Of a stretch of DNA of 57,460 bases, positions 1-57,460 are shown in pieces. The stretch is taken from positions 1 through 57,460 of the IMG/VR virus record IMGVR_UViG_3300011271_000005. One strand, given 5' to 3'. The translations under genes and the position numbers were made by a program. Every line of letters begins with the position of its first letter. The first letter of the stretch is position 1. A model generated the notes under the pieces. It saw nothing but the letters and a program-made list of their open reading frames with translations. It did no database searches and was not told the DNA's origin. Source of the stretch: a virus.

Positions 1-123
1 ACATTTTGGGATTTAGGTCATTCTGATAAGACTGCTATTTGGTTTGTACAACGTGCTGGTGTTGAATTCAATGTAATTAATTATTATGAAGATAGATTAA
101 AGAAAATACCATTTTATGTTAAA
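1..123. repeat. Terminal direct repeat, left copy (identical to 57338..57460)
   Basis: The first 123 nt (acattttgggatttaggtca...ttttatgttaaa) recur verbatim as the last 123 nt. This implies a circular or circularly permuted genome with 57,337 bp unique length. Confidence 0.95.
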
Positions 124-555
124 GTTTTAAATGATCTTGGTTATAATTATTCTGCCCACAATTTACCTCATGATGGATCAGCAGAAACAGTTTCTAATCT
201 TACTCCTGAAAAGCAATTAAGAAAATCTTTTCCTAACGCTACCATTAAAATTGTTGAGCGTCCTACCAAAAAAGCTATAGGAGTCAATGCAGTTAGGAGT
301 CTTTTTCCTCTTTTAAATTTTGATGAAGAAAAGACTTCAAATGGTTGGCAATGTCTGGCAAGATATGCCTATAACGTTGATGAGGATACAGGAGTATTTA
401 GTAAAGAACCTGCACATGATACACCGTGGTCACATGGCGCTGATGCTTTACAGACGATGGCTTTAAGCATCAAATCTGATGAAAAGAAACCTAATCGAGA
501 TAAAGCTAAGGAAAGAGTTAGACAGCATAACAATAATTGGATGGGAGTTATGTAG
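1..555 (+). CDS. terL: Terminase large subunit, C-terminal (nuclease) part; continuation of 56531..57460 across the junction
   Basis: Frame 1 is open from nt 1 to TAG 553-555. The translation TFWDLGHSDKTAIWFVQRAG... is identical to the end of the ORF that runs off the window at 57460. Confidence 0.85.
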   Translation, partial: TFWDLGHSDKTAIWFVQRAGVEFNVINYYEDRLKKIPFYVKVLNDLGYNYSAHNLPHDGSAETVSNLTPEKQLRKSFPNATIKIVERPTKKAIGVNAVRSLFPLLNFDEEKTSNGWQCLARYAYNVDEDTGVFSKEPAHDTPWSHGADALQTMALSIKSDEKKPNRDKAKERVRQHNNNWMGVM

Positions 556-741
556 ATGGCTTATAATCCTGAATTAGTTGAACAATTGTTAGGTAAAGAA
601 GTTGCTAAATTATTAGATGGAACTATTGAGATAGAATCATCTAATGATGAGTATTATGGAAATTTAAAAGCTGGTGATAAGCTTATTTTTAAATTTAAAA
701 ATGATGGTAATATTCTTCCTAGACAATTTAAAATAGGATGA
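556..741 (+). CDS. Hypothetical protein (61 aa)
   Basis: The ATG directly abuts the terL stop (tagATG). The ORF is in the supplied track. Confidence 0.55.
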   Translation: MAYNPELVEQLLGKEVAKLLDGTIEIESSNDEYYGNLKAGDKLIFKFKNDGNILPRQFKIG

Positions 742-745
742 TTAT

Positions 746-904
746 ATGAATGATCAATATTCAATAGTTGCTTTTATCAAATTATTTCATCCAATACTTT
801 ATAAAGGTGATTTCTATATAAAATCTAAAGTATTTGGTGTGTTAAAAGCTCATACAATAGATGAATTAATTTTAAAATATAATGCTTTAATAGGTGAATT
901 ATGA
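746..904 (+). CDS. Hypothetical protein (52 aa)
   Basis: ATG at 746. Its stop overlaps the endolysin start as ATGA at 901-904. It is below the 60-aa cutoff of the ORF track. Confidence 0.4.
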   Translation: MNDQYSIVAFIKLFHPILYKGDFYIKSKVFGVLKAHTIDELILKYNALIGEL

Positions 905-1356
905 GTCAATGGCCGCATGATGACACAGCTTCTAAGATTAAATTCTTTGGTAAACCCGGAACTAATTTGATTCAATTAACTCCACCTTTTCAAATGTATT
1001 ATGATAAGCATCCTATTAAATCATTAACTGTAAATAAAATGATTGCGACTTCTTTATTGAAAGTATTCACAGAAATTCTAGATCAGTGTGGGCATGATCA
1101 GGTTAAGATTGATGCTTTAGGTGTTAGTAATTATGGTGGATGTTATAACAATCGTTCTATTAGAGGTTCTACTAATATTTCTAATCATGCGTTTGGCGCT
1201 GCTATTGACCTTAATCCTGAAAATAATCCGCTTGGTGGCAAGAAAGGTACGATGTCGCCAATAATTATAGCGGCGTTTGATAAAGAAGGTTGGTTTTGGG
1301 GTGGACGATATAAAGGCAGACTCGATCAAATGCACTACGAAGCGGTTAGTAGATAG
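901..1356 (+). CDS. Endolysin, M15-family zinc peptidase (VanY / L-Ala-D-Glu peptidase type)
   Basis: Zn-ligand motifs SNHAFGAAIDLNP (H-x6-D) and DQMHYE are present. No signal peptide is visible. Confidence 0.75.
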   Translation: MSQWPHDDTASKIKFFGKPGTNLIQLTPPFQMYYDKHPIKSLTVNKMIATSLLKVFTEILDQCGHDQVKIDALGVSNYGGCYNNRSIRGSTNISNHAFGAAIDLNPENNPLGGKKGTMSPIIIAAFDKEGWFWGGRYKGRLDQMHYEAVSR

Positions 1357-1363
1357 ATAAATT

Positions 1364-1771
1364 ATGAATAGATTAAAATATCATCGAATGACAGAATTAG
1401 AAGCTTTTGAAGATAGTTTCATTCCAGAACCTAATAGCGGTTGCTGGCTTTGGTTAGGTTCTGTTTTTAAAAAACGTGGTGGTTATGGAATTTTTAATTT
1501 TGGTAAAAATTTAATGCAACGTGCTCATAGAGTATCTTGGCGACTTTATCGCGATCCTTGGCTCGATAGCAAAACTCATATTTTACATACTTGCGATATT
1601 ACGTGTTGTGTTAATCCAGAACATCTATTTGAAGGTAATCAAGCTTTAAATATGTATGATAAATCTATGAAAGGTCGTCAAGGTCACGCTGAAAGTCATC
1701 CTAAATATAAGCATGGTCGCTATGTTGGTGATAAACAAAATCCAAATTATAAACATCTATTAAATGATTGA
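1364..1771 (+). CDS. HNH homing endonuclease (free-standing)
   Basis: The motif string CWLWLGS..GYG...RAHRVSWRLY...HTCD..CVNPEHL is typical of HNH_3 phage endonucleases. Confidence 0.75.
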   Translation: MNRLKYHRMTELEAFEDSFIPEPNSGCWLWLGSVFKKRGGYGIFNFGKNLMQRAHRVSWRLYRDPWLDSKTHILHTCDITCCVNPEHLFEGNQALNMYDKSMKGRQGHAESHPKYKHGRYVGDKQNPNYKHLLND

Positions 1772-1776
1772 AATAA

Positions 1777-4050
1777 ATGCCCGATATTGATAGTTGGCTA
1801 ACAGAAGATGAAAAGATAGTTCAAGAGGCGCAGCGTCGCTTTAAAAGTTGTGAAGAATGGGAATCCACAGCTTGGACTAACTTTGATTATGATTATAAGT
1901 TTGCCAATGGTGACAGCGTCAATATGTACCAATGGGATAATTGGGTTGTTGGTGATCGGTTAGATAACCAACGGCCTTGTTTAACCATTAATAAAACAAT
2001 GCAACATTGTTTGCAAATTATTAATGATGGGAAGCAGAATAAACCCGGTGTTAATATTCGTCCTGTTGGTGAAGATGCTAGTTTCGAAGCTGCTCAAATT
2101 TATGAAGAAGTAATTAGACATATTGAATATTTATCTAATGCTGAAAATGTTTATGATAAGGCTTCTGAATTTCAAGTCATTGGTGGAATTGGTTATTGGC
2201 GTATCATAACTGATTGGGCTAATAAGTCAAAAGGTTTTGATCAAGAGATTTATTTAAGACCTATCAAACATCCAAAATCAGTCAGACTTGATCCAGATAT
2301 CAATGAAACTGATGGTTCTGATGCTAGATTTGGTTACATATTTAATGATGTTCCAAGAGATTTATACAAATCTGATTATCCTGAATTTGAAGATGTTGGT
2401 GGAAGTGTAGTCTTTCAAACGTCTGATGCTGATGGATGGTATACGAAAGATCATATCCGAGTTTGTGAGTATTTTAGAAAGAATCCTAAAAAAGATAAAT
2501 GGATAGAGTTTGTTTTGCCTCAAACTGGCGAAACTATTGATGGTTATTATTCTGAATTAAAAAAAGATAATCCTGATGCAATAGCGCAATTTGAAGAAAT
2601 CAAAAAACAAGAGAAAAAAGTTCCTCTTGCTGATCGTACAGCGCGCGAACGTACAGTATCTAAGAATAATATCGAATGGTATAAGATAGCTGGCAATACC
2701 ATTATTGATCGTAGACCGTGGCTTGGTGAATATATTCCAATTATTCGTATTGTGGGCATAGAAACTATTATCGATGGTCGGTTAGATAGAAAAGGTCATG
2801 TTAGACCATTACTTGATCCGCAGAGGATATATAATGTAAATTCATCAGCTAATGTAGAATTTGGGGCTTTACAAACTAAATCACCATTTAGAGCCGCTGG
2901 TGATGCGATCGAAGGTTATGAAGAATATTATAAGAACGCTAATCTGAATAATTCATCTTATCTTCCTTTTAATGCTTATGATGACGAAGGTCGTTCTTTA
3001 CCACCTCCTGATAGAATGCCAGCACCACAATCATCACCTGCTTATGTGCAACAGATGCAAATTGCACAAAACGAAATGATGATGGTATCCGGGCAATATC
3101 AAGCTCAGATGGGAGAAAATGAAAATGCTAAATCGGGTATTGCAATTAATGCTAGGCAACGTCAAGGTGACAGAGCGACTTATCACTATATTGACGGCCA
3201 AAGCATTGGTATTCGCAATACTGGTAAACAGCTTATTGATCTTATACCTAAAGTTTACACTAAGAAGCGAGTAATGAGGATTGAAGCTAAAGATGGGACA
3301 ATTTTAAATCTTACTATCGATCCTAATCATACTGAAGCTATGACTAAAGTTCCTGTACCGGAACAACAAGACCCTAATGCTTCTGTGCCCACAGAAAAAG
3401 TATTAGACATTATCTTTAATCCTAATATTGGTAATTATACTGTTGTGTCTGATAGCGGTCCTAGCTTTGCTCCTCTCCGTCAAGAAGCATTTAATGCATT
3501 GACTCAGATTGCAGCACAGAATAAAGAGTTTATGAATATTGGTGGTGATCTTCTTTGGAAGGTTGCAGATTTTCCAGAAGCTCAAGAATTGGCTAGGCGT
3601 TGGAGGCGTATCATTCCACCTAATATTACTGGTGATGCTCCTAATCCACAGCTTACACAAGCCATGCATGATGCATCTAATAAGATTGAACAGCAACTAT
3701 CTATTATTACTAAGCAGACTAAGGAATTGGCTGATAAAGATAGGGAAATGGACCTTAAAGAAGCAGAACTTAAATTGCGAGAAAAAGAAGCTATTGCTAG
3801 AGAAAGTCGTGAAGATTATAGGGCTGAAAATCAAAGAATACAAGCGTTGGGTAATTCTGGTCCTGCTATTACACCAGAACAAATACAACCTGTATTGCAA
3901 CAGCTATTAAAGGGAATGCTGTTAGCTGGCGAGCTTGATCCTGTAAAATTAGCAATTGGTATTCGTGATATTGAGCATAATGCTATGACTAGTGATAAAT
4001 TAGCTCAAATGAATAATAGTGGTGGAGATAATAATGCCCCTGCCGCTTGA
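1777..4050 (+). CDS. Portal protein (P22 gp1-like, long C-terminal coiled-coil barrel)
   Basis: 757 aa, located after terL. The N-terminal and core regions resemble P22-type portals. The C-terminal 120 aa is heptad-like (KELADKDREMDLKEAELKLREKEAIARE). Confidence 0.8.
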   Translation: MPDIDSWLTEDEKIVQEAQRRFKSCEEWESTAWTNFDYDYKFANGDSVNMYQWDNWVVGDRLDNQRPCLTINKTMQHCLQIINDGKQNKPGVNIRPVGEDASFEAAQIYEEVIRHIEYLSNAENVYDKASEFQVIGGIGYWRIITDWANKSKGFDQEIYLRPIKHPKSVRLDPDINETDGSDARFGYIFNDVPRDLYKSDYPEFEDVGGSVVFQTSDADGWYTKDHIRVCEYFRKNPKKDKWIEFVLPQTGETIDGYYSELKKDNPDAIAQFEEIKKQEKKVPLADRTARERTVSKNNIEWYKIAGNTIIDRRPWLGEYIPIIRIVGIETIIDGRLDRKGHVRPLLDPQRIYNVNSSANVEFGALQTKSPFRAAGDAIEGYEEYYKNANLNNSSYLPFNAYDDEGRSLPPPDRMPAPQSSPAYVQQMQIAQNEMMMVSGQYQAQMGENENAKSGIAINARQRQGDRATYHYIDGQSIGIRNTGKQLIDLIPKVYTKKRVMRIEAKDGTILNLTIDPNHTEAMTKVPVPEQQDPNASVPTEKVLDIIFNPNIGNYTVVSDSGPSFAPLRQEAFNALTQIAAQNKEFMNIGGDLLWKVADFPEAQELARRWRRIIPPNITGDAPNPQLTQAMHDASNKIEQQLSIITKQTKELADKDREMDLKEAELKLREKEAIARESREDYRAENQRIQALGNSGPAITPEQIQPVLQQLLKGMLLAGELDPVKLAIGIRDIEHNAMTSDKLAQMNNSGGDNNAPAA

Positions 4051-6388
4051 TACTTCATATGATGCTAGTGGTTATGATCCTAATGGGTTGCCATCTGGTT
4101 TACCAATAGATCAACCACGCATTGATGTATATAGGGGGAATGCTTCTGAAGATGCTACAGCGGAACCTAGTATTGCACAGAAAATAAGTGATACATTTCT
4201 AGGTACTCATGGTCATGAGCGCTATCAACTTTGGCCAGAAAGATTAGTGCGTTCTGCTTTATCAGCACCTCATGATGTTTATAATTCTGAAACACCTTTA
4301 ACAAGTCAAGATTTGATTGCACCTGCTTTGGATATGTCGGCTTTAGCTGGGACAGGCGGCCTCGCTGGTGTAGGTGAAAGCGCTGGGGCTGCAACCCTAG
4401 GGGCTGGTCCTTTTCTTCGTCCTGCATTAAAGTATGAGGGCAAGATTTATAAAGCTCCGATGGGTGGTGAGCATATGGATGCTGTGCCTCCTAACTTACG
4501 AAATGAATTTACCAAGCAAGCTATGAGTGGTGAAGATATCAGTAATTTTAATTTTGGTTTTATGAATCATAAAGGACAATTCTTGAATAGAGAAGATGCT
4601 TTGAAATATGCTATTGATCAGGGATTGATTAGTGAACATAATGCTAAGTTTGGTGCTTTGACTAGTACATTAATGGCAGATAGTAGTAAAGAAGGTGCGG
4701 CTATTGGTGCTTTAGAAAAAAGTCAAAGTCCATTTTATAGTGCATTAGAAAAGAATGTTGCTGATATTAATCAAGCTAAAATGACTGGTGATCAGTGGTT
4801 AGGAACATTATCAAATAAGCCGGGTGTCAAGCCTGAAGAAATGGATTGGACAGGATTAAAGGATTATTTGGCTAGTAAAGGTAAAGAAACGGTTAGTAAG
4901 GATGAAGTGCAAGCGCATTTAAATAGTAATAAGGTTGAGTTGGGGGAAGTAAGGAAAGGCGCTAGTGAGTATCATCAACTTCAATATAAACCTACTTTAG
5001 AAAATCATTTGCGAAATTTTGAAGATATTCTTCCAGCTTTTAAATCTGTAGAAGATATAGCATTAGCTAAAAAACATAATATTCATTTTGCTGAAACTGT
5101 TAAAGGTTATTCTGATAAAGAAGTATTTGATACTGTTCAAACAGCTAAAAAACCTTTAAATTTTCCTGAAAATCTATTTCAAAAATATGATACTAGAGCA
5201 GAAGCAGAAACAGCTAGAAAAGCAGCGGGTGCTGAAAATCATTTAGATGTTAATACAGAGCGTACTAATTCAGATATTAAATATCACTCCTATCAACTTC
5301 CCGGTGGTGAGAATTATAAAGAGACTTTATTAATGTTGCCAACTGAAGGTTATAGAGCAGCAAAAGCAAAAGGTATCTCTGGAAGTAATTTAAAAGAATA
5401 TGAAGGGACTGGAACAGACAATTACAAATCCTCTCATTGGGATGACCCAAACATTCTAGCTCATGTTCGTACTAATGAACGTGATGTTAATGGTAAACCA
5501 TCATTACATGTTGAAGAAATACAGAGTGATTGGCATCAACAGGGAAGGGAAAAAGGGTATAAAAATCCTGAAGAATATCAAGCTAAACAGAATGATTATA
5601 AAAAACAATTGCAAGATATTCAAGCTGAAAGAGCTAAATTAGTTGGAAGTGGAAATGCTATTGATAAGGCAAGATATGAAGAATTACATAATAAAGAAAG
5701 CGTAATAACTGATCAGTATAATGCACTACATGATCAAAATGCTTATGGTGTTCCAAACGCACCATTTAAAAAATCATGGCCTGAATTAGCTATGAAAAGA
5801 ACTATTAGACAAGCTGTTGAAGAAGGTAAGGATAGAGTTAGTTGGACACCGGGAGAAGCACAAGCGGCTAGATATGATTTGAGTAAGCAGGTTGACGCAA
5901 TAGATCATATTAAAAATTCTAATGGTACTTATGATTTAATTGTCAAACCTAAAAATGGTGGTCAAATAGAAAAGTTAGGATTAAAAGAGAACGAATTGTC
6001 TGATATTGTGGGTAAAGAAGTAGCTGAAAAAATTATTAAAGGTGAAGGTGAAAAGTCTCCTGCTAGTAAAATGAAAATGTTATCAGGATTAGATTTAAAA
6101 ATTGGTGGTGAAGGCATGAAAGGCTTTTACGATCAAATGTTACCTAATATAGTTGAAAAGATTGGTAAGAAATATGGTGTGAAGGTTAAGGAAGGTGAAA
6201 CATCTACTGCTGATAAAGGAAATGGTGCATTTGAAAATATTCCAACTGTAAATAATTCAAATCCAGAAAAAGGTACTGCTAAAGTCAAATACTTTGATAT
6301 TCCTGAAAAGATGAAACAAGATGTTTTGAAAAAAAGCTTTGCTTTGTTTTCTAATCCATTACCTATACCCACACAGAGGGAAAAATAA
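4034..6388 (+). CDS. Large post-portal protein (784 aa), function unknown; possibly head-associated or injected
   Basis: ATG 4034 follows ggaga and overlaps the portal end by 17 nt. The ORF track offers a GTG start at 4019 instead. It contains HVEEIQSDWHQQG and PFKKSWPELAMKR strings but no motif I can assign. Confidence 0.6.
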   Translation: MPLPLDTSYDASGYDPNGLPSGLPIDQPRIDVYRGNASEDATAEPSIAQKISDTFLGTHGHERYQLWPERLVRSALSAPHDVYNSETPLTSQDLIAPALDMSALAGTGGLAGVGESAGAATLGAGPFLRPALKYEGKIYKAPMGGEHMDAVPPNLRNEFTKQAMSGEDISNFNFGFMNHKGQFLNREDALKYAIDQGLISEHNAKFGALTSTLMADSSKEGAAIGALEKSQSPFYSALEKNVADINQAKMTGDQWLGTLSNKPGVKPEEMDWTGLKDYLASKGKETVSKDEVQAHLNSNKVELGEVRKGASEYHQLQYKPTLENHLRNFEDILPAFKSVEDIALAKKHNIHFAETVKGYSDKEVFDTVQTAKKPLNFPENLFQKYDTRAEAETARKAAGAENHLDVNTERTNSDIKYHSYQLPGGENYKETLLMLPTEGYRAAKAKGISGSNLKEYEGTGTDNYKSSHWDDPNILAHVRTNERDVNGKPSLHVEEIQSDWHQQGREKGYKNPEEYQAKQNDYKKQLQDIQAERAKLVGSGNAIDKARYEELHNKESVITDQYNALHDQNAYGVPNAPFKKSWPELAMKRTIRQAVEEGKDRVSWTPGEAQAARYDLSKQVDAIDHIKNSNGTYDLIVKPKNGGQIEKLGLKENELSDIVGKEVAEKIIKGEGEKSPASKMKMLSGLDLKIGGEGMKGFYDQMLPNIVEKIGKKYGVKVKEGETSTADKGNGAFENIPTVNNSNPEKGTAKVKYFDIPEKMKQDVLKKSFALFSNPLPIPTQREK

Positions 6389-6389
6389 C

Positions 6390-6551
6390 ATGCCTTTAAA
6401 ACATGGAACTTCAAATAAAACACGTAATGAAAATATTAAAAAAGAAATTCACTCTGGTTTACCGATAAAGCAAGCTGTAGCTATCGGATATAGTGAGCAA
6501 AGAGAAGCAGAGAAAAAGAAAAGAAAAAAGAAAAATAAAGATTGGAAATAA
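6390..6551 (+). CDS. Small basic protein (53 aa) with a Lys-rich tail
   Basis: ATG 6390 lies 1 nt after the upstream stop. Translation is MPLKHGTSNKTRNENIKKEIHSGLPIKQAVAIGYSE...KKKRKKKNK. Confidence 0.5.
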   Translation: MPLKHGTSNKTRNENIKKEIHSGLPIKQAVAIGYSEQREAEKKKRKKKNKDWK

Positions 6552-6552
6552 T

Positions 6553-6987
6553 ATGGATCGCTTACCACGTAGATTTATTAAGCCAGAAAGTATTTTGATT
6601 GAACAGACAGCCTTGAAATTGGCAACTGAATTTTATGAGATTGGCCGTTCTCAAGGACTAACTAGTAAATATAAAACGCATCAGGCTTATGCTAGGCGTC
6701 ACTTAAATGAGTTTGTTCCTAAAGCGGTAGAGCTTTTAATGGATATTTTAGCTAATCCTAAAACGCCACAAGATCAGCGTGATATGATTTTGGATGCCTT
6801 CCTCGAACGTACTAATGACGTTGAACTTTCTGATAGTATTCCTGCGTTTAATAATCCATTTGCTAAAGATTTCGTGTCTGATAAAGTTGTGCCTCAGAAG
6901 CCATTGGTCGGAACTTCACCAAAGAATCGAATTGAAGATTTACCATTAGAACAAATGTTACATTCGAAAGGGAAGTCAGATGGCTAA
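6553..6987 (+). CDS. Hypothetical protein (144 aa)
   Basis: This uses the internal ATG (MDRLPRRF) of track ORF 6493..6987, which begins right after the stop of the previous gene. Confidence 0.55.
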   Translation: MDRLPRRFIKPESILIEQTALKLATEFYEIGRSQGLTSKYKTHQAYARRHLNEFVPKAVELLMDILANPKTPQDQRDMILDAFLERTNDVELSDSIPAFNNPFAKDFVSDKVVPQKPLVGTSPKNRIEDLPLEQMLHSKGKSDG

Positions 6988-7234
6988 GAAAGCAGGATTG
7001 CCGATTAAGAAAGCTGAAGGTCCGACTAAACCAGTTCCGGTTAAGATTGTTCATGATGAATTGGACAATCCTACTATTAGTAAAGATCATGCTGATCGTG
7101 AAAGAAAATATAAAGCAGAAGATGCATTACGGGACTTGGAACGTGCTGAAGGTCATAAACGCGATAAGTCACTAATGTCTGATGTAAAGAAATTGGCTAA
7201 AGATAAGATAAAATCAATTCAAAAGATATGTTGA
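6980..7234 (+). CDS. Hypothetical protein (84 aa)
   Basis: Track ORF with an 8-nt overlap with the upstream gene. The protein is charged and helical-looking. Confidence 0.55.
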   Translation: MAKKAGLPIKKAEGPTKPVPVKIVHDELDNPTISKDHADRERKYKAEDALRDLERAEGHKRDKSLMSDVKKLAKDKIKSIQKIC

Positions 7235-7235
7235 T

Positions 7236-7439
7236 ATGAAGTTCAATAATAAAGAAATATCAGAACTAGAAGATTCAATATTACTTGCTGCAAGAGATCA
7301 GTGTGGGCAAATATTGATTGATCGTGTTGAAGCAGGCAAACATGAAAAATTTAAGAAAATGCCTTTCCCACCTCCTAATCCAAAATTTATCGAAATGAAA
7401 AATGAAATTGAAAACGAAATAAAGAAACGGAAATTGTAA
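7236..7439 (+). CDS. Hypothetical protein (67 aa)
   Basis: Track ORF, tightly packed with its neighbours. Confidence 0.5.
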   Translation: MKFNNKEISELEDSILLAARDQCGQILIDRVEAGKHEKFKKMPFPPPNPKFIEMKNEIENEIKKRKL

Positions 7440-7440
7440 A

Positions 7441-7560
7441 ATGAATATGATTTGTGATGAATGTAAAATTTATAAAGATGATGTTAGATTTAATTATAAT
7501 TATGCTTGTAATTTATGTGTTGAATGTATTGCAAAATTAAATAGGAATTTAAAAAAATGA
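7441..7560 (+). CDS. Zinc-ribbon mini-protein (39 aa)
   Basis: MNMICDECKIYKDD...CNLCVEC contains two CxxC pairs. Its stop overlaps the scaffold ATG (ATGA). Confidence 0.4.
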   Translation: MNMICDECKIYKDDVRFNYNYACNLCVECIAKLNRNLKK

Positions 7561-8456
7561 ATCCATTATTTTTAAAATATTTAAATTCAGTTAAATTATT
7601 TGAAGCTCCTAATGATCAGGGTAAACCTGAAATCAAAGTAGAAAGTGTTGATAATCGTAAAGAAAATGCAAATAAGGATGTAGTGAGTAAAGATGAAGAT
7701 GAAAAGACGGAGGAACAGGAAGAACAAGAGGAAGACGAAGATAATGATGAGAATGAAGATGATACAAATGAAACTGATGATGAAAAGAAATTACGTATAA
7801 CTAAAGAAAAAGAAGAACGTCGTCAAGGTCGCATTCAAAAACGTATTGATAAATTGACTGCTACTGTTGGTAGCAAAGATGCTGAAATCGAAGCGTTAAA
7901 AAAGCAACTTGCTGAAAAGCCTGTTGAAGGATTAACAGAGGAAGAAGTAGAACGCAGAGCAGCTAAGAAGGCTGAAGAATTAGCTGCTGCTAGAGATACT
8001 GATCGTGAGAATAAGGCTTTTCAAAAAACCGCTGATGATTTGATTAAAGCAGCAAATAAAGTTGATAAGGATTTTGAAAAGAAGATTAATGAAGTAGCTG
8101 TTGAAACAGATACCAAAATGCCTAAATATATGGTTGAGATTTTAAGTGATCTTGATCATAAAAATGGTCATGAGATTTTAGCTATGTTAGCTAATGATGA
8201 AGATTTGTATCAGGAAATTTGTGAATTATCTGAAAGACGTATGACGAAACGATTGGATAAAATGTCAGAAGAGTTAAAAGGACGAAATAAAATTAAGCCA
8301 AAAGAAAAGATTATTCCTGATCCGATTGAACCTATTAATGATGGTGGTAATAATAGAGGAAACGTATTACCAAAAAATCCTACTTCTAACATGGAAGAAT
8401 TTGTTAGGATTAGGAATGCTCAGGCTGAAGCTTATAGAAAGAGTAAACTGCGATGA
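7557..8456 (+). CDS. Scaffolding protein
   Basis: 299 aa, positioned upstream of the MCP. It has a poly-acidic tract (EEQEEQEEDEDNDENEDD) followed by long charged coiled-coil-like sequence. Confidence 0.65.
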   Translation: MNPLFLKYLNSVKLFEAPNDQGKPEIKVESVDNRKENANKDVVSKDEDEKTEEQEEQEEDEDNDENEDDTNETDDEKKLRITKEKEERRQGRIQKRIDKLTATVGSKDAEIEALKKQLAEKPVEGLTEEEVERRAAKKAEELAAARDTDRENKAFQKTADDLIKAANKVDKDFEKKINEVAVETDTKMPKYMVEILSDLDHKNGHEILAMLANDEDLYQEICELSERRMTKRLDKMSEELKGRNKIKPKEKIIPDPIEPINDGGNNRGNVLPKNPTSNMEEFVRIRNAQAEAYRKSKLR

Positions 8457-8713
8457 TAAAAGAATGGCCACTATATCAGAGTCATAAAAAAGTCAGAGCT
8501 TTAGAAATTGATAATTTAGAAGTTCATATTGATGAAGGTACGGCCAAATTAACATTTATTGACAAATCTTATAATTCTATAATTATCTCTTTAGCGATGA
8601 TTACTAGATATAAACCTGTATCTGGTGATTTCTATATTGTTTATGAAGATAGTTATGAATCATTTAGTCCGAGAAAAGCATTTCTAGATGGGTATACTAA
8701 GTGCTCTTTTTGA
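8453..8713 (+). CDS. Hypothetical protein (86 aa)
   Basis: Track ORF with an ATGA overlap with the scaffold stop. Confidence 0.5.
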   Translation: MIKEWPLYQSHKKVRALEIDNLEVHIDEGTAKLTFIDKSYNSIIISLAMITRYKPVSGDFYIVYEDSYESFSPRKAFLDGYTKCSF

Positions 8714-8742
8714 GGAAAATCTTTAGATGGTTAAAACAATAC

Positions 8743-8929
8743 TTGACAAATTTTAAAGGTTGAGTTCAAGTGTGATAAATCCGTCTCTGTCCGGTTCATA
8801 GACACTGTAAGTTAAAGCCGCCTTTGTCCGGTAAATGGCACTGAATGCTTGATGAATTGATCGTACCGAGCGCGATCACAAATTAAATTTCATCCCATTC
8901 AGTTTTAAACCCATTTAAGGATCACGGCA
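8743..8929 (+). promoter_or_regulatory. Long GC-enriched leader upstream of the major capsid gene
   Basis: TTGACA at 8743. The direct repeat TGTCCGGT occurs at 8788 and 8825. A hairpin forms from tgatcg/cgatca (8858..8878). SD aagga sits 8 nt before the TTG start. Confidence 0.4.
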
Positions 8930-10174
8930 TTGGCCAATACATATCTCACTATCGACATGATTACGGCAGAGGCTGTCCGCCTTTTCAAAAATAGTAACCT
9001 ATTCGTCATGAATATGGATACTCAATACAGTAATGAGTTTGCTGTAGACGGTGCTAAGATTGGCGATACTCTCCGTATTCGCTTGCCTTCTGACTTCATC
9101 GTTACCAATGGTCCTGCTATGCAGTTGCAGGATAATATTCAACAGTTTACTCGTTTAAGTGTTTCTACTCAATTAAACGTTGCTACGCCTTATACTACTC
9201 ATGAACGTACTATGAGTATTGATAATTGGAATGAACTCACTGGCGCTCCAATGATTAATAACTTAGCCGGTAAGGTTGCTCTTACTGTAATGACTGGTTC
9301 TGAAGGTGGTGTGTGCAACTTCATTAGTAATGTTGATGGTGGTGGTAACATTATCACTCCTGTTTCTGATCAATTCTTACAAGCTAATGCTATCTTAGAT
9401 GATCAAGGAGCATCTATGATGGATAGACGCATTGTTAACCAACCTACTACTGATGCACGTACTACTACCGCATTGCAGGGTTTGCTGAATCCAGTTACGG
9501 AAATCTCTGCTCAATTTCGTTCTGGTATGATGAAGTCAGGACTTGGTTATGATCGTTGGTTCCGCGATCAAACTGTTATTACCCACACTTCAGGTACATA
9601 TAACGGTGCAGCTACTGTAAATGGTGGTAATCAGGTTACTGGTACAGGTGGTGGTAATATCACTGTTAACGCTATTGTCGGTACTTTCAGGAAAGGTGAT
9701 ATTATTACTTTTGGTGGTGTTAATGGTGTTAACCGCACGACTAAGCAATCTCAGGGAACTTTGCGTCAATTTGTTTTAACTGCTGATGTTGCTAATGGTG
9801 CAGTATCGCTTCCTATTTATCCCGGTTTGATTCCTTCTATTACCTTTGTTGCCGGTGGTCCTGATCAGCAATATCAGACTGTCGACGCTTCACCGCTAAA
9901 TGCTGCTACTATTACGATGGTTTCCAAGGCTAGCGAAGTCTATCGTAAGTCGATTGCCTATACTCAGAAGGCAGTCACGATGGCTACCGCTGACCTTGTG
10001 TTGCCCCGTAGGGCAATTGAGGAAGGTGCTAGGGCTAACTATGATGGCATCGCGATGCGTATCATTACCGACTACTTACCATTGTCGGATCAGTTGGCTA
10101 CTCGTGTTGACGTTCTATTCGGATTTTTATATATTCGACCTGAATGGTTATGTGTAGTTGCAGATAAGATCTGA
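8930..10174 (+). CDS. Major capsid protein (P22 coat-protein family)
   Basis: The N-terminus (M)ANTYLTIDMITAEAVRLFKNSNLF...YSNEFAVDGAKIGDTLRIRLP follows the pattern of the P22-coat family. It has a TTG start with an SD and follows the scaffold gene. Confidence 0.8.
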   Translation: MANTYLTIDMITAEAVRLFKNSNLFVMNMDTQYSNEFAVDGAKIGDTLRIRLPSDFIVTNGPAMQLQDNIQQFTRLSVSTQLNVATPYTTHERTMSIDNWNELTGAPMINNLAGKVALTVMTGSEGGVCNFISNVDGGGNIITPVSDQFLQANAILDDQGASMMDRRIVNQPTTDARTTTALQGLLNPVTEISAQFRSGMMKSGLGYDRWFRDQTVITHTSGTYNGAATVNGGNQVTGTGGGNITVNAIVGTFRKGDIITFGGVNGVNRTTKQSQGTLRQFVLTADVANGAVSLPIYPGLIPSITFVAGGPDQQYQTVDASPLNAATITMVSKASEVYRKSIAYTQKAVTMATADLVLPRRAIEEGARANYDGIAMRIITDYLPLSDQLATRVDVLFGFLYIRPEWLCVVADKI

Positions 10175-10193
10175 TGTAAATTTATATTTGACA

Positions 10194-10239
10194 TCTCTCC
10201 AAGTTTGGTGTACATGATGTATACTTTTTCTTGGAGAGA
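10194..10239 (+). promoter_or_regulatory. Hairpin that sequesters the SD of the downstream endonuclease gene
   Basis: Perfect 10-nt arms tctctccaag (10194..10203) and cttggagaga (10230..10239). The 3' arm contains ggagag and the A of ATG 10239. Confidence 0.45.
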
Positions 10240-10931
10240 TGAAAATGGGAAGACCTAGGATTGAAGGAATTTGTTCTACTAAAGATTGTCAAAATTCTAT
10301 TTATAGTAAAGGATTTTGCCAATATCATTATAATAGACACCGTTTAAACAATGATCCTGAAAAAGCTAAAGCTGGTTTAAGAGGCCATCCTCTTTATCAT
10401 CTTTGGTTTGAACGTAAACAAGCAAACTTACTTTGTTGGGAATGGACACATTTTCCATATTTTATAGATGGCGTTAGCCCTAAACCAGAAGGTGAATATT
10501 TTTTAGTTCGGTTAGACGCTACTAAATCTTTTAGTCCTGATAATTTTTTATGGCAATTGCATCTTAAGAGACAAGATGGAGAAAGTAAAAAAGATTGGTG
10601 GGCTAGAAAAAGAGCAGCTAGAGTTTTAGCTAATCCTTCTATGGACAGAGAACGAAATTATAAAAGATTTTTTGGTATTACTATAGAAATATATGAACAA
10701 AAATTTAAAAATCAAAATGGTAAATGTGCAATTTGTAGTGATGAAGAAACATCAGTTGATGGTAAAACAGGATCGATAAGAAGATTGGCTATAGATCATT
10801 GTCATAAATCAAAAGGAATACGAGAGTTACTTTGTTGGCGATGTAATAGCACTTTAGGTAACGTGAATGATGATATTAAACTTCTACATGAAATGATCAA
10901 TTATCTTATTAAACATAAGGAGACGGATTAA
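10239..10931 (+). CDS. Endonuclease VII / HNH-type nuclease (free-standing, after the MCP)
   Basis: The C-terminal string CAICSDEE...LAIDHCHKSKGIRELLCWRCNSTLG is typical of the recombination endonuclease VII fold. The N-terminal part is Cys/His-rich. Confidence 0.65.
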   Translation: MKMGRPRIEGICSTKDCQNSIYSKGFCQYHYNRHRLNNDPEKAKAGLRGHPLYHLWFERKQANLLCWEWTHFPYFIDGVSPKPEGEYFLVRLDATKSFSPDNFLWQLHLKRQDGESKKDWWARKRAARVLANPSMDRERNYKRFFGITIEIYEQKFKNQNGKCAICSDEETSVDGKTGSIRRLAIDHCHKSKGIRELLCWRCNSTLGNVNDDIKLLHEMINYLIKHKETD

Positions 10932-11338
10932 TGTCATTTGAATCTATGGAAGATAAACATGTTCCACCGACATTTCAGCAAGCTACTGCTTCTGCTATGC
11001 CACAATTTGTCAAGAACTTTCAAGCTTATGATGTCGGTAATCCGCATCCCGGTTATGGTACTGACCCAAACATCTTAAATTGTTATGGTCATACCAAATA
11101 TCCTATGTGGGTTACTAAACCCAATCAAGAACAAGTAATTGTTAATAATGAAGATGAAGAAAATGCGACTTTAGGAAAAGAACCTGCTGCATTGCGTGAA
11201 GATGGTCCTACGGTAGAAGAGTATGCTTCTGCTGGTTATAAAGCAGTAAATTATCCTCCAAAGGGATATGCTTCAAAAAGCAGCGATGAAGAAATTAAGG
11301 CTGCTATTGATAAGCAAACTCCTAAGAGTGGATGGTAG
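10931..11338 (+). CDS. Hypothetical protein (135 aa)
   Basis: SD ggaga is followed by ATG. The start overlaps the upstream stop (TAATG). Confidence 0.55.
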   Translation: MSFESMEDKHVPPTFQQATASAMPQFVKNFQAYDVGNPHPGYGTDPNILNCYGHTKYPMWVTKPNQEQVIVNNEDEENATLGKEPAALREDGPTVEEYASAGYKAVNYPPKGYASKSSDEEIKAAIDKQTPKSGW

Positions 11339-11339
11339 T

Positions 11340-11555
11340 TTATTTAATTCTTTCTAAACAACATTCAGGAATTGATACAGCTTGATGAATAAAATCACTA
11401 GTAACATAAACTTCATCAAGCAATACAATATAGCAGTCAACGATATGCCTTGTAGCAACTCCTATGATAGTTCCTTCACGTTCATTAAGTGGATTAAAAC
11501 CAAGCTTTACAAGTTTAACTCTATCGTTTGTTTGCAGATTAAGTTTGTTGAACAT
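11340..11555 (-). CDS. Hypothetical protein (71 aa), the only antisense gene inside the late block
   Basis: It has SD gggag and its own consensus promoter (see 11582..11610). Confidence 0.6.
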   Translation of the reverse strand: MFNKLNLQTNDRVKLVKLGFNPLNEREGTIIGVATRHIVDCYIVLLDEVYVTSDFIHQAVSIPECCLERIK

Positions 11556-11581
11556 TTTAAACTCCCTGAGTTGATAGTGTC

Positions 11582-11610
11582 AATATAAATGGTTCTAACC
11601 ACTGTGTCAA
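11582..11610 (-). promoter_or_regulatory. Sigma70-type promoter for the antisense 71-aa gene
   Basis: On the minus strand the sequence reads TTGACA (11610..11605), a 17-nt spacer, then TATATT (11587..11582). Confidence 0.6.
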
Positions 11611-11629
11611 CTAATAAAATGAGATAATT

Positions 11630-12634
11630 GTGGGAATAACTTCTGAAACTGCACGCGGTATATGTACAATGGCCTTAAAAGAGGCTGGTGTACTTGGAGT
11701 TGGCCAAACAGCGTTATCAGAAGATATAAATGATACATTCACATTATTAAACAGAATGATGGCAACTTGGCAGCGTAAAAGATGGGTTGTCCCATCGCTT
11801 TATGATATTGCTGCTATTGTGAATGGATTGAAATCTAATCCTATTGGTCCAGGTCAATTTTGGAATGCGCAACGTCCTGATAAGATACAAGCCGCTTATT
11901 TTATTCAAAATATACCGGGTAGTTTATCTAGTAATGCAAACGCCGTTAGCTTTCCGCTCATACCTATATTTAGTTATGAAAATTATGCTGCTCTTGCTCT
12001 TAAACAATTACCATCATGGCCGCAATATTTCTTTTATGACAATCAATTTCCTGTCGGCAATGTTTATATTTGGCCTATTCCTGATGCAACTTATGAAGTT
12101 CATTTAATTTTAAAAAGTCCTATTGGATTTACAATTGAATTACAAACTGGTATTATTAGTACAGCTGGTCAATTATATACTAATGGTGTTTATGTCGCAG
12201 TCCCTTTAATCAATCTTACTGGCTTTGGATCAGGAGCGACAGCAAATATTACTGTAACTAGTAATAAAGTTACTGGTGTTGTAATTGATAATCCGGGCGA
12301 TGGCTATAAAATAAATGATCAATTAACAGCAACAGCAGCTAGTATCGGTGGTACCGGTAACGGATTTATTTATACTGTGACTGATGTTACAGATGATTTA
12401 AATGCAGTAATGAATATGCCTCCTGAATATGCTGAAGCGATTCATTATAATTTAACACTTCGTGTTATGAGTATGTATAATTATCCTGCTGATCCATTTA
12501 GATCAGCATTAGCTAAAGGTGCTCTTAACACAATACGTGTTGCAAATGCTCAAATACCAACATTATCTATACCAGCAGCATTAAGGAATGTTCGTGGTAG
12601 TAATTTCTATATATTTAATGCGGATGCGAGATAG
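11630..12634 (+). CDS. Head-completion / tail adaptor protein (P22 gp4-like N-terminal domain plus extra C-terminal domain)
   Basis: ALKEAGVLGVGQTALSEDINDTFTLLNRMMATWQ parallels the P22 gp4 N-terminus (ALRKLGV...DAVDDLEAMMAEW). It has a GTG start. Confidence 0.55.
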   Translation: MGITSETARGICTMALKEAGVLGVGQTALSEDINDTFTLLNRMMATWQRKRWVVPSLYDIAAIVNGLKSNPIGPGQFWNAQRPDKIQAAYFIQNIPGSLSSNANAVSFPLIPIFSYENYAALALKQLPSWPQYFFYDNQFPVGNVYIWPIPDATYEVHLILKSPIGFTIELQTGIISTAGQLYTNGVYVAVPLINLTGFGSGATANITVTSNKVTGVVIDNPGDGYKINDQLTATAASIGGTGNGFIYTVTDVTDDLNAVMNMPPEYAEAIHYNLTLRVMSMYNYPADPFRSALAKGALNTIRVANAQIPTLSIPAALRNVRGSNFYIFNADAR

Positions 12635-12645
12635 GTATATAAATA

Positions 12646-14130
12646 ATGCCTCGTGTTAATTTAGTCGGTTCTGGTTATGCTGGTAAAAGCATTATTGCAA
12701 GTGGACAAGAGACTGTTAACCTTTACGGCGAAGTAAATAGTGCTGATCCTGAAAGTCCTGCTCCTGTAACTTATTATCCTACCCCAGGTACTGATTTATA
12801 CGCTACACCGATTCCTGCAAATTTAAATAAAGTTAGGGCTGAATATAGAACAAGTAGAGGTACAGCTTATTGTGTGATTGGTTCTACTGTTTATATTGTT
12901 ACCGCTATTGGTACATTAATTGTTGTAGGCACAATCGCAAATCTTCCAAGTCAAATATATTTTTCAGATAATGGTCTAGCTGCTGTATTAGTTGATGGTA
13001 CAAATGGTTATGCTATCGATCTTACTACTAATGCGATTGGTCAAATAACCGATCCTAATTTTTATAGTGCTGATTATGTAACACTTTTAGATACTTTTTT
13101 TATATTTAATAGGTCAGGTACGAATCAATTTTTTATTACAGGATCAAATGTTACTTTTACTATGCTTACTACTACCGGAGCATTTGATCCATTAGATATT
13201 GCTGCTAAATCTGGTTTCAGTGATCCTATTGTGGGCATAGTGACCGTTCATCGCGAGCTTGTATTAATTGGACTTCTTACAACTGAAATTTGGATTGGTA
13301 CTGGCGCTGCTGATTTCTTTTTTCAAGAGGTTCAAGGTACTTATGTCAATCATGGTTGTGCTGCTCAGTATTCAATAGCTACACAAGACGTATTAGCATT
13401 TTTCTTACAACAAGATTTACAAGGTAATTGTCTAGTTCTCCAATTACAAGGTTATGATGTTACTGAAATTTCAACACCTCGTATTGTTTCTGAATTTAGA
13501 AAATATGCTACTATTTCTGATGCTATTGGTTTTTGCTTTCAATTAGAAGATCATTCTTATTATGCTATAGTATTTCCAACTGCAAATAAAGGTTGGCTTT
13601 ATGATCTTACAACTAGTGCTAAATTAGGTTTTCCTTTTTGGTCAGAATGGAATTGTACTGATATTAATGGAAATTTAATTAGACCTCGTGCTAATTGTGT
13701 AATGTTTTTTAATAATTTAAATTTAGTTGGTGATTATGAAAATGGAAATATTTTAGAATTAGATATCGATGTTAATACTGATGTAACAACAAATGACGGT
13801 CTATTGCCAATAACCAGAATAAAAACTTTTCCTCATATGCTAGAAAATAATGATCGTGTTACTTATGATCAGTTTCAATGCGATATGGAAGTAGGTACTT
13901 CACAACCTGATGATGATCCACAGATTTCTTTAAGTTGGTCTGATGATAAAGGTAGAACTTATGGAAATCCAGTAATGCAAACATTAGGACAAATAGGAGA
14001 TTATAAAGCTGTTCCATCTTGGAATAGATTAGGAATGGCAAGAGATCGTATTTTTAAATTGAGTTGGTCAAGTAATGTGGTGACTGCTTTAAATGGTGCA
14101 TTCGTTGATCATAGGCCGTCTAGATCATGA
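12646..14130 (+). CDS. Tail hub protein (P22 gp10-like)
   Basis: 494 aa, directly after the gp4-like gene as in P22. Its size and beta-rich composition fit. Confidence 0.5.
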   Translation: MPRVNLVGSGYAGKSIIASGQETVNLYGEVNSADPESPAPVTYYPTPGTDLYATPIPANLNKVRAEYRTSRGTAYCVIGSTVYIVTAIGTLIVVGTIANLPSQIYFSDNGLAAVLVDGTNGYAIDLTTNAIGQITDPNFYSADYVTLLDTFFIFNRSGTNQFFITGSNVTFTMLTTTGAFDPLDIAAKSGFSDPIVGIVTVHRELVLIGLLTTEIWIGTGAADFFFQEVQGTYVNHGCAAQYSIATQDVLAFFLQQDLQGNCLVLQLQGYDVTEISTPRIVSEFRKYATISDAIGFCFQLEDHSYYAIVFPTANKGWLYDLTTSAKLGFPFWSEWNCTDINGNLIRPRANCVMFFNNLNLVGDYENGNILELDIDVNTDVTTNDGLLPITRIKTFPHMLENNDRVTYDQFQCDMEVGTSQPDDDPQISLSWSDDKGRTYGNPVMQTLGQIGDYKAVPSWNRLGMARDRIFKLSWSSNVVTALNGAFVDHRPSRS

Positions 14131-14438
14131 GTAATACTCGCCCAGTTGCTAATACTGATGCTCCTATAGTTGATATTAAAACAGGTAGACTAATTTCACC
14201 TTGGATACAATTCTTTCAACAGTTTGTTCAAAAAGCACCTAAAGTAGTCGATGTTAGTTCTTTATCTCCATATACAGCTAATCAGTTAGGTACATTAATA
14301 ACTACTAATGGAGCAACTGTTCATTTAATTAGAGGAAATATTACTATTATTTTAGGTGCTGGAACATTTATAATTCCGATTAATATTGGTGATACTGTTT
14401 CATGGACTTCTGGTACATTTAAATTTTTGGGGAGTTGA
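14127..14438 (+). CDS. Hypothetical virion protein (103 aa)
   Basis: Track ORF with an ATGA overlap with the upstream gene. Confidence 0.5.
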   Translation: MSNTRPVANTDAPIVDIKTGRLISPWIQFFQQFVQKAPKVVDVSSLSPYTANQLGTLITTNGATVHLIRGNITIILGAGTFIIPINIGDTVSWTSGTFKFLGS

Positions 14439-14439
14439 T

Positions 14440-14883
14440 ATGGAATTAGCAATATCTAAATTAACTCAACGTGATAAAGTATTTATATTTGAATCATGGA
14501 TGAAACAACAGCCACAACTTGATTTAAAAGTAAATCATTATTTTTCTCATGGTGTTTATGCAAGAGAGCTTTTAATTCCTGCTGATACTATTTTAACTGG
14601 CGAAATACATAAATTTACTAATTTAAACATTCTAATTAAAGGTAAAATTAAAGTTTCTATTGGTGATGAAATAGAAATAATCGAAGCTCCATTTATTATT
14701 GTATCACCAGCAGGAACAAAACGAATTGCCCACACAATTACAGATTGTGTATGGATAACAATTCACGGAACGCATGAAACACATGTTGACAAAATTAAAG
14801 AAATATTCATAGCTGATTCTGAAAAAGATTGGCTAAAGTTTTCAAACATTAATCAATTGGAGTTACCGCTTTGGCCTGGGTAG
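14440..14883 (+). CDS. Cupin-fold-like protein (147 aa)
   Basis: Internal ATG 14440 (MELAISK) follows ggggag. The HYFSHGVYARE...G.IH...NIL.KG string resembles a small beta-barrel (cupin). Confidence 0.45.
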   Translation: MELAISKLTQRDKVFIFESWMKQQPQLDLKVNHYFSHGVYARELLIPADTILTGEIHKFTNLNILIKGKIKVSIGDEIEIIEAPFIIVSPAGTKRIAHTITDCVWITIHGTHETHVDKIKEIFIADSEKDWLKFSNINQLELPLWPG

Positions 14884-15566
14884 CGACTGCTATTATTGGC
14901 GCTGGTGTAGTTGGGGCTGCTGGTACAGCTTATGCTGCTAGTAAAGCTTCTGATGCTCAACAGCAAGCTGCTGCTACTGCTGCTAATACTCAATTATCAA
15001 TGTATAATCAGACAAATGCTAATCTTGCACCATATCGCAATATTGGCGGTACTGCTGCAACTCAATTAACTGCTCAACTCCCTGATTTAACTAAACCTAT
15101 TAGTGTTAATCCGCAAGACTTTTTAAATAGTGACCAATATAAATTCTTGCAAACTCAAGGAGAAAGAGCAGTCACTAATTCATCTGCTGCTAGAGGATTA
15201 GGAACATCAGGAGCAGCGTTAAAAGGTGCCGTTGCTTTTGAAAGTGGTTTAAATGCTCAACAATATCAACAGAATTTTCAAAATCAAGTTACTAATCAAA
15301 CAAACGCTTATAATCGTCTTAAGGGATTAGTTGATACTGGTGAAAATGCTGCTGCTCAAACTGGTAATGCTGCTACCGCGACAGGTCAAGGAGTTGCTGC
15401 TTCTCAGACTGCCGCTGGTAATGCGCAAGCCGCTGGTTATAACGCTGCTGGTACAGCAGTAAGTAATGCTGCTAGTAGTGTACCTAGCGCTTTTCTTACT
15501 GCTGGATTATATGGTAAAATGACTGGTAGTGGATCAACTGGTTTACCATTAGCTACAGGAACTTAA
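14871..15566 (+). CDS. Internal virion / ejection-like protein with an N-terminal TM helix
   Basis: TTG start 6 nt after ggag. The N-terminus is WVATAIIGAGVVGAAGTAYAA and the rest is Ala/Gln/Asn-rich. Its position corresponds to P22 gp7/gp20/gp16. Confidence 0.5.
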   Translation: MAWVATAIIGAGVVGAAGTAYAASKASDAQQQAAATAANTQLSMYNQTNANLAPYRNIGGTAATQLTAQLPDLTKPISVNPQDFLNSDQYKFLQTQGERAVTNSSAARGLGTSGAALKGAVAFESGLNAQQYQQNFQNQVTNQTNAYNRLKGLVDTGENAAAQTGNAATATGQGVAASQTAAGNAQAAGYNAAGTAVSNAASSVPSAFLTAGLYGKMTGSGSTGLPLATGT

Positions 15567-15567
15567 T

Positions 15568-16902
15568 ATGGCTGGTTTAGATGTTGATACTTCATCGTAT
15601 CCACGTCCTGTAGCGCCTCCTAATGCGCTAGATACGATGGGTAAGGTTATTGATATTCAGCGTGGGCAACAAGGATTACAAAGTAATGCGTTAACTATCG
15701 ATAAACAAAAGCTTGATTTAGTTAATCAGAGATATGGCGAATTCGTTAAAACACTAACTGGATTAAGAAATGATCCTGATTTAAATGAAGATAAATTAAG
15801 AAATTGGGCACAAACACAAGTAAAATTAGGTTATGTTACTCCTGAAATGGCTGGTCAATTTATTAATCAATTACCGCCAACACAAGGAATGAAACCAGAT
15901 GAATCTAGGAAAGCATTAATAGGTAATATTGATACCAATCTAACTCATGCCGCAACACTTAAAGAAGCAATAGATTATCATTCTGGTCAACAACAGGGAT
16001 TAGATACAGGAGCAGCTATTCAACCTGTAGCAGTTAGTCCTAAATTCGGTATTGGCTCAACTGGTTTACCGATACAAAAACAACCGGCTCCGGGGACTAC
16101 TGGTGTTGATGTTAATAATAATCCAGCGTTTCAACCTCCTGTTCCTAATGCTGTTAATATGCCTCCTGCTGCTCCGGGTTCTGTTAATTTACCTATGGCT
16201 GGCAGACCTGCCCTATCACCTGTTGTACGTTCTCCCATAGTTCAACAATTTCCTGCGCAGCCAGTACCTCAACCTCAATCATTTACTCCCGGCCCTCCTG
16301 TCAATTATTCAGAAGGCCAAAAAGCCTATAATGAGGATCAGGCTCTAGCTACACAAAAGCTTACGGCTATTAAACCTGCGCTCTTGGCTTTAGATAAAAT
16401 TCCTGATTTGAGATCAGGACCGGGAACTAAACTTTGGAATGATGCTGTTGCAGGATTAAAAGCTAATGGCATTGTTTCAATAAGTACTAAAGATGATCCT
16501 ACAGCAGTGTATCAAGAGGTTAATAAATATCTTCACCAATATTTAAAAGGTCGTGGCGGTCGTTCTGATGCTGATTTAGCTGCTGCTGAAGAAAGTAGTC
16601 CTAACCCTGGTACTCAAATTAATCCAGCGTTATTAAAACTTACTCAAACTGCCGTAGCTCAAGATCGTATTGAAGCAGCAAGAGCGAATGCTTTTAAAGG
16701 TGCTGATTATCAAAATTATAATAAACATCGTTCAACATTTCCTGCTGCTATGGATGAAAGAGCATTTATTGTTGATAAAATGACACCAGAACAAAAGCAA
16801 GATTTGGCTAAAGAAATTCAAAAAATGAAGCCTGCTGAAAAGCAAAGATTTATGAAATCATTACGCACTTATGAAGAAACTGGCGTAGGTGCTCAACAAT
16901 GA
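15568..16902 (+). CDS. Internal virion / ejection-like protein (444 aa)
   Basis: It has a Pro/Gln-rich centre. The call rests on its position between the hub and the fibre. Confidence 0.45.
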   Translation: MAGLDVDTSSYPRPVAPPNALDTMGKVIDIQRGQQGLQSNALTIDKQKLDLVNQRYGEFVKTLTGLRNDPDLNEDKLRNWAQTQVKLGYVTPEMAGQFINQLPPTQGMKPDESRKALIGNIDTNLTHAATLKEAIDYHSGQQQGLDTGAAIQPVAVSPKFGIGSTGLPIQKQPAPGTTGVDVNNNPAFQPPVPNAVNMPPAAPGSVNLPMAGRPALSPVVRSPIVQQFPAQPVPQPQSFTPGPPVNYSEGQKAYNEDQALATQKLTAIKPALLALDKIPDLRSGPGTKLWNDAVAGLKANGIVSISTKDDPTAVYQEVNKYLHQYLKGRGGRSDADLAAAEESSPNPGTQINPALLKLTQTAVAQDRIEAARANAFKGADYQNYNKHRSTFPAAMDERAFIVDKMTPEQKQDLAKEIQKMKPAEKQRFMKSLRTYEETGVGAQQ

Positions 16903-18728
16903 ATGATGAAGATATTTTAGATAAATATGATTTATTACCTAAGTCTAATGTTCCTAAAAAAGCAATGATTGAAAGTGATGAACTGTTATCTAAATATGGT
17001 CTTACTCCATCTGAAGAAGTACCAGTTTCTAAAGATCAAAAATGGTGGCAAGGATTAAATGCAGATACTTCGTATGAAGGCGTTGCTAAGCGTTTCGGTA
17101 TTGGTATTGCTCGCGGCGCAAAAGATGTTTTAGATACAGGTGCTCATGATTTAGCTAGTGCTACTTCATATGTAGCTAATAAAATATTACCTGAAAATAT
17201 TGCTAGTAAAATTAGTCAAAATGCTGAAGCTACTAAGTCTGAAGATATCGCAGGACAAAAAGCGATAACTCAAGAATATGAAAATTCTCCTGCTTTTAAT
17301 ATCGGTCGTCCAGTTGGTCAAATAGCCGCTACTTTACCTATCATGCCCACAAGTGCTATGACTGGAATTGCAACAGCAGCTAAAGCCTTGCCCACAATTA
17401 ATGCTGCTGGTGTTAAAGTTGTTGCTCCATTTGTAAATAGAGCCATTGCTGCTAGTGGTCAAGGTGCGTTAGGTGGTGCTATTGTTGGTGGAGCAACTTC
17501 ATCAGTAAATGATAAATCTTTAGCTGAAAATGTCGGTGAAGGTGCTTTAACTGGAGCAATTGCCGGACCCGCTCTTACTGCTGCAACTAGTGTGGGCAAA
17601 GGTATTAGTAGAACTTTGCTTAATTCTATTTCTCCTGAAAGGGCAGCGTTAGCTCAAAAAGCTGCTCAACACGGTATTGATTTAGATGCAAGTCAAGTTT
17701 CTGAAAGTCCATTATTTAAAAAATATAATCAAGTTAGTGGTTGGTTACCATTTTCAGGAGCACAAAAAGCATCTGATAAACAAATAGGACAATTTACTAA
17801 AGCTGTGTCAAATACATTTGGTGAAAATGCAGAAAATATTACACCTAAAGTTATTCAATCAGCTAAGAAACGTATTGGTAGCGATTACGATACTGTAGCA
17901 GCTAATACTAAAATAAATGCTGATAATCAATTAGTACAAGATTTATCTAAAGTTTATCATCAAGCTGATTTAATGTTAACTCCTGATCAGTTTAAAGTTT
18001 TTCAAAAACAATTAATGAATGTTACTGGAAAATTTGCTAATGGTGAAATGCCCGGTGAAGTTTGGCAAGGTTTGCGTAAGACTACCGAACCATTAAGCTC
18101 TATTGCAAATTCTAATAAGAATACAACTCTTGGACAATCAGTAAAAGCTTTAAAAGTTGCAGTAGATAGTGCTTTTAATCGTTCTGCTCCACAAGATATG
18201 CAGTCATTATTAAATCAAGCTAATAATCAATATAAAGCTTTAAAAACAATAGAAAAGCTTGCTAATAGTAGTGATGAAGGTCAAGTTAGTCCATTACGAT
18301 TAATGCAAAAAGTAGTAGCTAATCCTTATGGCGGGAAGTTAGCATCTGGAAAATTAGGTGAATTAGCAGATATAGGAAAAGCTTTCTTTCCAACACCAGC
18401 AGATAGTGGGACACCATTAGGTGAAATAGTTGCTAATAAAGTTGGAAGTGCTGTAGCAACTCCTATTAGTGCTGGACTTGCAGGTGTACACGCTTTAGCT
18501 AGTGGTGGTTTTGTATTACCAACTGCTGAAGCAGCAGGAGGTGTAGTTTTAAATAGAGTTTTAAGAAGTTCTGCTAATTCTAATGTTGTAAAAAATGCTA
18601 TTATTAAAAAAGGTTTAGGCTCTAATTATGGGTTTTTAGATCAAGCCGCAGAAAAAGCTGTTCCATATTCTTCACTTATGTTAAAGAAGCGTGAAAATTC
18701 TAATCGACTTCCCATCCAATCAGAGTAA
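16899..18728 (+). CDS. Internal virion / ejection-like protein (609 aa)
   Basis: ATGA overlap with the upstream gene. It contains Gly/Ala-rich hydrophobic stretches (GALGGAIVGGATSS). The call is positional. Confidence 0.45.
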   Translation: MNDEDILDKYDLLPKSNVPKKAMIESDELLSKYGLTPSEEVPVSKDQKWWQGLNADTSYEGVAKRFGIGIARGAKDVLDTGAHDLASATSYVANKILPENIASKISQNAEATKSEDIAGQKAITQEYENSPAFNIGRPVGQIAATLPIMPTSAMTGIATAAKALPTINAAGVKVVAPFVNRAIAASGQGALGGAIVGGATSSVNDKSLAENVGEGALTGAIAGPALTAATSVGKGISRTLLNSISPERAALAQKAAQHGIDLDASQVSESPLFKKYNQVSGWLPFSGAQKASDKQIGQFTKAVSNTFGENAENITPKVIQSAKKRIGSDYDTVAANTKINADNQLVQDLSKVYHQADLMLTPDQFKVFQKQLMNVTGKFANGEMPGEVWQGLRKTTEPLSSIANSNKNTTLGQSVKALKVAVDSAFNRSAPQDMQSLLNQANNQYKALKTIEKLANSSDEGQVSPLRLMQKVVANPYGGKLASGKLGELADIGKAFFPTPADSGTPLGEIVANKVGSAVATPISAGLAGVHALASGGFVLPTAEAAGGVVLNRVLRSSANSNVVKNAIIKKGLGSNYGFLDQAAEKAVPYSSLMLKKRENSNRLPIQSE

Positions 18729-18832
18729 AAATTAAACCTCTTAAGAATCCTATTATACAAATAATTATTATAAATTTAAAATCAATATGATTTTGAAATA
18801 TTATACAAACTGCTAACCAAGTGATCCAAAAC

Positions 18833-21436
18833 ATGATTAAAGCCATTTTTAAAACCTTTTTACTATCATTGACGATTATCTCGCAAGTTCATTTTGCTTA
18901 TGCGCAAACGGCTAGCATACTTCCTCCTGCAAAGACAACTTTTTTTGATTCTAATGGAAATCCTTTAACATCTGGAACTGTAGAAAGTTACATTCCATCG
19001 ACTACTACTCACAAAACAACTTGGCAAGATGCTGCTGAAACTATTCCTAATTTAAATCCTCTTACATTAGATGCTGCTGGAAGAACTTTACTTCTAGGTT
19101 CTGGCTCATATCGCCAAGTTGTTAAAGATAGAGATGGTAATTTAATTTGGGATCAAGTTACATCATCAACTGGAAGTGGGAGTGGTGGAGGTTCGACTGC
19201 TACAGGTGATGGCGATCTTGTGGGCACAATTAAGCCTTGGGCTGGTATTAGTGCTCCAAATCAATATATGTTTACTTATGGACAAACATTAAATAGAATT
19301 ACGTTTTCTGCTTTATTTAACGCGATCACTTCTACACAAGCTGTATTTTGTACTTCTGGTAATCCAACATTAACAGGATTAAGCGACACTACTAATTTTT
19401 GGATTGGTATGTCAGTAGAAACCTCTTGTGTTCCTGCTGGTTTTACTACTATTATTTCAAAAACATCTTCTTCTGTTACATTAGCTGTAAATGCAAACAC
19501 TACAGTAAATACTAGTATTATATTTTTTCCTTGGGGGAATGGAAATCATTCTACTACTTTTACATTACCAGATTTTAGAGGATTGATTCCTGTTGGTAAT
19601 AATATTATGGGTGGTGTTGCTAGTAGTAATATTAATGATACTTATTTTGGTTCTCAGAGTGCTAGTTCTGCTGGTGGTCAAGGTGGTAGTTCGAGTGCTA
19701 CATTGCTATTAGGAAATCTTCCTAATAGCGCCTTAGTTATTTCAGATACAAGAGTGTGGCGAACTTTAGCGAATAATGGTGCCGGTAATAATGGAACAGG
19801 GCTTGTTAATACCAATACATCAGCATCCGGTACTAATTATAACGCAGTGAGTCAAAACAGCGGAGGAGGTATTAATCTTCCAATTGAAATTGGAAGTGGA
19901 TCGATTAGTGGAACATTGGGAGGTTCATCGACAGCATTCGGTATTATTCAGCCATCTAAAACTATTAATTATATTATCAAAGTTACACCAGATGCTAATT
20001 CTGCTACTGCTTCTGGTGTAACAGATTTAAATGGAATGACGGGTAGTGTTGCTTGTGGCCAAGGATTAACTTGTACAGGTAATACAATTGCTGTTACTAT
20101 AGTTGGTGGAGTGACTTCTTTAGGAGGTCAAACTGGAGTTTTAACTTGCGGAGTAGGTATAACTTGTTCTGGTTCTAGTATCAGTGCTACGGTTTCTAGT
20201 GTTTTTACTCGTACAGGTGCTATTGTAGCTGCGTCTGGTGATTATAATGCTGGTCAAATAACCTATACTCCAGTCGGAACAGGCGGAGTAGCTACAACGG
20301 ACAAGGCGATTCTAGATCGAACTGTCTGGGCCAATGACTACGGTGCGGCCTGTAATGGTGCGGGTAATGACGCCACTGCGTTTCAAAATGCAATTAACCA
20401 AGGCCAGACCGCTGGCCTATCTGTTCGCTGGACCGGCGTTTGTCTCATTAACTCAGGTCTATCGATAACGACATCTATTGATTTTGGCGGGCCGGGAAAC
20501 GGTGGGGCCTTTGGAATACAGCCTAGACTAGTCGTTACTTCTGCTAGTGTACTTGGTATTACAATCACTACTAATTCAACCGCCCCAGTCTATCTTCATG
20601 ACTTTGGGGTAACATACTCCCCCGCAGCTAATGCCGGAGTTGCCGCGATCACTGTCACTGGCACTGCGGCCAACGAAAATTCGGGCTCTAAATTTGAGCG
20701 CCTAACGTTGAACGGTGGCATTGCCATCGGTATCGACTTTGTAAAAGCTTCTCTGTGGACGCTTTCAAATTCACAAATTGTTTCTTCTAATTCTGGTGGC
20801 ACCGCCATTCGCGTCGCCAATGGCAACAACGGCGATTCCGGCGATAGCACTATCTATAGCAGCACTATCCAGCAGACTGGTGGGGCAGGTATTGGAATTG
20901 CTTGGAACAGTTCTGGTGGACTGCGGATCGAGAATAACAAAATCCTTGGTTCCACCATGGCCAATGGCATTTCGATTAATCTTGCCAACGGAGTTAACAC
21001 ATCCGACATCTTCATTGTTGGGAATAGCATCGAAGGACTGACTACTTCAGGAATTGGAGTCAATCTAACCAGAGCAGGTACGACCGGTGGATTAAACCAC
21101 GTAATCATCGGCCATAATGAACTTGGTGGCGGTCAAGTTTGCGTCTCGGTTCCGACAGATGTTAATGGTACTTGGATCAACAATATAAACATCACAGGAA
21201 ATTCTTGCCAAGTTGTCAACTCTTCAAGCGCCGTTGGATTCAACATTGTCGCTGTTATTGGCGGGGCAGTGGTCATGAACAATTCTGTATGGGCAACTGG
21301 TGCTGGGACAAATCAAGTGGCGATCATGGGTGCCTTTGGTACTGCTGCTAACTGTGTGGAAGGCTACAACACGAAAATCGGTACGTTCGCGCCATCGACC
21401 AATAGCGGTACATGCACAACAGTAGCACCATTCTAG
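18833..21436 (+). CDS. Tail fibre / tailspike: N-terminal fibre motif, phage-tail-collar domain, C-terminal right-handed beta-helix (pectate-lyase-like)
   Basis: Motifs seen: FFDSNGNPLTSGTVESY...LDAAGR; collar motifs GTIKPWAG..P..Y.F.YGQTL...F.ALFNAI and FTLPDFRGLIPVG; three (V/T)xxLxGxTG linkers; DYGAACNGAGNDATAFQNAI and NNxI repeats. The N-terminus MIKAIFKTFLLSLTIISQVHFAYA resembles a signal peptide. Confidence 0.8.
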   Translation: MIKAIFKTFLLSLTIISQVHFAYAQTASILPPAKTTFFDSNGNPLTSGTVESYIPSTTTHKTTWQDAAETIPNLNPLTLDAAGRTLLLGSGSYRQVVKDRDGNLIWDQVTSSTGSGSGGGSTATGDGDLVGTIKPWAGISAPNQYMFTYGQTLNRITFSALFNAITSTQAVFCTSGNPTLTGLSDTTNFWIGMSVETSCVPAGFTTIISKTSSSVTLAVNANTTVNTSIIFFPWGNGNHSTTFTLPDFRGLIPVGNNIMGGVASSNINDTYFGSQSASSAGGQGGSSSATLLLGNLPNSALVISDTRVWRTLANNGAGNNGTGLVNTNTSASGTNYNAVSQNSGGGINLPIEIGSGSISGTLGGSSTAFGIIQPSKTINYIIKVTPDANSATASGVTDLNGMTGSVACGQGLTCTGNTIAVTIVGGVTSLGGQTGVLTCGVGITCSGSSISATVSSVFTRTGAIVAASGDYNAGQITYTPVGTGGVATTDKAILDRTVWANDYGAACNGAGNDATAFQNAINQGQTAGLSVRWTGVCLINSGLSITTSIDFGGPGNGGAFGIQPRLVVTSASVLGITITTNSTAPVYLHDFGVTYSPAANAGVAAITVTGTAANENSGSKFERLTLNGGIAIGIDFVKASLWTLSNSQIVSSNSGGTAIRVANGNNGDSGDSTIYSSTIQQTGGAGIGIAWNSSGGLRIENNKILGSTMANGISINLANGVNTSDIFIVGNSIEGLTTSGIGVNLTRAGTTGGLNHVIIGHNELGGGQVCVSVPTDVNGTWINNINITGNSCQVVNSSSAVGFNIVAVIGGAVVMNNSVWATGAGTNQVAIMGAFGTAANCVEGYNTKIGTFAPSTNSGTCTTVAPF

Positions 21437-21449
21437 AAAGGAAAGTATC

Positions 21450-21578
21450 ATGTTTGTTATAACTGGAATTCTATTTGCGTTGCTGCTCATTGGGCGATTT
21501 TTTTATAAAGCTAAACAATATCGAGATGAGCGCATTTATCGAACTACGGTAACACGCATCACGAGAGCCGTTAAATGA
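21450..21578 (+). CDS. Small membrane protein (42 aa)
   Basis: SD aaagga. The translation MFVITGILFALLLIGRFFYKAK is one TM helix followed by a basic tail. Confidence 0.4.
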   Translation: MFVITGILFALLLIGRFFYKAKQYRDERIYRTTVTRITRAVK

Positions 21579-21602
21579 TGGATATTTAAAATTCGGTGCT
21601 TC

Positions 21603-21875
21603 ATGAAACTTGTTTGGATTATATTATTATTTTTTATTAATATTTTGATAATATTGGTTTTATTATTAATATTTAATCCAATACAATACGCTAATCTTGC
21701 TCAAACTGCTATTTTACAAGAATATGTAAATGTTTACTGCATTGATTCAGAAGAAGCGCATAAGAATAAAGTTAAATTTGCAGCACAAGGTGCGTTAATG
21801 TCTAGACTTACTATAGGAACTGGTTTAGGTTCCATCGCATTGTTAGAATACGCCAAATGTAAAATTTCACATTAG
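21603..21875 (+). CDS. Membrane protein (90 aa), holin/lysis-accessory candidate
   Basis: N-terminal TM helix WIILLFFINILIILVLLLIF. Confidence 0.45.
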   Translation: MKLVWIILLFFINILIILVLLLIFNPIQYANLAQTAILQEYVNVYCIDSEEAHKNKVKFAAQGALMSRLTIGTGLGSIALLEYAKCKISH

Positions 21876-21888
21876 AGGAATTTTTAAA

Positions 21889-22266
21889 ATGCCCACAATT
21901 ACGCCTCTTGGTTGGATTGGTATTATTATTTTATTTAATAGTACTCTTTTAGGTGGAGCTAGTCAACTTGGTGATTTAGCTTTAAGTCCTGTTATCGTAA
22001 AGGCTATTCTAGCAGTAGCTACATTAGGAAATGGTTTTCTCGGTGGATTGGTAACTATGTTTTCAACTTCTGCTAATATGGTTAAATCTATTGATCAGGG
22101 AACTATGGTTAAAGCTGTGCGCTCAATGCCCGGTATTGAAGATATTGTTGTAAATGCTAAAGCTACTCCTACCTTAGCTGCTATGGCTGTTGATCCTAGC
22201 GAACCTAAAATTAGTTCCATTGATAGCGATAAGTTTAAAATCCAAGCTATCGCTAAGAATGGTTAA
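21889..22266 (+). CDS. Multi-TM membrane protein (125 aa), holin candidate
   Basis: There are two to three hydrophobic segments (GWIGIIILFNSTLLGG, VIVKAILAVATLGNGFLGGLVTMF) followed by a hydrophilic tail. Confidence 0.45.
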   Translation: MPTITPLGWIGIIILFNSTLLGGASQLGDLALSPVIVKAILAVATLGNGFLGGLVTMFSTSANMVKSIDQGTMVKAVRSMPGIEDIVVNAKATPTLAAMAVDPSEPKISSIDSDKFKIQAIAKNG

Positions 22267-22271
22267 TTAAA

Positions 22272-22589
22272 GTGACAGATGTTACTCGTGTCGAGCGCAT
22301 ACCTGCAATCATGCAACAGCTTGAGCATTTAACAGCTAGCGTTCAAAGGCTGGAAGGCCTGATCGTGCGTGAGATTCAAGAATTGAAGTCCGAGCAAATT
22401 GCAGATTTGCGACGGCAAAATGAACGTTTAGCTGATGATCAGCGGCGTGCATGGGAAGCAATCAGAACACTTGAAAATAGAGGTAATCAATATTATGGTA
22501 GTATGAAAACGGCTCATACTATTACAGCTACAATAAGTGCATTAATTGGCGGTAGTATCGCAGCAGTGATAGCTAAATTCGTCCATTAA
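22272..22589 (+). CDS. Coiled-coil protein with a C-terminal TM anchor (105 aa)
   Basis: GTG start. It has heptad-like charged sequence and ends TISALIGGSIAAVIAKFVH. It is noticeably GC-richer (29/60 at 22321..22380). Confidence 0.45.
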   Translation: MTDVTRVERIPAIMQQLEHLTASVQRLEGLIVREIQELKSEQIADLRRQNERLADDQRRAWEAIRTLENRGNQYYGSMKTAHTITATISALIGGSIAAVIAKFVH

Positions 22590-22758
22590 GAATAATTGAA
22601 TATGAACTATCGCCAGCGCTTGCATCTATTTGTGTATTGATTCGTTCTTGTATTTCAATATCACTTATGTGCTTAGAATATTTTGGATCATTACTTGAAT
22701 AATAATCGCGTTGACCTTTCCAATATGGAATAGGCATATTAGTATTTTTCCGTTTCAT
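22573..22758 (-). CDS. Hypothetical protein (61 aa), last gene of the leftward operon
   Basis: Track ORF. It converges with 22272..22589 and overlaps it by 17 nt. Confidence 0.45.
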   Translation of the reverse strand: MKRKNTNMPIPYWKGQRDYYSSNDPKYSKHISDIEIQERINTQIDASAGDSSYSIILNGRI

Positions 22759-22942
22759 ATTTATCTTTTATATTAGCAAGAAAATATTTTCCAACGCCTT
22801 CAGCGTTTAACAATTCATTATAAGTATCTTTTGATACATCTTTATACTCGTACCAACAACCTTTACAGAATTTTAATTTGAGTAGCTTTTCAGCTTCATC
22901 ATATTCTATTTCGCTGATCATAGATGACTTAATTGTGGACAT
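22739..22942 (-). CDS. KTSC-domain-like protein
   Basis: ISEIEYDEAEKLLKLKF..G.WYEYKDVSKDTYNELLNAEGVGKYF matches the KTSC domain pattern. The start is taken at the MSTIK ATG. Confidence 0.55.
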   Translation of the reverse strand: MSTIKSSMISEIEYDEAEKLLKLKFCKGCWYEYKDVSKDTYNELLNAEGVGKYFLANIKDKYETEKY

Positions 22943-23126
22943 ATTATGATCCAATATAAAATATCATAAGTATAAACATTCCTCCAATACAAAAACCAAT
23001 AAATAGCCAACCGATATTTTCTTTTGTCATTTTATCATTTCCTCGTTAAAAATTCAAATATAATACACCAAATACTTTTAATGATCGGTGATTCTAAATG
23101 CTCAGGTTGCCATTTTTGATATTTTC

Positions 23127-23318
23127 TCATTTGTGTAACAGCTTCCATTCTTTAATAGCTGCATGATTTAAACGTAATGCAATTGGATCACCATGCTTAT
23201 TAACAATAAAATGTGAATTTGCTTTTAGATGAAGCTTCCAAATATCATCATTCTCATTAGCAGCAGCTGATGTAGGAAACAATATAAGCTTAAGCATCAT
23301 GATAATCATATATCTCAT
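23127..23318 (-). CDS. Small secreted protein (63 aa)
   Basis: The N-terminus MRYMIIMMLKLILFPTSAAA/NE looks like a signal peptide. Confidence 0.45.
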   Translation of the reverse strand: MRYMIIMMLKLILFPTSAAANENDDIWKLHLKANSHFIVNKHGDPIALRLNHAAIKEWKLLHK

Positions 23319-23340
23319 ATTTATTTATTTCCTTATTAAA

Positions 23341-23368
23341 TTGAACGGGACTTCTATATCCCGTTCAA
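23341..23368 (-). terminator. Hairpin downstream of the OMP gene
   Basis: Perfect 10-bp arms ttgaacggga/tcccgttcaa with an 8-nt loop. It has only a short T-run. Confidence 0.45.
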
Positions 23369-23391
23369 TAATATTTGTCAATAGCTATATT

Positions 23392-24051
23392 TTAGAAGTG
23401 TCTATTGAGTTCCAGTAATACCAGACTAGTTGCGGGCACGCCCTGCTGTGCTGGCGCGTAAAGGTAGCTTACGTCGGAAGTCCAGCCCGCTGCGATCACA
23501 GTTTCCGCACCAACGCCATTTACCCACATATTAACGCCTTTGCGTTGCATACCACCGAACCGAAAATAAGGTGTCGTGGCTGCGAAGAAATTGGCAGGAA
23601 CGACCAATGGAATAGGTGACTGTGATGGTGTTACTACCGCTGACTGTGTCGATGGGAAGAAGTTATATCCTAACTTGATGGTCTCCAAGCCTACAAACTT
23701 AGAACCATGCTGGTTGACAACTGGCAAAGTCGCGCTGGTATTGGTGATGAATTCATAGCCTAAGCTCAAATCAAGAGCAGCGAACCAATTGCCGTTCCAG
23801 AACTGATATCCACCCTGCGCTTTAAGAATGCCACCAGCAGCAAATACCGAACCATTAATGCCACTACCAACAATATCAGCATTACTGCCATCACCAGCGA
23901 CACCAAAACCTGCATACCAACCGCTACAGCTACCAGCAGCACACGAACTTGCTGAAAGATATGGCGTGGCTTTAACAGGAAGATCGGCGGCTAAAGCAGG
24001 TGAAGCAAGTAAGGAAAGAGCTCCAATTAACGCGATAAACAGCTTTTTCAT
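23392..24051 (-). CDS. Outer-membrane beta-barrel protein (Omp25/Omp31/RopB-like or Lom/Ail-like moron)
   Basis: Signal peptide MKKLFIALIGALSLLASPALA/ADLPVKA. It shows alternating aromatic/Gly beta-strand patterns (GWYAGFGVAG, GGYQFWNG, LSLGYEF, IKLGYNFF). The C-terminal residue is Phe (LELNRHF). Strong SD aggag. GC-rich island. Confidence 0.75.
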   Translation of the reverse strand: MKKLFIALIGALSLLASPALAADLPVKATPYLSASSCAAGSCSGWYAGFGVAGDGSNADIVGSGINGSVFAAGGILKAQGGYQFWNGNWFAALDLSLGYEFITNTSATLPVVNQHGSKFVGLETIKLGYNFFPSTQSAVVTPSQSPIPLVVPANFFAATTPYFRFGGMQRKGVNMWVNGVGAETVIAAGWTSDVSYLYAPAQQGVPATSLVLLELNRHF

Positions 24052-24138
24052 ATTTTAAACTCCTATTAAGGGAATTGTTAGCTTATGATAGAATGGATTG
24101 ATTGAAAACATACCCACAATAATTTAGGTTGAGTGTTG

Positions 24139-26073
24139 CTAAAAGAACACGATTTGCTCCGCTTTCTTATAATATCCGATATCCGTTAATATTCCCTTAG
24201 TCTTATTTATATAATATTCATAATCAATTAAATCTTCTGGAAATTCATTAGGTAAATCTTGTAATGGCATAGCTCCGTCTGTATCTGGTACTTTGTTTCC
24301 TGATAAAATATAATTAATAGTTCCATAACATTTTTTATAATAAGCAAACCGCACTACTTTTCCGAGATAGTTTCCGTCCTTATGTGCTCCACCTTTTACA
24401 TTTCTAATCACTACAAATCGTGTAATATCACAACAATTTTGTATGGTTTGTTCGATCGAGATTCCTGATGCAAGAAAATAAGTAATTGCATCAGAACAAA
24501 TAAGCATATTTGGATTATTGTCAAGTTGCGTGCCACTCTGACTTCCTTTTTCGCTAAAAGGTCCCTTTATCTTCACTTCACCATCATTCTTTACAGCGAA
24601 GTATGCATTTACGTCCCTTGCATAATATTTCGTATATTCAGCATCTTCTAATACAAATCCTGTCATTTTTTCCCAATATTTAACCCAATATTTTAATTTT
24701 TCTTCATTTTCTTCTTTATAATAGACAACCAATCCGTCTGTGTTAGCTGATATAATTTCCATTCCTTGACAAGTTAACATTTCAGCAAGCATAAGAATTA
24801 ATAATTGACCTGTTAAATTCATATGAACAGTATTCCAAGGTGAATACATTTTAGACCATGGATCGGACCATTTGCCAGATACACCATTCAAGAAAATCTT
24901 TAATCCTTTATCTCTAGTGAATAGCTTTAATCTTTTTGCATCTTCTCTATCAAATTTAAATTTCTTATAGACAGTTAAAAAGTTTGGTCCCATTGCAATC
25001 GGCATTAATTCTAGATTGATGATGGCGTTAGGATAATAGCTTCTAACATCAATATCTTTTATCTTCCATCCATCTTTAGCTTCATATGCTTTGCATTTAT
25101 CTTTTGAATGTAAACCACCAATACCTAAATTATAATAGTTTGCTCCTATTTGTGCAGGTTTTTCTAATTCTTTTGGTGAAGCTATTCTTCCATCATGATC
25201 GATTTTAAAATTTATCCGCTTGACTTTTTCTAATAGCTTTTGCATTTGCGAAGTTGCAAATCTGATATATTGTGGGCATCGATATTTAAATGTTGTTCCT
25301 ATTTCTATTTCAGGACGTTTGACATATTTTCCATTTAATTTTGATACTTCTTGAGCAATAACCGCTTCTGCCATTTGAGCATCAGACTTGCTCATAAGGT
25401 CTAGATTATATTCGATAGAGATAGATTCTCTTAATTGAAGTCTCTCTTTACAAAATCTAAATATTTGATCAGTTACATCTAAATCATTACAATTATATTC
25501 TTGAACAATTTTTATCTGTTCATTGCTTAGTGACTGATCATCAGGAAATGGTAAGTCCTGAATACGTGGTGAATGTAACCTAGCTCCATAAAGTTTCAAT
25601 GAACCTTTTAACGGGCATACATTAAAAAGGTCTATATGTTGTCTTGGTTGAAGTTTATAACATTTGAAATTAAAATCTTTTTCTACCTCTTCTTTTCGTT
25701 TTCCATATCTTATTAAAGCATCAGCAATATCTTTTAAAAATGCTGGATCACGATTTATATAACTAGCCCATAATATAACAAGATCAAAAGTGATAGAGTT
25801 AAATCCCACAGATCGGTAAGAATTAAGAATCCAACTAAGCATGTAAGGATTAAAATCGTTGTCAAGACGGATATAATTATTTGATTGAACATGTTTAAAT
25901 CCAGCTAAATAATAATTTGGAAAAATTTCAATATCTAGAATAATATCATCACCAGCATGTGAACGAATTTCATTTTCAGTCATATATTTTCTAGGGAGAT
26001 ATTCGCGCGGAATATATGGCTTTAATTGAATGCCTTTGCCCACAATTATTTGGTTATCTGAATTTAGGAGCAT
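24139..26073 (-). CDS. DNA polymerase, family B with 3'-5' exonuclease domain
   Basis: ExoI is DIEIFPN, ExoII is NSITFDLVIL and ExoIII is YNCNDLDVTD. Pol motif A is DVRSYYPNAI, motif B is KIFLNGVSGKW and motif C is NTDGLVV. Confidence 0.85.
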   Translation of the reverse strand: MLLNSDNQIIVGKGIQLKPYIPREYLPRKYMTENEIRSHAGDDIILDIEIFPNYYLAGFKHVQSNNYIRLDNDFNPYMLSWILNSYRSVGFNSITFDLVILWASYINRDPAFLKDIADALIRYGKRKEEVEKDFNFKCYKLQPRQHIDLFNVCPLKGSLKLYGARLHSPRIQDLPFPDDQSLSNEQIKIVQEYNCNDLDVTDQIFRFCKERLQLRESISIEYNLDLMSKSDAQMAEAVIAQEVSKLNGKYVKRPEIEIGTTFKYRCPQYIRFATSQMQKLLEKVKRINFKIDHDGRIASPKELEKPAQIGANYYNLGIGGLHSKDKCKAYEAKDGWKIKDIDVRSYYPNAIINLELMPIAMGPNFLTVYKKFKFDREDAKRLKLFTRDKGLKIFLNGVSGKWSDPWSKMYSPWNTVHMNLTGQLLILMLAEMLTCQGMEIISANTDGLVVYYKEENEEKLKYWVKYWEKMTGFVLEDAEYTKYYARDVNAYFAVKNDGEVKIKGPFSEKGSQSGTQLDNNPNMLICSDAITYFLASGISIEQTIQNCCDITRFVVIRNVKGGAHKDGNYLGKVVRFAYYKKCYGTINYILSGNKVPDTDGAMPLQDLPNEFPEDLIDYEYYINKTKGILTDIGYYKKAEQIVFF

Positions 26074-26349
26074 TTAATCTTCTTCATAACTAATACGTAA
26101 TACTTCAGATACTAACTCAATCATTTGTTGTTTAATAGTACGCAATTCATCAGCCATTTCATAACATTCGCGTTCCTCTGGTTTTGGACCGGGGCGAATT
26201 ATTTGATTGATAGTCGTATCTATGCATACTGTTACAATTTTATTAGCTAACTTATTTCTAGCTTTTGTTCGCGCACTTTTAATTGATGCCTCACGAAGCT
26301 TTTGTTGTTCTTCAGATATATAATATGGAGACCCACGACTAAAACCCAT
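26074..26349 (-). CDS. Hypothetical protein (91 aa)
   Basis: Track ORF that abuts the PolB start. Confidence 0.5.
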   Translation of the reverse strand: MGFSRGSPYYISEEQQKLREASIKSARTKARNKLANKIVTVCIDTTINQIIRPGPKPEERECYEMADELRTIKQQMIELVSEVLRISYEED

Positions 26350-26352
26350 TTC

Positions 26353-27333
26353 TTAAATCCTTCCTGCTACAGCCCCTCTAACACCATCTCCCATAAACAT
26401 CATCATCATGTGATTACCGTTATGCGGTACTAAAAAATCAACAGTCTTAATCAACGGTTTTATAACTTTCATCTGCTTTATATTCAATGTTGGTCCTTGT
26501 GGCAATCCATAAACTTCATAATTCGCACCTTTTCTTTCTTCATCATGCGAAAGCATCTTATTACTCATACATCTAACAAATCCATCTTCGCTAAACTTCT
26601 CTAGAGCATCAATAGCATTATAGAAATCTTCAGGGATATTGTGGGCATTTATTTTTCTATCTAATATTTTATTAATATCTGGCCATTGTTCTGCGAAATG
26701 TTGAGTTTTAATCCATGACTTATCCTCATAATGAAATGTACATGATGATTTGCTATAGCCAAATCCGACAAGCTTCTTAGTATTATTTATTAATGGTTCG
26801 ATTAATGTTTTTGGTAGCGTTAAATTAGGTGGTAAATCTATACCATGAAAATGCTGTATGATTACTTTTCGATCGGTGGCAGTTACAGTGCCATTGTGGA
26901 TTAATACGGAGGCTGTCACGACGCTATTTTCGTCAAGGGCTAGAGGTGCCACAGCAACAAGGGAAACCTTCAGGCGGTCATCTAATGAGGCTACAGGGGG
27001 ATCAGGGAAAGCGCCTTGTAAATCTTCAGGAGGTATACAAGGGATTACGGCTTTAAACCGACCTCCTTTGATTTCAAGAGTGTGAGGTAGCTGTGTGATC
27101 GAAAAAGACGTTCCGCATTTAGCTAAAGCCTCTCGCATTAATAAACCGTTGGGAGCGGCGATCAAATCTTCAACGATAGGTTCTCCAATCGAGAGAATAC
27201 CATTTGTTGCAGTACACCAATTATTTTTAAGTAGAACATGACGTTCTAATATTGAGCCATCATCCTTAAGGATGTTTGATAGTATCTTTAAAGATGATAG
27301 TAGTTGGCTATCGATTTTGATTGGACGTTTCAT
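26353..27333 (-). CDS. Sliding-clamp (DnaN-like) candidate
   Basis: About 326 aa and adjacent to PolB. TATDRKVII (compare ATDGHRL) and EQWPDINKIL (compare YPDY..VIP) fit DnaN. The start is taken at MKRPIKI (27333) because a coupled upstream ORF ends at 27335. Confidence 0.5.
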   Translation of the reverse strand: MKRPIKIDSQLLSSLKILSNILKDDGSILERHVLLKNNWCTATNGILSIGEPIVEDLIAAPNGLLMREALAKCGTSFSITQLPHTLEIKGGRFKAVIPCIPPEDLQGAFPDPPVASLDDRLKVSLVAVAPLALDENSVVTASVLIHNGTVTATDRKVIIQHFHGIDLPPNLTLPKTLIEPLINNTKKLVGFGYSKSSCTFHYEDKSWIKTQHFAEQWPDINKILDRKINAHNIPEDFYNAIDALEKFSEDGFVRCMSNKMLSHDEERKGANYEVYGLPQGPTLNIKQMKVIKPLIKTVDFLVPHNGNHMMMMFMGDGVRGAVAGRI

Positions 27334-27334
27334 G

Positions 27335-27511
27335 TTAGAACGGGATAAACTCGTGAAATTGGCACCCATTGACTATCGTTTTAGCTGGTGGTCTTTGTTT
27401 GAACTTTTCACATATTTCTTTTTGTTCTTGCCAACGCATACATTGTAAGCAACTTCTATCTTGTGCCCATTTTTTAAATGTTTTGATTAGGTCTTCATCA
27501 AAATTCGGCAT
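27335..27511 (-). CDS. Cys-containing mini-protein (58 aa)
   Basis: MPNFDEDLIKTFKKWAQDRSCLQCMRWQEQKEICEKF. The ATG lies inside the helicase 3' end and the stop lies 1 nt before the clamp ATG. Confidence 0.35.
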   Translation of the reverse strand: MPNFDEDLIKTFKKWAQDRSCLQCMRWQEQKEICEKFKQRPPAKTIVNGCQFHEFIPF

Positions 27512-29099
27512 TTAATATCTCCGGATAATTGCGGCCTTTTACCATACGATTTACATGTACGCGAATTTTTCTAGGTTGCCTCAATTCACTAGCATAAGAT
27601 ATAGCCTCAGTGGCAGTTAAAGGAATATCTCTATTGCTGCGAACGCGCCACCAATTAGCAAAAAACGATCTATTCTTAGATTGTGGGAATACGAATTCTT
27701 TGAAGTTATTCATACCACTGAAATAAGTTATTGCGAGGTATTCAGGTTTATCAGCTTTTTGATGCTTCTTATAGATTACATGATTGACATCAAAGTAGTC
27801 AATAATTAATGCTTCTGGTGTTTTAATTAATTCTTCAGTTCCAGCATGTTCAACGATTTTAACTTGAAATTCGAATGGATGACCGCAAGCATCACATTTT
27901 CTAGCTGATATATGATTGTAGACACCACAAGCATCGCATATTTTTATAGGTAAGTCACCAACTTTATTACCTTTTTTATTAGGAATGATTGGATCATTTA
28001 CACAACCAAGTCGAGGAATATTATTAGCATGGTCTAATACAAGGCAGTTCAATTTTCCTGTTTCTGGTGATAGACGCATTCCGCGTCCATATTTTTGTAT
28101 ATGCAATACAATACTCATAGTTGGTCTAAGATCATCAATTAAATCTACTGCAGGATGATCAAGGCCGGTAGTAAGCTTTGAATAGCTAGAAATTGCGCGT
28201 AATTCTAAATTCTTATGTGCTTTTAATGCAGCGTTATTATATTCAGGTTTTTGTTTTGAATGAACACTTGCGCATTGAATGCCTAGTTTTCCTAACATTT
28301 CTGCTATGTGATTTGAGTGATCTATTCCACTAGCAAATATAAGCCATGAACATCTATTTTGTCCATAGTAAACAGTTTCTTGTAAAGCTTTCCAAGTTAT
28401 TTCGGCTCTATCAACCTCATGTTGTAATTGATTTTGTACAAATTCACCGCGTTGAACATCAACATTTGAAACACTTAATTTAGTTATTCTTGATTGAGGA
28501 ACTAAAGGACATAAAAATTTATCTTCTAAAAGCTTATTGAAACCTTTCATATCAGTCATATCATAAATGATATCAGTGAACAAACCATCTTCAATCAAAA
28601 GACCTTGGCCCATACGAAATTTAGTCGCTGTTAATGCTATTATTTTAACATTAGGATTTATTCTTTTCATGACAGCAAAGAATTTTAAATATTGTGAATT
28701 TTCATCTTGTGATACTAAATGGCCTTCATCTACAAAGATTACGTCACGATGGCCAAATGCCTCTGCTATTTTAATCATGCTCTGTATTCCACCGAAAATT
28801 ATCGGCGCTAAAATATCACGCTTTTTTAATCCGGCCGAATGTATTCCTATCGGAGCGTTTGCCCACACTTCTAACATCTTGGTAGCATTTTGAGTGATAA
28901 GGACCGAGACGTGCGTTATTACAAGGAATCTTTGATTAGGCCATTGCTTTAGTACTTTTTCAATAAATATTGCTGGGATTATTGATTTACCGGATGCTGT
29001 AGGCAAAGCTATTATTGGATTGCCTTTGCCACCATTCATAAAGTAATGGTAAATGGCGTCAACTGCTTCGCTCTGATACCATCTTGGCTCAATTGGCAT
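27498..29099 (-). CDS. SF2 (DEAD/DEAH-box, ResIII-type) DNA helicase with a zinc ribbon
   Basis: Walker A is LPTASGKS and motif II is VDEGH. ALTATKF and GRGMR are also present. The CDACGVYNHISARKCDACG zinc ribbon is present. Confidence 0.8.
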   Translation of the reverse strand: MPIEPRWYQSEAVDAIYHYFMNGGKGNPIIALPTASGKSIIPAIFIEKVLKQWPNQRFLVITHVSVLITQNATKMLEVWANAPIGIHSAGLKKRDILAPIIFGGIQSMIKIAEAFGHRDVIFVDEGHLVSQDENSQYLKFFAVMKRINPNVKIIALTATKFRMGQGLLIEDGLFTDIIYDMTDMKGFNKLLEDKFLCPLVPQSRITKLSVSNVDVQRGEFVQNQLQHEVDRAEITWKALQETVYYGQNRCSWLIFASGIDHSNHIAEMLGKLGIQCASVHSKQKPEYNNAALKAHKNLELRAISSYSKLTTGLDHPAVDLIDDLRPTMSIVLHIQKYGRGMRLSPETGKLNCLVLDHANNIPRLGCVNDPIIPNKKGNKVGDLPIKICDACGVYNHISARKCDACGHPFEFQVKIVEHAGTEELIKTPEALIIDYFDVNHVIYKKHQKADKPEYLAITYFSGMNNFKEFVFPQSKNRSFFANWWRVRSNRDIPLTATEAISYASELRQPRKIRVHVNRMVKGRNYPEILNAEF

Positions 29100-29129
29100 T
29101 AAAAATTCTCCAATAATAGCGAGGTATTA

Positions 29130-29552
29130 TCATAATTGATCTAATAATTCATTTTTAGTTAAACAAATTTTATTAGCCATTAGATACATTAGTTCAGGCT
29201 CTTCTAAGTTAGGCATATAAATTAATAAACGTTTATTAGCTCCATTAAAATAGCCAGCTTCTATGTGAGCGGAGGGTCCACAAGGAAGAATTAAAACACA
29301 TGTATCAGCCCATTGCATAGCTCTATAATCTGCAATAAAACCAAATGCTGCGTCTGGAGTTCCTTCTAATAGTTCTACATATTTTTCTTTGGTCCAAGAT
29401 TGCCATTCTTTATCCATATGTGCCCATTGAAATCCTGCTTTAATTGGAGGATTTCTAAAATCATAGACTTCATGTCCATTATTTCTAAGTATAGCTACAA
29501 TATGAGGTTGTTCTTCATTTCTCCAACTTGACGCAGCATAAATTCTAGCCAT
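29130..29552 (-). CDS. Nucleoside 2-deoxyribosyltransferase-like protein (tentative)
   Basis: 140 aa. MARIYAASSW... and SAHIEAGYFNGANKRLLIY resemble this Rossmann-like family. The assignment is weak. Confidence 0.3.
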   Translation of the reverse strand: MARIYAASSWRNEEQPHIVAILRNNGHEVYDFRNPPIKAGFQWAHMDKEWQSWTKEKYVELLEGTPDAAFGFIADYRAMQWADTCVLILPCGPSAHIEAGYFNGANKRLLIYMPNLEEPELMYLMANKICLTKNELLDQL

Positions 29553-29567
29553 TACTTTTTCCTTTGT

Positions 29568-30407
29568 TTAAATTGGTTGCCATTCATTACACCCAATCTT
29601 GACGAATTCAGATGGTATAATACCAAACTTATTACAAATCCAGTTAGCATTTTCAGTAGCTTTAGAATTTTTACAACTACGGCAATTCTTTTGAGGCAAT
29701 GCTTCGTAATGACATACATCTATGAAAGCACAAAACTTACATTCCCAATAGGCCGGATTATCACTAATGCGTGGTGGAGGCTCAACAGCAGTAATGATTT
29801 CTTCTGCTTTGCGTTCTAATGCCTTTCCTCTTTCCCAATCAAGTTTTATTACTGTAACCTGTATATCATCGTCATTCTTATTTTCAGGAAAGTAAAGACC
29901 ATATTGGATTTGCATCTTTTCGCCATAACCGTTCATTTGGTCAAAATGTTTTGGCTTTGAAATCTGCAAACCTTTTTCAACATAATGAACAAATGATTTT
30001 GTATTATGTGTTTTACATTCTAATATCATCGGTATATCAGGATACCAAGGTGTAAAGACAACACCATCACAGCTACCTCCATAATGGCCCATGACACCGG
30101 AAACTCTAAATTGTTTTCCATCATTATCAAATCTATTTACTTTACAGCCAATTCCTTCAAGATAATTAATATATCTTTCTTCTTCACGATGACCACGAGC
30201 AAATAATCGTAACATGCGACCGTCATGTTTTTCAAATGCAAACCATCTAAATTTATAATAAAGCTTACGTTTACAATCTTCGCCTATTTCAGATATACCT
30301 AAATGTGTTCTTGGTTCTGATTTATGATTATTGATTGACCATTCTTCTAGAGCGGTTTCAATGTTGGTTTCTAATTCTTGTAGTTGAATGTGGATGAGGT
30401 CAGTCAT
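29568..30407 (-). CDS. PD-(D/E)XK exonuclease, Cas4-like with Cys cluster
   Basis: GSCDGVV...MILECKT is a D...ExK motif. The C-terminal CKFCAFIDVC plus an N-terminal Cys matches a Cas4-type 4-Cys arrangement. Confidence 0.7.
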   Translation of the reverse strand: MTDLIHIQLQELETNIETALEEWSINNHKSEPRTHLGISEIGEDCKRKLYYKFRWFAFEKHDGRMLRLFARGHREEERYINYLEGIGCKVNRFDNDGKQFRVSGVMGHYGGSCDGVVFTPWYPDIPMILECKTHNTKSFVHYVEKGLQISKPKHFDQMNGYGEKMQIQYGLYFPENKNDDDIQVTVIKLDWERGKALERKAEEIITAVEPPPRISDNPAYWECKFCAFIDVCHYEALPQKNCRSCKNSKATENANWICNKFGIIPSEFVKIGCNEWQPI

Positions 30408-30417
30408 TATTCACCAT

Positions 30418-30467
30418 TAAAAATAAAAGCTCTGCTATACGACCAATATCAGTCTCTATAGCAGAGC
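30418..30467 (-). terminator. Intrinsic terminator/attenuator between the SSB-like and exonuclease genes
   Basis: Perfect 11-bp arms gctctgctata/tatagcagagc with a 17-nt loop. On the minus strand it is followed by TTTTATTTTT. Confidence 0.65.
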
Positions 30468-30496
30468 GAGTTGTTACGTCCTAGTAAATATAATAG

Positions 30497-31090
30497 TTAC
30501 GACCATGGCGGTTTTTCAGATGTAGCACCTTGCTGCCAACTACCAGTAGGCTTATCTTGAGAAGCCGCATTACCTCCCCAATTATGCTGTACAGCAGGCT
30601 TTTCAGTAGTTTGTTGCTGTTGACCAAATCCACTTGTTTGCTGTGACGGGGCAGGCCCTTTACCCGGCTCATTACCGCTTACATCATAAATCTTTTTGAT
30701 TTCAACATATCCCCCTTCAGGCTTATCGGCAGATGGTTCTTGACCAGCTTGAAAGCCAACATCCATTAAGCCTTTACCACCTCGCAATGCAGCACCATCA
30801 TTCTTGAAATCAATTTGAATAATACCTGTTGCATGACAAAGAGCAGATAATTGACCAACAGAAATATCTACAGCTTGTTTACTATCATTCCATAGATTAT
30901 AATTATTTCTAATTGATCCAGCAGGAGAAGTAAAGATTACTTCAAAATACTTCTTTCCTCCACCATCTTTTACATCCTTAATATCAGTTCCAGTAATAGT
31001 AAATGGAAATTTATTACCGGGAGGATGTTTACCACTAACTTGACGTGGCTCATGTTGCTGTGCGTTAAACGTGGCGTCCATAGGTGCCAT
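30497..31090 (-). CDS. ssDNA-binding protein candidate (DUF669-like)
   Basis: 197 aa, downstream of a Sak4-like ATPase as in many phage recombination modules. It has a Gly/Gln/Pro-rich tail. Confidence 0.45.
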   Translation of the reverse strand: MAPMDATFNAQQHEPRQVSGKHPPGNKFPFTITGTDIKDVKDGGGKKYFEVIFTSPAGSIRNNYNLWNDSKQAVDISVGQLSALCHATGIIQIDFKNDGAALRGGKGLMDVGFQAGQEPSADKPEGGYVEIKKIYDVSGNEPGKGPAPSQQTSGFGQQQQTTEKPAVQHNWGGNAASQDKPTGSWQQGATSEKPPWS

Positions 31091-31092
31091 TA

Positions 31093-31239
31093 TTATAAAC
31101 TCCTTAGTAGTTTGTTGAGATAGGTGATACGTTCTCGAATTAATATTTTTAGATTATCGGTCGCGATTTGGATTTCTGATTTTTTATACGGTCCTATTTT
31201 TACTTCTAATTTTCTACCTCGCTTCTTTGGTTTTACCAT
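31093..31239 (-). CDS. Small basic protein (48 aa)
   Basis: MVKPKKRGRKLEVKIG... Both ends overlap their neighbours (ATGGTAA and TAATAATG). Confidence 0.35.
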   Translation of the reverse strand: MVKPKKRGRKLEVKIGPYKKSEIQIATDNLKILIRERITYLNKLLRSL

Positions 31240-31457
31240 TCGTTATTTTCCTTTTTAATAATATTAATTGTAGGTGGTTCAAATTGTTGTGGGACGGATC
31301 GCGCATCACCTTCAATTTCAGGTGTATCCCTATTTAGACGCTTAGTTAATGCATGAATACGTTCTGAAGTTTCAGTGTCATATGTGGTAGATTGTTTATG
31401 ATGATCAATCAATGCTTTCAATTCATCTTCATTCACAGTTAATTTAAAAGTCTTCAT
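31233..31457 (-). CDS. Hypothetical protein (74 aa)
   Basis: This uses the internal ATG (MKTFKLTVNEDE) of track ORF 31233..31538. It starts 1 nt after the stop of 31459..31665. Confidence 0.5.
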   Translation of the reverse strand: MKTFKLTVNEDELKALIDHHKQSTTYDTETSERIHALTKRLNRDTPEIEGDARSVPQQFEPPTINIIKKENNEW

Positions 31458-31458
31458 T

Positions 31459-31665
31459 TTAGATTTCCTCGAAATTATCAGCGAAGTATTGTGCTGCCAC
31501 AAGCCATTGATCATTATGATTTTTAGGATTGCGTGCAATCATGTCACCAATTTTAGGTGAGCCTGCTTTTACATCTTCAGAAGAAACACTCACGTTAAGC
31601 ATTTCTTCATTATTTTTATATGGACGCATTTCAGCAATTTGTGTTCGTCGATATTGTTTAAACAT
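31459..31665 (-). CDS. Hypothetical protein (68 aa)
   Basis: Track ORF, tightly coupled to its neighbours. Confidence 0.5.
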   Translation of the reverse strand: MFKQYRRTQIAEMRPYKNNEEMLNVSVSSEDVKAGSPKIGDMIARNPKNHNDQWLVAAQYFADNFEEI

Positions 31666-31868
31666 TACCAGTTTTTCTTCCTCTTATTTGTGGGTAGATT
31701 ATTTCCTTTAATAAAATCTTCAAATTTCTTAGCCGCACTCACAATATCATCTGCATTATATACAACTTTACCATCAGTATCATAAGCTTGCCCACAATTA
31801 GACTTGATAGCTAATTCAATAGCTGCTGATCTAATTGAAAGATCTCGAGTATTATCTTTTTCAGTCAT
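31665..31868 (-). CDS. Hypothetical protein (67 aa)
   Basis: Track ORF. Confidence 0.5.
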   Translation of the reverse strand: MTEKDNTRDLSIRSAAIELAIKSNCGQAYDTDGKVVYNADDIVSAAKKFEDFIKGNNLPTNKRKKNW

Positions 31869-31870
31869 TT

Positions 31871-32056
31871 TTATTCCTTTATTTTATCTGCAAGAAAATG
31901 TAATGCTGCTGATAATTCATTCATAGTAAATGGTTTTCCTAATTTTAAATATTTTTCTGTGCCATCTTCTGATGTAACTAAAATTAAAAGTTGTGTTTCA
32001 TCTTTTTGAACAGCAGGATAGTGAAAATCAGCAGAAAACCATTTGACATTGCTCAT
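31871..32056 (-). CDS. Hypothetical protein (61 aa)
   Basis: Track ORF with an ATGA-type overlap with the ATPase gene. Confidence 0.5.
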   Translation of the reverse strand: MSNVKWFSADFHYPAVQKDETQLLILVTSEDGTEKYLKLGKPFTMNELSAALHFLADKIKE

Positions 32057-32712
32057 TGTAACATTTTCCTTACTAATTTTCCAAAGTCTGCGGGTTCGAA
32101 GTCTGCTAAAGTCCCTGTTCTATTACGCGCTATCACATCAATACTAGGATTACATTGGAATGCTAATTGTTCTCCAATGTTAGGAATTGGCACACGAGCT
32201 AAACGCAAAATACCGTCATATAAATGTGGAATAGCTGTAGGTAAATAACGGCCTGGAAATGATGGCCTACGTTTACCGTCGCTAGTTAATTCTTCTTTAG
32301 CAATAAGATAAAGATGTTTTTCTTTAGTATAATAAAGTCGCTTAAGATAAAGCATCACATATTCAGCCATATCTCCATATTGAGCTAATCCATGCTTACT
32401 CGTGCTTTCATCAAGCGCAATGTCGCACATTTGACTTGTACTATCAATAGCTAATGTATCGAAATTTTTACTTTCAGATGAATGTTCAAACCATTTCATA
32501 AATTCGTCTATACGAGCTTTAGTTGGTGCCACCCATGTTGGGACAGTACTATTTTTCATTGATAACAAACCCGGTTCTGTAGCTAATAATACTGGTCTAG
32601 GTGCAGATGATACAATAGGTGTTTTTCCGGTACCAGGACCACCATAAATTATGCATTTGGCTCCAAACTGAATAGCAAAATTTCGTGCTGGTTTAAGGTC
32701 AGATTGATTCAT
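32053..32712 (-). CDS. Sak4-like / AAA_24-type recombination ATPase (RecA paralogue)
   Basis: Walker A is IIYGGPGTGKTP. Its size (219 aa) and its context with a DUF669-like gene fit. Confidence 0.7.
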   Translation of the reverse strand: MNQSDLKPARNFAIQFGAKCIIYGGPGTGKTPIVSSAPRPVLLATEPGLLSMKNSTVPTWVAPTKARIDEFMKWFEHSSESKNFDTLAIDSTSQMCDIALDESTSKHGLAQYGDMAEYVMLYLKRLYYTKEKHLYLIAKEELTSDGKRRPSFPGRYLPTAIPHLYDGILRLARVPIPNIGEQLAFQCNPSIDVIARNRTGTLADFEPADFGKLVRKMLQ

Positions 32713-33260
32713 TTTAATTTCTTTTTAGGTTCCTTGATTTCTAGTGTTGGAGTTGCTGGTGTAATAGTCATGAAATTACTAACTTCTTTTAAAGCATTTT
32801 TAGCAAATTCACTACCTTTTTCTGCATCTTCTTGTAGTTGTCGGTATTCAGTAAGCAGAAAATTTGGCTGCCAACTCACTAATCTTTCAGCAACAAATTT
32901 ACCTTCATTACCGAGCTTTTCAATACGCTCTAAGCCAGCCCAAACAAGATCATTATCGTTATCTAATTTATAGTTATATTTATTATTAACTTTAAGATCA
33001 AATTCATTTCCAAGAGCTATTGTGTTCATACCTTCTTTAGCTTCAGGTACAAATACTTTAGCAACAAGTTTGCGTAACGTCATTTCTTTTTCTTTATAAT
33101 TATCAAGCCTAGTTTTACTATGTTGATGAAGCATAAGTAATCCATTTTTATCCATAGGAAAATTATTAATAATTAATTGGCGTTCAATTTCTTCAGTCAA
33201 CCATTCCGGTTTAAAGCTAGGCTGTTGAGCTTCAATTGATTGTGACCATGAGTTATTCAT
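32709..33260 (-). CDS. Hypothetical protein (183 aa), recombination-module accessory
   Basis: Track ORF, coupled to the ATPase gene. Confidence 0.5.
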   Translation of the reverse strand: MNNSWSQSIEAQQPSFKPEWLTEEIERQLIINNFPMDKNGLLMLHQHSKTRLDNYKEKEMTLRKLVAKVFVPEAKEGMNTIALGNEFDLKVNNKYNYKLDNDNDLVWAGLERIEKLGNEGKFVAERLVSWQPNFLLTEYRQLQEDAEKGSEFAKNALKEVSNFMTITPATPTLEIKEPKKKLK

Positions 33261-33792
33261 AATTTATTATTCCTTTTACTTCTCTTTTAAGCTCAAGTTT
33301 TCTTGTTGAATTATCCATCATTTTCTTATGAGATTTTCTTTGAGCTAAAGACATTCTATCTTTTATTTCTTGTGATCTTTTCTTTCCAGTATTTGCTAAT
33401 GCTGTTCTGGCTACAGCTTCAGGATTTCTTTTTGTTCCTTTATAACGTTCTGACTGTTTCTTTTTAAATTTTTCTGTATGCTTTGTTCCTAATCTACTAC
33501 CAGCTACAGGCGATAAATTAAATCCAAATTCTGGATTACCTGTGCTTAACCAATCAATCCAAAATTGTTCTTTTGTTAATAATTCATTTTTCTTGCAATG
33601 TTCAATTATTTCAAATTTGAAATTCGTCATTTCATGTTTATTATAAGCACGTTGTAAATATTTATTGTCATGTTGATTTAATCTTAAATCAGATTTATGA
33701 ACTCTCCATCTATGGTCAAACCATACAGCACTTCCAATATATACTTTATTGGTAATTAAACAAGTAATTTTATAAATTCCAGTATTTACCAT
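33253..33792 (-). CDS. GIY-YIG homing endonuclease (free-standing)
   Basis: GIYKITCLITNKVYIGSA contains GIY...YIG. It has a basic C-terminal DNA-binding-like half. Confidence 0.8.
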   Translation of the reverse strand: MVNTGIYKITCLITNKVYIGSAVWFDHRWRVHKSDLRLNQHDNKYLQRAYNKHEMTNFKFEIIEHCKKNELLTKEQFWIDWLSTGNPEFGFNLSPVAGSRLGTKHTEKFKKKQSERYKGTKRNPEAVARTALANTGKKRSQEIKDRMSLAQRKSHKKMMDNSTRKLELKREVKGIINYE

Positions 33793-34100
33793 TTGTTATT
33801 ACCAGCTAATAATTTAGCAGTCATACTTTCCTCTTGTTTTTCAATTTTTTGTTCGATAACTTTAATTTCTTCTTTATCAATTATTTCTTGAGTGCTATTA
33901 ATTCTACCAGATCTATCAAATAACATAGCTATTTTGAAGTCAACCAAATCCAATAGAGCATCATCGTCGCTGCACCATTTATCCATTCCAGCAATATTAG
34001 TGTGGGCATTAAGATAGACTTTCCTCATATCAGTACGAATTGATTGATAAATAGTACGATCTTCAATTGAAAGGGATTTGTAGAGTTGACGTATATCCAT
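33786..34100 (-). CDS. Hypothetical protein (104 aa)
   Basis: Track ORF with SD aagga. Confidence 0.5.
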   Translation of the reverse strand: MDIRQLYKSLSIEDRTIYQSIRTDMRKVYLNAHTNIAGMDKWCSDDDALLDLVDFKIAMLFDRSGRINSTQEIIDKEEIKVIEQKIEKQEESMTAKLLAGNNKW

Positions 34101-34110
34101 TTGTTATTCC

Positions 34111-34233
34111 TTATTGTTTAATGTAGCATTCAAGGCATAATACTTTATTGAACAAATTTTTATCCATTGTATATAGTGTAAATTCTTTTTTACAATTAGG
34201 ACAAATGGATTTATCTTTAAAACTAAGTTTCAT
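34111..34233 (-). CDS. Zinc-ribbon mini-protein (40 aa)
   Basis: MKLSFKDKSICPNCKKEF...LCLECYIKQ. The start overlaps the upstream stop (TAATG). Confidence 0.35.
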   Translation of the reverse strand: MKLSFKDKSICPNCKKEFTLYTMDKNLFNKVLCLECYIKQ

Positions 34234-34406
34234 TATAATTGCTCTAACAATAATTCAGCTAATTTCTTAGCTATCGTATAAATATCATTATTTTCAAGAT
34301 CATTAGGAATAGATAACATAGCTTCTTTAAGACCTAATGCTTTTACTATATCTGATGTTAAAATTAAAGTATTAGTAGGATCATATATTATATATAATTG
34401 ACTCAT
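34233..34406 (-). CDS. Hypothetical protein (57 aa)
   Basis: ATGA overlap with the upstream ORF. It is below the track cutoff. Confidence 0.35.
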   Translation of the reverse strand: MSQLYIIYDPTNTLILTSDIVKALGLKEAMLSIPNDLENNDIYTIAKKLAELLLEQL

Positions 34407-34627
34407 GGTAATTCGATCCGTTCATATTCCATATTTAACCAAGCCATTCTAATAAAGTCACATTCTTCTTCAGCTTCACGCCATCGCTGTTTCCAGCTAG
34501 CAATTTCCATACGATAGCGAAGTTCATTCTGCTTTTTTAGTTGGTAGATCAGTGTTAAAGCTAATGTGAATGACCATTTAAGACCTTTTGTGAGTCGAAA
34601 GCTATCTGCTCCCTTTTTCCTTGTCAA
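34403..34627 (-). CDS. Hypothetical protein (74 aa), first ORF of the leftward operon; start uncertain
   Basis: It has only a TTG start, which coincides with a TTGACA hexamer. It is translationally coupled to the next ORF. Confidence 0.35.
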   Translation of the reverse strand: MTRKKGADSFRLTKGLKWSFTLALTLIYQLKKQNELRYRMEIASWKQRWREAEEECDFIRMAWLNMEYERIELP

Positions 34628-34632
34628 GCCTC

Positions 34633-34662
34633 TTGCTAAAAAATAAGTTTCAAGTCTATACT
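34633..34662 (+). promoter_or_regulatory. Rightward early promoter in the divergent control region
   Basis: TTGCTA (34633), an 18-nt spacer, then TATACT (34657), preceded by GTC. A minus-strand TTGACA lies 5 bp away. Confidence 0.55.
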
Positions 34663-34694
34663 TTACTAAATTTGCTTCAAGGAATTAAAAATCA

Positions 34695-34904
34695 ATGATG
34701 AATCAAGAGCTTAAGCTTAAGGCTAAGACTTTAGAACTTTTTTATAAACTTCCTCGCCATGTGAAAAGTAGCGAAATAACCGCTGCCACAGGCCTTACTA
34801 ACTCGTGGCTTTGTGATTTCACCAGAGGACGAATAAAAAGTCCTAATGTTGATTATGTAGAAAAACTCTATATATTTCTCGCTAAAAAACCATTAGATTT
34901 ATAA
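34695..34904 (+). CDS. HTH DNA-binding protein (Cro/CI-like regulator candidate)
   Basis: SSEITAATGLTNSWLCDFTRGRIKSP is helix-turn-helix-like. It is the first gene of the rightward operon. Confidence 0.55.
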   Translation: MMNQELKLKAKTLELFYKLPRHVKSSEITAATGLTNSWLCDFTRGRIKSPNVDYVEKLYIFLAKKPLDL

Positions 34905-34920
34905 TAATGCCCACAATATA

Positions 34921-37224
34921 ATGGGCGGGGCATATATGAATAATTTTGATAATATTCCGATGGAAATGCGGGAGTATAAACAGTGGTGTGTTTGGAAGTA
35001 TATAGATAAAGGTAGACCAAAATTAGATAAGGTTCCATATAAAGCAGATGGATATCCACTGTCGCCAACTGATCCTAGTGATTGGATGACATGGGCTCAG
35101 GTGATGACGCTCGCTCCGATGTATGATGGCATCGGATTTATATTTCATTCGTCATGTCCATTTGCATTTATAGATTTAGATAATGCTGATGGCGATCTTG
35201 ATATGCAGAAGCTTCAAATTAAAATATTTAAAGAATTTGATAGCTATTCTGAATATAGTCCGTCTGGTAAAGGATTGCACATTATTATCAAAGGATCAAT
35301 TCCAGAAGGTAAAAATTACGGTGGAGTAGAACTTTATTCTAATGGTCGTTTTGGTACTATGACTGGCAATGTATTTGCTAATAAACCTATTGTAGAACGT
35401 CATAATCTATTAAATCAATTATACAATCAATTGAATGAAAAATTTGGTCGTCTCAATAACAATTCTAATTTTAATGTTCCTGATATTGAAGAAACTCAAA
35501 CTGATGAAACATTATTAGAATTAGCATTTAAACATAACTCAGAAAAATTTATTCCGTTATCATTAGGAGAATGGCAAGGAAAATATCCTTCACAATCTGA
35601 AGCTGATCAGGCTTATATGAATATTATTGCTGCTTATACTGATAACAGAAATCAAGTTATTCGCATATATTCAAAGTCAAAATTAGCTAAAACTGATAAA
35701 AAGCGTACAACACAGTATTATTTAAATAAAACAGTCAATACAGCTTTCGATCAAAAGATTCCTGATATAGTTTTTAATGGATATGAAAAATATTCTGGTC
35801 CCGTAGCTCAGCGGTCAGAGCCAATCGCTCATAACGGTTTGGTCGCAGGTTCAAATCCTGTCGGGACTACCAACACTCAAGATGCTATAATTCCTCCATT
35901 TGGTTTATTAGGTGAAATAGCTCAATTTATTTATAGCGCAGCACCTAGACAAATACCTGAAATAGCTATTGGGGGAGCTATAGGTTTAATGGCTGGTATT
36001 TGTGGACGTGCATTTAATATTAATGGAACAGGTTTGAATCAATATGTTCTATGTCTAGCAACAACAGGTATGGGAAAAGAAGCAGCGGCTTCAGGTATAG
36101 ATAAAATCATAAATGAAGTTCAAAAGCAGATTCCTGTTGCTTCTGAATTTATTGGACCTAGTGAAATTGCATCAGGACAGGCATTAATAAAATATGTATC
36201 AAATAAATCTCAATCATTTGTTTCTATCATTGGTGAATTTGGTATTAGATTACAAATTATGTCTGACTTACGGGCAAATAGCTCAGAAAGAACATTACGT
36301 AAAGTATTATTACAACTTTATCAAAAATCTGGTCATGATGATGTTCTTAGATCATCAGCTTATGCTGATAAAGAAAAAAATACTAATGATGTCTCAGCAC
36401 CAGCATTTTCAATTCTCGCTGAAAGCACTCCTGAAACTGTTTATGAAACAGCTAATGAAAATATGATAACTGATGGTTTATTACCTAGGTTTATTATTTT
36501 AGAGTATAAAGGTAAGCGTCAATATCTAAATAAAAATCATTACAATATCAGACCATCAAAAAATCTTGTAGATAATATTGCTGATTTGATGGCTAAAGCT
36601 AAAATGCTAATGGCTAAAAGAGAAGTTATTCAGATAAAGTTGGATGAAGAAGTTATTAAATTGTTTACTAATTATGATAAAGAAACAACAGATGATATGA
36701 ATTTAAAAGATGCTCATAAAGCTATTAAAGAATTATGGAACAGAGCCGATTTAAAAGTGCTTAAGCTAGCTGGACTTGTAGCAATAGGTATTAATATGAA
36801 TGATCCTGTTGTAACAAAGTATGAATTTGATTGGGCGCGTAATATTATAGAAAGTGGTATTCATGCTCTTTCAAAGAAGTTTGAAAGCGGTGAAGTTGGC
36901 ATTAATAGTAATGAACTTAAACAAGTAGAAGAATTGACACGCATTCTTAAAGAATATGTGGAAAAAGATTTTCAATATGTTTCTAAATATAAAGCAACAC
37001 AATCTTTACATATTTCTAAAATTATATGCAATACTTATCTTAGTTTAAGATTAACTAAAATGGCTGCATTTAGAAATGATAAAGTTGGTGGGACTAACGC
37101 TTTGAAAAGAACAATACAAATTATGATAGATAACGGTATTCTTAAATTAGCTGGAGGTTTAGATTTTCAAAATAGACATAAAATTACTGGTAAAGCTTAT
37201 TATATAAATATAAATAGCATTTAG
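34921..37224 (+). CDS. Primase-polymerase (AEP/PrimPol N-terminal domain) fused to a P-loop helicase-like C-terminal domain; contains an in-frame tRNA
   Basis: YKQWCVWKY...KVPYKADG...DWMTWAQV...GIGFIF...FIDLDNADGD...GKGLHIII is PrimPol-like. The C-terminal half has LATTGMGKEAA (Walker A-like). The single 767-codon frame is open through 35797..35872. Confidence 0.75.
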   Translation: MGGAYMNNFDNIPMEMREYKQWCVWKYIDKGRPKLDKVPYKADGYPLSPTDPSDWMTWAQVMTLAPMYDGIGFIFHSSCPFAFIDLDNADGDLDMQKLQIKIFKEFDSYSEYSPSGKGLHIIIKGSIPEGKNYGGVELYSNGRFGTMTGNVFANKPIVERHNLLNQLYNQLNEKFGRLNNNSNFNVPDIEETQTDETLLELAFKHNSEKFIPLSLGEWQGKYPSQSEADQAYMNIIAAYTDNRNQVIRIYSKSKLAKTDKKRTTQYYLNKTVNTAFDQKIPDIVFNGYEKYSGPVAQRSEPIAHNGLVAGSNPVGTTNTQDAIIPPFGLLGEIAQFIYSAAPRQIPEIAIGGAIGLMAGICGRAFNINGTGLNQYVLCLATTGMGKEAAASGIDKIINEVQKQIPVASEFIGPSEIASGQALIKYVSNKSQSFVSIIGEFGIRLQIMSDLRANSSERTLRKVLLQLYQKSGHDDVLRSSAYADKEKNTNDVSAPAFSILAESTPETVYETANENMITDGLLPRFIILEYKGKRQYLNKNHYNIRPSKNLVDNIADLMAKAKMLMAKREVIQIKLDEEVIKLFTNYDKETTDDMNLKDAHKAIKELWNRADLKVLKLAGLVAIGINMNDPVVTKYEFDWARNIIESGIHALSKKFESGEVGINSNELKQVEELTRILKEYVEKDFQYVSKYKATQSLHISKIICNTYLSLRLTKMAAFRNDKVGGTNALKRTIQIMIDNGILKLAGGLDFQNRHKITGKAYYININSI
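35797..35872 (+). tRNA. tRNA with CAU anticodon (elongator Met or Ile2 type), CCA encoded
   Basis: Hand-folded cloverleaf. The acceptor stem is ggtcccg/cgggact and the D arm is gctc-agcggtca-gagc. The anticodon arm is aatcg-ctCATaa-cggtt and the T arm is gcagg-ttcaaat-cctgt. The discriminator is A, followed by CCA. There is no 3xGC initiator signature. Confidence 0.85.
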
Positions 37225-37493
37225 GATGGTTAGTACGTTCAAGGCGCTTCGTAGTATGGTACTAAGTATTTGAAATCTATATACTATTGGCAAAAAAGTA
37301 TGCTTAGGAATAGTATGCCTCTAAAATACACATACATACACCCCCCTCCCCCCTCCCCCTCCCCCCCCTAATATTTAATTCTTCTATACTATACATACTA
37401 TTATATTATATATAAGAGAAACAAAGACTTAGCTAACCTAAGACCTAAACTAAAGTGGACTATGGAACCTAAACATAAAAATGGAGGTTGAAA
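37225..37493. other. Non-coding region with short AGTATG/ATAC(T/A) repeats flanking a C-tract; origin or packaging-site candidate
   Basis: AGTATG(G/C) occurs at 37253, 37297 and 37312. catacataca and tatactatacatactat flank the tract. An AT-only stretch spans 37369..37415. No ORF is present. Confidence 0.35.
37341..37368. repeat. Polypyrimidine C-tract C6-T-C6-T-C5-T-C8 (minus strand G8-A-G5-A-G6-A-G6)
   Basis: Read directly as cccccctcccccctccccctcccccccc. Its four C/G runs with 1-nt loops fit the G-quadruplex / i-motif rule. Confidence 0.9.
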
Positions 37494-37577
37494 ATGTCAA
37501 AAGTTTATGATAGAATGTGTGCAGTTAAGCCAGAAATTCGTGATATCTTGTGGGCATATAAAAAAGCAATAATTTAA
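37494..37577 (+). CDS. Small ORF (27 aa), possibly extended by a -1 shift at an A6 run
   Basis: SD ggagg. The sequence is MSKVYDRMCAVKPEIRDILWAYKKAII. The -1 frame is open from 37562 to TGA 37658-37660. Confidence 0.3.
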   Translation: MSKVYDRMCAVKPEIRDILWAYKKAII

Positions 37578-37656
37578 ATAGAGCTATTGACGAAATTGGG
37601 CAACTGCTAGATGATGTTTTGGATTATGCTATATATTTTGATACAAAGGATATCAA

Positions 37657-37857
37657 ATGAATAACCTAATTCACCGTTCATGTTCTAATTGTATTTATTG
37701 GCATGATGTTAAAGTTATTAGAAATGGATTGGTTGAAGCTATATGTGAAAAAGAAGAACTTAAATATACTCAAGGCAGCAATAAGTGTGGGCAATGGAAG
37801 AAGTTGAAATATTATTATAGTATAATATATGATGAAATGGAAAAGGATTATAGATGA
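37657..37857 (+). CDS. Cys-rich small protein (66 aa)
   Basis: Track ORF containing CSNCIYW...C...CGQW. Confidence 0.5.
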   Translation: MNNLIHRSCSNCIYWHDVKVIRNGLVEAICEKEELKYTQGSNKCGQWKKLKYYYSIIYDEMEKDYR

Positions 37858-38072
37858 AAAAACCATTATCAAATAATCGTTTAAACTGGCGTGATCCAAA
37901 CATGCCGGTGCTGCGATATGGAAAAGTAAATGGAGTTATAGGTACTCATGAAGTTAGTGTTAGCGATATAACGAATTATTATAAGGCTAAGTTAGAACAA
38001 GTTGGTTGGCAAATGCCTGATTGGTGTGAGGATGAGACCTACGATCTTCGTTCTGTTCGCCGTAGAAGGTAG
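37854..38072 (+). CDS. Hypothetical protein (72 aa)
   Basis: Track ORF with an ATGA overlap. Confidence 0.5.
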   Translation: MKKPLSNNRLNWRDPNMPVLRYGKVNGVIGTHEVSVSDITNYYKAKLEQVGWQMPDWCEDETYDLRSVRRRR

Positions 38073-38259
38073 CTAGGATTAAATAGGAGATTCGTTGGTG
38101 CGTCTAATTCGATTTTGGCTATCCTATCCTACCTCAGATTTTGATTAGCTCCTTGAGCTGGACAAATAGTGAACAAACAAAATGCGATTTATTTTAAAAT
38201 AATTCTTGATATAGTGGAAATAACATATAGATTAGTATCATCAGATAGGAGATAGCGAA

Positions 38260-38415
38260 ATGAATGATCAAGATATTATAGTTAAAGAAGATATGCACGC
38301 TCCGTATGAATGGTATATTGCTACGATTGGCGATTATGATCTTGATTGCAGTTATGGTTCCGGTCGTACACCATTGGCAGCAATTGTGGATTTGCTTGAT
38401 CAAATTGAGGATTGA
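38260..38415 (+). CDS. Hypothetical protein (51 aa)
   Basis: SD aggag is followed by ATG 38260. It is co-oriented with the operon and is preferred over the antisense track ORF 38194..38457. Confidence 0.45.
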   Translation: MNDQDIIVKEDMHAPYEWYIATIGDYDLDCSYGSGRTPLAAIVDLLDQIED

Positions 38416-38501
38416 CTTTCTCGAAAATCGTCGGTACGCCGCGCATACATGCCGCACTGCACAAAACTGCGCTAGCTCTTTTTAATTTGTAAAAATTAGA
38501 C

Positions 38502-38530
38502 TTGACTTTCTCATTTTCTCAGATTATCTA
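38502..38530 (+). promoter_or_regulatory. Sigma70-type promoter
   Basis: TTGACT, a 17-nt spacer, then TATCTA. Confidence 0.45.
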
Positions 38531-38560
38531 ATCTTTACAAATTAATTAAGGATTATGTAA

Positions 38561-38800
38561 ATGATTGAGTTTTTTGATAAATCAGTCGAAACGTTTGAAA
38601 GTTCTACTAAATTAAAACAAATTAAACAAATCGATAAACGTTGGGAAACTACTGAAATTGGGCGATCTTTTTCTATTCCTATAAATAAAGCTAATCTGGC
38701 TCAATTGCGTCATAAATGCTGGGCTGTAAAAAAGAAATCAGGAAAGCATTTTAGAGCAGTACAGCATGAAAATTGTTATGAAATAGGGAGATTAAAATAA
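38561..38800 (+). CDS. Hypothetical protein (79 aa)
   Basis: Track ORF. Confidence 0.5.
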   Translation: MIEFFDKSVETFESSTKLKQIKQIDKRWETTEIGRSFSIPINKANLAQLRHKCWAVKKKSGKHFRAVQHENCYEIGRLK

Positions 38801-38801
38801 A

Positions 38802-38963
38802 ATGGTAGTCGTTAATCGCCGTCCAGTTAAGCCTTTTTATCAGGAACGTTTAGCTGTTGAGGATATCAATTTGATTATTAACGCTTTGGAAGGTAAGCTA
38901 TTGGATTGTAGTAATACTAGGCTTCAAATGCTTATTGAGAAGTTAAAAAGGATGATAAAATGA
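38802..38963 (+). CDS. Hypothetical protein (53 aa)
   Basis: The ATG lies 1 nt after the upstream stop. Its stop overlaps the next ATG (ATGA). Confidence 0.4.
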   Translation: MVVVNRRPVKPFYQERLAVEDINLIINALEGKLLDCSNTRLQMLIEKLKRMIK

Positions 38964-39145
38964 TAGGATTTATGTATTGTGAAGTATATAAATATGAAAC
39001 TTTTGCTATGGCTGAAGATGGTAATATTTGGAGATTTTATTTTGATTATGGTCAAATACCATATATGCAGAAATGTATTGGAAATGAACCAGAGTTCGTA
39101 ACTATTTTTGCTTTATTGCGAGCTAAAATGAATTTGTATCGTTAA
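38960..39145 (+). CDS. Hypothetical protein (61 aa)
   Basis: Track ORF. Confidence 0.5.
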   Translation: MIGFMYCEVYKYETFAMAEDGNIWRFYFDYGQIPYMQKCIGNEPEFVTIFALLRAKMNLYR

Positions 39146-39156
39146 AGGATGATGAG

Positions 39157-39321
39157 ATGATTAATGATGCTGCTTTGCTATTGATTTTAAGTAATCAGGC
39201 TGTTATACTACAAGCTCTTAGGTTTGTTATTAAAGATAACGAAAATGTGCAAGTTTTGCTTAATAAAACTTGTGAAAATACAGAAAGATTTATAGAAACC
39301 AATATTGACAAGTCAGAATAA
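39157..39321 (+). CDS. Hypothetical protein (54 aa)
   Basis: ATG 39157 is preceded by aaagga. It is below the track cutoff. Confidence 0.4.
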   Translation: MINDAALLLILSNQAVILQALRFVIKDNENVQVLLNKTCENTERFIETNIDKSE

Positions 39322-39332
39322 CCGTCTATATT
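39305..39332 (+). promoter_or_regulatory. Sigma70-type promoter (CGTC-TATA subclass)
   Basis: TTGACA, a 16-nt spacer ending in ccgtc, then TATATT. Confidence 0.6.
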
Positions 39333-39359
39333 GTGGATAACAGCTTTGGAGAAGGCAAA

Positions 39360-39557
39360 ATGAAAATCACTAATATCACTGTTCTAATTTCTACAGGAGT
39401 TGATAAGGTTTGCTTACATACAGATATTGCTGAACCTTGTTGGCCAAATAAAGGATTTTGTACACTTATGGCTTTTGCTCCACAAGAAGGTGGAGAGAAA
39501 TTCGCACGTGAAAACTTTCCTGATGTAGAAATTAAGGTAATGGATTTGCGAACATGA
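39360..39557 (+). CDS. Hypothetical protein (65 aa)
   Basis: ATG 39360 follows ggagaagg. The track start at 39333 would lie upstream of the predicted transcription start. Confidence 0.5.
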   Translation: MKITNITVLISTGVDKVCLHTDIAEPCWPNKGFCTLMAFAPQEGGEKFARENFPDVEIKVMDLRT

Positions 39558-39931
39558 TAGATATTGTCACTTATCAGTCGCAAAGTTGCCAGCGCGAAGA
39601 TTTAGAGTGGCTTGCTTACATTGTTCTCCCTAATGGCGAATATTGGGGAGTACGCTTTAATGGCGCTACTGAGGAAATCGCTAGGTTAAAAGCGATGGCT
39701 CGGTGGAATAAAGAACGAGAGAAGAATAAGCATCATGATCTTGTTCCTGCATTATTAAATAAGCAGCAAGAAAATGATCATTGGGCTGCTCTCATTGCTG
39801 CTCCTAGTCATCATTTCACTGGTAAAATATGGATGAGAAACGCTGAAGGTGAGCTTAAGCGTATAGCATTGACTGAAATTGAAATGTATGAGAAGAATGG
39901 ATATCGGCGTTCGAGACCGAGAAGTAAATAA
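39554..39931 (+). CDS. Hypothetical protein (125 aa)
   Basis: Track ORF with an ATGA overlap. Confidence 0.55.
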   Translation: MIDIVTYQSQSCQREDLEWLAYIVLPNGEYWGVRFNGATEEIARLKAMARWNKEREKNKHHDLVPALLNKQQENDHWAALIAAPSHHFTGKIWMRNAEGELKRIALTEIEMYEKNGYRRSRPRSK

Positions 39932-39955
39932 TTTAAAAATAATTGCATTTTGTTA

Positions 39956-39984
39956 TTGACTTGAATACTGTGAGCGTCTATAAT
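39956..39984 (+). promoter_or_regulatory. Sigma70-type promoter (CGTC-TATA subclass)
   Basis: TTGACT, a 17-nt spacer ending in gcgtc, then TATAAT. Confidence 0.65.
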
Positions 39985-40012
39985 TATGTTTATCAGCAAC
40001 TGAGATAGCAAA

Positions 40013-40225
40013 ATGAAACATCAGGCACTTAAGGACTTGGAAAAGATTGAGCGCAAGGCTTGGAATGTTAAGGCGAAAGGTTCTGAGGTTGACATGTGCT
40101 CGGTGTTTGGTCAGGAAGGAAAGCTTTATAAGGCATGGTGTAAGGCAGCGGATGATTGCAGGAGCTATCGCGAAGCTCATGGATTGTTGGGAATGAATTG
40201 GAAACAGATTGTTAACGCAGAATAA
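40013..40225 (+). CDS. Hypothetical protein (70 aa)
   Basis: Track ORF downstream of the promoter. Confidence 0.55.
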   Translation: MKHQALKDLEKIERKAWNVKAKGSEVDMCSVFGQEGKLYKAWCKAADDCRSYREAHGLLGMNWKQIVNAE

Positions 40226-40490
40226 AATAGAATTATGGCAGAGAGTGGCCTATTCGGCCACTTTTCTGCGTTCTATCGGTTGGCAAGATGCTGGTAAGAA
40301 ATGCTCTGCGCGCGGTGTTGTAATGAGCTTTGAAGATGACTTAGCTTTAATAAAATGGATCGATGGCTATAAAAGTTATGTGAATAAATTTAATTTAGTG
40401 AATATAGATCAGCGAGGTGGTTTACATGCTGATACAGAAAAGTCACAGATTTATGGATATAATGAAAGTTATAAAAGATATGACATATAA
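40209..40490 (+). CDS. Hypothetical protein; start uncertain (TTG 40209 or ATG 40320)
   Basis: Track ORF. The first in-frame ATG is at codon 38. Confidence 0.4.
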   Translation: MLTQNKIELWQRVAYSATFLRSIGWQDAGKKCSARGVVMSFEDDLALIKWIDGYKSYVNKFNLVNIDQRGGLHADTEKSQIYGYNESYKRYDI

Positions 40491-40501
40491 AGGAATATGA
40501 A

Positions 40502-40735
40502 ATGAGCACAAATCTTTATTGGAGACCAAATCAACCTGTTAAAAAGTATAATGCTGGTCCTGATGCTGGATTGAAATGGGCATTGGAAAAGCGATATGGT
40601 TTAGGTGTTAATATTAATATGACTGATAATCATCTTGAATATTTGCGTGGATTAGCTGATGCTGATGTTAAAGGTGCACAAGATTTGATAGATGCTATTG
40701 AAAAATATGATAAAATACAGGTATTTACAGAATGA
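40502..40735 (+). CDS. Hypothetical protein (77 aa)
   Basis: Track ORF with SD aagga. Confidence 0.55.
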   Translation: MSTNLYWRPNQPVKKYNAGPDAGLKWALEKRYGLGVNINMTDNHLEYLRGLADADVKGAQDLIDAIEKYDKIQVFTE

Positions 40736-40809
40736 ATCCTTGGTCATTAGCAATAGCAATATCAATTTGCTTGTGGATAATTATTTTTAAAATTGCTGGC
40801 ATTATATAG

Positions 40810-40838
40810 TTGACATGGATAATATAAGCGGTTATAAC
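40810..40838 (+). promoter_or_regulatory. Sigma70-type promoter
   Basis: TTGACA, a 17-nt spacer, then TATAAC. Confidence 0.55.
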
Positions 40839-40867
40839 ACTGATATCAACACAATGGAGAATGAAAA

Positions 40868-41200
40868 ATGAAATTAGATAAGATCAAGTTTGCCGTTTTG
40901 ATTAATTATATCGGTAGACAGTTTGCTATCACGCTTTCAAATGCTGAAATGCATGATATTGATGACATAATTGATATTGATGTTCCTGAAGCTAATTGTA
41001 CTAGTGGTGAGGATGTTAATCGTTTAATGGCTTTGATGACTGAAGGTACGCGTAAGATTGAAGCCATTAAGGTATACCGCAACATTACTAGTTGTGGCCT
41101 TAAGGAAAGTAAAGATGCTGTTGAGATGTATTGGGTGAATAAGCCTGCGTATAATGCAAATTATCATACTACTGATCGAAGCTTTTTACCATACAAATAA
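40868..41200 (+). CDS. Protein with a ribosomal L7/L12 C-terminal-domain-like segment
   Basis: KIEAIKVYRNITSCGLKESKDAVEMY parallels the L7/L12 CTD core (K..VIK.VR..TGLGLKEAKDLVE). Confidence 0.45.
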   Translation: MKLDKIKFAVLINYIGRQFAITLSNAEMHDIDDIIDIDVPEANCTSGEDVNRLMALMTEGTRKIEAIKVYRNITSCGLKESKDAVEMYWVNKPAYNANYHTTDRSFLPYK

Positions 41201-41208
41201 TAGCTATT

Positions 41209-41238
41209 GACAACCTAGCTTTAACCGGCTAGGTTGTC
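41209..41238. promoter_or_regulatory. Perfect 11-bp inverted repeat overlapping a TTGACA hexamer (operator or RNA hairpin)
   Basis: Arms gacaacctagc and gctaggttgtc are separated by 8 nt. TTGACA lies at 41207..41212. Confidence 0.45.
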
Positions 41239-41241
41239 GAT

Positions 41242-41334
41242 GACTACCGGACAACAATTACCTGTATCGGGCCTAGCTGTCGAGTGCCATAGAATTTAAG
41301 GATCGCGCCTTAAATGTCAGACAGACGGTAGTTT
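41242..41334 (+). other. GC-enriched structured untranslated element (possible leader or small RNA)
   Basis: The closing stem pairs actaccg (41243) with cggtagt (41326) and is followed by TTTT. An inner 8-bp hairpin forms from atttaagg/ccttaaat (41294..41315). It contains ACCGGACA, the complement of the TGTCCGGT repeats upstream of the MCP. Confidence 0.3.
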
Positions 41335-41355
41335 TCAACTGTTGGAGAACAGATT

Positions 41356-41523
41356 ATGACTAAATCCCAAATGTTTCTAGAAGCTCATAAGCAAGCCAAG
41401 ATCGATCAAAAGCGATTTGGTGGTGATTATCGCCGTCGCTTTGGTAATGCTTTGTGCGGTTTTTATGCGATTAGTGGTGGCTTTCGTGGTATTGATATTG
41501 TTGATGGGAGGATTTGGGCATGA
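41356..41523 (+). CDS. Hypothetical protein (55 aa)
   Basis: SD ggaga is followed by ATG 41356. It is below the track cutoff. Confidence 0.4.
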   Translation: MTKSQMFLEAHKQAKIDQKRFGGDYRRRFGNALCGFYAISGGFRGIDIVDGRIWA

Positions 41524-41602
41524 ATAAATCTGAAATGGCTTTTGAATTCATTAGCGTGCTATTTATCATCATTATTTGGTCCTCTTATTGGGTGGTGTTG
41601 CT

Positions 41603-41782
41603 ATGAATAAGGAAGAAAAAGAATTGTTGTTAAGTGTCGCGCGAATTTTACGTTCGCATATGTCAGATCATTATAATGCTGATTTTAAATATTTGCATGA
41701 TGACTTAAAAATGTTACAACTGGTTTTAGAGCCTTTTGAAAGTAATATTGTTGATTTACATCCTAATGGTGAAAAACGATGA
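41603..41782 (+). CDS. Hypothetical protein (59 aa)
   Basis: This uses the internal ATG (MNKEEKELL) of track ORF 41576..41782, coupled to an upstream micro-ORF. Confidence 0.45.
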   Translation: MNKEEKELLLSVARILRSHMSDHYNADFKYLHDDLKMLQLVLEPFESNIVDLHPNGEKR

Positions 41783-42006
41783 AACTTCGTATTCAAGCAC
41801 AATACATGCAAATTGGTGATATTGTGGGCAGTGGTGAAAAGGTTGTGGATATTGTTAGAGTTAGCATTCATTTTCCTAGTTCTAAAATCATGGTGACGCT
41901 AAACAATGATGTTCGCAATAGAACTAGTTATTGGAATAAATACACAACTGTTAGTGTTGATCGTGAGGATTTGCCGAAAGCTAATAATGCATCATATTAT
42001 AGTTAG
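41779..42006 (+). CDS. Hypothetical protein (75 aa)
   Basis: Track ORF with an ATGA overlap. Confidence 0.5.
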   Translation: MKLRIQAQYMQIGDIVGSGEKVVDIVRVSIHFPSSKIMVTLNNDVRNRTSYWNKYTTVSVDREDLPKANNASYYS

Positions 42007-42015
42007 GAATGAATT

Positions 42016-42267
42016 ATGAAGATTATATCTAAAACTTGGCGAGATGAAATGCCTTTTGAAACTATTAAAGATGCTGTACAGGATGCTTTAACTCCTGCTG
42101 CTTATAGTTATGATGGTCAAATTGAAGGTCTTAATGCTAAGATTGAAAAGCTTCAAGAAATGGTTGCAACTTTAATTGATTGCTTGTATGGTGAGGCTCA
42201 ATATAGAAGTCCTAAGGCTGATCAACTTAGAGATATTCTTGGTTACGGATATGAGGTAGAAGAATGA
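42016..42267 (+). CDS. Hypothetical protein (83 aa)
   Basis: Track ORF with SD agga. Confidence 0.5.
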   Translation: MKIISKTWRDEMPFETIKDAVQDALTPAAYSYDGQIEGLNAKIEKLQEMVATLIDCLYGEAQYRSPKADQLRDILGYGYEVEE

Positions 42268-42443
42268 CAAATGATGAAAAGTTAATCATATTAGCGACAG
42301 CTAGAGAGTTAGGTTTTGCTTATAGCAATGATGGAAAGCTGACTTGTACATTAGATCAGCTTTGTGCATTTAGCGTTAATGTGGCTGCTTCAACAACAGA
42401 ACAAATCATAGAAGCTTTTAGTGGGGTAAAAAATGACAAATGA
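42264..42443 (+). CDS. Hypothetical protein (59 aa)
   Basis: ATGA overlap with the upstream gene. It shares its first 16 nt with the next gene. Confidence 0.4.
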   Translation: MTNDEKLIILATARELGFAYSNDGKLTCTLDQLCAFSVNVAASTTEQIIEAFSGVKNDK

Positions 42444-42621
42444 TGAAATCAATCAATTGTTACAAGATATCGAAGTTAAATGTAATGATGCTATTGATAA
42501 ACTTATACCATTGAGGCAAGCTAGCACTAATGGTAGAAAATATAAGCTAGGATATGTGATTAAGAAGTTAGAAATTATTATTGGCGCTTGTCATAGAGGA
42601 ATGGATAAGATAAATGATTAA
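42433..42621 (+). CDS. Hypothetical protein (62 aa)
   Basis: Track ORF. Confidence 0.5.
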   Translation: MTNDEINQLLQDIEVKCNDAIDKLIPLRQASTNGRKYKLGYVIKKLEIIIGACHRGMDKIND

Positions 42622-42725
42622 TAAAATAGATTTACTTATAATTATAGTTGGATTAGTTTGGATACCATTAGTTATTATTTCTTATCAATTAACTAAAATT
42701 GAAAAATAATTACAAAAAATATTGC

Positions 42726-42754
42726 TTGACAAAATAGAGCAAAGCTAATATAGT
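42726..42754 (+). promoter_or_regulatory. Sigma70-type promoter
   Basis: TTGACA, a 17-nt spacer, then TATAGT. Confidence 0.6.
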
Positions 42755-42786
42755 TTAATTATTAACAACCATTGGAGAATGGAATT

Positions 42787-43584
42787 ATGGCTAAAACTAC
42801 TGGAATTGCTCAATTTAGTCAAGGTAAAAGCGAGGTGTTTAAGATTGATCCTCGTTTGCTGGTTATCGAAATTAATTGGAATACTCGTGACGATAGTGCT
42901 GAATTGCTGGAGCATATTGATCAGCTAGCTCAATCGATTGCTGAAATTGGTGTACGTAAACCTATTGAAATTAAGCTTATTGATGGTAAACTGATTGTTC
43001 GAGATGGTCATTGTCGTACTCGTGCTGTGATGCGAGCCATTGAACATTATAAGGCTAATATCAAAACTGTTCCTGTTATTAGTGTTGATCGCTATGCTAA
43101 TGACGCTGATTTAATTCTTAATCAGGTTATCAGCAATTCTGGTAAGCCTTTGACAATCATGGAAGAAGCTCGTGTTTATAAGAAGTTGCTTGACATGGGT
43201 TGGCAACAAGGTGATATTGCTAAAAAGGTTGGCAAATCCAATGGTCGAATTAGCCAAATTCTCTCCTTGCTTGAAATGCCCGCTTCTGTACAGGCTCAGG
43301 TGAGCGCTGGTGCGGTTTCCGCTTCGCTGGCACAATCGGTAGTCAAAGCTGCTGAAACGCCTGCACAGGCTTCTCAGGCTCTTACAGAGGCGGTCGCGGT
43401 TGCTAAGAAGGAAGGACGAAAAGTAAAACCATCGGATGTTGGTAATAAGAATGGAATGACTGTAATTAAAGATGCGTTTGAGAATAGTGAGATTGATAAT
43501 AGCGAGGAAGATAAAGAGGGTATTGTTTTTATCACAATGCCGTTAGAGGATTTTCAGAAGATAAGAGAATTGTTGAAGCTTTAA
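42787..43584 (+). CDS. ParB-like (ParB/Srx N-terminal domain plus HTH) protein
   Basis: RKPIEIKLIDGKLIVRDGHCRTRA is a ParB-type box. QGDIAKKVGKSNGRISQILSLLEMP is an HTH. ATG 42787 follows ggaga. Confidence 0.7.
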   Translation: MAKTTGIAQFSQGKSEVFKIDPRLLVIEINWNTRDDSAELLEHIDQLAQSIAEIGVRKPIEIKLIDGKLIVRDGHCRTRAVMRAIEHYKANIKTVPVISVDRYANDADLILNQVISNSGKPLTIMEEARVYKKLLDMGWQQGDIAKKVGKSNGRISQILSLLEMPASVQAQVSAGAVSASLAQSVVKAAETPAQASQALTEAVAVAKKEGRKVKPSDVGNKNGMTVIKDAFENSEIDNSEEDKEGIVFITMPLEDFQKIRELLKL

Positions 43585-43681
43585 TCTGCTAGTGGTGTCG
43601 CAGCGCGGTAACGCCTCTGATAACAATCATGCGCTCATATAGATGGAGCATAGGAATCATCTTAGGAAACAGAGGGACCAG

Positions 43682-43897
43682 ATGGATAAAGTAACGTTTA
43701 ATTATTTAACTGATGAAGAGCCTATGAAGTTTGATGCTCATTCAGTTATCACTAAAGATACAATCTACACCTACATTGGTATGGATTTTGGCTATAATGA
43801 TAAAACTAGTTATTGGATTTATGATCCTAGAACAGATGAGCATCACGAAATCACTAAAGAAGAATATGATAGAGTGATGAAATGTCAAAGGAAATGA
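43682..43897 (+). CDS. Hypothetical protein (71 aa; alternative start 43643)
   Basis: ATG 43682 follows gaggga. It is in the frame of track ORF 43643..43897. Confidence 0.45.
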   Translation: MDKVTFNYLTDEEPMKFDAHSVITKDTIYTYIGMDFGYNDKTSYWIYDPRTDEHHEITKEEYDRVMKCQRK

Positions 43898-43901
43898 ACA
43901 G

Positions 43902-44075
43902 ATGAGTGATTGGGAAGCAATTAAAAAGCAATTAGAGTCAATCGCTATTAGTCTTAAACGAATTGCTGATAGTTTAGAAAATAAAGAACTTCCTGAAATG
44001 ACTATGAAAGAATGTATTAAATGGATGGAAGAAAATAGTGGTATTACTGATGCTATGAGAGGTATCAAGGAATGA
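43902..44075 (+). CDS. Hypothetical protein (57 aa)
   Basis: Co-oriented and coupled (ATGA) with the next gene. It is preferred over the antisense track ORF 43742..44098. Confidence 0.4.
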   Translation: MSDWEAIKKQLESIAISLKRIADSLENKELPEMTMKECIKWMEENSGITDAMRGIKE

Positions 44076-44314
44076 TTATAGCTGTAATATTGTTGCAATT
44101 AATTCAATATGGTGGTTCTCCGATGTGGGATCGCGGACCTAATCCAGAATATCGCAGGGAACGCCAATTTCCGGTTTATCCACCTCCTAGGCGATATGGA
44201 CCACAATTTGTACCATGTATAGGTGCTGGCGATTGTCAAGGACCAAACAGAGGCTATCAAGGTCGTCCAAGATTTGAGCCACCTCCGCGATATGACGATG
44301 AATGGGAAGAATGA
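44072..44314 (+). CDS. Pro/Arg-rich small protein (80 aa)
   Basis: Track ORF containing PPPRRYGPQF...PPPRYDDEWEE. Confidence 0.45.
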   Translation: MIIAVILLQLIQYGGSPMWDRGPNPEYRRERQFPVYPPPRRYGPQFVPCIGAGDCQGPNRGYQGRPRFEPPPRYDDEWEE

Positions 44315-44694
44315 TAACTCCTGAACAAATAGCAGGTGAAACCGAAACTTCACAACAACGTGCGGTTATGGTATGGGCAGCACTTCAACAAAATAAATAT
44401 TTAAAATGGTTACATGCTATTCCTAATGCTAATAGTCATAAACAAGTGGCTGAAGGTGTTCGTGCTGGTATAGCTGATTTATTTTTACCTGTACCAATAC
44501 AAACTCAATGGGCTAAAATGTATGCTGGTCTTTACATTGAATTAAAAACTGAAAAACGACGTAAAGAAAAAAATGGTGGATTGAGTGAAGATCAGATAGA
44601 ATTTGGTAAATATGCTATTGACATCGGTTATCAATGGTATGTATGTTATGGATGGGAAGAAGCTAAAGATAGAATATTGGAATACTTAGCATGA
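44302..44694 (+). CDS. VRR-NUC domain nuclease
   Basis: GIADLFLPVP...GLYIELKTEK...LSEDQIEFGKYAIDIGYQWYVCYGWEEA fits the PD-(D/E)XK VRR-NUC pattern. Confidence 0.7.
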   Translation: MGRMITPEQIAGETETSQQRAVMVWAALQQNKYLKWLHAIPNANSHKQVAEGVRAGIADLFLPVPIQTQWAKMYAGLYIELKTEKRRKEKNGGLSEDQIEFGKYAIDIGYQWYVCYGWEEAKDRILEYLA

Positions 44695-44864
44695 AATTAG
44701 ATTTGATTGATATAGCTGTTCAAATTAAAGGTGAAACTAAATATGCTTATCGTATTTATGATGGCAAAAAGACTGATTGGGTTCCTAAGTCACAAGTAGA
44801 GAATAATGATGATGGAACCTTTACTATGCCTCTTTGGCTTGCTCAAGATAAAGGTTTTATTTGA
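44691..44864 (+). CDS. Hypothetical protein (57 aa)
   Basis: ATGA overlap with the upstream gene. It is below the track cutoff. Confidence 0.4.
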   Translation: MKLDLIDIAVQIKGETKYAYRIYDGKKTDWVPKSQVENNDDGTFTMPLWLAQDKGFI

Positions 44865-44865
44865 A

Positions 44866-45036
44866 ATGACACTAGAACATCGTTTAGTTCGCTGCAAGGT
44901 CTATCGTGAGGAAGCTTTGAAACAGCCACGAGTTAATAAGCTTTATATTGAAGATTTGGATCTTTCTATTGCTATGTTTGAACAGGCTTGTGTTAATCCA
45001 TCAATACAACATGGATGGGTTGACAGTGATGAGTAA
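44866..45036 (+). CDS. Hypothetical protein (56 aa)
   Basis: This uses the internal ATG (MTLEHRL) of track ORF 44806..45036, 1 nt after the upstream stop. Confidence 0.4.
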   Translation: MTLEHRLVRCKVYREEALKQPRVNKLYIEDLDLSIAMFEQACVNPSIQHGWVDSDE

Positions 45037-45157
45037 TTATATTTACTATTGTCCTTATTATGGACTTGAACATTTGATGCTTTTGAAGCAAGGATGGAGA
45101 GAGCATCATTGTTTATTTATTGATGGTGAAGTGTGGATAAAGGTGTGTAGGGAGTAG
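45029..45157 (+). CDS. Hypothetical protein (42 aa)
   Basis: This uses the internal ATG (MSNYIYYC) of track ORF 44948..45157 and overlaps the upstream stop. Confidence 0.3.
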   Translation: MSNYIYYCPYYGLEHLMLLKQGWREHHCLFIDGEVWIKVCRE

Positions 45158-45197
45158 AAAATGCCATTATTAGACTATCTTGTAAAGGAATAAGAAA

Positions 45198-45323
45198 ATG
45201 CTAAAGTGTTCTAATTGTGGTTGTGATTTAACTGAAGATAACAATAGTTATGCTGATTATCTTTGTGACGACTGTTATGAAGACGAGCAGGATGATATTG
45301 AAGATGAAGAAGATAATGAATGA
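45198..45323 (+). CDS. Zinc-ribbon mini-protein with an acidic tail (41 aa)
   Basis: MLKCSNCGC...LCDDCYEDEQDDIEDEEDNE. SD aagga. Confidence 0.4.
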   Translation: MLKCSNCGCDLTEDNNSYADYLCDDCYEDEQDDIEDEEDNE

Positions 45324-45544
45324 GTTGGTCTAGAGAAGAAATATCAAGATTGTGTAAATATTATTTGATCATGTCTAGTGATCAACTTGTTAAAGAATTT
45401 GCACCAAGACCATTAAAACAAATTCAAAATAAAGCATCTAAACTTAAAATTGCTAGAAAGAAAATGGGATATAATTGGCGTAAAATATGTAATGAACATA
45501 AACCTACAATTATTTTGACACAAGTTGTCCCAAGGGAGAAATAA
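45320..45544 (+). CDS. Myb/SANT-like DNA-binding protein candidate (74 aa)
   Basis: MSWSREEISRLCKYY...IQNKASKLKI resembles the W..eE...L pattern. Confidence 0.4.
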   Translation: MSWSREEISRLCKYYLIMSSDQLVKEFAPRPLKQIQNKASKLKIARKKMGYNWRKICNEHKPTIILTQVVPREK

Positions 45545-45717
45545 TGTATTTCGTTTGGCTAAAAGGTCTTCATGGCTCAGAGTCTCAATTGTGGGCAGAT
45601 GATTTTATTGATAATCAATTAATTAAAAAAGCTGTGTTCAAGAAAAAGTTATCAGAAGCGGAACAAACATTATCGTTGGATGATTTAGCTATGAAATATG
45701 AGAAGGATAAATCATGA
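45544..45717 (+). CDS. Hypothetical protein (57 aa)
   Basis: The start overlaps the upstream stop (TAATG). It has an ATGA overlap downstream. Confidence 0.4.
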   Translation: MYFVWLKGLHGSESQLWADDFIDNQLIKKAVFKKKLSEAEQTLSLDDLAMKYEKDKS

Positions 45718-45911
45718 CTGATTTAATTAAAGAACTCGCTGCTGATGCATTTGAAAAGCAAGAACGTGTTCGCATGTTGGAAATGATGAGTACGCCGATT
45801 GACTATGAAGCTAGGAAAGCAGCATTCGTTCAATTAGCTGAAGCTTGTGCATCTGCTGAAGCAGCAAAAAAGAAATTAGATAATTATGCAACATCAAATA
45901 AGTCAATATAA
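45714..45911 (+). CDS. Hypothetical protein (65 aa)
   Basis: Track ORF. Confidence 0.5.
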   Translation: MTDLIKELAADAFEKQERVRMLEMMSTPIDYEARKAAFVQLAEACASAEAAKKKLDNYATSNKSI

Positions 45912-46089
45912 AGACGGTTATCAAACTATTCGCTTTTGTTGTATATGCAGCAAAGAAGGTATCGATCTAGCCTCGCCTTGCATACCTTACGCAACAAAAT
46001 GTCTTATTTGTGGGCATACTGTTTTCTCGAATGAGCCTTGTAAGAATTGTCAATCGATTAGTAAAAAGTTTAAATTTGCTAAATCATAA
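45886..46089 (+). CDS. Cys-rich zinc-finger-like protein (67 aa)
   Basis: Track ORF containing CCICS...C...CLICGH...CKNC. Confidence 0.45.
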   Translation: MQHQISQYKDGYQTIRFCCICSKEGIDLASPCIPYATKCLICGHTVFSNEPCKNCQSISKKFKFAKS

Positions 46090-46090
46090 C

Positions 46091-46119
46091 TTGACAGACA
46101 AAACTCTAGAATTTAAATA
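46091..46119 (+). promoter_or_regulatory. Sigma70-type promoter
   Basis: TTGACA, a 17-nt spacer, then TAAATA. Confidence 0.5.
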
Positions 46120-46159
46120 GATTTCATTGGATTTAACCAATTTAAAAAGGAACTTAAAC

Positions 46160-46825
46160 ATGAATTTGGAAGTTTTGCGAGCCGTAGCAAATGCGACTGC
46201 GGCTAATTCTGTTATGTATGTAACTGCGGCTGAAGGCAAGCCTCTTGCTGAAGCTGGTTTGATTTCTGTTGATTTTAATCATCGCGATCCAAATGATCCT
46301 AATAAGGTTGCAGCACATGTAACTGATAAGGGTGTATATGCTCTTACAGGCTCTAATGGTGTTCATAAGTCTGCTATTGTTATTCCACCTCATAGTTCTA
46401 CCTTTACTATTCAGAAGGGCGGAATTGAATTGCCGAAGGTTGAACGTGGCTTTAAAAAGGGCTTTGGTGGAGGCGGTCGTGCTGCCAAGTATGATTTTGA
46501 AGCTATGGAAGTTGGTGATTTCTTTTTCGTTGCCAATTCAGAAGTTAAGAATGGTGACGCTGCAAAGACCTTGGGAAGTGCTGCTGGTTCTGCTAATCAG
46601 CGCTTTGCTGTAGGTACTGGTGAAAAGGAAACTGTGCAGCGTGCAAAGCGTGGTACTGATCATAAAGCTATTAAAGGTCATGATGGCAAGAACGTGATGG
46701 AAACTGTTGAAGTGGAAAAGAAGAATTTCACTAAGAAGTTTGTTGTGCGTCCTGTTAAGGCAAATGTTGAGTATGGCGCATTCACTGCTCCTGCTGATGG
46801 TGCAGTGGTTCATCGTTCGGTTTGA
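46160..46825 (+). CDS. Hypothetical protein (221 aa) forming its own promoter-to-terminator unit
   Basis: ATG 46160 follows aagga. The track TTG start at 46127 would coincide with the predicted transcription start. A strong terminator follows. Confidence 0.6.
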   Translation: MNLEVLRAVANATAANSVMYVTAAEGKPLAEAGLISVDFNHRDPNDPNKVAAHVTDKGVYALTGSNGVHKSAIVIPPHSSTFTIQKGGIELPKVERGFKKGFGGGGRAAKYDFEAMEVGDFFFVANSEVKNGDAAKTLGSAAGSANQRFAVGTGEKETVQRAKRGTDHKAIKGHDGKNVMETVEVEKKNFTKKFVVRPVKANVEYGAFTAPADGAVVHRSV

Positions 46826-46833
46826 TAAGATAG

Positions 46834-46858
46834 GGCGGGAAGAAATTCCCGCCTTTTT
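46834..46858 (+). terminator. Rho-independent terminator
   Basis: ggcgggaa-gaaa-ttcccgcc (8-bp stem, GNRA-type loop) followed by TTTTT. Confidence 0.85.
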
Positions 46859-46872
46859 AATTAGGAATTGAA

Positions 46873-47061
46873 ATGCCCACATATGATATAAATGGTAATG
46901 AAATTGAACCTCTCACTGCTGAAGAATTTGCTGCTATTCTATGGCCGGGAATGTTTAAACCGGGTTGGCGTGATAGAGAAGTTTGGTTTCAAGAACATTG
47001 TTATTGTTTAAATAAGGCTGAAGAATTATTAAAGATTGTTGAAGTTAGGTATAAAAAGTGA
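46873..47061 (+). CDS. Hypothetical protein (62 aa)
   Basis: Track ORF with SD aggaa. Confidence 0.5.
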   Translation: MPTYDINGNEIEPLTAEEFAAILWPGMFKPGWRDREVWFQEHCYCLNKAEELLKIVEVRYKK

Positions 47062-47237
47062 ATGAACCTTGGCGAGATCAAAATAAATATATCATAGGGG
47101 CTAATGTAAAATGTTTGGGATGTGGAGTATCTTGTCATAAAACGTGTTGGGGTAAATGGTGTTATGAATGTAATGTAAAAAGAATTGAAAGAATTAATAA
47201 ATCATTTAAAAATTTGATTGAAAATAATCATGAGTAA
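47058..47237 (+). CDS. Zinc-ribbon mini-protein (58 aa, GTG start)
   Basis: ...KCLGCGVSCHKTCWGKWCYECN... GTGA overlap with the upstream stop. Confidence 0.35.
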   Translation: MNEPWRDQNKYIIGANVKCLGCGVSCHKTCWGKWCYECNVKRIERINKSFKNLIENNHE

Positions 47238-47469
47238 ATATAAGAATGGGGTCGAAAACCTTCCTTTACGTCAAATAAACACTCATTGTCCTATCATTGT
47301 TATTGTGACTGATTTAACTACTGATGAAATAGTGCAGACTATTGAACTTGATTATGCTAAGGTTGATGATAGAAAACATTTGGGACGTTTAAGTTTTTGG
47401 TGCATATCGAATAGTCATAGCGTAGAAACTATGAGTAAAGCTGATGCTGAAAAGGAAAATATTTCGTGA
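47230..47469 (+). CDS. Hypothetical protein (79 aa)
   Basis: This uses the internal ATG (MSKYKNG) of track ORF 47218..47469. Confidence 0.5.
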   Translation: MSKYKNGVENLPLRQINTHCPIIVIVTDLTTDEIVQTIELDYAKVDDRKHLGRLSFWCISNSHSVETMSKADAEKENIS

Positions 47470-47535
47470 GTTGTTTCGCATGGTTTCTTTTATTCTTAAA
47501 TATAGCAATTTATATAATTATTTGGGTATATAAAA

Positions 47536-47760
47536 ATGAAAAATAGTCAATATATTAATCAAATGAATGTGAATATTAGTGAAATGGTGAGATTAACATT
47601 TAATGAGCAAATGCCACAAAATAATAATGAAATTCAACATATTATTACTTTATCTATGCATTTTGAATTTTTAAAAGAAATGCATAGGACTATTGGTGAT
47701 ACATTAAATAGTCATATGGAAATGATTGCTAATATGAGTAAGAACAGAGAAATGAATTAA
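47536..47760 (+). CDS. Hypothetical protein (74 aa)
   Basis: Track ORF. Confidence 0.5.
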   Translation: MKNSQYINQMNVNISEMVRLTFNEQMPQNNNEIQHIITLSMHFEFLKEMHRTIGDTLNSHMEMIANMSKNREMN

Positions 47761-47768
47761 GTCTATCG

Positions 47769-47852
47769 GCTCTCATGGTGGAACGGGTAGACACTAGAGA
47801 CTTAAAATCTCTTGCTTATAGCGTACAGGTTCGAATCCTGTTGAGAGCACCA
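47769..47852 (+). tRNA. tRNA-Leu (anticodon UAA), type II with long variable arm, CCA encoded
   Basis: Hand-folded. The acceptor stem is gctctca/tgagagc. The D stem is 3 bp with a GG loop. The anticodon arm is agaga-ctTAAaa-tctct. The variable arm is tgcttatagcgt. The T arm is acagg-ttcgaat-cctgt, followed by A-CCA. Confidence 0.85.
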
Positions 47853-47872
47853 TAAATAGCAGTTGACATTGA

Positions 47873-47901
47873 TATGACTACCGTCTATAAACAGTCTTGT
47901 C
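47873..47901 (+). promoter_or_regulatory. Sigma70-type promoter (CGTC-TATA subclass)
   Basis: TTGACA, a 17-nt spacer ending in ccgtc, then TATAAA. Confidence 0.6.
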
Positions 47902-47941
47902 ATCAAATGATGGCAGGCTGTTTGATATTGGAGAATGTAAC

Positions 47942-48103
47942 ATGAGCAATGAAATGTATAAGGCATTTGATGAAGCTATGCAGTCTTTGGAACGTCTTGA
48001 GGCTCTTACCAGACGTGAGCACGGTAATGCTCATAAACGAGTACATGACGTATATGTGAACCTTGATATTGTTCAAGACAAGTTGCTTGGAAATATAGCT
48101 TGA
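47942..48103 (+). CDS. Hypothetical protein (53 aa)
   Basis: ATG 47942 follows ggaga. The track TTG start at 47897 lies inside the -10 box. Confidence 0.45.
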   Translation: MSNEMYKAFDEAMQSLERLEALTRREHGNAHKRVHDVYVNLDIVQDKLLGNIA

Positions 48104-48194
48104 CGATCACTGATTGATCGTATAGGCTTTCTTTATCGACTGGAGCAAATGCCCAATTATCTCCAACGATATTATTTCAGCACCTAAATTATTT

Positions 48195-48226
48195 GGCCTA
48201 GCTTCTTGAATGGAGCTAGGCCTTTT
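48195..48226 (+). terminator. Rho-independent terminator ending the early operon
   Basis: ggcctagct / agctaggcc (9-bp stem, 10-nt loop) followed by TTTT. Confidence 0.7.
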
Positions 48227-48234
48227 GCTATGAT
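48206..48234 (+). promoter_or_regulatory. Promoter nested in the terminator, aimed at the TerS-like gene
   Basis: TTGAAT lies in the hairpin loop. The 17-nt spacer includes the 3' arm. TATGAT ends 6 nt before ATG 48241. Confidence 0.45.
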
Positions 48235-48240
48235 CGTAAA

Positions 48241-48864
48241 ATGCAATCGCCCAAACCAACCATATTTGATGCTAGAAATGTCGCGCCTTGGGTTGTCAGC
48301 GAGCCTCAACAGCTATCGTCTTTATGGGGTTCAAATGTTCAATCTCAACCATCACCAAAGCCTGATTTTGCTGACAATGACGAGCTTAAGAAAGCATTTG
48401 GAATTGAATTAGGGCGTGGCTTGGATACCTTCAATGCTGGATTGAAAGTATTTGACGAGGTGATGCCTAAAGCATTGTGGGCAAGTGTAAATTGGGCAAA
48501 AGACCCTATAGTTATTGCTTCTCGTGATGCTTATATAATTACGTTAAAAAAAGCAGCTAAACCGCTTGACAAAGAGGAACTTTTAGCAGAGGTTTTGGAA
48601 CAATCGCGATTCGCACCTGAATTTAAAGATAAAGCTTCACTTTTAAAATTATATTCTGATATTGCTGGTTACACTGGTAAGATTGCGATAGATGCTTCCA
48701 CTAATACAACAAACAATACTCAAAATAACAATCTTACTAAAATAGTTTTAGTTAAAGGTTCACAAGAGCCAGTTTCGAATAACAATAAAGCTCCTGATAT
48801 GAATAATCAATCAAAAATACAAAATAGCTTGCCCAATCTTAAGTTGGTTGGAGGCTTACGGTAG
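48241..48864 (+). CDS. Terminase small subunit candidate
   Basis: 207 aa. The pattern ...WAKDPIVIASRDAYI...LDKEELLAEVLEQSR...KDKASLLKLYSDIAGYTGK is typical of TerS central/oligomerisation regions. It is the first gene after the early terminator. Confidence 0.45.
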   Translation: MQSPKPTIFDARNVAPWVVSEPQQLSSLWGSNVQSQPSPKPDFADNDELKKAFGIELGRGLDTFNAGLKVFDEVMPKALWASVNWAKDPIVIASRDAYIITLKKAAKPLDKEELLAEVLEQSRFAPEFKDKASLLKLYSDIAGYTGKIAIDASTNTTNNTQNNNLTKIVLVKGSQEPVSNNNKAPDMNNQSKIQNSLPNLKLVGGLR

Positions 48865-48894
48865 TATTTTTGATTAACCCATGGAGCAAAAGAT

Positions 48895-50385
48895 ATGCGA
48901 AAGAAACTTGGTATTGCAGTATTAGCAATTATTGCTAGTGCTAGTGTTGCATATGCTGCTGGCGTATGGAACGGACTTCCGATTGTTGGTGATCCCGGTA
49001 ACACGGTTTGTCTTGATTTTGGTAGCACTCCTGCTACTACGCCGGGTAACTGTAACCAGTTTAGTCCTGCTGGTCCTACTGGTTTGACTGGTAACGAGCT
49101 TATTCCTACTGATACTGGCCAGCAGAATCCAGCTACGGTGTATATCCCAGCATCGTTGCTTGGTAGTTCTGTCAATCGTTTGATTGGTGGTGATATGACC
49201 ACTAATCTTAATCAGCGTCCTAGCACTGTTAAAGGTGTTGCTTCGCTAGCAACGTTATCTCCAACTGCTGCTGTGATTACGGCTGATCGTTGGTGGACAA
49301 TTGCTCCTGCTGCTGGTGTTACTGTTACTATCGATAGCACCGCTGCTACTGCTGTTATTCCGGGTTTAAGTAATACTAAAGCGCTTCGTTTAGCTCGTAC
49401 TACCTCTGGCGCTGCTGGTATTATGTGCATTGGTCAAACGCTTGATGCTGCTGCTTCTCAGCCGCTTATTGGTAATAACGCTGTATTTTCGTTCTGGGAA
49501 TCCAACGGCCCGGCTCAATCTGCAACTGCTGGTAACTTCACTGTAAACGTTGATTATACGTCTGCTGCTGATGCTGTTGCTACTCAGGCAACGCTTGGCT
49601 TTGCTGGTGCTAATGGTTCGCTATTTGCACTTGGTGATGTAGGCTTGCTTTCTGCTGGCCCTACTAATATGACTCGTGCTATTGCTGGCTTCTCTGCTGG
49701 TACCACTGGTACGGTAACTGCTGGTGTTGCAATGATTGCTGGCTCTACGACTTGGAAACGATATGGTGTTTATGCACCAATTCCGATTAACATTCCCGGT
49801 ACTACTATGCCAGTTACGAGTGTTAGTGTTTCGATTTGCTTCGCTCCGATTCTTACTACTGCTATTACTACGGATTGGATTGAAGTTAACGGTATGCAGT
49901 TAGAAGCTAAGCCTCCTGCTACCAGCGTTACAAATCCAATTGTTAGTGTTCTTGCTCCTAATGGTGTTACTGCTCCTAGTGCTTTTGAACGTCGCTCTGC
50001 GGCATTTGAACAGACATTATCACAGTACTATTGGTATTATAACTTTGAAAGTCAGGTTGCTGGTGGTATTACTACTGTTGCAAGCTGTACAGATGTCACT
50101 ACTGCTCTTGCTAATTGTTGGTTTCAATTTCCTGTTAACATGCGCATTGCTCCAAATGTAAAGTACACTGCTGGTTTTCAAGCATTTACTACAACTGCCT
50201 ATAGTGCTGTTGGCGCATGTACTGCTTTGGCTGCATCAACATCATATGTGACTGTTCCATCTACTACTGGTGCTTTAGCGGCTTGTACAGCTGCTTTAAC
50301 TCCTGCTGCTGGAACTGCTAATAGTTTAACCGCATTAGGCACCGCGTCCTCCACCGGTATTATTTCAGCCTCGGCGGAACCGTAG
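48895..50385 (+). CDS. Exported Ala/Thr/Gly-rich protein A (496 aa), unknown function
   Basis: SD ggag. Signal peptide MRKKLGIAVLAIIASASVAYA/AG. The mature part has few charged residues and contains LIGGDMTTNLNQRP...ITADRWW. Confidence 0.65.
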   Translation: MRKKLGIAVLAIIASASVAYAAGVWNGLPIVGDPGNTVCLDFGSTPATTPGNCNQFSPAGPTGLTGNELIPTDTGQQNPATVYIPASLLGSSVNRLIGGDMTTNLNQRPSTVKGVASLATLSPTAAVITADRWWTIAPAAGVTVTIDSTAATAVIPGLSNTKALRLARTTSGAAGIMCIGQTLDAAASQPLIGNNAVFSFWESNGPAQSATAGNFTVNVDYTSAADAVATQATLGFAGANGSLFALGDVGLLSAGPTNMTRAIAGFSAGTTGTVTAGVAMIAGSTTWKRYGVYAPIPINIPGTTMPVTSVSVSICFAPILTTAITTDWIEVNGMQLEAKPPATSVTNPIVSVLAPNGVTAPSAFERRSAAFEQTLSQYYWYYNFESQVAGGITTVASCTDVTTALANCWFQFPVNMRIAPNVKYTAGFQAFTTTAYSAVGACTALAASTSYVTVPSTTGALAACTAALTPAAGTANSLTALGTASSTGIISASAEP

Positions 50386-50416
50386 GATTTAATCTGAAAC
50401 AGAAAGGATTAAACCT

Positions 50417-50839
50417 ATGCCCTTAACTCTTCCGAGTAAACAAGTCAGACAATACACCACTTCTAAACAGTTAATTGGCGGTGATGATTTTAACGGAATC
50501 GTCGCTCAATTAAATTCATCAGCGGTTGGTATCACTGCTGGTGTTGGTGGTGGTTCTGCTAATGCTGTTGCACTAGCTAATGCTTTTAATACTATATCAA
50601 CGGTCGCTAGTGCCAATGATAGTGTAAAACTTCCAAAAGGTTTTGCTGGTTTGGAAGTCAGTATTGCCAATCAAGCCGCAGCTAACTCACTTCAAGTATT
50701 TACTTCTAGTAAAGGCCTTATCAATAATACTGATGGTGTCGCTACTGGAGTAGCTTTAGCTGCTAGTCAAACATCATATACATTATATTCGTGTTTTAGA
50801 ATAGATGCTACTAATGGTGAAATTTGGTTATCTAAGTAA
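50417..50839 (+). CDS. Cassette protein B (140 aa), no signal peptide
   Basis: SD aaagga. The protein is Ala/Gly/Ser-rich. A terminator follows. Confidence 0.6.
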   Translation: MPLTLPSKQVRQYTTSKQLIGGDDFNGIVAQLNSSAVGITAGVGGGSANAVALANAFNTISTVASANDSVKLPKGFAGLEVSIANQAAANSLQVFTSSKGLINNTDGVATGVALAASQTSYTLYSCFRIDATNGEIWLSK

Positions 50840-50853
50840 TTACTCCCCAGACT

Positions 50854-50884
50854 TGCCCCGGTGCAGAAGCCGGGGCATCTTTTT
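50854..50884 (+). terminator. Rho-independent terminator inside the cassette
   Basis: tgccccgg / ccggggca (8-bp stem, 8-nt loop) followed by TCTTTTT. It lies inside the N-terminal extension of track ORF 50805..51335, which argues against that extension. Confidence 0.75.
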
Positions 50885-50897
50885 AGGAATAAGTTTT

Positions 50898-51335
50898 ATG
50901 AAGAAATTATTAGTACATATTGTAGCATTATTTTTATTACTTTGCCCACAATTAGCTTTAGCTGCTAATGCATTTTTAGCTGATTCTAAAATTAAAATTA
51001 CATCTATTATTGTAGCTAATAACACGACTGCTGTTGTAATTAGCACTACACAATCAACTGTTTATTCAGTAGATGCTTTTAACAATGCTGGTGCGATTGC
51101 TTATGTAAAATTATATAACGCATCAACTGGTACTTGTGGTACTGGAACTCCGCAAGCTCGTTATATGATTCCATTTGGGGCTAGTTCCTCTGGTGGCGGA
51201 TTTAATGTTTCAAATATTAACGGCGATGCTTATGCTAATGGAATTGTGATGTGTATTACTACTGGTATAGCAGATACTGATATTGTTGCTCCGAGCTCTA
51301 ATGCTTATATTGTCAATATTCATTATAAGAATTAA
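50898..51335 (+). CDS. Exported protein C (145 aa)
   Basis: SD agga. Signal peptide MKKLLVHIVALFLLLCPQLALA/AN. It shares a TG(T/A)TCG(T/A)GT-containing segment with 51530..52216. Confidence 0.65.
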   Translation: MKKLLVHIVALFLLLCPQLALAANAFLADSKIKITSIIVANNTTAVVISTTQSTVYSVDAFNNAGAIAYVKLYNASTGTCGTGTPQARYMIPFGASSSGGGFNVSNINGDAYANGIVMCITTGIADTDIVAPSSNAYIVNIHYKN

Positions 51336-51518
51336 ATGAAAACCATTTTAACAGCCATTCTTATCATTAGTGTGGGCATAGTGACTGCTTACGCTGGTGG
51401 TTTTTCTATGCTTCATGTTGGCTCTGCTGATGGTAATGGTGGCGGAGGTGGTGGTTGTTCTAACCAACTTGATTTTTCACAAGCTTGTAATTCTCAGTAT
51501 ATACCGATTATTCATTAA
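51336..51518 (+). CDS. Exported Gly-rich peptide D (60 aa)
   Basis: The ATG abuts the upstream stop. Signal peptide MKTILTAILIISVGIVTAYA/GG. The roughly 40-aa mature part has GNGGGGGGC and two Cys. Confidence 0.5.
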   Translation: MKTILTAILIISVGIVTAYAGGFSMLHVGSADGNGGGGGGCSNQLDFSQACNSQYIPIIH

Positions 51519-51529
51519 AGGATAGCACA

Positions 51530-52216
51530 ATGTTTAAAAAGCTTCTGCTAACAATCGCATTCTCGTTAGTTGCGAGCAGTGCATTTGCGGTATGTGGTGC
51601 TATCCCATTAACTATTAAAGATGCTAGTGCAGCAACTCAAAACATATCATCTGCTACTGCTGCTGATGGTAATTGTAAAACTTATATAGACGCTGATACT
51701 GCTTCACAAATTCATACCGATTTGACTGCATCTATTCCTGCCGGTGCTAATTTAATTGGTAAAATTGGTATTGATCAGACTACACCGGGAACAACTAATG
51801 CTGTAGCAGTCACAGCTGGTACTAATCGCATTGGTTATGTTACTGATGATCCTTGTAGCAATGCTAGTTCGAAACTATATAAGCCCATTAGTATAACAAC
51901 CGCTACCACAACCAATATTATTACTGGGACTGCTGCAAAGATAATATATATTTGTCAGCTTTTTCTAACTTCTGCCGCAGCAGATAATATTGCGGTTATC
52001 GAAGGAACTACAGGAGCTACGTGTGGTGCTGGTACCGCAGGTGTAATAGGTGGCACAACTGCAACCAATGGGCTTAACTTTGCGGCCAATGGTGGCGTGT
52101 CAATTGGTAATGGCGCTGCTAATATTGCGCGAACAGCTACTGTCAATAATGATATTTGTTTGATTACGTCAGCGTCTACTCCGCTTGCTGGAGGTATCAC
52201 TTATGCTGTGCAATAA
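51530..52216 (+). CDS. Exported protein E (228 aa), apparent paralogue of C
   Basis: SD aagga. Signal peptide MFKKLLLTIAFSLVASSAFA/VC. The protein is Thr/Ala/Gly-rich. Confidence 0.65.
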   Translation: MFKKLLLTIAFSLVASSAFAVCGAIPLTIKDASAATQNISSATAADGNCKTYIDADTASQIHTDLTASIPAGANLIGKIGIDQTTPGTTNAVAVTAGTNRIGYVTDDPCSNASSKLYKPISITTATTTNIITGTAAKIIYICQLFLTSAAADNIAVIEGTTGATCGAGTAGVIGGTTATNGLNFAANGGVSIGNGAANIARTATVNNDICLITSASTPLAGGITYAVQ

Positions 52217-52217
52217 A

Positions 52218-53144
52218 ATGAAAAGTCTTTTTATTGTTCTAATGCTATTTTTACTTCCAATATCGGCTGAAGCCGCAACTTGTTTTTGGGTCGGTGGTGT
52301 CGGTACTTGGAGTACGGCTAATGCTGCGTCATGGTCATCTTCTACTGGAGGTGCTGGGAGTACTTGTGCTGCGACTGGTGGTATTCCAAAGCAAGCGGCT
52401 GATACAGCTACGTTTGATGGAGCGTCTGGTGGTGGAACCGTTACTGTTGATACAACTATTAACGGTGTGACGCTCACTCAGATTACAATGGGTGCATTTA
52501 CAGGCACGCTTGATTTCAGCATTAATAATCCAAGTGTGACCATGGCGGTGATGTCTATAAGTGGAGCTGGCACACGGACTGTGAAGCTGGGAAGTGGTAC
52601 GTTCACGCTCACGTCGAATAATACCAGCAATATGTTCGATGCATCTACGATCACAGGATTAACCCTTACGGCCGGAACGTCCACAATAAATTTCGCTCCA
52701 TCTAGCGCACCCAATGGCTCATGGGGATTAGCGAGTGGTGGATTGAATGGCGCAAACGCACTCAACAATGTTACGTTTACATTTGGATCAAGCTCCGCAG
52801 TGCGAAATGCTTTCATTACTGGAAGCAACACGATTAACGTGCTGACTGTGGGAGCCAATGTTGCATTACAGCCTAATTCAAATACGACGCAAATTTTAAC
52901 CTCTCTTATAATCGGGGGTACTAGTTCTCTTCAGACGATGCTGGGAGGGGCAGCTTCAACGCCTGCGATCATTAGTATAGCGACAGGTACAATCAACTTA
53001 AGTTGGGCTGGAATTCGAGCTGTAACCTTCACAGGAGGGGCGACATTCATAGCGGCGAACTCTTTTGATCTAGGCAATAATAGCGGAATTACGATTACTG
53101 GACCTGCAGGTGGCGCTGGTGGTGGCCATATCATCGGCGGGTAA
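52218..53144 (+). CDS. Exported beta-helix-like protein F (308 aa)
   Basis: ATG 52218 lies 1 nt after the upstream stop. Signal peptide MKSLFIVLMLFLLPISAEA/AT. CFWVGGVGTWSTANAASW and repeated G-T-x-T-L-T strings resemble autotransporter-type beta strands. Confidence 0.6.
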   Translation: MKSLFIVLMLFLLPISAEAATCFWVGGVGTWSTANAASWSSSTGGAGSTCAATGGIPKQAADTATFDGASGGGTVTVDTTINGVTLTQITMGAFTGTLDFSINNPSVTMAVMSISGAGTRTVKLGSGTFTLTSNNTSNMFDASTITGLTLTAGTSTINFAPSSAPNGSWGLASGGLNGANALNNVTFTFGSSSAVRNAFITGSNTINVLTVGANVALQPNSNTTQILTSLIIGGTSSLQTMLGGAASTPAIISIATGTINLSWAGIRAVTFTGGATFIAANSFDLGNNSGITITGPAGGAGGGHIIGG

Positions 53145-53150
53145 AATACA

Positions 53151-56100
53151 GTGAAAATTTCTCGTCGAAGTTTTGTTCACGGTGCCTGTACAATTGCTGC
53201 AGTCTCATTAAGACCAAATCCTGTTGAAGCATGGTTTCATGGTATGCCTATCATATCGCCGGGCCATTCAGTTCTCAACGCGAACTTCGCTGCTGATCAG
53301 TATTTGAATATCGCCAAGGGATTCACCGTTTCTCTTTCTGGAACGATGACGCCAGCAAGTCTAAATGCGGATCAATATCCGACCGGGATTATCCCGAACA
53401 CCTATGGTGGGAACACCGGATCGAGCGGAATCGATCCATCGTATTTTGGGCACTATACGATCGCTTGGACTGGCGTATCGGCTTTCACGGTAGCCGGAAA
53501 GCCCGTCATCATTTACAATGGTGGCACTTTTGCGGGTTTGGGCGGCGCTTCTGGCGTCGTTCAAAACAATGTCACCATCGGAACGACAGCTAACCCAAGC
53601 GTTGAGTTGGCTGTTGGCGCGCTGATCACCAGCGTGACCACGAGCGGCGGCGGTCTTGTTCAGTTTGGAACGACGACTGGTTTCTGGGGCAACTTCGCTA
53701 CCGGCACGAATGTTAAACTTAATAATCTGACGGGCCTTCCGGCTGGCCCGAATGCCGATGGATCGTGGACGGCGACCAAGGTCGACAATCAGACCTTCAC
53801 ACTCAACGGCTCTGCGGCGTTCGCTGGATTGGTCAGCATCAACACCTCCGGGACGGTCGGAGTAAACACGGAGGCTATCGCCAGCGTCACACAATTCGCT
53901 TTCACTTGGAATCCAACGTTCTCCGCTGTAAATGTCACCCACAATTTCAGCAATTTCATCTTCTGCAACACTGCAAATCTGACTGACCTTAACGCCGGGT
54001 TGCAGCTTAGCCGTCCCTGCATTGCGACAATCAAAGCGGTCAACCCGCGCTATGTCCGCTTCATGGACGCGATGGCGACGCAGGGATTGGTTTCGAACTT
54101 CGCGAGCAAGGCTCCGAGCACCTCCATGGTATGGGGCGCTTTGAGATTTGATCCCACATATTATGGTGGCACGACCGCCGGATCGGCTGATGCCTATACC
54201 TGCTCGAACCCCTCCGCTTCCGGAGGCGGCGCCTATGTAGATGGCGAAACCGTCACAGTCTATGTGGACCGATCGAGCACGACGACCAGCCCGACACTCA
54301 ATGTAAGCGGGCGCGGCGCAGCGAAAATCTTTTCGCGATCGATGCAAAATCTGGTCATGAACATAACTAGTACGGGAGTCAAGAACGCCGCTCTGACCTC
54401 CATATCCGGCTCTGGGACCACAGCTACGGCGACGACCACGGCGCCACACGGATTGACCAACGGCGATCAGTTCGGGATGACGATCGCCGGAGTGACACCC
54501 AGCACCTTTAACGGAACGGTTCTCTGCACCGTCACGGGCGCAAGCACGTTTACCTATCCGAACACGACCAGCGGTGCGGCTTCGGTTGCGGGCAACTATT
54601 CGGTCAATACACGGATCGGTGACATCCTCACCTTCACGTTCACCAATGCCGATTTTGGAACTTATGCTCCGACATATATCGTACAGAGCACCGATCTCAG
54701 CATCGACACCCTTGGTGGACATATAGGCGGCAGTGTCGGTTCGCTTAACGCCGATCTCACCTTAACCGGCAGCGGAATATTTGTTCAGAACAGCGGCGGT
54801 GGATATCTTCCGGTCAATTGCAGGACTGCCACGACATGCGCATTTGGTGTTTCCGGATCGACAATTGAAGCATGCAGCCCCGGCACGATGTCGGGAATCA
54901 CCCAATCTGGAACAGTTGGCTTTCTGACCATCAACACCGCTGCCACCTTTATCTACAATACGCTTTTGGGCGGCTTCATCTTTATTGGCGTCGGCGGTGT
55001 CACCTGCGGCGTTCCGCTGGAATACATCTATGAGATATGCACCAGGGCGAATGCTGGAGCGTGGGTTTGCTTGAACGTTATTTACACTCAGGCTGCGACG
55101 GTCTCTCTCGGTGCAGCCATGGCAACAAATCTGCCGGGGCTTCCGGTGGTCTGCGAGTATAGTAACGAGGTCTGGAATTTCGGCGAATTCCCGGTTACTC
55201 AGTGCAACGGTCTTGCTGCATGCATTGGATTTGGGACTTCGGGCGGCGGCTACATGGATTTCTACGGTCTGCGCACGGCTCAATTGTTGCCCGCGTTCGC
55301 TTCAGGCTGGACCGGCACCGGAAGACCCATCAACACGACAGCGGCGGGTAGAGACCTTGAATTAGTAAATGCCATGACTCCGCTGGAAGGGAGCGGAGGC
55401 TTTACAGGTCAAATGGTGCCGCTGCGCTGGAACGGCGGATGTCTGTCGCCTACTCCGATTGTTGCCACGGGCTCTATCACCGCGACGACATTGACCATGG
55501 CCGTTTCCGCAGGAGCCGTACCCAGGTGCGGAATGCAGGTTACAGGATCGGGCGTGACCGCTGGAACTGTGATAACCAAGGTGGTCAGCGGTACACAATT
55601 CACGGTCAACAATTCGCAGTCCGTCGCCAGCACGACGATTACGATCACTAATCCGCTCTACTCCGCACTCAGCGGCCCCGGCGGCACGGCATCATCGACA
55701 GCGTACAATGCTTTTCCGACGCGCCCGATTGATCTGGTGGACGGGACGTCTTACGCAACCTATGTTCAAGGGGCGCTGGCAGCGAATAACGCCAGCTCAT
55801 GGACTGGCACGCAATCGTTCTACAATACCCTGTTTCAGGCCAGCGCGGACTATGCCAGTGGCATCCCGGCATCGATGGCGAGTGCCATTACGGCTTGGAG
55901 CAATGACATCAGGGATGGCACGAAGAACGGAATTCGCAGCAGTGCGGGGATGTCTTCTTTCCTCGGAGTGACGAATGCCGCCGGAGGCAATAACTTTCTT
56001 CCGGGATGGGAAGCCAAAGTCGCCGTCTATGATGGCGCAAGGCCGAGTGGAAAGACAAACCTGAGCGTCAGGTGTTACGAAGGGATGATTCCGCAACAAT

Positions 56101-56459
56101 CGATGTCCAATAGTGATGGCGGCGTTAACCTAACCACTAGCGTCACCGACATGACAAACAAATTCAATGGCAACGCTTGGGTTCTCTCTCCAACCTACGG
56201 AGCAAGCAACGACGCTGTAGCGTTGAACATGGTCACTCTTGCGCTGGCCTATAAGAATGATCCGCAACTTGCTGCTGATCAGTTATACTTTTGGAACCAA
56301 CAAAAGGCCATTCATGTAAATCGGCCATTCAGCGGCGGCCAATTCGGTATCGAGGGAGGTAGTTCTAGCACATGGGCACTTTATCCGGGTGGCTTGACGT
56401 CAACACCATGGCAAAACTTGACCGGGCAAGCGCAGTACAATGCATTGAATGTCAATTAA
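53151..56459 (+). CDS. Giant GC-rich protein G (1102 aa): twin-arginine-type signal, fibre-like middle, possible glycoside-hydrolase-like C-terminal region
   Basis: GTG start. MKISRRSFVHGACTIAAVSLRPNPVEA/W carries an SRRxF motif, an h-region and AxA. The fibre-like strings are TLNVSGRGAAKI and TAPHGLTNGDQFGMTIAGV..FNGT..TV...TFTY. The C-terminal region has VVCEYSNEVWNF (NE motif). Coherent codon usage is seen only in this frame. Confidence 0.7.
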   Translation: MKISRRSFVHGACTIAAVSLRPNPVEAWFHGMPIISPGHSVLNANFAADQYLNIAKGFTVSLSGTMTPASLNADQYPTGIIPNTYGGNTGSSGIDPSYFGHYTIAWTGVSAFTVAGKPVIIYNGGTFAGLGGASGVVQNNVTIGTTANPSVELAVGALITSVTTSGGGLVQFGTTTGFWGNFATGTNVKLNNLTGLPAGPNADGSWTATKVDNQTFTLNGSAAFAGLVSINTSGTVGVNTEAIASVTQFAFTWNPTFSAVNVTHNFSNFIFCNTANLTDLNAGLQLSRPCIATIKAVNPRYVRFMDAMATQGLVSNFASKAPSTSMVWGALRFDPTYYGGTTAGSADAYTCSNPSASGGGAYVDGETVTVYVDRSSTTTSPTLNVSGRGAAKIFSRSMQNLVMNITSTGVKNAALTSISGSGTTATATTTAPHGLTNGDQFGMTIAGVTPSTFNGTVLCTVTGASTFTYPNTTSGAASVAGNYSVNTRIGDILTFTFTNADFGTYAPTYIVQSTDLSIDTLGGHIGGSVGSLNADLTLTGSGIFVQNSGGGYLPVNCRTATTCAFGVSGSTIEACSPGTMSGITQSGTVGFLTINTAATFIYNTLLGGFIFIGVGGVTCGVPLEYIYEICTRANAGAWVCLNVIYTQAATVSLGAAMATNLPGLPVVCEYSNEVWNFGEFPVTQCNGLAACIGFGTSGGGYMDFYGLRTAQLLPAFASGWTGTGRPINTTAAGRDLELVNAMTPLEGSGGFTGQMVPLRWNGGCLSPTPIVATGSITATTLTMAVSAGAVPRCGMQVTGSGVTAGTVITKVVSGTQFTVNNSQSVASTTITITNPLYSALSGPGGTASSTAYNAFPTRPIDLVDGTSYATYVQGALAANNASSWTGTQSFYNTLFQASADYASGIPASMASAITAWSNDIRDGTKNGIRSSAGMSSFLGVTNAAGGNNFLPGWEAKVAVYDGARPSGKTNLSVRCYEGMIPQQSMSNSDGGVNLTTSVTDMTNKFNGNAWVLSPTYGASNDAVALNMVTLALAYKNDPQLAADQLYFWNQQKAIHVNRPFSGGQFGIEGGSSSTWALYPGGLTSTPWQNLTGQAQYNALNVN

Positions 56460-56530
56460 CTTTTAAGAGTTTAAATAATAAATGCAATTACAAGATAACA
56501 CAATAGAATTTCCTGAGCGTAAGGAGGTGC

Positions 56531-57460
56531 ATGGTGGAGCAAATTATCGAGTTCCCTGATAAATTAGCCTTCTTATTATTTGAAAGTGCTCGTTTAAAAA
56601 TACCTTGGGGCGGTCGTGGTGCTGGCAAAACTGAGAATATTTGTCGTGCATTAATTCTATTATCTCGTACTAAAAAGCTTCGTATTCTTTGTGGTCGTGA
56701 ATTTCAAAATTCTATTGATGAAAGCGTCAAAGCAACCATTGAAGCTAATATTGAAGAGTTAGGATTAAGTGATGATTTTTATATAACTAAAAAACAAATC
56801 ATTTGTAGGTCTACAGGCTCACGTTTTATTTTTATGGGCTTGCGTTATAATATCAGTAAAATTAAATCAATGGGCCGAATCGATATTTGTTGGATTGAAG
56901 AAGCTGATAAAACTTCTGCTAATACATTAGATAAATTATTTCCTACTATTCGTGGTCGTTCTGATTTAGAAGAAGATAAAGGTGGTCCGTTTGGCGATGG
57001 TCCGGAAATATGGATGAGCTTCAATCCAGATTTAGAAGATGATGAAGTATATAAGCGATATGTTTTAAATCAAATTAAATATGCTCCTGAATATGTCAAT
57101 GGTAAGCGATATGCTATTGTAGCTAAAGTTAATTATTGGGATAATAAATGGTTTCCTCCTGATCTTAAGATGGAAATGGAGGTTATGCGTAATGCTAGTC
57201 AAGATAAATATCTTCAAGTGTGGGAAGGCCATGTTAAACAGATTTTAGAAGGCTCTATTTATGCAGAAGAATTACAAGAAGTACTTAAGAATAGTCGTCG
57301 AAAGCATGTTCCTCATGATCCTAATAAACCAGTATTAACATTTTGGGATTTAGGTCATTCTGATAAGACTGCTATTTGGTTTGTACAACGTGCTGGTGTT
57401 GAATTCAATGTAATTAATTATTATGAAGATAGATTAAAGAAAATACCATTTTATGTTAAA
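56531..57460 (+). CDS. terL: Terminase large subunit, N-terminal (ATPase) part; the ORF runs off the window and continues at 124..555
   Basis: SD aaggagg is followed by ATG 56531. Walker A is PWGGRGAGKT. CWIEEAD looks like Walker B. There is no stop before 57460. The joined gene is 1362 nt. Confidence 0.85.
   Translation, partial: MVEQIIEFPDKLAFLLFESARLKIPWGGRGAGKTENICRALILLSRTKKLRILCGREFQNSIDESVKATIEANIEELGLSDDFYITKKQIICRSTGSRFIFMGLRYNISKIKSMGRIDICWIEEADKTSANTLDKLFPTIRGRSDLEEDKGGPFGDGPEIWMSFNPDLEDDEVYKRYVLNQIKYAPEYVNGKRYAIVAKVNYWDNKWFPPDLKMEMEVMRNASQDKYLQVWEGHVKQILEGSIYAEELQEVLKNSRRKHVPHDPNKPVLTFWDLGHSDKTAIWFVQRAGVEFNVINYYEDRLKKIPFYVK
57338..57460. repeat. Terminal direct repeat, right copy (identical to 1..123)
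   Basis: Verbatim identity over 123 nt. Confidence 0.95.

Follow-up and report, generated by a model that had tools for sequence, protein, structure and literature searches.

Our comparative analysis indicates that the primase-helicase encoded by the phage itself probably recognises the octamer TGTGGGCA as its cognate word and would use it as a dispersed initiation site. The window, i.e. the whole 57-kb stretch of phage DNA that was analysed, holds 28 exact copies, 16 on the + strand and 12 on the - strand, and the fuller form of the word is most likely (T/A)-A-(T/G)-TGTGGG-C-A. A first-pass annotation had located all 28 copies, its sole error being a start at 34000 that should read 34001. 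An earlier description of TGTGGGCA was not found in the literature. The exact copies are:

153..160, - strand, intergenic
1087..1094, + strand
2751..2758, + strand, portal gene, sense
3386..3393, - strand, portal gene, antisense
7302..7309, + strand
13230..13237, + strand, position kept in 7 related loci
14727..14734, - strand
17344..17351, - strand
17389..17396, - strand
17591..17598, + strand
19219..19226, + strand, tail-fibre gene
21890..21897, - strand, overlaps a start codon (as ATGCCCACA)
25271..25278, + strand, DNA polymerase gene, antisense
26037..26044, - strand, DNA polymerase gene, sense
26640..26647, + strand
28860..28867, - strand, SF2 helicase gene
31789..31796, - strand
34001..34008, + strand
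34908..34915, - strand, 13 nt upstream of the primase start codon
37549..37556, + strand, gap downstream of the primase gene
37786..37793, + strand, downstream of the primase gene
41823..41830, + strand
45590..45597, + strand, intergenic
46009..46016, + strand
46874..46881, - strand, overlaps a start codon (as ATGCCCACA)
48476..48483, + strand, position kept in several relatives
50943..50950, - strand
51371..51378, + strand

The excess over chance that had been noticed from the sequence is real. Dinucleotide shuffles of the window contain on average 1.27 copies (sd 1.02, maximum 4) and an order-3 Markov model predicts 0.86. The codon-aware null that the first-pass annotation had called for, i.e. 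a synonymous-codon shuffle that preserves all protein sequences, yields 7.1 ± 1.6 copies (maximum 12 in 500 trials) and thus stays below the 28 observed. The word is also sharply defined: each one-mismatch variant occurs 0-6 times in the window, 28 of the 30 GTGGGC hexamers lie within TGTGGGCA, and two-mismatch variants are less frequent than in the shuffles (300 versus 364). Genome-wide, sites of the TGTGGGCA type are enriched 20-70 fold. The octamer is not part of a longer repeat, as no 14-mer recurs in the window besides the 123-bp terminal overlap of the contig, and no longer shared repeat surrounds the sites. With 13 sense, 11 antisense and 4 intergenic sites among the 28, all three codon phases being represented, it is indeed the DNA word that is selected and not a peptide, since the sites occur on both strands and in coding as well as non-coding DNA. 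The two copies reported on start codons, as ATGCCCACA at 21889 and 46873, were likewise recovered. The relaxed form TGTGGGNA has 37 copies in the window versus 3.0 expected; the relaxed copies are:

6007..6014, + strand, TGTGGGTA
6366..6373, - strand, TGTGGGTA
9580..9587, - strand, TGTGGGTA
11629..11636, + strand, TGTGGGAA
23521..23528, - strand, TGTGGGTA, within a GC-rich island
24111..24118, - strand, TGTGGGTA
27682..27689, + strand, TGTGGGAA
31689..31696, + strand, TGTGGGTA
57219..57226, + strand, TGTGGGAA

The GC-rich islands are free of exact copies, as had been stated, but this absence is of marginal significance (P = 0.044) and the relaxed copy at 23521 lies inside one of them.

Information in the flanks of the 28 sites is confined to the 5' side. 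Position -3 is A or T in 25/28 and position -2 is A in 21/28, while position -1 has 18 T and 8 G; TAATTGTGGGCA accounts for 5 occurrences. When 860 sites are pooled, again the 5' flank alone is informative (-2 A 56%, -1 T 41%) and positions +1 to +8 are flat. Such a one-sided pattern is expected if the recognition element is left uncopied and the primer starts immediately 5' of it. Although the closest pairs in the window are only 45 and 237 bp apart, the copies are spread across the 57 kb at about one per 2 kb overall, or one per 3.6-4.8 kb per strand. On single strands the spacing is more even than random (Shy +, CV 0.17; D0 -, 0.38; GH32 +, 0.44), and in these three cases 0 of 20,000 random placements were equally even. 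Further strands are less even (Pa-X +, CV 0.46, P = 1e-4; window +, CV 0.61, P = 0.03), and the regularity is clearer per strand than with both strands combined. The strand bias amounts to only about 60:40 (66:42 pooled over five genomes, P = 0.026). No orientation switch that would mark a bidirectional origin was seen, which counts against a role in dispersed priming.

The enrichment extends to related phages, where the first-pass annotation had suggested looking. TGTGGGCA heads the ranking of enriched 8-mers in four cultured phages of different genera, namely Pseudomonas phage 73 (19 copies versus 0.26 expected), E. coli phage Shy (20 versus 0.20), Rhodobacter phage RcTitan (17 copies) and Acinetobacter phage D0 (24 copies). 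The same holds for dozens of IMG/VR contigs and, more generally, for almost all loci where the primase homologue is full-length. If only loci in which one word clearly dominates are considered, 54 have TGTGGGCA. The loci range from 32 to 57% GC, and the density remains steady at about 3-8 copies per 10 kb. Taken together with clade-specific variants, the word is found in hundreds of phages of unrelated hosts and in small chromosomal islands carrying the primase. More distant primase clades (23-34% identity) use sister words, namely TGTGGTCA in ART (37 copies), TGTGGTTA in Pa-X (39 copies) and TGTGGYCA in GH32 (37 copies), all of which retain TGTGG. Close relatives that seemingly lack TGTGGGCA have kept the primase and show a 5-9 fold enrichment of the relaxed A-K-TGTGGG-N-A (TGTGGGNA); distant relatives that match the primase N-terminus only are without TGTGGGCA.

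The proposed reader and its genomic context are:

34921..37224, + strand, primase-helicase gene (767 aa), proposed reader of TGTGGGCA, assigned by PHROG (phrog_3022), Pfam and a PDB profile
24139..33260, - strand, rest of the replication module with which the primase is usually associated in phages, given as context and not as proposed reader

The protein matches phrog_3022 'DNA primase' (E 5e-203), and its Pfam domains are DUF3987 (helicase) and NrS1-1_pol-like_HBD; the latter match scores 26.2 bits, slightly below the cut-off of 27.9, and that of the homologue in the chromosomal locus L275 38 bits. In a profile search against the PDB, residues 11-272 match the N300 fragment of the NrS-1 primase (6A9W, 6K9A, 7RR3; E 2e-40). 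D85xD87, H120 and the HBD residue Y267 are invariant. Y267 aligns with Y261 of NrS-1, the mutation of which inactivates the HBD and leaves weak primase activity (PMC8718748). Judging from these matches, the protein joins an archaeo-eukaryotic primase (AEP) of the NrS-1/pRN1 type, including its helix-bundle domain (HBD), to a DUF3987 helicase.

Primase identity separates the word types almost perfectly (AUC 0.99), and the HBD region is the best-separating part (0.975). The Cas4 exonuclease (0.65), the SF2 helicase (0.76) and the polymerase (0.58) separate them poorly. The module encodes these three proteins together with a processivity factor, a nucleoside deoxyribosyltransferase-like protein, SSB, Sak4 and DUF7173. 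Phages inherit the replication module as a whole, so that data from them are not sufficient to distinguish the primase; the processivity factor, Sak4 and DUF7173 match it in how well they correlate with word type. Chromosomal islands are more informative. L275, on a Pseudotabrizicola chromosome, comprises an island of ~7.6 kb with an integrase and an AEP-HBD-DUF3987 primase, which holds 9 copies of TGTGGGCA, whereas the 13 kb of host DNA on its flanks have 0 (P = 1e-4). Of the window ORFs, only the primase, through its N-terminus, has a homologue there, and only residues 7-280 can be aligned. L273 and L276 show the same pattern, and at the level of tblastn the genes of the 24139..33260 module were not detected in the word-bearing islands. 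It is this absence, in a handful of islands, that appears to set the primase apart from the rest of the module. Host DNA, sampled as 50 kb of E. coli K-12, which may not represent the host of the window, and as island flanks, is devoid of the word: the K-12 sample has 0 copies versus 14 Chi sites (GCTGGTGG), and the flanks of L275 and L273 have none. Across the loci compared, these data show that TGTGGGCA strictly follows the primase gene and not host or GC content.

It is reasonable to read TGTGGGCA as a primase site because the NrS-1 primase is experimentally known to start at TTTGGTTA and GTGG. Specifically, it starts at 5'-TTTGGTTA-3' and 5'-GTG(G/A)-3', at the first base 5' of the site, and ORF904 of pRN1 recognises 5'-GTG-3' via its HBD (PMC8718748). 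The GTGG core is present in the word (T-GTGG-GCA), and a single base distinguishes the sister word TGTGGTTA from TTTGGTTA. We infer that the word is read by the primase itself, not by something that the primase recruits, that it would be read as single-stranded DNA, and that the outcome would be primer initiation. Once the duplex is unwound, the HBD would bind the word on the single-stranded template, and the catalytic domain would then use the bases immediately 5' of it to begin a primer. With copies on both strands at intervals of roughly the length of an Okazaki fragment, the phage replisome could prime the lagging strand, and re-start, anywhere on its own DNA, whereas host DNA would hold the word at chance frequency only.

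The resemblance to NrS-1 and pRN1 thus covers a homologous AEP and HBD reader with a conserved tyrosine, the GTGG within the word and, for NrS-1, flank information on the 5' side, where its primer begins. Unlike the sites of those systems, TGTGGGCA is a strict 8-10-mer, enriched genome-wide and regularly spaced, with clade-specific variants, and it occurs alongside a separate DNA polymerase. In the NrS-1 genome, TTTGGTTA (1 copy) and GTGG are not markedly enriched, and GTGTAAC iterons cluster by the gene. Since flexibility is reported for the NrS-1 enzyme, for which GTG is enough in vitro, a strict requirement for 8-10 nt is an extrapolation, and since the phage encodes its own DNA polymerase, the window primase may differ from the NrS-1 primase-polymerase. 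Primases of the DnaG/Toprim type such as T7 gp4 (5'-GTC-3' core) likewise use a short, partly uncopied template signal, with the primer starting on its 5' side, for lagging-strand priming. However, they belong to an unrelated enzyme family, and their signals of 3-5 nt are frequent by chance, so that genome-wide enrichment is not needed.

An unlikely alternative is that the word is a dispersed double-stranded 'iteron' that loads the primase-helicase as replicative helicase, which would turn the genome into a series of many weak origins. Origin iterons bound by an element's own primase/helicase are known from the ori/crr TGTTCACC repeats of P4 alpha and from the Rep-ori systems of SaPI/PICI, and they resemble TGTGGGCA in being octamer-sized words specific to the replication protein of the element. 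Elsewhere among the primase clades, NrS-1 included, enriched words form iteron clusters adjoining the gene: 6-12 copies of the element's own word lie, in inverted sets, within about 300 bp directly downstream of the primase. This layout points to origin recognition and counts against dispersed priming, and the origin of pRN1 is located downstream of orf904 (pRN1 replicon paper). The window itself has the copies at 37549 and 37786 and a poly-C and AT-rich tract just downstream of the primase gene, and about 30 related loci have a - strand member of the word family no more than about 600 nt upstream of the gene, mostly at -13 to -20 or -190 to -230. Nevertheless, the window copies are dispersed over 57 kb on both strands and are not gathered within a few hundred bp, and an origin would have no need for about 28 evenly spaced copies. 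In addition, word type follows the N-terminal AEP/HBD part, the word in L275 being identical even though its primase is alignable only at residues 7-280. The one-sided flanks and the regularity per strand rather than for both strands combined favour a strand-specific, single-strand reading.

Recognition by a protein other than the primase would fit the data less well. The first-pass annotation was right in proposing a site for a dedicated protein, but it named HTH and ParB-like binders and did not consider the primase-helicase. Phage 73, Shy, RcTitan and D0 have the identical word but no homologue of the ParB-like protein (42772-43584), and ParB-like and modification genes are missing from most word-bearing phages. 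A small ORF (34695-34904 in the window) always precedes the primase gene and is annotated as HTH in phage 73; yet by homology it is detectable only in Shy among the four phages and in none of the islands, again with an identical word. A base-modifying or nicking enzyme of the T5 or tf/LUZ24 type could be invoked since the module has a nucleoside deoxyribosyltransferase-like gene and some relatives have Que/DpdA genes. The nick consensus sequences of other phages are similar in length to the octamer. There is no obvious selective reason for enriching a modification site, and we regard such activities near the primase as improbable. Still less credence is due to a Chi-like signal, acting in DNA protection or recombination, for the phage SF2 helicase and Cas4-domain exonuclease or for host RecBCD/AddAB. 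Chi, DUS and USS are also non-palindromic 8-12-mers that are over-represented genome-wide regardless of coding frame, here on both strands with a modest bias, and the genes for the Cas4-domain exonuclease, SF2 helicase and Sak4 annealase adjoin in the phage. These signals, however, are a property of the host species, whereas TGTGGGCA is common to Pseudomonas, Escherichia, Acinetobacter and Rhodobacter phages, whose hosts differ in recombination machinery, and it does not occur in the E. coli sample. Word type correlates poorly with the identity of the helicase and of Cas4, and no homologue of either was detectable in the word-bearing islands. The 16:12 split with interleaved orientations reveals neither an end-directed pattern in the window nor the strong orientation bias of Chi. 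The suggestion of a Chi or DNA-uptake sequence finds no support in these data. Likewise, a host-derived signal, a codon or compositional artefact or a dispersed mobile repeat is effectively refuted: one copy per 2 kb in both orientations recalls uptake sequences, but the codon-aware null falls far short, no longer repeat surrounds the sites, and enrichment of the word spans phages of at least 4 host genera and 32-57% GC. A density of about 1 per kb, as in a competent host with DUS or USS, was not found in the flanks of L275 and L273 or in the E. coli sample.

Returning to recognition by the primase, we tentatively consider a wider scheme, somewhat less probable than its opposite, in which an 'address' of 8-10 nt recurs at Okazaki-length intervals, TGTGG-NN-A variants co-evolve with the HBD, and priming is self-restricted. 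If true, limiting priming to self DNA would amount to self/non-self discrimination at the level of replication, and newly imported DNA would have to gain the word over time. The group that shares the NrS-1-like primase-helicase is very large and includes Septimatrevirus, Lokivirus, Titanvirus, Iggyvirus, Queuovirinae and the P22-like podovirus described here, together with small integrative islands.

The window carries 28 copies of the octamer TGTGGGCA, split 16:12 between the + and - strands. The coordinates listed in the first-pass annotation hold for all of them except the copy placed at 34000, which actually starts at 34001. Dinucleotide-preserving shuffles gave 1.27 ± 1.02 copies (maximum 4), and the order-3 Markov expectation is 0.86. 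When synonymous codons were shuffled within each gene, leaving the proteins unchanged, 7.1 ± 1.6 copies arose, and never more than 12 in any of 500 trials; therefore the codon-aware null proposed as a check in that annotation is clearly surpassed. Each one-mismatch variant occurs 0-6 times in the window, two-mismatch variants are rarer than in the shuffles, and 28 of the 30 GTGGGC hexamers fall within the word. The sites lie in sense (13), antisense (11) and intergenic (4) positions and occupy all three codon phases, which bears out the earlier claim of differing codon phases and of sites outside coding DNA as well. A search for a longer repeat around the sites found none, so the word is not merely part of a dispersed element. 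Only the 5′ flank carries a signal, with A or T at -3, A at -2 in 21 of 28 sites and T or G at -1 in 26 of 28. Under the relaxed definition A-(T/G)-TGTGGG-N-A the window has 37 sites, with C (28), T (6) or A (3) at position 7. Between relatives the word positions are partly kept and partly turned over, which fits selection on density rather than on particular locations.

Three segments of the window, at 49-57% GC vs 35% in the background, are probably recent imports:

20200-21400, GC-rich segment
23400-24050, GC-rich segment
52300-56500, GC-rich segment

As had been stated before, they hold no exact copy of the word, but the significance of this absence is marginal (P = 0.044) and a relaxed copy is present at 23521. 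The segments contain a 1102-aa ORF (53151-56459), for which no Pfam match was found, and the tail-fibre gene has its C-terminal part in them.

An exact terminal overlap of 123 bp (1-123 = 57338-57460) identifies the window as a circularly closed genome that is complete at 57,337 bp. The phage is a P22-like podovirus and has genes for portal, coat and tail fibre; a near-identity search with the window matched no close relative among cultured phages, and an exact-protein look-up with its portal returned no record. Across 69 portal-anchored IMG/VR contigs (54-91% portal identity, plus two outliers at 44-46%), TGTGGGCA is the top-enriched 8-mer in many and TGTGGGTA in a few, while some have no obvious word. 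We also collected loci anchored on the 767-aa primase-helicase of the window (34921-37224, + strand), which combines an AEP domain, a helix-bundle domain (HBD) and DUF3987; loci were merged explicitly by contig. Where a full-length homologue is present (32-66% identity), TGTGGGCA ranks among the most enriched 8-mers at GC contents of 35-57%, and no enrichment was seen in loci that have only a distant N-terminal primase domain in common. Four close portal relatives with a primase (36-44% identity to that of the window) and no TGTGGGCA seemed to be counter-examples. This was overturned by the relaxed form TGTGGGNA with the same flanks: A-(T/G)-TGTGGG-N-A is 5-9 fold enriched in all four (P 2e-4 to 1.5e-8). 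Other words enriched in relatives (ATGCGACG, CCGGAGCC, GCTGGCCC, AGTACCAG, CAGTTAAG/CTCCTTTA) are unrelated; they proved to be either repeats (tandem or coding) or promoter-like elements that are strand-specific. Among them, CAGTTAAG (17 copies) and CTCCTTTA (18 copies) are strand-specific words of L088, a 95-kb contig, where they recur in a region resembling early genes (14000-22500); they are probably phage promoter or ribosome-binding elements. Separately, the palindromic octamer GTTTAAAC occupies 10 dispersed positions in a 16-kb locus (L165, IMG/VR 3300033070_000105), about 25x expectation.

The primase is part of a replication module together with a DNA polymerase, a processivity factor, an SF2 helicase, a Cas4-domain exonuclease, SSB, Sak4 and DUF7173, and this module is also found in cultured siphoviruses. 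The primase-helicase has matches in 480 records of the cultured-phage collection, 274 of them over at least 80% of its length. More distant primases (23-34% identity) accompany sister words at the same density as TGTGGGCA, and the same word types recur in an SF2-helicase-anchored scan of IMG/VR.

Copies of TGTGGGCA and sister words in cultured phages
Pseudomonas phage 73: TGTGGGCA, 19 copies, 0.26 expected
E. coli phage Shy: TGTGGGCA, 20 copies, 0.20 expected
Rhodobacter phage RcTitan: TGTGGGCA, 17 copies, 0.29 expected
Acinetobacter phage D0: TGTGGGCA, 24 copies, 1.1 expected
Achromobacter phage ART (48 kb sampled): TGTGGTCA, 37 copies, 1.8 expected
Pseudomonas phage Pa-X (50 kb sampled): TGTGGTTA, 39 copies, 1.4 expected
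Vibrio phage GH32: TGTGGCCA and TGTGGTCA, 37 copies, 3.3 expected

The enrichment in related phages that the first-pass annotation proposed to check is evident, with 17-24 copies of the identical word in each of the first four. Its suggestion of a Chi or DNA-uptake sequence was rejected on this conservation across phages of differing hosts together with the host DNA controls: the 50 kb sampled from E. coli K-12, which Shy infects, contain 0 copies of the word and 14 Chi sites. The word therefore belongs to the mobile replication module and not to any host.

Which protein of the module reads the word cannot be told from presence or absence in phages, because the module is inherited en bloc; it is complete even in ART, a 95-kb phage. 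We therefore compared word type (GCA-type vs T(C/T)A-type) with the identity of each protein to its window counterpart. In this rough correlation the types are well separated by the primase (AUC 0.99), the processivity factor (0.98), DUF7173 (1.0, n = 4) and Sak4 (0.96), and poorly by the polymerase (0.58), the Cas4 exonuclease (0.65) and the SF2 helicase (0.76). The best-separating part of the primase is the HBD region (0.975). The analysis discriminates only partly among the module proteins, yet the poor values of the SF2 helicase and the Cas4 exonuclease count against a Chi-like role for a helicase or nuclease. The separation of genes that phages do not offer was supplied by chromosomal islands. 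The chromosome of Pseudotabrizicola sp. 4114 contains an island some 7.6 kb long (L275, 7800-15400; GC 56-58% vs 65-70% in the flanks) that encodes a tyrosine integrase and a 781-aa AEP/NrS-1-type HBD/DUF3987 protein. It has 9 copies of TGTGGGCA, and 13 kb of flanks have 0 (P = 1e-4). Of all window ORFs, the primase alone has a detectable homologue at this locus, over residues 7-280 only (41% identity). The same pattern recurs in one Paracoccaceae and one Terriglobales island, and word density inside the islands (L275; also L273, L276 and L335) reaches up to 12 per 10 kb, with none in the flanks. On these comparisons the word tracks the primase and, within it, the N-terminal AEP/HBD portion. 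All four loci are small and low in GC, resemble satellites, and encode a tyrosine integrase together with a primase of the AEP-HBD-DUF3987 type. Two readers put forward earlier did not stand. For a ParB-like protein, no homologue was detectable in any of phage 73, Shy, RcTitan and D0, all of which carry the identical word, and the small-protein/HTH candidate, a small ORF upstream of the primase, is detectable only in Shy among these four phages and in none of the islands.

The profile of the primase-helicase matches the solved N-terminal 300 residues (N300) of the primase-polymerase of Nitratiruptor phage NrS-1 with E 2e-40 over residues 11-272, including the HBD. The catalytic DxD and H residues are invariant, as is Y267, which aligns with NrS-1 Y261. 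In NrS-1 and in the related primase pRN1 ORF904 the HBD gives sequence-specific template recognition, and an NrS-1 enzyme mutated at Y261 has an inactive HBD and retains no more than weak primase activity (PMC8718748). NrS-1 initiates at 5′-TTTGGTTA-3′ and, with greater efficiency, at 5′-GTG(G/A)-3′, the start point being the base immediately 5′ of the site. The sequence recognised by pRN1 ORF904 is GTG (PMC8718748). GTGG is contained in TGTGGGCA, and the sister word TGTGGTTA differs from TTTGGTTA by one base. When 860 unique sites are pooled, information is confined to the 5′ flank (-2 A 56%, -1 T 41%, -3/-4 T-rich), and +1 to +8 are flat. This is as expected for a recognition element that is not copied, with the primer start just 5′ of it. 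On individual strands, where sites are about 3-5 kb apart, spacing is evener than random in several genomes, as judged from the coefficient of variation (CV) of gaps against 20,000 random placements.

Gap CV per strand
Shy, + strand: 0.17; none of 20,000 random placements as even
D0, - strand: 0.38; none of 20,000 as even
GH32, + strand: 0.44; none of 20,000 as even
Pa-X, + strand: 0.46; P = 1e-4
RcTitan, + strand: 0.44; P = 0.006
Window, + strand: 0.61; P = 0.03

The denser and more regular strand is the sense strand for most genes (66:42 pooled over five genomes, P = 0.026), an excess that fits lagging-strand templates with forks co-directional with transcription. We consider a primer-initiation signal the most likely reading of the word and favour it with moderate confidence, the whole mechanism being deduced from comparative genomics and homology.

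Ranked second, though unlikely in our judgement, is that the same protein reads the word as duplex DNA at dispersed helicase-loading sites. What keeps this alternative alive is the arrangement in distant primase clades, where the enriched word forms 6-12 iterons within about 300 bp directly downstream of the primase gene, i.e. the architecture of an origin. Five sets of other AEP-primase elements each have their own 8-mer in this form, as inverted iterons, which suggests as a general rule one cognate word per primase clade:

L282 and L103: GTAACAGG
L286 and L108: TGTAATCG
L309 and L114: TAAGGACG
L104 and L105: GTAACYGA
L298: GTACAGTG

NrS-1 itself (L132) has 11 GTGTAAC copies in both orientations directly downstream of its primase gene (17062-17371), a likely origin. 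These iterons include the GTG recognised by the enzyme in vitro, and TTTGGTTA occurs only once in the NrS-1 genome. In the window, by contrast, the word is dispersed rather than clustered next to the primase gene. Several features near that gene may nevertheless relate to an origin:

34908-34915, - strand, copy of TGTGGGCA adjoining the primase start codon
37335-37430, non-coding gap after the primase gene, with a pyrimidine/poly-C tract (cccccctcccccctccccctcccccccc, about 30 nt) and an AT-rich stretch after it; candidate for an origin of replication or for an element that forms a structure
37549 and 37786, two copies of TGTGGGCA just downstream of the primase gene

About 30 related loci likewise have a - strand copy of the word family at most about 600 nt upstream of the primase, mostly at -13 to -20 or -190 to -230, which hints at autoregulation or an initiation site. 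All readings other than primer initiation and dispersed loading appear improbable, even taken together.

A full-text literature search, largely outside subscription journals, for the octamer and its complement and also for the sister word found no description of the feature; matches with phage terms were primer sequences and one incidental entry in a ribosome-binding-site table. Work on this primase family treats solely the in vitro sites. The kind of element is known, namely the template word of an AEP primase. What appears new is a strict 8-10-mer, regular genome-wide, with clade-specific forms and common to hundreds of phages and integrative islands. If primer initiation is the correct reading, it would supply the in vivo specificity of a widespread phage primase-helicase without prior biochemistry, and account for a striking, apparently unreported word in the well-known Pseudomonas phage 73 and E. 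coli Lokivirus phages. It would also mean that a primase can require a site so long that the genome has to be seeded with it. Since Shy is a phage of E. coli K-12, the system would be directly testable. The word would further provide a simple sequence marker for this replication module and for DNA newly imported into such genomes, and its natural specificity variants could be used in engineering sequence-addressed DNA priming.

Two further genes of the window deserve mention:

29130-29552, nucleoside deoxyribosyltransferase-like gene (phrog_12607), within the replication module
33253-33792, GIY-YIG homing-endonuclease gene

Relatives (loci L018, L028 and L043) have several GIY-YIG paralogues at various sites among structural genes, five of them in L018. 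In place of the deoxyribosyltransferase-like gene, relatives have MazG, dCMP deaminase or Que/DpdA genes; DNA base modification is therefore possible.

Follow-up and report, generated by a model that had tools for sequence, protein, structure and literature searches.

Host-interaction modules probably recombined from GC-rich phages into the AT-rich genome of a P22-like podophage

Four GC-rich islands in the genome of an AT-rich soil phage are, with high probability, host-interaction modules that were recombined in from co-occurring phages of 51-63% GC. The process is one of transfer, not of constraint or misassembly, and it belongs to a known and ordinary kind of phage mosaicism, unusual here in that it spans a very wide composition gap. 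Three slots would be involved. One is the beta-helix module at the C-terminus of the tailspike, which meets the conserved N-terminal half of the family in frame at aa 447-460. Another is a gene for an outer-membrane beta-barrel protein (OMP), placed where the late and replication operons converge. The third, a cargo slot, lies directly before the terminase gene and is occupied here by F (Sec) and G (Tat).

Sequence comparison places the nearest relatives of three modules on GC-rich phage DNA. The original prediction, that such modules had been captured in frame from a GC-richer pool, is partly supported, and four of the five proposed islands stand up in composition. For the tailspike tip, the OMP and G, the closest homologues lie at GC 0.51-0.63 and not in equally AT-rich phages, which leaves transfer unrefuted; a coiled-coil gene proved to be no part of it.

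The phage genome and its relatives

The window, i.e. the whole stretch of 57,460 nt that was analysed, derives from an uncultured P22-like podophage with a circularly permuted genome of ~57.3 kb, and its contig closes on itself through a 123-nt overlap of the ends. Genomes of this phage family measure ~57-60 kb with 35-44% GC; the GC of the window is 0.369 as a whole and 0.353 for the backbone without the islands. Portal proteins of four relatives (L017, L021, L023, L025) are 65-69% identical to that of the window. The terminase starts with the ATG at 56531 after AAGGAGG, GC returns there to 0.32-0.38, and the corresponding NCBI gene is annotated with Pfam Terminase_3. The coordinates of the features are collected in Table 1.

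The word TGTGGGCA is found 28 times in the window, against 1.3 expected. It had been described as missing from the islands, and none of the 28 copies lies there (~3 expected under uniform placement, P ~0.04). It is present in all ten checked loci of the AT-rich family proper, at 1.3-6.1 per 10 kb. Three AT-rich terminase relatives at a greater distance have few copies or none, and the word was found in 0/7 checked GC-rich loci.

Table 1. Positions of the features discussed, numbered along the window
Feature	Position	Strand	Remarks
Tailspike/fibre, resident AT-rich part	18821..20197	+	N-terminus, head-binding domain, Collar domain, linker repeats
Island 1, tailspike C-terminal module	20198..21436	+	GC3 0.32-0.50; predicted beta-helix, depolymerase-like fold
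Coiled-coil protein, C-terminal membrane anchor	22272..22589	+	Backbone gene
Palindromic hairpin, 11-bp stem	23340..23369	n/a	Just 3' of OMP stop, between convergent operons; terminator-like
Island 2, OMP body, GC-rich allele	23392..23821	-	GC3 ~0.48-0.5
OMP 5' part	23822..24051	-	Resident AT-rich allele 24051-23902; crossover zone 23901-23822
Resident block, Sec-signal proteins	48895..52216	+	Genes 48895-50385, 50898-51335, 51530-52216; plus 50417-50839 without signal
F, Sec-signal protein, 300 aa	52242..53144	+	Island 3 from ~52455; 5' 70-90 codons AT-rich at synonymous sites
G, Tat-signal protein, 1102 aa	53151..56459	+	Island 4, sharpest; codons 1-30 AT-rich at synonymous sites
Assembly-variable stretch of G	56024..56270	+	Window vs NCBI contig WNFG01000239.1
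Large terminase gene, 5' part	56531..57460	+	Right edge of cargo slot; runs past window end

Composition of the islands

In 300-nt windows, GC peaks at 0.46-0.51 (20101-21300), 0.49-0.50 (23401-24000) and 0.45-0.59 (51901-56400), with values of 0.27-0.38 directly outside. Third codon positions had been said to switch inside the islands, and their GC (GC3) bears this out for the tailspike tip, the OMP body, the F body and G. Backbone genes have a GC3 of ~0.10-0.30, and in a scan of 1295 windows of 40 codons (median 0.20; cut-off at least 0.40) long raised runs occurred only at 20261-21430, 23422-23841, 52455-53084 and 53211-56450. Codon-usage correlation likewise sets the islands apart from the backbone.

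The same scan returned about a dozen short raised patches in backbone genes. The capsid gene carries patches at both ends (8930-9139 and 9860-10129) with values up to 0.55, and in L012 the capsid homologue is raised as well, so GC3 can rise without transfer. This lends some weight to constraint as the source of the islands, whereby secreted proteins rich in Gly, Ala, Thr and Ser, or expression-linked codon bias, would raise GC, and GC at second positions (GC2) is indeed high in all these genes (0.50-0.60), with amino acids alone accounting for the GC of 48895-50385, of 51530-52216 and of the first 60 OMP codons. However, after correction for the amino-acid sequence an excess of +0.140 is left in G, +0.078 in the OMP gene, +0.069 in F and +0.033 in the whole tailspike gene, against approximately zero in backbone genes. 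Moreover, the GC3 of the OMP gene follows its carrier (0.27-0.42 in AT-rich phages, 0.53-0.88 in GC-rich ones), and islands are missing from family members whose tailspike tips or cargo are different, which makes constraint very unlikely.

The coiled-coil gene at 22272-22589, previously listed as an island, was rejected as a captured module. Its GC3 reaches ~0.45 only in the first ~50 codons, a short patch like the dozen in the backbone, and its codon usage correlates with that of the backbone at r=0.74. It lies inside a block (21885-22753) with 89% nt identity to the AT-rich sibling contig L010, and its product is 91% identical in aa to that of the sibling, as expected of a vertically inherited backbone gene.

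The tailspike

Alignment and composition together indicate that the C-terminal module of the tailspike is an in-frame graft at aa 447-460. The resident part has a GC3 of 0.08-0.28 and a codon usage matching the backbone (r=0.96); along the gene, GC3 stays at 0.08-0.20 until codon ~475 and rises to 0.32-0.50 beyond, most of the C-terminus (~20198-21436) lying at 0.40-0.50. Residues 5-446/457 are 55-65% identical to family homologues, and the alignment of backbone relatives is confined to aa 5-457. At the nucleotide level the 5' part (18852-19677) is 90% identical to the sibling L010, and aa 135-170 match Pfam Collar. The N-terminus resembles a Sec-type signal, and in carrying such a putative signal peptide the tailspike is unlike those of cultured relatives.

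The tip, in turn, is 72-74% identical in aa to proteins of 525-529 aa (P0146, P0147, P0149) on contigs of GC 0.53-0.55, and only 63% identical to the module of the sibling. GC-rich carriers of tip homologues are L013 (0.551) and L057/L058 (0.53). An AF2 model of the module (pLDDT ~80, aa 60-330) had its best matches among the phage tailspikes CBA120 TSP2/3, phiAB6 and Sf6 (E ~2e-3, probability 0.96-1.0), and the predicted fold is likely a beta-helix of the depolymerase-like kind. The GC3 jump is also seen in L010 and in the family member L059; L012 has a tailspike without the jump, and no OMP. Diverged proteins from independent samples, namely P0143 (two samples), P0144 and P0145, bridge the junction.

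In Alteromonas phages, host-recognition modules are common to unrelated phages (PMC10579305). The window resembles this type of receptor-binding exchange (PMC10579305) in its conserved N-terminal attachment part with a swappable C-terminal beta-helix module, in the spread of one module across otherwise unrelated phages, and in a junction at the module start, aa 447-460. It differs in that the exchanging populations are ~15-25 GC points apart, a gap which renders the graft visible as a step in composition.

The outer-membrane protein

The OMP gene occupies the same position in L010 and L011, between the converging late and replication operons. Its island had been given edges exactly at the start and stop codons, which is correct for total GC and not for GC3: the whole gene has a GC3 of 0.42, and the first 60 codons are backbone-like (0.20-0.33), their GC deriving from Ala/Gly-rich sequence. 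Over the first 150 nt, identity is 87% with the sibling L010 and 54% with the GC-rich L056, alignment columns 151-230 resemble every version to about the same degree, and the body is 74% identical in nt to L056 and 64% to the sibling. These alignments show the gene as a chimera, resident at the 5' end and foreign at the 3' end with the crossover in a conserved stretch, and the resident 5' end explains why the export signal is still AT-rich.

The best homologues of the mature protein, P0022/P0021 (GC of the P0022 contig 0.58), share 86-88% identity with it, against 72% between the OMPs of the window and the sibling. The protein ends in ...HF, and an aromatic C-terminal residue is usual in outer-membrane barrels. 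All of the other non-family carriers checked (13/13) have a GC of 0.51-0.63, and in these the gene exceeds its flanks by +0.025 to +0.049; the corresponding excess is larger in the window (+0.129) and the sibling (+0.078). Carriers comprise several phage types, in some of which the OMP adjoins lysis genes. Terminator-like sites, including the hairpin behind the OMP gene, were not in excess over shuffles, and neither a promoter nor a terminator dedicated to the OMP gene could be demonstrated.

It is highly improbable that transfer ran in the opposite direction, or that modules were captured directly from a GC-rich bacterial chromosome, e.g. the OMP from an alphaproteobacterial host. The OMP does resemble Omp25/Opa-like barrels of Proteobacteria: Pfam OMP_b-brl gives a sub-threshold match, several homologues bear the JGI name 'opacity protein-like surface antigen', and the signal peptide ...ALAADLPVKA appears similar to those of Hyphomicrobiales (Rhizobiales). 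Nevertheless, when 185,579 species genomes (one genome per species) were scanned by pattern, neither the OMP nor G found a relative there, the close OMP relatives whose location could be established all sit on phage contigs among phage genes, and the gene matches its flanks in GC-rich carriers and not in AT-rich ones. Transfer from GC-rich phages is accordingly preferred, on nearest homologues of just 63-88% identity and with a direction inferred from the numbers of carriers and from how well the composition fits.

Phage morons include lysogenic-conversion outer-membrane proteins such as lambda Lom and Bor. Like these, the OMP is encoded by an extra gene of deviant composition between conserved operons, is missing from some relatives and would sit at the surface of infected cells. 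It differs in that its family has, as far as compared, no sequence relation to Lom/Ail, with no match in PHROG, NCBIfam or PADLOC.

Cargo genes upstream of the terminase

F has a GC3 of 0.38 overall, with 0.25-0.30 in codons 21-100 and 0.30-0.55 thereafter; the body from ~52455 lies mainly at 0.4-0.55. Its codon usage correlates with backbone and GC-rich genes at r=0.78 and 0.22 in codons 1-90 and at 0.51 and 0.51 in the body; the raised GC at its start reflects amino-acid composition without a codon switch, with GC2 in the range 0.56-0.60 and GC3 in the range 0.22-0.26. The start codon agrees with the call in the NCBI record. No close homologue of F was found, and none in related AT-rich phages; we infer its foreign origin from composition only.

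The signal is strongest in G, with a GC of 0.546 and a GC3 of 0.60, where backbone codon usage and its amino acids would give 0.41 and 0.20. Local GC3 is 0.53-0.72, with single 40-codon windows up to 0.80, and in its codon usage G is close to GC-rich phage genes (r=0.89) and far from the backbone (r=0.28). Over its full length G is 63-64% identical (BLAST) to P0002 on contig L002 (GC ~0.57), the nearest homologue, whose GC3 it equals; L002 bears an integrase, seen there only. Carriers of G homologues are L002 (0.573) and L003-L005 (0.535-0.553). Eight of the 12 homologues with complete N-termini share an S-R-R-x-F motif, and E669, N672, E673, W675, N676 and Y976-E977-G978 are invariant. G is probably a glycoside hydrolase, its conserved NE...E motif suggesting a glycosidase of the TIM-barrel type.

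The export signals of F and G had been noted as AT-rich, and rightly so, since GC3 is 0.17 in codons 1-30 of G and low over the early codons of F given above. The 5' end of the L002 homologue also dips (GC3 0.37), and the AT-rich start of G could reflect general selection for weakly structured gene starts rather than a crossover.

WceF of Pantoea stewartii is a Tat-exported, tailspike-like glycan-modifying enzyme (PMC7949094). G would likewise be a folded, glycan-active enzyme with a twin-arginine signal. WceF, whose architecture is related to that of phage tailspikes, is bacterial with a beta-helix, whereas G is phage-borne and, from its NE...E motif, a predicted TIM-barrel glycosidase.

F and G are absent from four related AT-rich phages (L017, L021, L023, L025), and in L017 and L021 only 1.1 kb separates the homologue of gene 50417 from the terminase gene. 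The order F-G-terminase is the same on the 57,460-bp window and on a 57,227-bp NCBI contig, two assemblies that support continuity at the F/G junctions and may stem from the same raw data, and a third contig (57,977 bp, ENA) has the full-length 1102-aa G. Compared with WNFG01000239.1, the window shows 12 mismatches within 56024-56147, each at a third codon position, and it has 113-115 nt of G (~56156-56270) that the NCBI contig lacks; the rest of the comparison (13 kb) shows 0 differences. Local assembly is therefore uncertain at the 3' end of G.

This disagreement at 56024-56270, 12 synonymous differences followed by a gap, suggests a second allele, as would be found if reads of a GC-rich phage had been joined in assembly to those of the AT-rich phage at shared sequence. 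GC-rich relatives of the modules are also co-sampled, with L058 and L010 from one JGI sample. Such a chimera is nonetheless extremely unlikely: long open reading frames are intact across all junctions, the contig is self-closing, diverged sibling contigs of other samples (L010, L011, L059) repeat the tailspike/OMP architecture, the GC3 of the tailspike tip and OMP is intermediate (0.42-0.48) and not donor-like, and the OMP crossover is graded, not abrupt.

Recurrent replacement and amelioration

The sibling has the same chimeric layout with different OMP and tailspike-tip alleles. In both cases the modules of the AT-rich phages are nearer to GC-rich versions than to each other (OMP 86-88% vs 72%; tip 74% vs 63%), which shows that they have been replaced repeatedly. 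Rather than one capture, the process is an allelic replacement that recurs at fixed slots, and in the OMP gene it spared the resident AT-rich 5' end. L059 carries a further signal-bearing gene (394 aa, GC3 0.605). Exchange may proceed by recombination in co-infection or with resident prophages, which would imply overlapping hosts, and swaps would change receptor or glycan specificity and the surface of the infected cell.

Horizontally acquired DNA is subject to amelioration, a concept of Lawrence and Ochman. The window fits it in a GC3 gradient from donor- to recipient-like: G 0.60, tailspike tip 0.45, OMP 0.42, sibling OMP 0.27. AT-biased mutation pressure of the phage would wear GC3 down after entry, in which case G would be newest, the tailspike tip and OMP body (0.42-0.48) older, and the sibling OMP almost fully ameliorated. 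Unlike the classic case, this is a phage genome whose slots are re-seeded repeatedly, and ages are not simply readable.

Resident proteins with export signals

The resident block 48895-52216 has a GC2 of 0.44-0.60 and a GC3 of 0.19-0.26 (0.56-0.60 and 0.22-0.26 in genes 48895-50385 and 51530-52216), so that its rise in GC stems from amino-acid composition only. The N-terminal 93 aa of gene 48895, together with gene 50417, are shared by L017, L021, L022 and L023. Seven proteins of the window, tailspike included, have predicted Sec or Tat export signals, a feature more unusual than the islands.

Genome and phage family

The first 123 nt of the window recur at 57338-57460, and this end repeat makes the record a permuted contig that closes into a circle of about 57.3 kb, with an overall GC content of 36.9%. 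The same phage was also assembled as an NCBI metagenome contig (WNFG01000239.1, 57,227 bp) and, in ENA, as part of a 57,977-bp contig. Among 50,697 phage records, no megablast match was obtained for 25 kb of the window. The closest cultured relatives of the portal and the DNA polymerase are distant (at most 44% identity, the value of the best portal), and for this reason the host could not be inferred. A scan of IMG/VR with the ejection protein returned no match.

The N-terminal part of the tailspike is common to more than 100 metagenomic proteins (46-75% identity), at least 19 of which are encoded on contigs of 57-60 kb; GC was 0.355-0.41 in the five tailspike-bearing loci retrieved. An AT-rich phage family was defined by this shared N-terminus, contig size and GC. 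It includes a sibling phage (L010/L011 and L020), recovered from other samples, with a GC of 0.34-0.36 and backbone DNA mostly 79-92% identical to the window. In the comparison with the sibling, the 5' part of the polymerase gene (24942-26078) is 90% identical and the region holding its 3' part and the outer-membrane protein (OMP) gene (23327-24913) is 71% identical; a mosaic boundary thus falls inside an essential gene that is itself AT-rich.

Coordinates and composition of features in the window and of cargo genes in the pre-terminase slot of related contigs (GC3, GC at third codon positions)
Feature	Sequence	Positions	Strand	Excess GC	GC3	Remark
P22-type portal	Window	1777-4050
Capsid protein	Window	8930-10174
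Head-closure protein, ejection protein	Window					Backbone genes
Tailspike/fibre	Window	18821-21436		+0.033 (whole gene)	0.08-0.20 before codon ~475, 0.32-0.50 after
OMP	Window	23392-24051	-	+0.078	0.42
Family-A DNA polymerase	Window	24139-26073	-
Primase	Window	34921-37224
F	Window	52242-53144	+	+0.069	0.38
G	Window	53151-56459	+	+0.140	0.60
Terminase	Window	from 56531				Crosses window end
Backbone genes	Window			within about +/-0.04	0.10-0.30
Pre-terminase slot cargo	L023	6460-8415				BNR-repeat protein with a Tat signal; Pfam BNR match weak
Pre-terminase slot cargo	L025	7287-8417				Polytopic membrane protein resembling O-antigen ligase, Wzy_C below threshold
Pre-terminase slot cargo	L017	9390-9995				GIY-YIG endonuclease

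Compositional islands

The effect of amino-acid composition was separated from codon choice by calculating, for each gene, the GC expected from its protein under backbone codon usage. A parallel scan with 1295 40-codon windows (median GC3 0.20) located long runs with a GC3 of at least 0.40 only at 20261-21430, 23422-23841, 52455-53084 and 53211-56450. Four of the five GC-rich islands originally proposed are therefore borne out, namely the C-terminal part of the tailspike, the body of the OMP gene, the body of F, and G. The fifth, at 22272-22589, was dropped, as its GC3 of about 0.45 extends across only 50 codons and about a dozen comparable patches occur in the backbone. It was also rejected as a separate acquisition, since it lies inside a block 89% identical in DNA to the AT-rich sibling and similar patches occur elsewhere.

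The raised GC of 48895-50385, 51530-52216 and the first part of F (GC at second codon positions 0.56-0.60, GC3 0.22-0.26) is due to proteins rich in Gly, Ala, Thr and Ser and involves no codon switch. In the capsid gene, GC3 rises to 0.48-0.55 at both ends (8930-9139 and 9860-10129), and in the AT-rich family member L012 this gene (0.41) likewise exceeds its own backbone, so that raised GC3 is not invariably a sign of transfer. Deviant composition of the kind expected of morons is found in OMP (+0.129 over backbone) and G (about +0.19).

The backbone is further marked by the word TGTGGGCA, the third commonest 8-mer in this 37%-GC genome, with 28 copies on both strands against 1.3 expected; in most cases an A and then a T or G stand before it (e.g. 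at 1087, 13230, 25271 and 51371). As predicted, none of the 28 copies lies in the islands, which make up 11% of the sequence; by our own calculation the chance of this is about 0.04. More telling is the distribution across other loci: the word is present in 10/10 loci belonging to the family proper, at a density of 1.3-6.1 per 10 kb, scarce or missing in three more distant AT-rich terminase relatives, and present in 0/7 GC-rich loci checked. Enrichment was seen in the AT-rich family loci L010, L012, L017, L023, L025 and L059.

Tailspike

The tailspike combines a head-binding domain, homologous to those of podophage tailspikes, with an exchangeable tip. By tblastn, residues 24-113 are 38-50% identical to the N-termini of tailspikes and colanidases in phages of Xanthomonas, Rhodoferax, Ralstonia and Pseudomonas, and for Shewanella phage X14 the alignment is at 32%. 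The N-terminus occurs with varied C-termini and the C-terminus with varied N-termini: about 100 family proteins (574-1454 aa) have only roughly residues 1-300 to 1-450 in common, and P0146-P0150, proteins from GC-rich carriers of the tip module, share only residues 447-870. Alignment of family proteins is limited to residues 5-446/457, and proteins of 525-529 aa from contigs with a GC of 0.53-0.55 align to residues 447/458-870 with 70-74% identity. These opposing limits place the junction at about nt 20160-20198, near the island start of about 20230 read from the sequence in the original prediction. The motif SVFTRTGA at the junction was considered as a family-wide crossover site and rejected, being confined to proteins with this module.

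The tip models as a putative right-handed parallel beta-helix, with modest scores: pLDDT averages 59.5 in the AF2 model, with about 80 across aa 60-330, and its top ten PDB matches, all phage tailspikes (depolymerases), have E-values of 2e-3 to 7e-3 and TM-scores of 0.25-0.42. Pfam contained no match for it.

Outer-membrane protein gene

More than 200 metagenomic homologues of the OMP were retrieved, and all that could be placed sit among phage genes. In 13 carriers outside the family, the flanks have a GC of 0.51-0.63 and the gene exceeds them by only 0.025-0.049, compared to an excess of 0.129 in the window and 0.078 in the sibling. Within the gene, nt 1-150 match the sibling at 87% identity and the GC-rich allele L056 at 54%, whereas from nt 231 on the identities are 74% with L056 and 64% with the sibling; the switch falls where the gene is most conserved. 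Judging from these alignments, the OMP gene is a homologous replacement in which the body of a resident, AT-adapted gene was exchanged and its 5' end kept.

The protein begins with a signal peptide of the cleavable type (MKKLFIALIGALSLLASPALA, followed by ADL) and ends in an aromatic residue (...LNRHF), with H217 and F218 invariant in 18 sequences. Against PF13505 (OMP_b-brl, outer-membrane beta-barrels of the Opa/Omp25 type) it scored 19.0 bits, below the curated cut-off of 28.7; the same family is listed for several of its homologues in a precomputed table. No match was found in NCBIfam, in PDB sequences or, by tblastn, among the 50,697 phage records, and pattern scans of 185,579 species genomes with the OMP and with G yielded no relative. 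A hairpin (23340-23369) and a promoter-like site (24081-24052) lie beside the gene, and such sites are as numerous in shuffled sequence.

A link between the OMP and the lysis cassette is possible. Beside the lysis region, at 21889-22266, a 125-aa membrane protein is encoded that has homologues in GC-rich phages at 42-78% identity; the loci compared are L007 9073-10648, L059 6499-7621 and L008 7545-7937. In the GC-rich carrier L007 the order is lysozyme, 125-aa membrane protein, OMP, and in the family member L059 the 125-aa protein is directly followed by the OMP.

F and G

The best non-self homologue of G is P0002 (63-64% identity by BLAST over the full length), encoded on a 15-kb contig (L002) with a GC of 0.573 and an integrase; with a GC of 0.549 and a GC3 of 0.589, its gene is practically equal to G of the window. 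Other homologues are about 40% identical, lie on contigs with a GC of 0.535-0.553 and adjoin a pectate-lyase-like tailspike gene. The synonymous codon usage of G correlates with GC-rich phage genes at r=0.89 and with the backbone at 0.28.

Glycosidases of clan GH-A have two catalytic glutamates, one belonging to an N-E motif that follows strand 4 and the other following strand 7. Residues E669-x2-N672-E673-x-W675-N676 and Y976-E977-G978 of G are invariant in 16 sequences; the NEVWN and YEG motifs would be as in TIM-barrel glycosidases, and we infer that the invariant glutamates may belong to strands 4 and 7 of a (beta/alpha)8 barrel. The full-length structural model (pLDDT 73, pTM 0.74) gave weak, non-significant matches to GH51, GH5, GH39 and GH86 (E 0.2-1, TM-score below 0.2). 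Searches with G retrieved no PDB sequence or Pfam match and, by tblastn, no match among the 50,697 phage records. For F, G, the OMP and the tailspike tip, PHROGs, Pfam, NCBIfam and PADLOC yielded sub-threshold matches at best and no family assignment.

No relative of F was found, and a foreign origin is suggested by its composition. A 316-aa gene preceding the G homologue in L002 was considered as a homologue of F and rejected: the matches are low-complexity-like, at 21-29% identity, and hit several proteins rich in Thr, Ala and Gly. Direct or inverted repeats flanking F-G, as for a mobile element, were not found.

The proposal that export signals remain encoded by AT-rich DNA is accounted for in the OMP by the resident 5' end. 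In G, codons 1-30 have a GC3 of 0.17 and the remainder 0.57-0.61; retention of a resident start is plausible there too, and less secure because the start of the L002 homologue also dips, to 0.37.

Recurrent replacement in relatives

Upstream regions of family members were fetched via the terminase. The portals of L017, L021, L023 and L025 are 65-69% identical to that of the window, and these contigs carry homologues of gene 48241, the first 93 residues of 48895, 50417 and a small signal-bearing protein. All four are without F and G, and L012 is without the OMP, an absence from relatives that is again typical of morons. From the 50417 homologue to the terminase the distance is only 1.1 kb in L017 and L021; the window has 5.7 kb there. 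This pre-terminase slot varies in content and seems to be a hot spot for cell-surface-acting genes, and its cargo in L023, L025 and L017 forms no GC island; the tailspike of L012 ends in a different tip, whose GC3 is flat. Given these island-free relatives, the islands follow particular modules, not positions or a kind of protein.

The sibling has the same layout as the window, with a GC3 jump in the tailspike at codon ~450 and an OMP gene, and different modules. The tips of the two phages are 63% identical, and each is closer to GC-rich versions (74% for the window, 72% for the sibling's best). For the OMP, the window is 72% identical to the sibling and 86-88% to GC-rich homologues, and the sibling's best match is P0032 of the family member L059 (82%). 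A GC3-rich tailspike tip is found in L059 as well. Import into these slots therefore recurs across the family. L059 (GC 0.407) also has a sharp island directly after the tailspike (3537-4721), a 394-aa signal-bearing gene with a GC of 0.566 and a GC3 of 0.605.

Transfer and host range

The genome is a mosaic in which three modules have GC-rich relatives, F and G are missing from relatives, the sibling's alleles differ and the OMP gene contains a crossover. Both the observation of islands and their interpretation as modules captured from a GC-richer pool were thus largely right. Carrier counts, compositional fit and the missing backbone word suggest that the GC-rich pool was the donor and the AT-rich family the recipient. 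Exchange would have occurred during co-infection or with prophages, which would imply overlapping hosts; relative module ages may be read from GC3, and the swaps would alter glycan specificity and the cell surface.

Diverged contigs of independent samples again show the tailspike and OMP junctions, which counts against misassembly. For the F/G junctions, support is limited to assemblies of one phage, and the two compared in DNA disagree at 56024-56270, which suggests either that the sample contains a second G allele or that the assembly switched locally. At 56024-56147, the window and WNFG01000239.1 show 12 differences, all at third codon positions of G; then 113-115 nt are missing from the NCBI contig, where G is shortened to 1004 aa.

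The phage encodes a tRNA-Leu (anticodon UAA/TAA) and a tRNA with a CAU/CAT anticodon (35797-35872 and 47769-47852); the latter was called Met and, judged by eye, resembles tRNA-Ile2. TTA accounts for 55% of backbone Leu codons against 6% in GC-rich phages, and ATA for 30% of Ile codons against 11%. These features are consistent with an AT-rich phage in a GC-richer host and are not proof of it.

The window represents phage mosaicism of familiar kinds, with receptor-binding domain swaps (e.g. PMC10579305), moron-like surface genes and amelioration. What stands out is the wide composition gap, the repeated re-seeding of three slots and allelic replacement at nucleotide level. It is a clean, quantifiable soil case of host-interaction modules crossing phage lineages of very different base composition, where the gap makes grafts, breakpoints and relative ages directly readable. 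The shared modules suggest host-range overlap between AT-rich and GC-rich phages, and composition-based host prediction would conflict for this genome.

Export signals

Of the 53 ORFs, seven satisfy a crude rule for signal peptides (tailspike, OMP, 48895, 50898, 51530, F and G). All four islands fall within these genes and none in the other 46 (probability about 1e-4 by our own hypergeometric calculation), in agreement with the description of the islands as envelope-facing. G begins with a Tat-type signal (MKISRRSFVHGACTIAAVSLRPNPVEA, followed by W) that combines a motif of the S/T-R-R-x-F-L-K type, a hydrophobic stretch and a small-x-small site; the twin-arginine motif is present in 8/12 homologues with complete N-termini, the other four being Sec-like.

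A broader reading, which we consider rather improbable, is that the AT-rich family shares hosts with GC-rich phages, infecting bacteria some 20 GC points richer than itself, and routinely exports host-interaction proteins. Besides the tailspike, the accessory, putatively glycan-active proteins bear signals of the Sec or Tat type. Tailspikes and glycanases would then build up in the periplasm, where they could strip the cell's own receptors, and their encounter with capsids in the cytoplasm would have to wait until the holin breached the inner membrane. If so, the GC islands would be the trace of an exported 'surface toolkit' circulating among unrelated phages of one host. Should the signals of tailspike and cargo work, they would provide an unusual route to assemble or deploy virion-associated enzymes. 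It would be unusual for a virion protein to be exported; from bacteria, WceF (PMC7949094) offers a precedent of a tailspike-like enzyme that leaves the cytoplasm via Tat.

The tailspike start (18821-18910) encodes a cleavable-looking, Sec-type signal-like peptide (...KTFLLSLTIISQVHFAYA, followed by QTASILPP); of 15 family members inspected, most have kept it (among the family proteins P0143-P0208). The GC-rich module carriers P0146-P0150 also have a signal-like start (MKKLIFTLALCLVSTGAWA, followed by QCNG), and the cultured relatives in Pseudomonas phage PAE2 and Shewanella phage X14 begin directly at the equivalent of ILPP.

Follow-up and report, generated by a model that had tools for sequence, protein, structure and literature searches.

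Transfer RNAs are released from longer transcripts by RNase P and 3' trimming; the E. coli transcripts thrU-tyrU-glyT-thrT-tufB and metT-leuW-glnUW-metU-glnVX are examples, as are the dimeric precursors of phage T4. A tRNA gene may also lie within a protein-coding gene. The closest precedent for the case described here comes from Alphaproteobacteria, where selC (tRNA-Sec) has been predicted bioinformatically to be nested within the selB ORF (Mukai 2021, Int J Mol Sci 22:4605, PMC8124441). Under the model proposed for selB-selC, processing of the tRNA leaves a non-stop mRNA, such that a given transcript yields either the tRNA or the full-length protein (PMC8124441). Mitochondrial tRNA genes also overlap with, or nest in, protein genes, an example cited in PMC8124441 being tRNA-Lys inside cox1 of Armadillidium vulgare.

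Here we describe a nested tRNA in a phage. The window – the whole stretch of 57,460 nucleotides that was analysed – is a complete phage genome with a 123-nt terminal repeat, and it carries a tRNA(CAU) of 76 nt inside an uninterrupted ORF for a primase-helicase. In the literature searched, we found no published account of a phage whose primase or helicase gene contains tRNAs.

A tRNA in the linker of a PrimPol-helicase

The host ORF (34921-37224, + strand) comprises 767 codons and a stop, and has full-length homologues that are 41-66% identical; among proteins of cultured phages identity is 41-44% over 96-99% of the length (43.6% for the best). Translation may in fact start from the ATG at 34936, which corresponds to the N-terminus of the homologues (MNNFD...). 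Residues 1-279 (34921-35757) correspond to an N-terminal AEP PrimPol and helix-bundle domain, for which AlphaFold predicts a confident fold; residues 8-270 match PDB profiles of the NrS-1 primase-polymerase (6A9W, 6K9A and 7RR3), plus 7OLA, with E-values of 1e-37 to 1e-52, and PF22763 scores 26.2 bits, slightly below its cutoff of 27.9. Residues 322-767 (35884-37221) correspond to a C-terminal DUF3987 P-loop helicase domain (PF13148, E = 1e-10), in which TGxGKE and other motifs are invariant in alignments of full-length homologues. On the basis of these matches the protein is an NrS-1-like PrimPol-helicase, predicted to hold both domains in one polypeptide, with PrimPol upstream and the P-loop domain downstream of the tRNA, as the first-pass annotation had placed them.

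The two domains are joined by a linker of residues 280-321 (35758-35883), which AlphaFold predicts to be disordered (pLDDT below 50 over these residues, and 26-39 across the linker stretch). It is this linker that holds the tRNA. The frame of the ORF passes through the tRNA without interruption (...YSGPVAQRSEPIAHNGLVAGSNPVGTTNTQD...), just as the first-pass annotation had read it; the tRNA spans codons 293-317 and the first base of codon 318, its translation is GPVAQRSEPIAHNGLVAGSNPVGTT (residues 293-317), and its two remaining frames carry stops. An example of a linker-spanning peptide in the predicted full-length protein is SEPIAHNGLVAGSNPVGTTNTQDAIIPPFGLLGEIAQFIYSAAPR. Relatives that lack a tRNA have an ordinary low-complexity peptide at this place, variable in both sequence and length: measured between the same two motifs, their linkers are 43-76 residues long, compared to 58 here. 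Both the predicted disorder and the non-conserved linkers of tRNA-free relatives support the earlier proposal that the tRNA doubles as an inter-domain linker.

The first in-frame ATG downstream of the tRNA encodes Met357, which is within the conserved helicase block; there is thus no restart codon near the tRNA, and no stop, again as first described. Neither the ORF nor the homologue alignments contain a conserved start codon 3' of the tRNA, and it follows that the helicase half cannot be made alone. Stand-alone bacterial homologues of the helicase exist, and their matches begin at query residues 293-330.

On the + strand, ARAGORN calls a tRNA-Met(cat) at 35797-35872 and places its anticodon at tRNA position 34. 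Rfam RF00005 matches the same segment over its full length (model positions 1-71 of 71) at 62.6 bits (gathering score 29; E = 3e-11), and the nested tRNAs of relatives score 55-72 bits, the same range as free-standing tRNAs. GC-content is 56% in the tRNA and approximately 33% in the surrounding region. The 3' end reads ACCA, and the anticodon CAT (35830-35832) is translated as His304. When the whole gene was used for a nucleotide search against cultured phages, matches were obtained only via the tRNA part, at 79-82% identity to free-standing phage tRNAs, and no cultured phage is a close relative. Folding of the single sequence gave a minimum free energy structure (z = -2.45) whose D and anticodon arms are not those of a cloverleaf; because folding one sequence is a poor test, we relied instead on covariation, which is set out below. 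The ARAGORN call and the Rfam score agree with the initial description of a complete 76-nt tRNA(CAU) with an encoded CCA. The element is a real tRNA, neither a chance resemblance nor a recent accident.

Two constraints on one segment

An alignment of 19 nested CAU tRNAs reveals four helices of 7, 4, 5 and 5 bp that are kept by compensatory change: 99.5% of cells are paired, and both sides change in 17 of the 21 pairs. None of 500 shuffles reached the observed values, and controls in which the segment was slid paired only 29-48%. Equivalent data for 17 nested Gln tRNAs show 98% of cells paired and both sides changing in 16 of 21 pairs. G-U pairs in the nested tRNAs occur in the sense orientation only, which points to selection at the level of RNA and not of duplex DNA.

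These data bear on the possibility that the segment is a DNA-level element – a replication origin, or a site bound by the primase-helicase in its own gene – with its likeness to a tRNA being secondary. The origin of phage lambda sits in the linker-coding part of gene O, and the segment described here is in the linker-coding region of a replication initiator gene, near a strand switch and GC-skew turning point at approximately 34 kb. However, compensatory changes keep the pairing as primary sequence changes, the G-U pairs are restricted to the sense strand, different tRNA species replace one another and no iterons or repeats were seen. We consider an explanation of this kind highly improbable.

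Conservation of structure is by itself no proof of aminoacylation, and cleavage by RNase P would lower protein production whatever the fate of the released RNA. The segment could then be an uncharged, tRNA-like cis element of the mRNA: an RNase P target, a stability element or a translational brake that sets dosage. What is conserved speaks against this reading. Columns invariant among the 19 CAU tRNAs include U8, A14, G18, U33, C34, A35, U36 and A37, together with G53, T54, T55, C56, A58 and the CCA end, such that the full canonical features, including the anticodon loop and the T-loop, are kept. Furthermore, the anticodons found in nested tRNAs are limited to CAU, UUG and UCU, and near-identical tRNA types are free-standing in related phages. 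A pure cleavage signal needs neither three isoacceptor identities nor preserved anticodons, and on these grounds we regard a role confined to the mRNA as improbable.

The second constraint concerns the reading frame. Nucleotide identity at the three codon positions is 0.80, 0.77 and 0.75 in the tRNA, compared to 0.79, 0.92 and 0.43, and 0.84, 0.87 and 0.48, in the flanking coding blocks; the lack of codon periodicity within the tRNA segment indicates that there is no protein-level constraint inside it. The frame itself is nonetheless kept open. Among 64 unique nested tRNAs, the number of stop-free frames is one in 54 and two in ten, and in all 64 the frame of the ORF is an open frame of the tRNA. 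Spacers are of at least 11 different lengths, from -1 to 34 nt, and the frame is restored every time. Free-standing tRNAs do not share these frame properties; in the free-standing CAU tRNAs of two relatives (L079 and L211), every frame is interrupted by stops. A free-standing tRNA-Leu(UAA) at 47769-47852 (+ strand; ARAGORN; Rfam 58.5 bits), which is the one other tRNA of the phage, provides an internal control: no long ORF encloses it, and the stop-free span around it does not exceed 37 codons.

Together, covariation, stop-free frames and frame-keeping spacers uphold the dual role first proposed, with RNA structure and open frame both under selection across the clade. Comparison among the homologues thereby shows that the same DNA is under two separate constraints, one preserving the cloverleaf and tertiary nucleotides of a tRNA, the other an open frame that joins two protein domains.

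As a background set we used 443 tRNAs on 119 other viral contigs that share the CAU-tRNA core. The stop-free span around these tRNAs has a median of 49 codons and a 95th percentile of 160, and the true cases of at least 250 codons all belong to the PrimPol-helicase family. Four non-primase open spans of at least 250 codons, candidates for nested tRNAs in other phage genes, were rejected: two are GC-rich spurious frames (L233 and L306), and in the other two the tRNA is upstream of an integrase-like or other ORF (L231 and L225).

Distribution and origin of the arrangement

The comparison covered 188 distinct homologous ORFs, drawn from viral, metagenomic and genomic contigs; 52 of them are uninterrupted ORFs that contain one to three sense-strand tRNAs. 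The nested species are CAU, Gln-UUG and Arg-UCU, and these occur in five arrangements, which include CAU alone, Gln alone, both orders of the two, plus Arg; arrays of two or three different tRNAs are thus found in relatives at the same linker site, a larger point that escaped the first-pass annotation. Their position is kept across the clade, consistently directly before the helicase domain. In a neighbour-joining tree all 52 tRNA-bearing ORFs fall within one AT-rich clade that has no cultured member, and a tRNA in the linker is absent from all 73 outgroup sequences of the tree and from the five cultured-phage loci scanned. The phages of the clade are uncultured, AT-rich and about 57-60 kb in size; the median GC-content of their primase ORFs is 0.38, compared to 0.50 in the outgroup. 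About one third of the clade is without nested tRNAs (lost or never present) yet has the same codon usage, which shows that the arrangement is dispensable; a search with Rfam found no degenerate tRNAs inside the ORFs of these members. Similar tRNAs occur as free-standing genes near the primase gene in three relatives (L079, L192 and L211).

Proteins that share the nested arrangement are only 44-66% identical to that of the window. Judged by this divergence and by the tree, the arrangement is old and has one clade-level origin. This runs counter to the alternative offered by the first-pass annotation, namely that the tRNA was recently inserted in frame between two genes that had once been separate. 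An insertion shared at such divergence is not recent, and the tRNA-free homologues, including those of cultured Septimatrevirus, KL1 and PaMx42, are all single fused proteins, which refutes a joining of two separate genes. The broader notion that the tRNA is a neutral insertion of recent date, a pseudogene in decay or an error of assembly had in its favor only the prior expectation that a tRNA in a coding sequence is usually an annotation error. It is refuted by the comparative data, and is the least probable of the explanations considered: more than 50 independent contigs, derived from many samples, carry the arrangement, and to the divergence of the proteins are added strong covariation and Rfam scores that match those of free-standing tRNAs.

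The gene tolerates cargo inserted in frame, since one relative carries inteins (P0087; PF05203 and PF14528) and another an HNH domain (P0094; PF13392).

Between some phages the tRNA is 99-100% identical while its flanks are 51-73% identical. This hints at exchange or conversion events, which are outside our preferred model. Such identity might also be expected if the tRNA had to match a host site, that is, if it were an attP copy serving as a recombination target. Integration into tRNA genes is common among phages, and SSV1-type integrases split their own gene on integration; in like manner, integration here would split the primase-helicase gene in the prophage. Several observations render this very unlikely. 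The genome is complete, and no integrase or recombinase match (Pfam, PHROGs) was found in ORFs of at least 300 aa or in the other ORFs tested. The tRNA is complete, 5' half included, up to three tRNAs are found in tandem in relatives, and the stems co-vary between phages. Moreover, no prophage in which the gene is interrupted at a tRNA turned up in a scan of 185,579 species genomes; the sole tRNA-bearing match was an intact ORF on a short MAG contig (L093), other matches being intact ORFs or unrelated helicase-only genes. Separately, helicase-only bacterial homologues are sometimes located near tRNA-Ser genes (L105 and L115); the distance exceeds 270 nt, the tRNA is a different one and the association is not systematic.

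Expression, decoding and comparison with known systems

We think it likely that the window holds a functional phage tRNA gene, nested in sense and in frame within the linker of a PrimPol-helicase gene, which would be co-transcribed with the replicase mRNA and released by a cleavage that destroys that copy. The primase gene is part of a rightward unit whose first gene is a small ORF of 69 aa (34695-34904, + strand). This ORF has no Pfam match; in KL1 and PaMx42 the corresponding position is likewise occupied by a small ORF, whose annotation is that of a regulator or HTH protein. A consensus scan of the divergent intergenic region detected a promoter-like site, TTGCTA-18-TATACT (34633-34662, + strand), a weak candidate for the promoter of the rightward operon that would co-transcribe the primase gene and the tRNA. 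Across 34300-37700 the counts from a promoter and terminator scan equalled those of shuffled sequence (17 promoter sites, compared to 18.5 expected), and the scan is therefore uninformative on an internal promoter. A dedicated internal promoter for the tRNA is possible; given that none can be demonstrated and that the tRNAs are always on the coding strand, we infer that the tRNA is transcribed within the primase-helicase mRNA.

Two fates may then be envisaged for each transcript. In the first, ribosomes would translate the tRNA segment in its unfolded state, resulting in the full-length protein, with the 25 tRNA-encoded residues serving only as a flexible tether. In the second, the tRNA would fold, host RNase P would cut its 5' end, and endonuclease cleavage followed by exonuclease trimming back to the encoded CCA would generate the 3' end. 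Excision would leave a 5' fragment with no stop and a 3' fragment with no start, and no more replicase would come from that copy of the mRNA. From what is known of RNase P and 3'-end processing, excision of the tRNA and synthesis of the full-length protein should exclude each other on any one transcript, which the first-pass annotation took as a potential built-in switch.

It is tempting to see in this exclusion a regulated switch or timer, in which active control, exerted for example through ribosome occupancy or stage of infection, decides whether a transcript releases its tRNA or is translated into replicase. Excision might shut off synthesis of the primase-helicase and raise translation capacity for late genes, and the stop-less 5' piece might even deliver a stand-alone PrimPol. 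Such a switch is plausible: processing and read-through would be incompatible on a single RNA molecule, the same model has been proposed for selC nested in selB, in this essential replication gene the tRNAs always directly precede the helicase domain, a position kept throughout the clade, and the N-terminal part alone corresponds to the NrS-1 primase-polymerase fragments with solved structures, which comprise about 290-320 residues. However, the sequence bears no sign of regulation, similar tRNAs are free-standing near the primase gene in three relatives, as noted above, and the variation in tRNA species, together with the tRNA-free third of the clade, better fits a tolerated parking site. Active control is thus a tentative proposal that we rate as rather unlikely. 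We hold the same doubtful view of a viral processing-based control circuit in which competition between ribosomes and RNase P sets the ratio of full-length primase-helicase to mature tRNA.

To return to the reading of a functional nested tRNA, its isotype can be narrowed. Bacterial initiator tRNA-fMet is marked by a C1xA72 mismatch, an A11:U24 pair and three consecutive G:C pairs (29-31 with 39-41). Initiator identity was rejected: pair 1:72 is G-U in the window tRNA (in the clade, GC in 11, GU in seven and AU in one), pair 11:24 is C:G in 18 of the 19 nested CAU tRNAs, and the anticodon-stem pairs 29:41 and 30:40 of the window tRNA are U-G and C-G. By these sequence features the tRNA is of the elongator type, either an AUA-reading tRNA-Ile2, in which the CAU anticodon is modified to lysidine, or an elongator tRNA-Met. 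Its best full-length match in E. coli is the tRNA-Ile next to rpoD-mug, which we take to be ileX, at 77.9%; when the two references are compared, identity is 79% to ileX and 75% to metT, the clade means for CAU tRNAs are 72.8% and 70.5%, respectively, and 12 of the 19 are closer to ileX. As regards determinants for TilS (lysidine), C4:G69 and C5:G68 are present in the window tRNA, but both of these acceptor pairs are variable within the clade. Codon frequencies (per 1000) in the AT-rich part of the genome are 18.4 for AUA, 33.6 for CAA, 14.7 for AGA and 37.9 for UUA. Heavy use of AUA fits Ile2, without deciding the isotype. The nested tRNAs probably supply decoding capacity for the A-ending codons AUA, CAA and AGA, of which these AT-rich phages make heavy use.

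The locus is a clear-cut natural example in which selection acts on one DNA segment simultaneously as a structured RNA gene and as translatable code. The two constraints can be separated here: covariation without codon periodicity reports on the first, whereas the removal of in-frame stops and the spacers that keep the frame report on the second. It also offers a testable system for asking how cells split a transcript between translation and RNA processing, and suggests that disordered linkers are insertion havens for non-coding genes in compact genomes. There is a practical consequence in that annotation pipelines that bar overlap between coding sequences and tRNAs will truncate or split the PrimPol-helicase replicase. 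If the control circuit were true, then the supply of replication protein would fall while translation capacity for AT-rich late genes rises, and the RNA gene as cleavable protein linker would constitute a new class of gene regulation.

Comparison with known systems places these findings in context. Inteins, which are also inserted in frame, are excised from the protein by a splicing activity that they themselves encode, whereas the inserted tRNA is an RNA gene and is retained in the protein as a linker. The tRNA precursors of E. coli and T4 resemble the phage arrays in the few-nucleotide spacers between tandem tRNAs, and the E. coli metT operon holds the same set of isotypes (Met, Leu, Gln); these tRNAs are, however, outside coding sequences, and their processing destroys no ORF. 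With the mitochondrial tRNA-Lys of cox1, as summarised in PMC8124441, the phage locus shares a complete tRNA in direct orientation within a coding region and a transcript that yields either tRNA or intact mRNA; relative to the mitochondrial cases in that summary, the phage tRNAs are full-size, canonical and high-scoring, carry CCA, and are located in a dispensable linker as opposed to conserved protein sequence.

The likeness to selB-selC is closer still. In both, an entire sense-strand tRNA is inside an ORF and is translated in frame, and in both the trait is conserved yet dispensable among relatives, remnants or losses occurring in selB-selC. The differences are nonetheless considerable. In selB the tRNA is a C-terminal extension after all functional domains, while the phage tRNA is between two essential domains that cleavage separates. 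In selB-selC the tRNA and the protein are functional partners; in the phage the nested species vary (CAU, Gln, Arg), which argues against any specific partnership between tRNA and replicase. Finally, the phage case is viral, involves up to three different tRNAs in tandem, and displays frame-keeping spacers and purging of stops over 64 unique tRNAs. Nested tRNA genes, previously represented by one bacterial prediction and by mitochondria, are thereby extended to viruses, to arrays of as many as three tRNAs, and to a position where excision halves an essential replication protein.

A tRNA gene within the primase-helicase reading frame

ARAGORN detects two tRNAs in the window, one of which, a tRNA(CAU) at 35797-35872 (+), is matched over its full length by the Rfam tRNA model (62.6 bits, E = 3e-11; gathering score 29), bearing out the first-pass annotation of a real tRNA gene. 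The sequence (GGTCCCG-TA-GCTC-AGCGGTCA-GAGC-C-AATCG-CTCATAA-CGGTT-TGGTC-GCAGG-TTCAAAT-CCTGT-CGGGACT-ACCA) folds as a canonical 7/4/5/5 cloverleaf with encoded CCA, and its GC-content is 56%, against ~33% in the surrounding region. The entire tRNA is contained within a 767-codon ORF (34921-37224), where it constitutes codons 293-317 and one further base, the anticodon CAT being His304; translation across it reads ...YSGPVAQRSEPIAHNGLVAGSNPVGTTNTQD..., and both remaining frames contain stop codons. Also as annotated, the ORF runs through the tRNA in frame and no restart codon lies nearby: the first subsequent in-frame ATG is Met357, within the conserved helicase block. No conserved start codon was found 3' of the nested tRNAs in this ORF or its homologues, and the helicase domain can therefore be produced only via read-through. 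Between the small upstream ORF and the start of the primase-helicase is a GC-rich hairpin (GCCCACAATATAATGGGC, 34909-34926) that overlaps the ATG at 34921, the first candidate start; in alignment, the homologues begin at the later ATG, 34936.

The window begins and ends with the same 123 nt in direct orientation (1-123 and 57338-57460; exact match), reflecting a circular assembly overlap or a terminal repeat, and thus represents a complete phage genome of 57,337 bp. Structural genes encode portal, major head, head-closure, ejection and tail-collar proteins; a leftward replication module encodes DNA polymerase, processivity factor, helicase, Cas4-type exonuclease, SSB, Sak4 and GIY-YIG endonuclease; in a rightward unit, a 69-aa ORF comes first and the primase-helicase second. 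The GIY-YIG-type homing endonuclease (33253-33792, - strand) adjoins the replication module and an HNH endonuclease (1364-1771, + strand) immediately precedes the portal gene. The only other tRNA, a free-standing tRNA-Leu(UAA) (47769-47852), lies where the AT-rich part of the genome gives way to a GC-rich block, just upstream of the rise in GC. This block (48000-57300) has a GC of 0.43-0.57, up from ~0.35, and a different codon usage (AGA, 2.9 versus 14.7 per 1000 codons in the AT-rich part). Two of its eight ORFs encode 1102 aa (53151-56459) and 496 aa (48895-50385). The seven largest lack a Pfam match, the two largest also lack a PHROG match, and the 1102-aa ORF has no tblastn match among 50,697 phage records; the block may be horizontally acquired or a host-range module.

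The inter-domain linker and its relatives

Residues 8-270 of the protein match solved NrS-1 primase-polymerase structures and 7OLA; Pfam places the NrS-1 helix-bundle domain just below cutoff (26.2 bits) and assigns the C-terminal half to DUF3987. The same protein, at 41-44% identity over 96-99% of its length, is encoded as one polypeptide, with no tRNA, by the cultured siphophages PaMx42 (Septimatrevirus), KL1 (Kilunavirus), LPPA15 and Kmi2C. In alignment the tRNA coincides exactly with the sole non-conserved region, the link between the two domains, to which it adds no length: 58 residues separate the same two motifs here and 43-76 in tRNA-free relatives. AlphaFold2, given a 20-sequence alignment, predicts confident folds on either side of residues 280-321, which have a pLDDT of 26-39; the peptide encoded by the tRNA is therefore predicted to be a disordered tether, in agreement with its proposed role as inter-domain linker. 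The alternative, that the tRNA was recently inserted between two separate genes, is refuted by the alignment with these already fused, tRNA-free homologues and by the tree described below.

The helicase half alone is encoded in many Sphingomonadales and other proteobacterial genomes (L098-L128), with matches beginning at query residues 293-330, near or just past the tRNA-coded linker. These loci confirm the domain boundary and show that the two halves are separate genes elsewhere. The gene seems to be a frequent target of inserted elements: one related protein (P0087, 1148 aa) contains an intein (PF05203 and PF14528), another (P0094) an HNH domain (PF13392), and in records of Pseudomonas phage PSV3 (L005) the gene is in 3-4 pieces.

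Protein searches showed that homologues at 44-66% identity retain the peptide VAQRxEPxAHNxLVxGSNPxxxT, which is the translated tRNA. ARAGORN was run on each of 212 loci from IMG/VR, metagenomes and species genomes; 52 of 188 distinct primase-helicase ORFs contain tRNAs without interruption of the frame, on the coding strand in every case (52/52). CAU alone occurs in 20 distinct ORFs, Gln(UUG)-CAU in 13, CAU-Gln in 10, Gln alone in seven and Gln-CAU-Arg(UCU) in two; the nested Gln, CAU and Arg genes of relatives score 55-72 bits with Rfam. In the two triple arrays (L023, 2406-2635; L090, 2406-2632) the tRNAs lie 0-2 nt apart, and a single primase-helicase ORF (837-855 codons) reads all three in frame. 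ARAGORN assigns Gln(ttg) to two 76-nt tRNAs (L143, 2449-2524; L145, 1243-1318; Rfam 63.9 and 70.9 bits) whose phase and peptide are not those of the common 74-nt Gln type; this isotype call may be wrong.

A neighbour-joining tree of 145 full-length proteins places every tRNA-bearing ORF in a single clade of ~72 leaves; nested tRNAs are found in none of 73 outgroup sequences, cultured phages included. About a third of clade members lack a nested tRNA, and their ORFs have ordinary linkers with no sub-threshold tRNAs. Median primase ORF GC is 0.38 in the clade versus 0.50 in the outgroup, full-length contigs of the clade are ~57-60 kb, and the protein search found no cultured phage within it. Candidatus Saccharibacteria MAGs include two primase-helicase contigs (L093, CAYSOB010000021.1; L095, CAZBOT010000139.1), one of which has nested Gln-CAU tRNAs; this placement may be a clue to the host or a binning artefact. 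Three related phages without nested tRNAs carry free-standing CAU-like, Leu(UAA) or Gln(UUG) tRNAs within ~1 kb of the primase gene (L079, 899-1053, -; L192, 370-443, -; L211, 2595-2670, +); the nested state may have arisen through short-range relocation.

Selection on RNA structure and on the open frame

Standard pairing holds in 99.5% of pair cells among 19 distinct CAU tRNAs, and at 17 of 21 pairs both partners have changed; none of 500 shuffles matched the observed covariation, and slid partners pair in only 29-48% of cases. The 17 Gln tRNAs behave similarly (98% of cells paired; both-side changes in 16/21 pairs). U8, A14, U33, the anticodon, A37, GTTC, A58 and CCA are invariant in the nested tRNAs. 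The sense strand contains G-U pairs, which marks the selected structure as RNA. A DNA-level origin does not fit these pairs, nor the interchangeability of the tRNA species. A non-decoding tRNA-like element is unlikely given that anticodons and CCA are preserved and that relatives have the same tRNA types free-standing. A role as attP is likewise improbable: no integrase or recombinase was found among the genome's ORFs tested, the tRNAs are whole, multiple and co-varying, and a scan of species genomes revealed no split prophages.

Mean pairwise nucleotide identity at the three codon positions is 0.80/0.77/0.75 in the tRNA, and 0.79/0.92/0.43 and 0.84/0.87/0.48 in the flanking coding blocks; there is no protein-level constraint inside the tRNA segment. 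Exactly one frame is free of stops in 54 of the 64 unique nested tRNAs, and two frames are in the other 10; the ORF invariably runs in an open one. Spacers between tandem tRNAs measure -1, 0, 1, 2, 4, 5, 7, 19, 25, 29 or 34 nt, with the frame restored every time. In the free-standing CAU tRNAs of related phages (L079, L211) every frame is closed by a stop. For 443 control tRNAs on 119 other viral contigs the stop-free span has a median of 49 codons and a 95th percentile of 160; among 15 spans of at least 250 codons, 11 are the same primase-helicase gene, the other four being spurious frames or tRNAs situated upstream of an ORF. Together these data show that functional-looking tRNA genes and a continuous replicase ORF are both maintained on the same DNA, the same bases being under two independent kinds of selection, for RNA structure and for an open frame. 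Between the window and two pairs of loci (L007/L014 and L008/L015) the tRNA is 99-100% identical and the flanking 600 nt 51-73%; other tRNA pairs in the clade are 76-92% identical. Very strong constraint, phage-phage exchange or conversion against a shared host tRNA could account for the near-identity.

The nested CAU tRNA is not an initiator; it is either tRNA-Ile2 or elongator tRNA-Met. Its best full-length E. coli match is the tRNA-Ile adjoining rpoD-mug, which we take to be ileX, and mean identity of the clade's CAU tRNAs is 72.8% to ileX and 70.5% to metT. The AT-rich part of the genome uses AUA, CAA, AGA and UUA at 18.4, 33.6, 14.7 and 37.9 per 1000 codons, and the benefit of the tRNAs is likely the decoding of A-ending codons. 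The E. coli operon metT-leuW-glnU-glnW-metU-glnV-glnX (L333) comprises Met-type CAU, Leu and Gln, isotypes that these phages carry; their set may derive from capture of a metT-type operon.

Proposed expression and comparison with known systems

The nested tRNAs share the orientation of the gene without exception, and a promoter scan, in itself uninformative, detected no distinct tRNA promoter, which suggests that they are transcribed within the primase-helicase mRNA, perhaps from a candidate divergent promoter region near 34633-34662. A given transcript would then meet one of two fates. A ribosome could read the unfolded segment to yield full-length enzyme; or the cloverleaf could fold, RNase P cutting the 5' end, with endonuclease cleavage and exonuclease trimming to the encoded CCA at the 3' end, leaving a non-stop 5' fragment and a start-less 3' fragment. 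RNase P and the 3' trimming pathway are known from E. coli tRNA operons and T4 dimeric precursors. The first-pass annotation saw here a potential switch between tRNA release and replicase synthesis; such regulation is conceivable, but the variable content and frequent absence of tRNAs fit a permissive linker in which tRNAs are parked and tolerated.

The same model of two fates was proposed by Mukai for selC nested in selB, where tRNA-Sec lies within the C-terminal extension of the selB ORF (PMC8124441); that paper also cites a mitochondrial tRNA-Lys in cox1. We found no case in the literature of a tRNA nested in a phage gene of this sort. The principle of a tRNA nested in an ORF is common to selB-selC and the phage gene. 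Unlike in selB-selC, however, the phage tRNA is inter-domain, so that its excision would cut an essential enzyme in two; as many as three different tRNAs stand in tandem, in variable order; tRNA and protein have no known functional partnership; and the host of the arrangement is a virus. A tRNA nested in an ORF is a known but very rare kind of arrangement, of which the phage case is a distinct variant.
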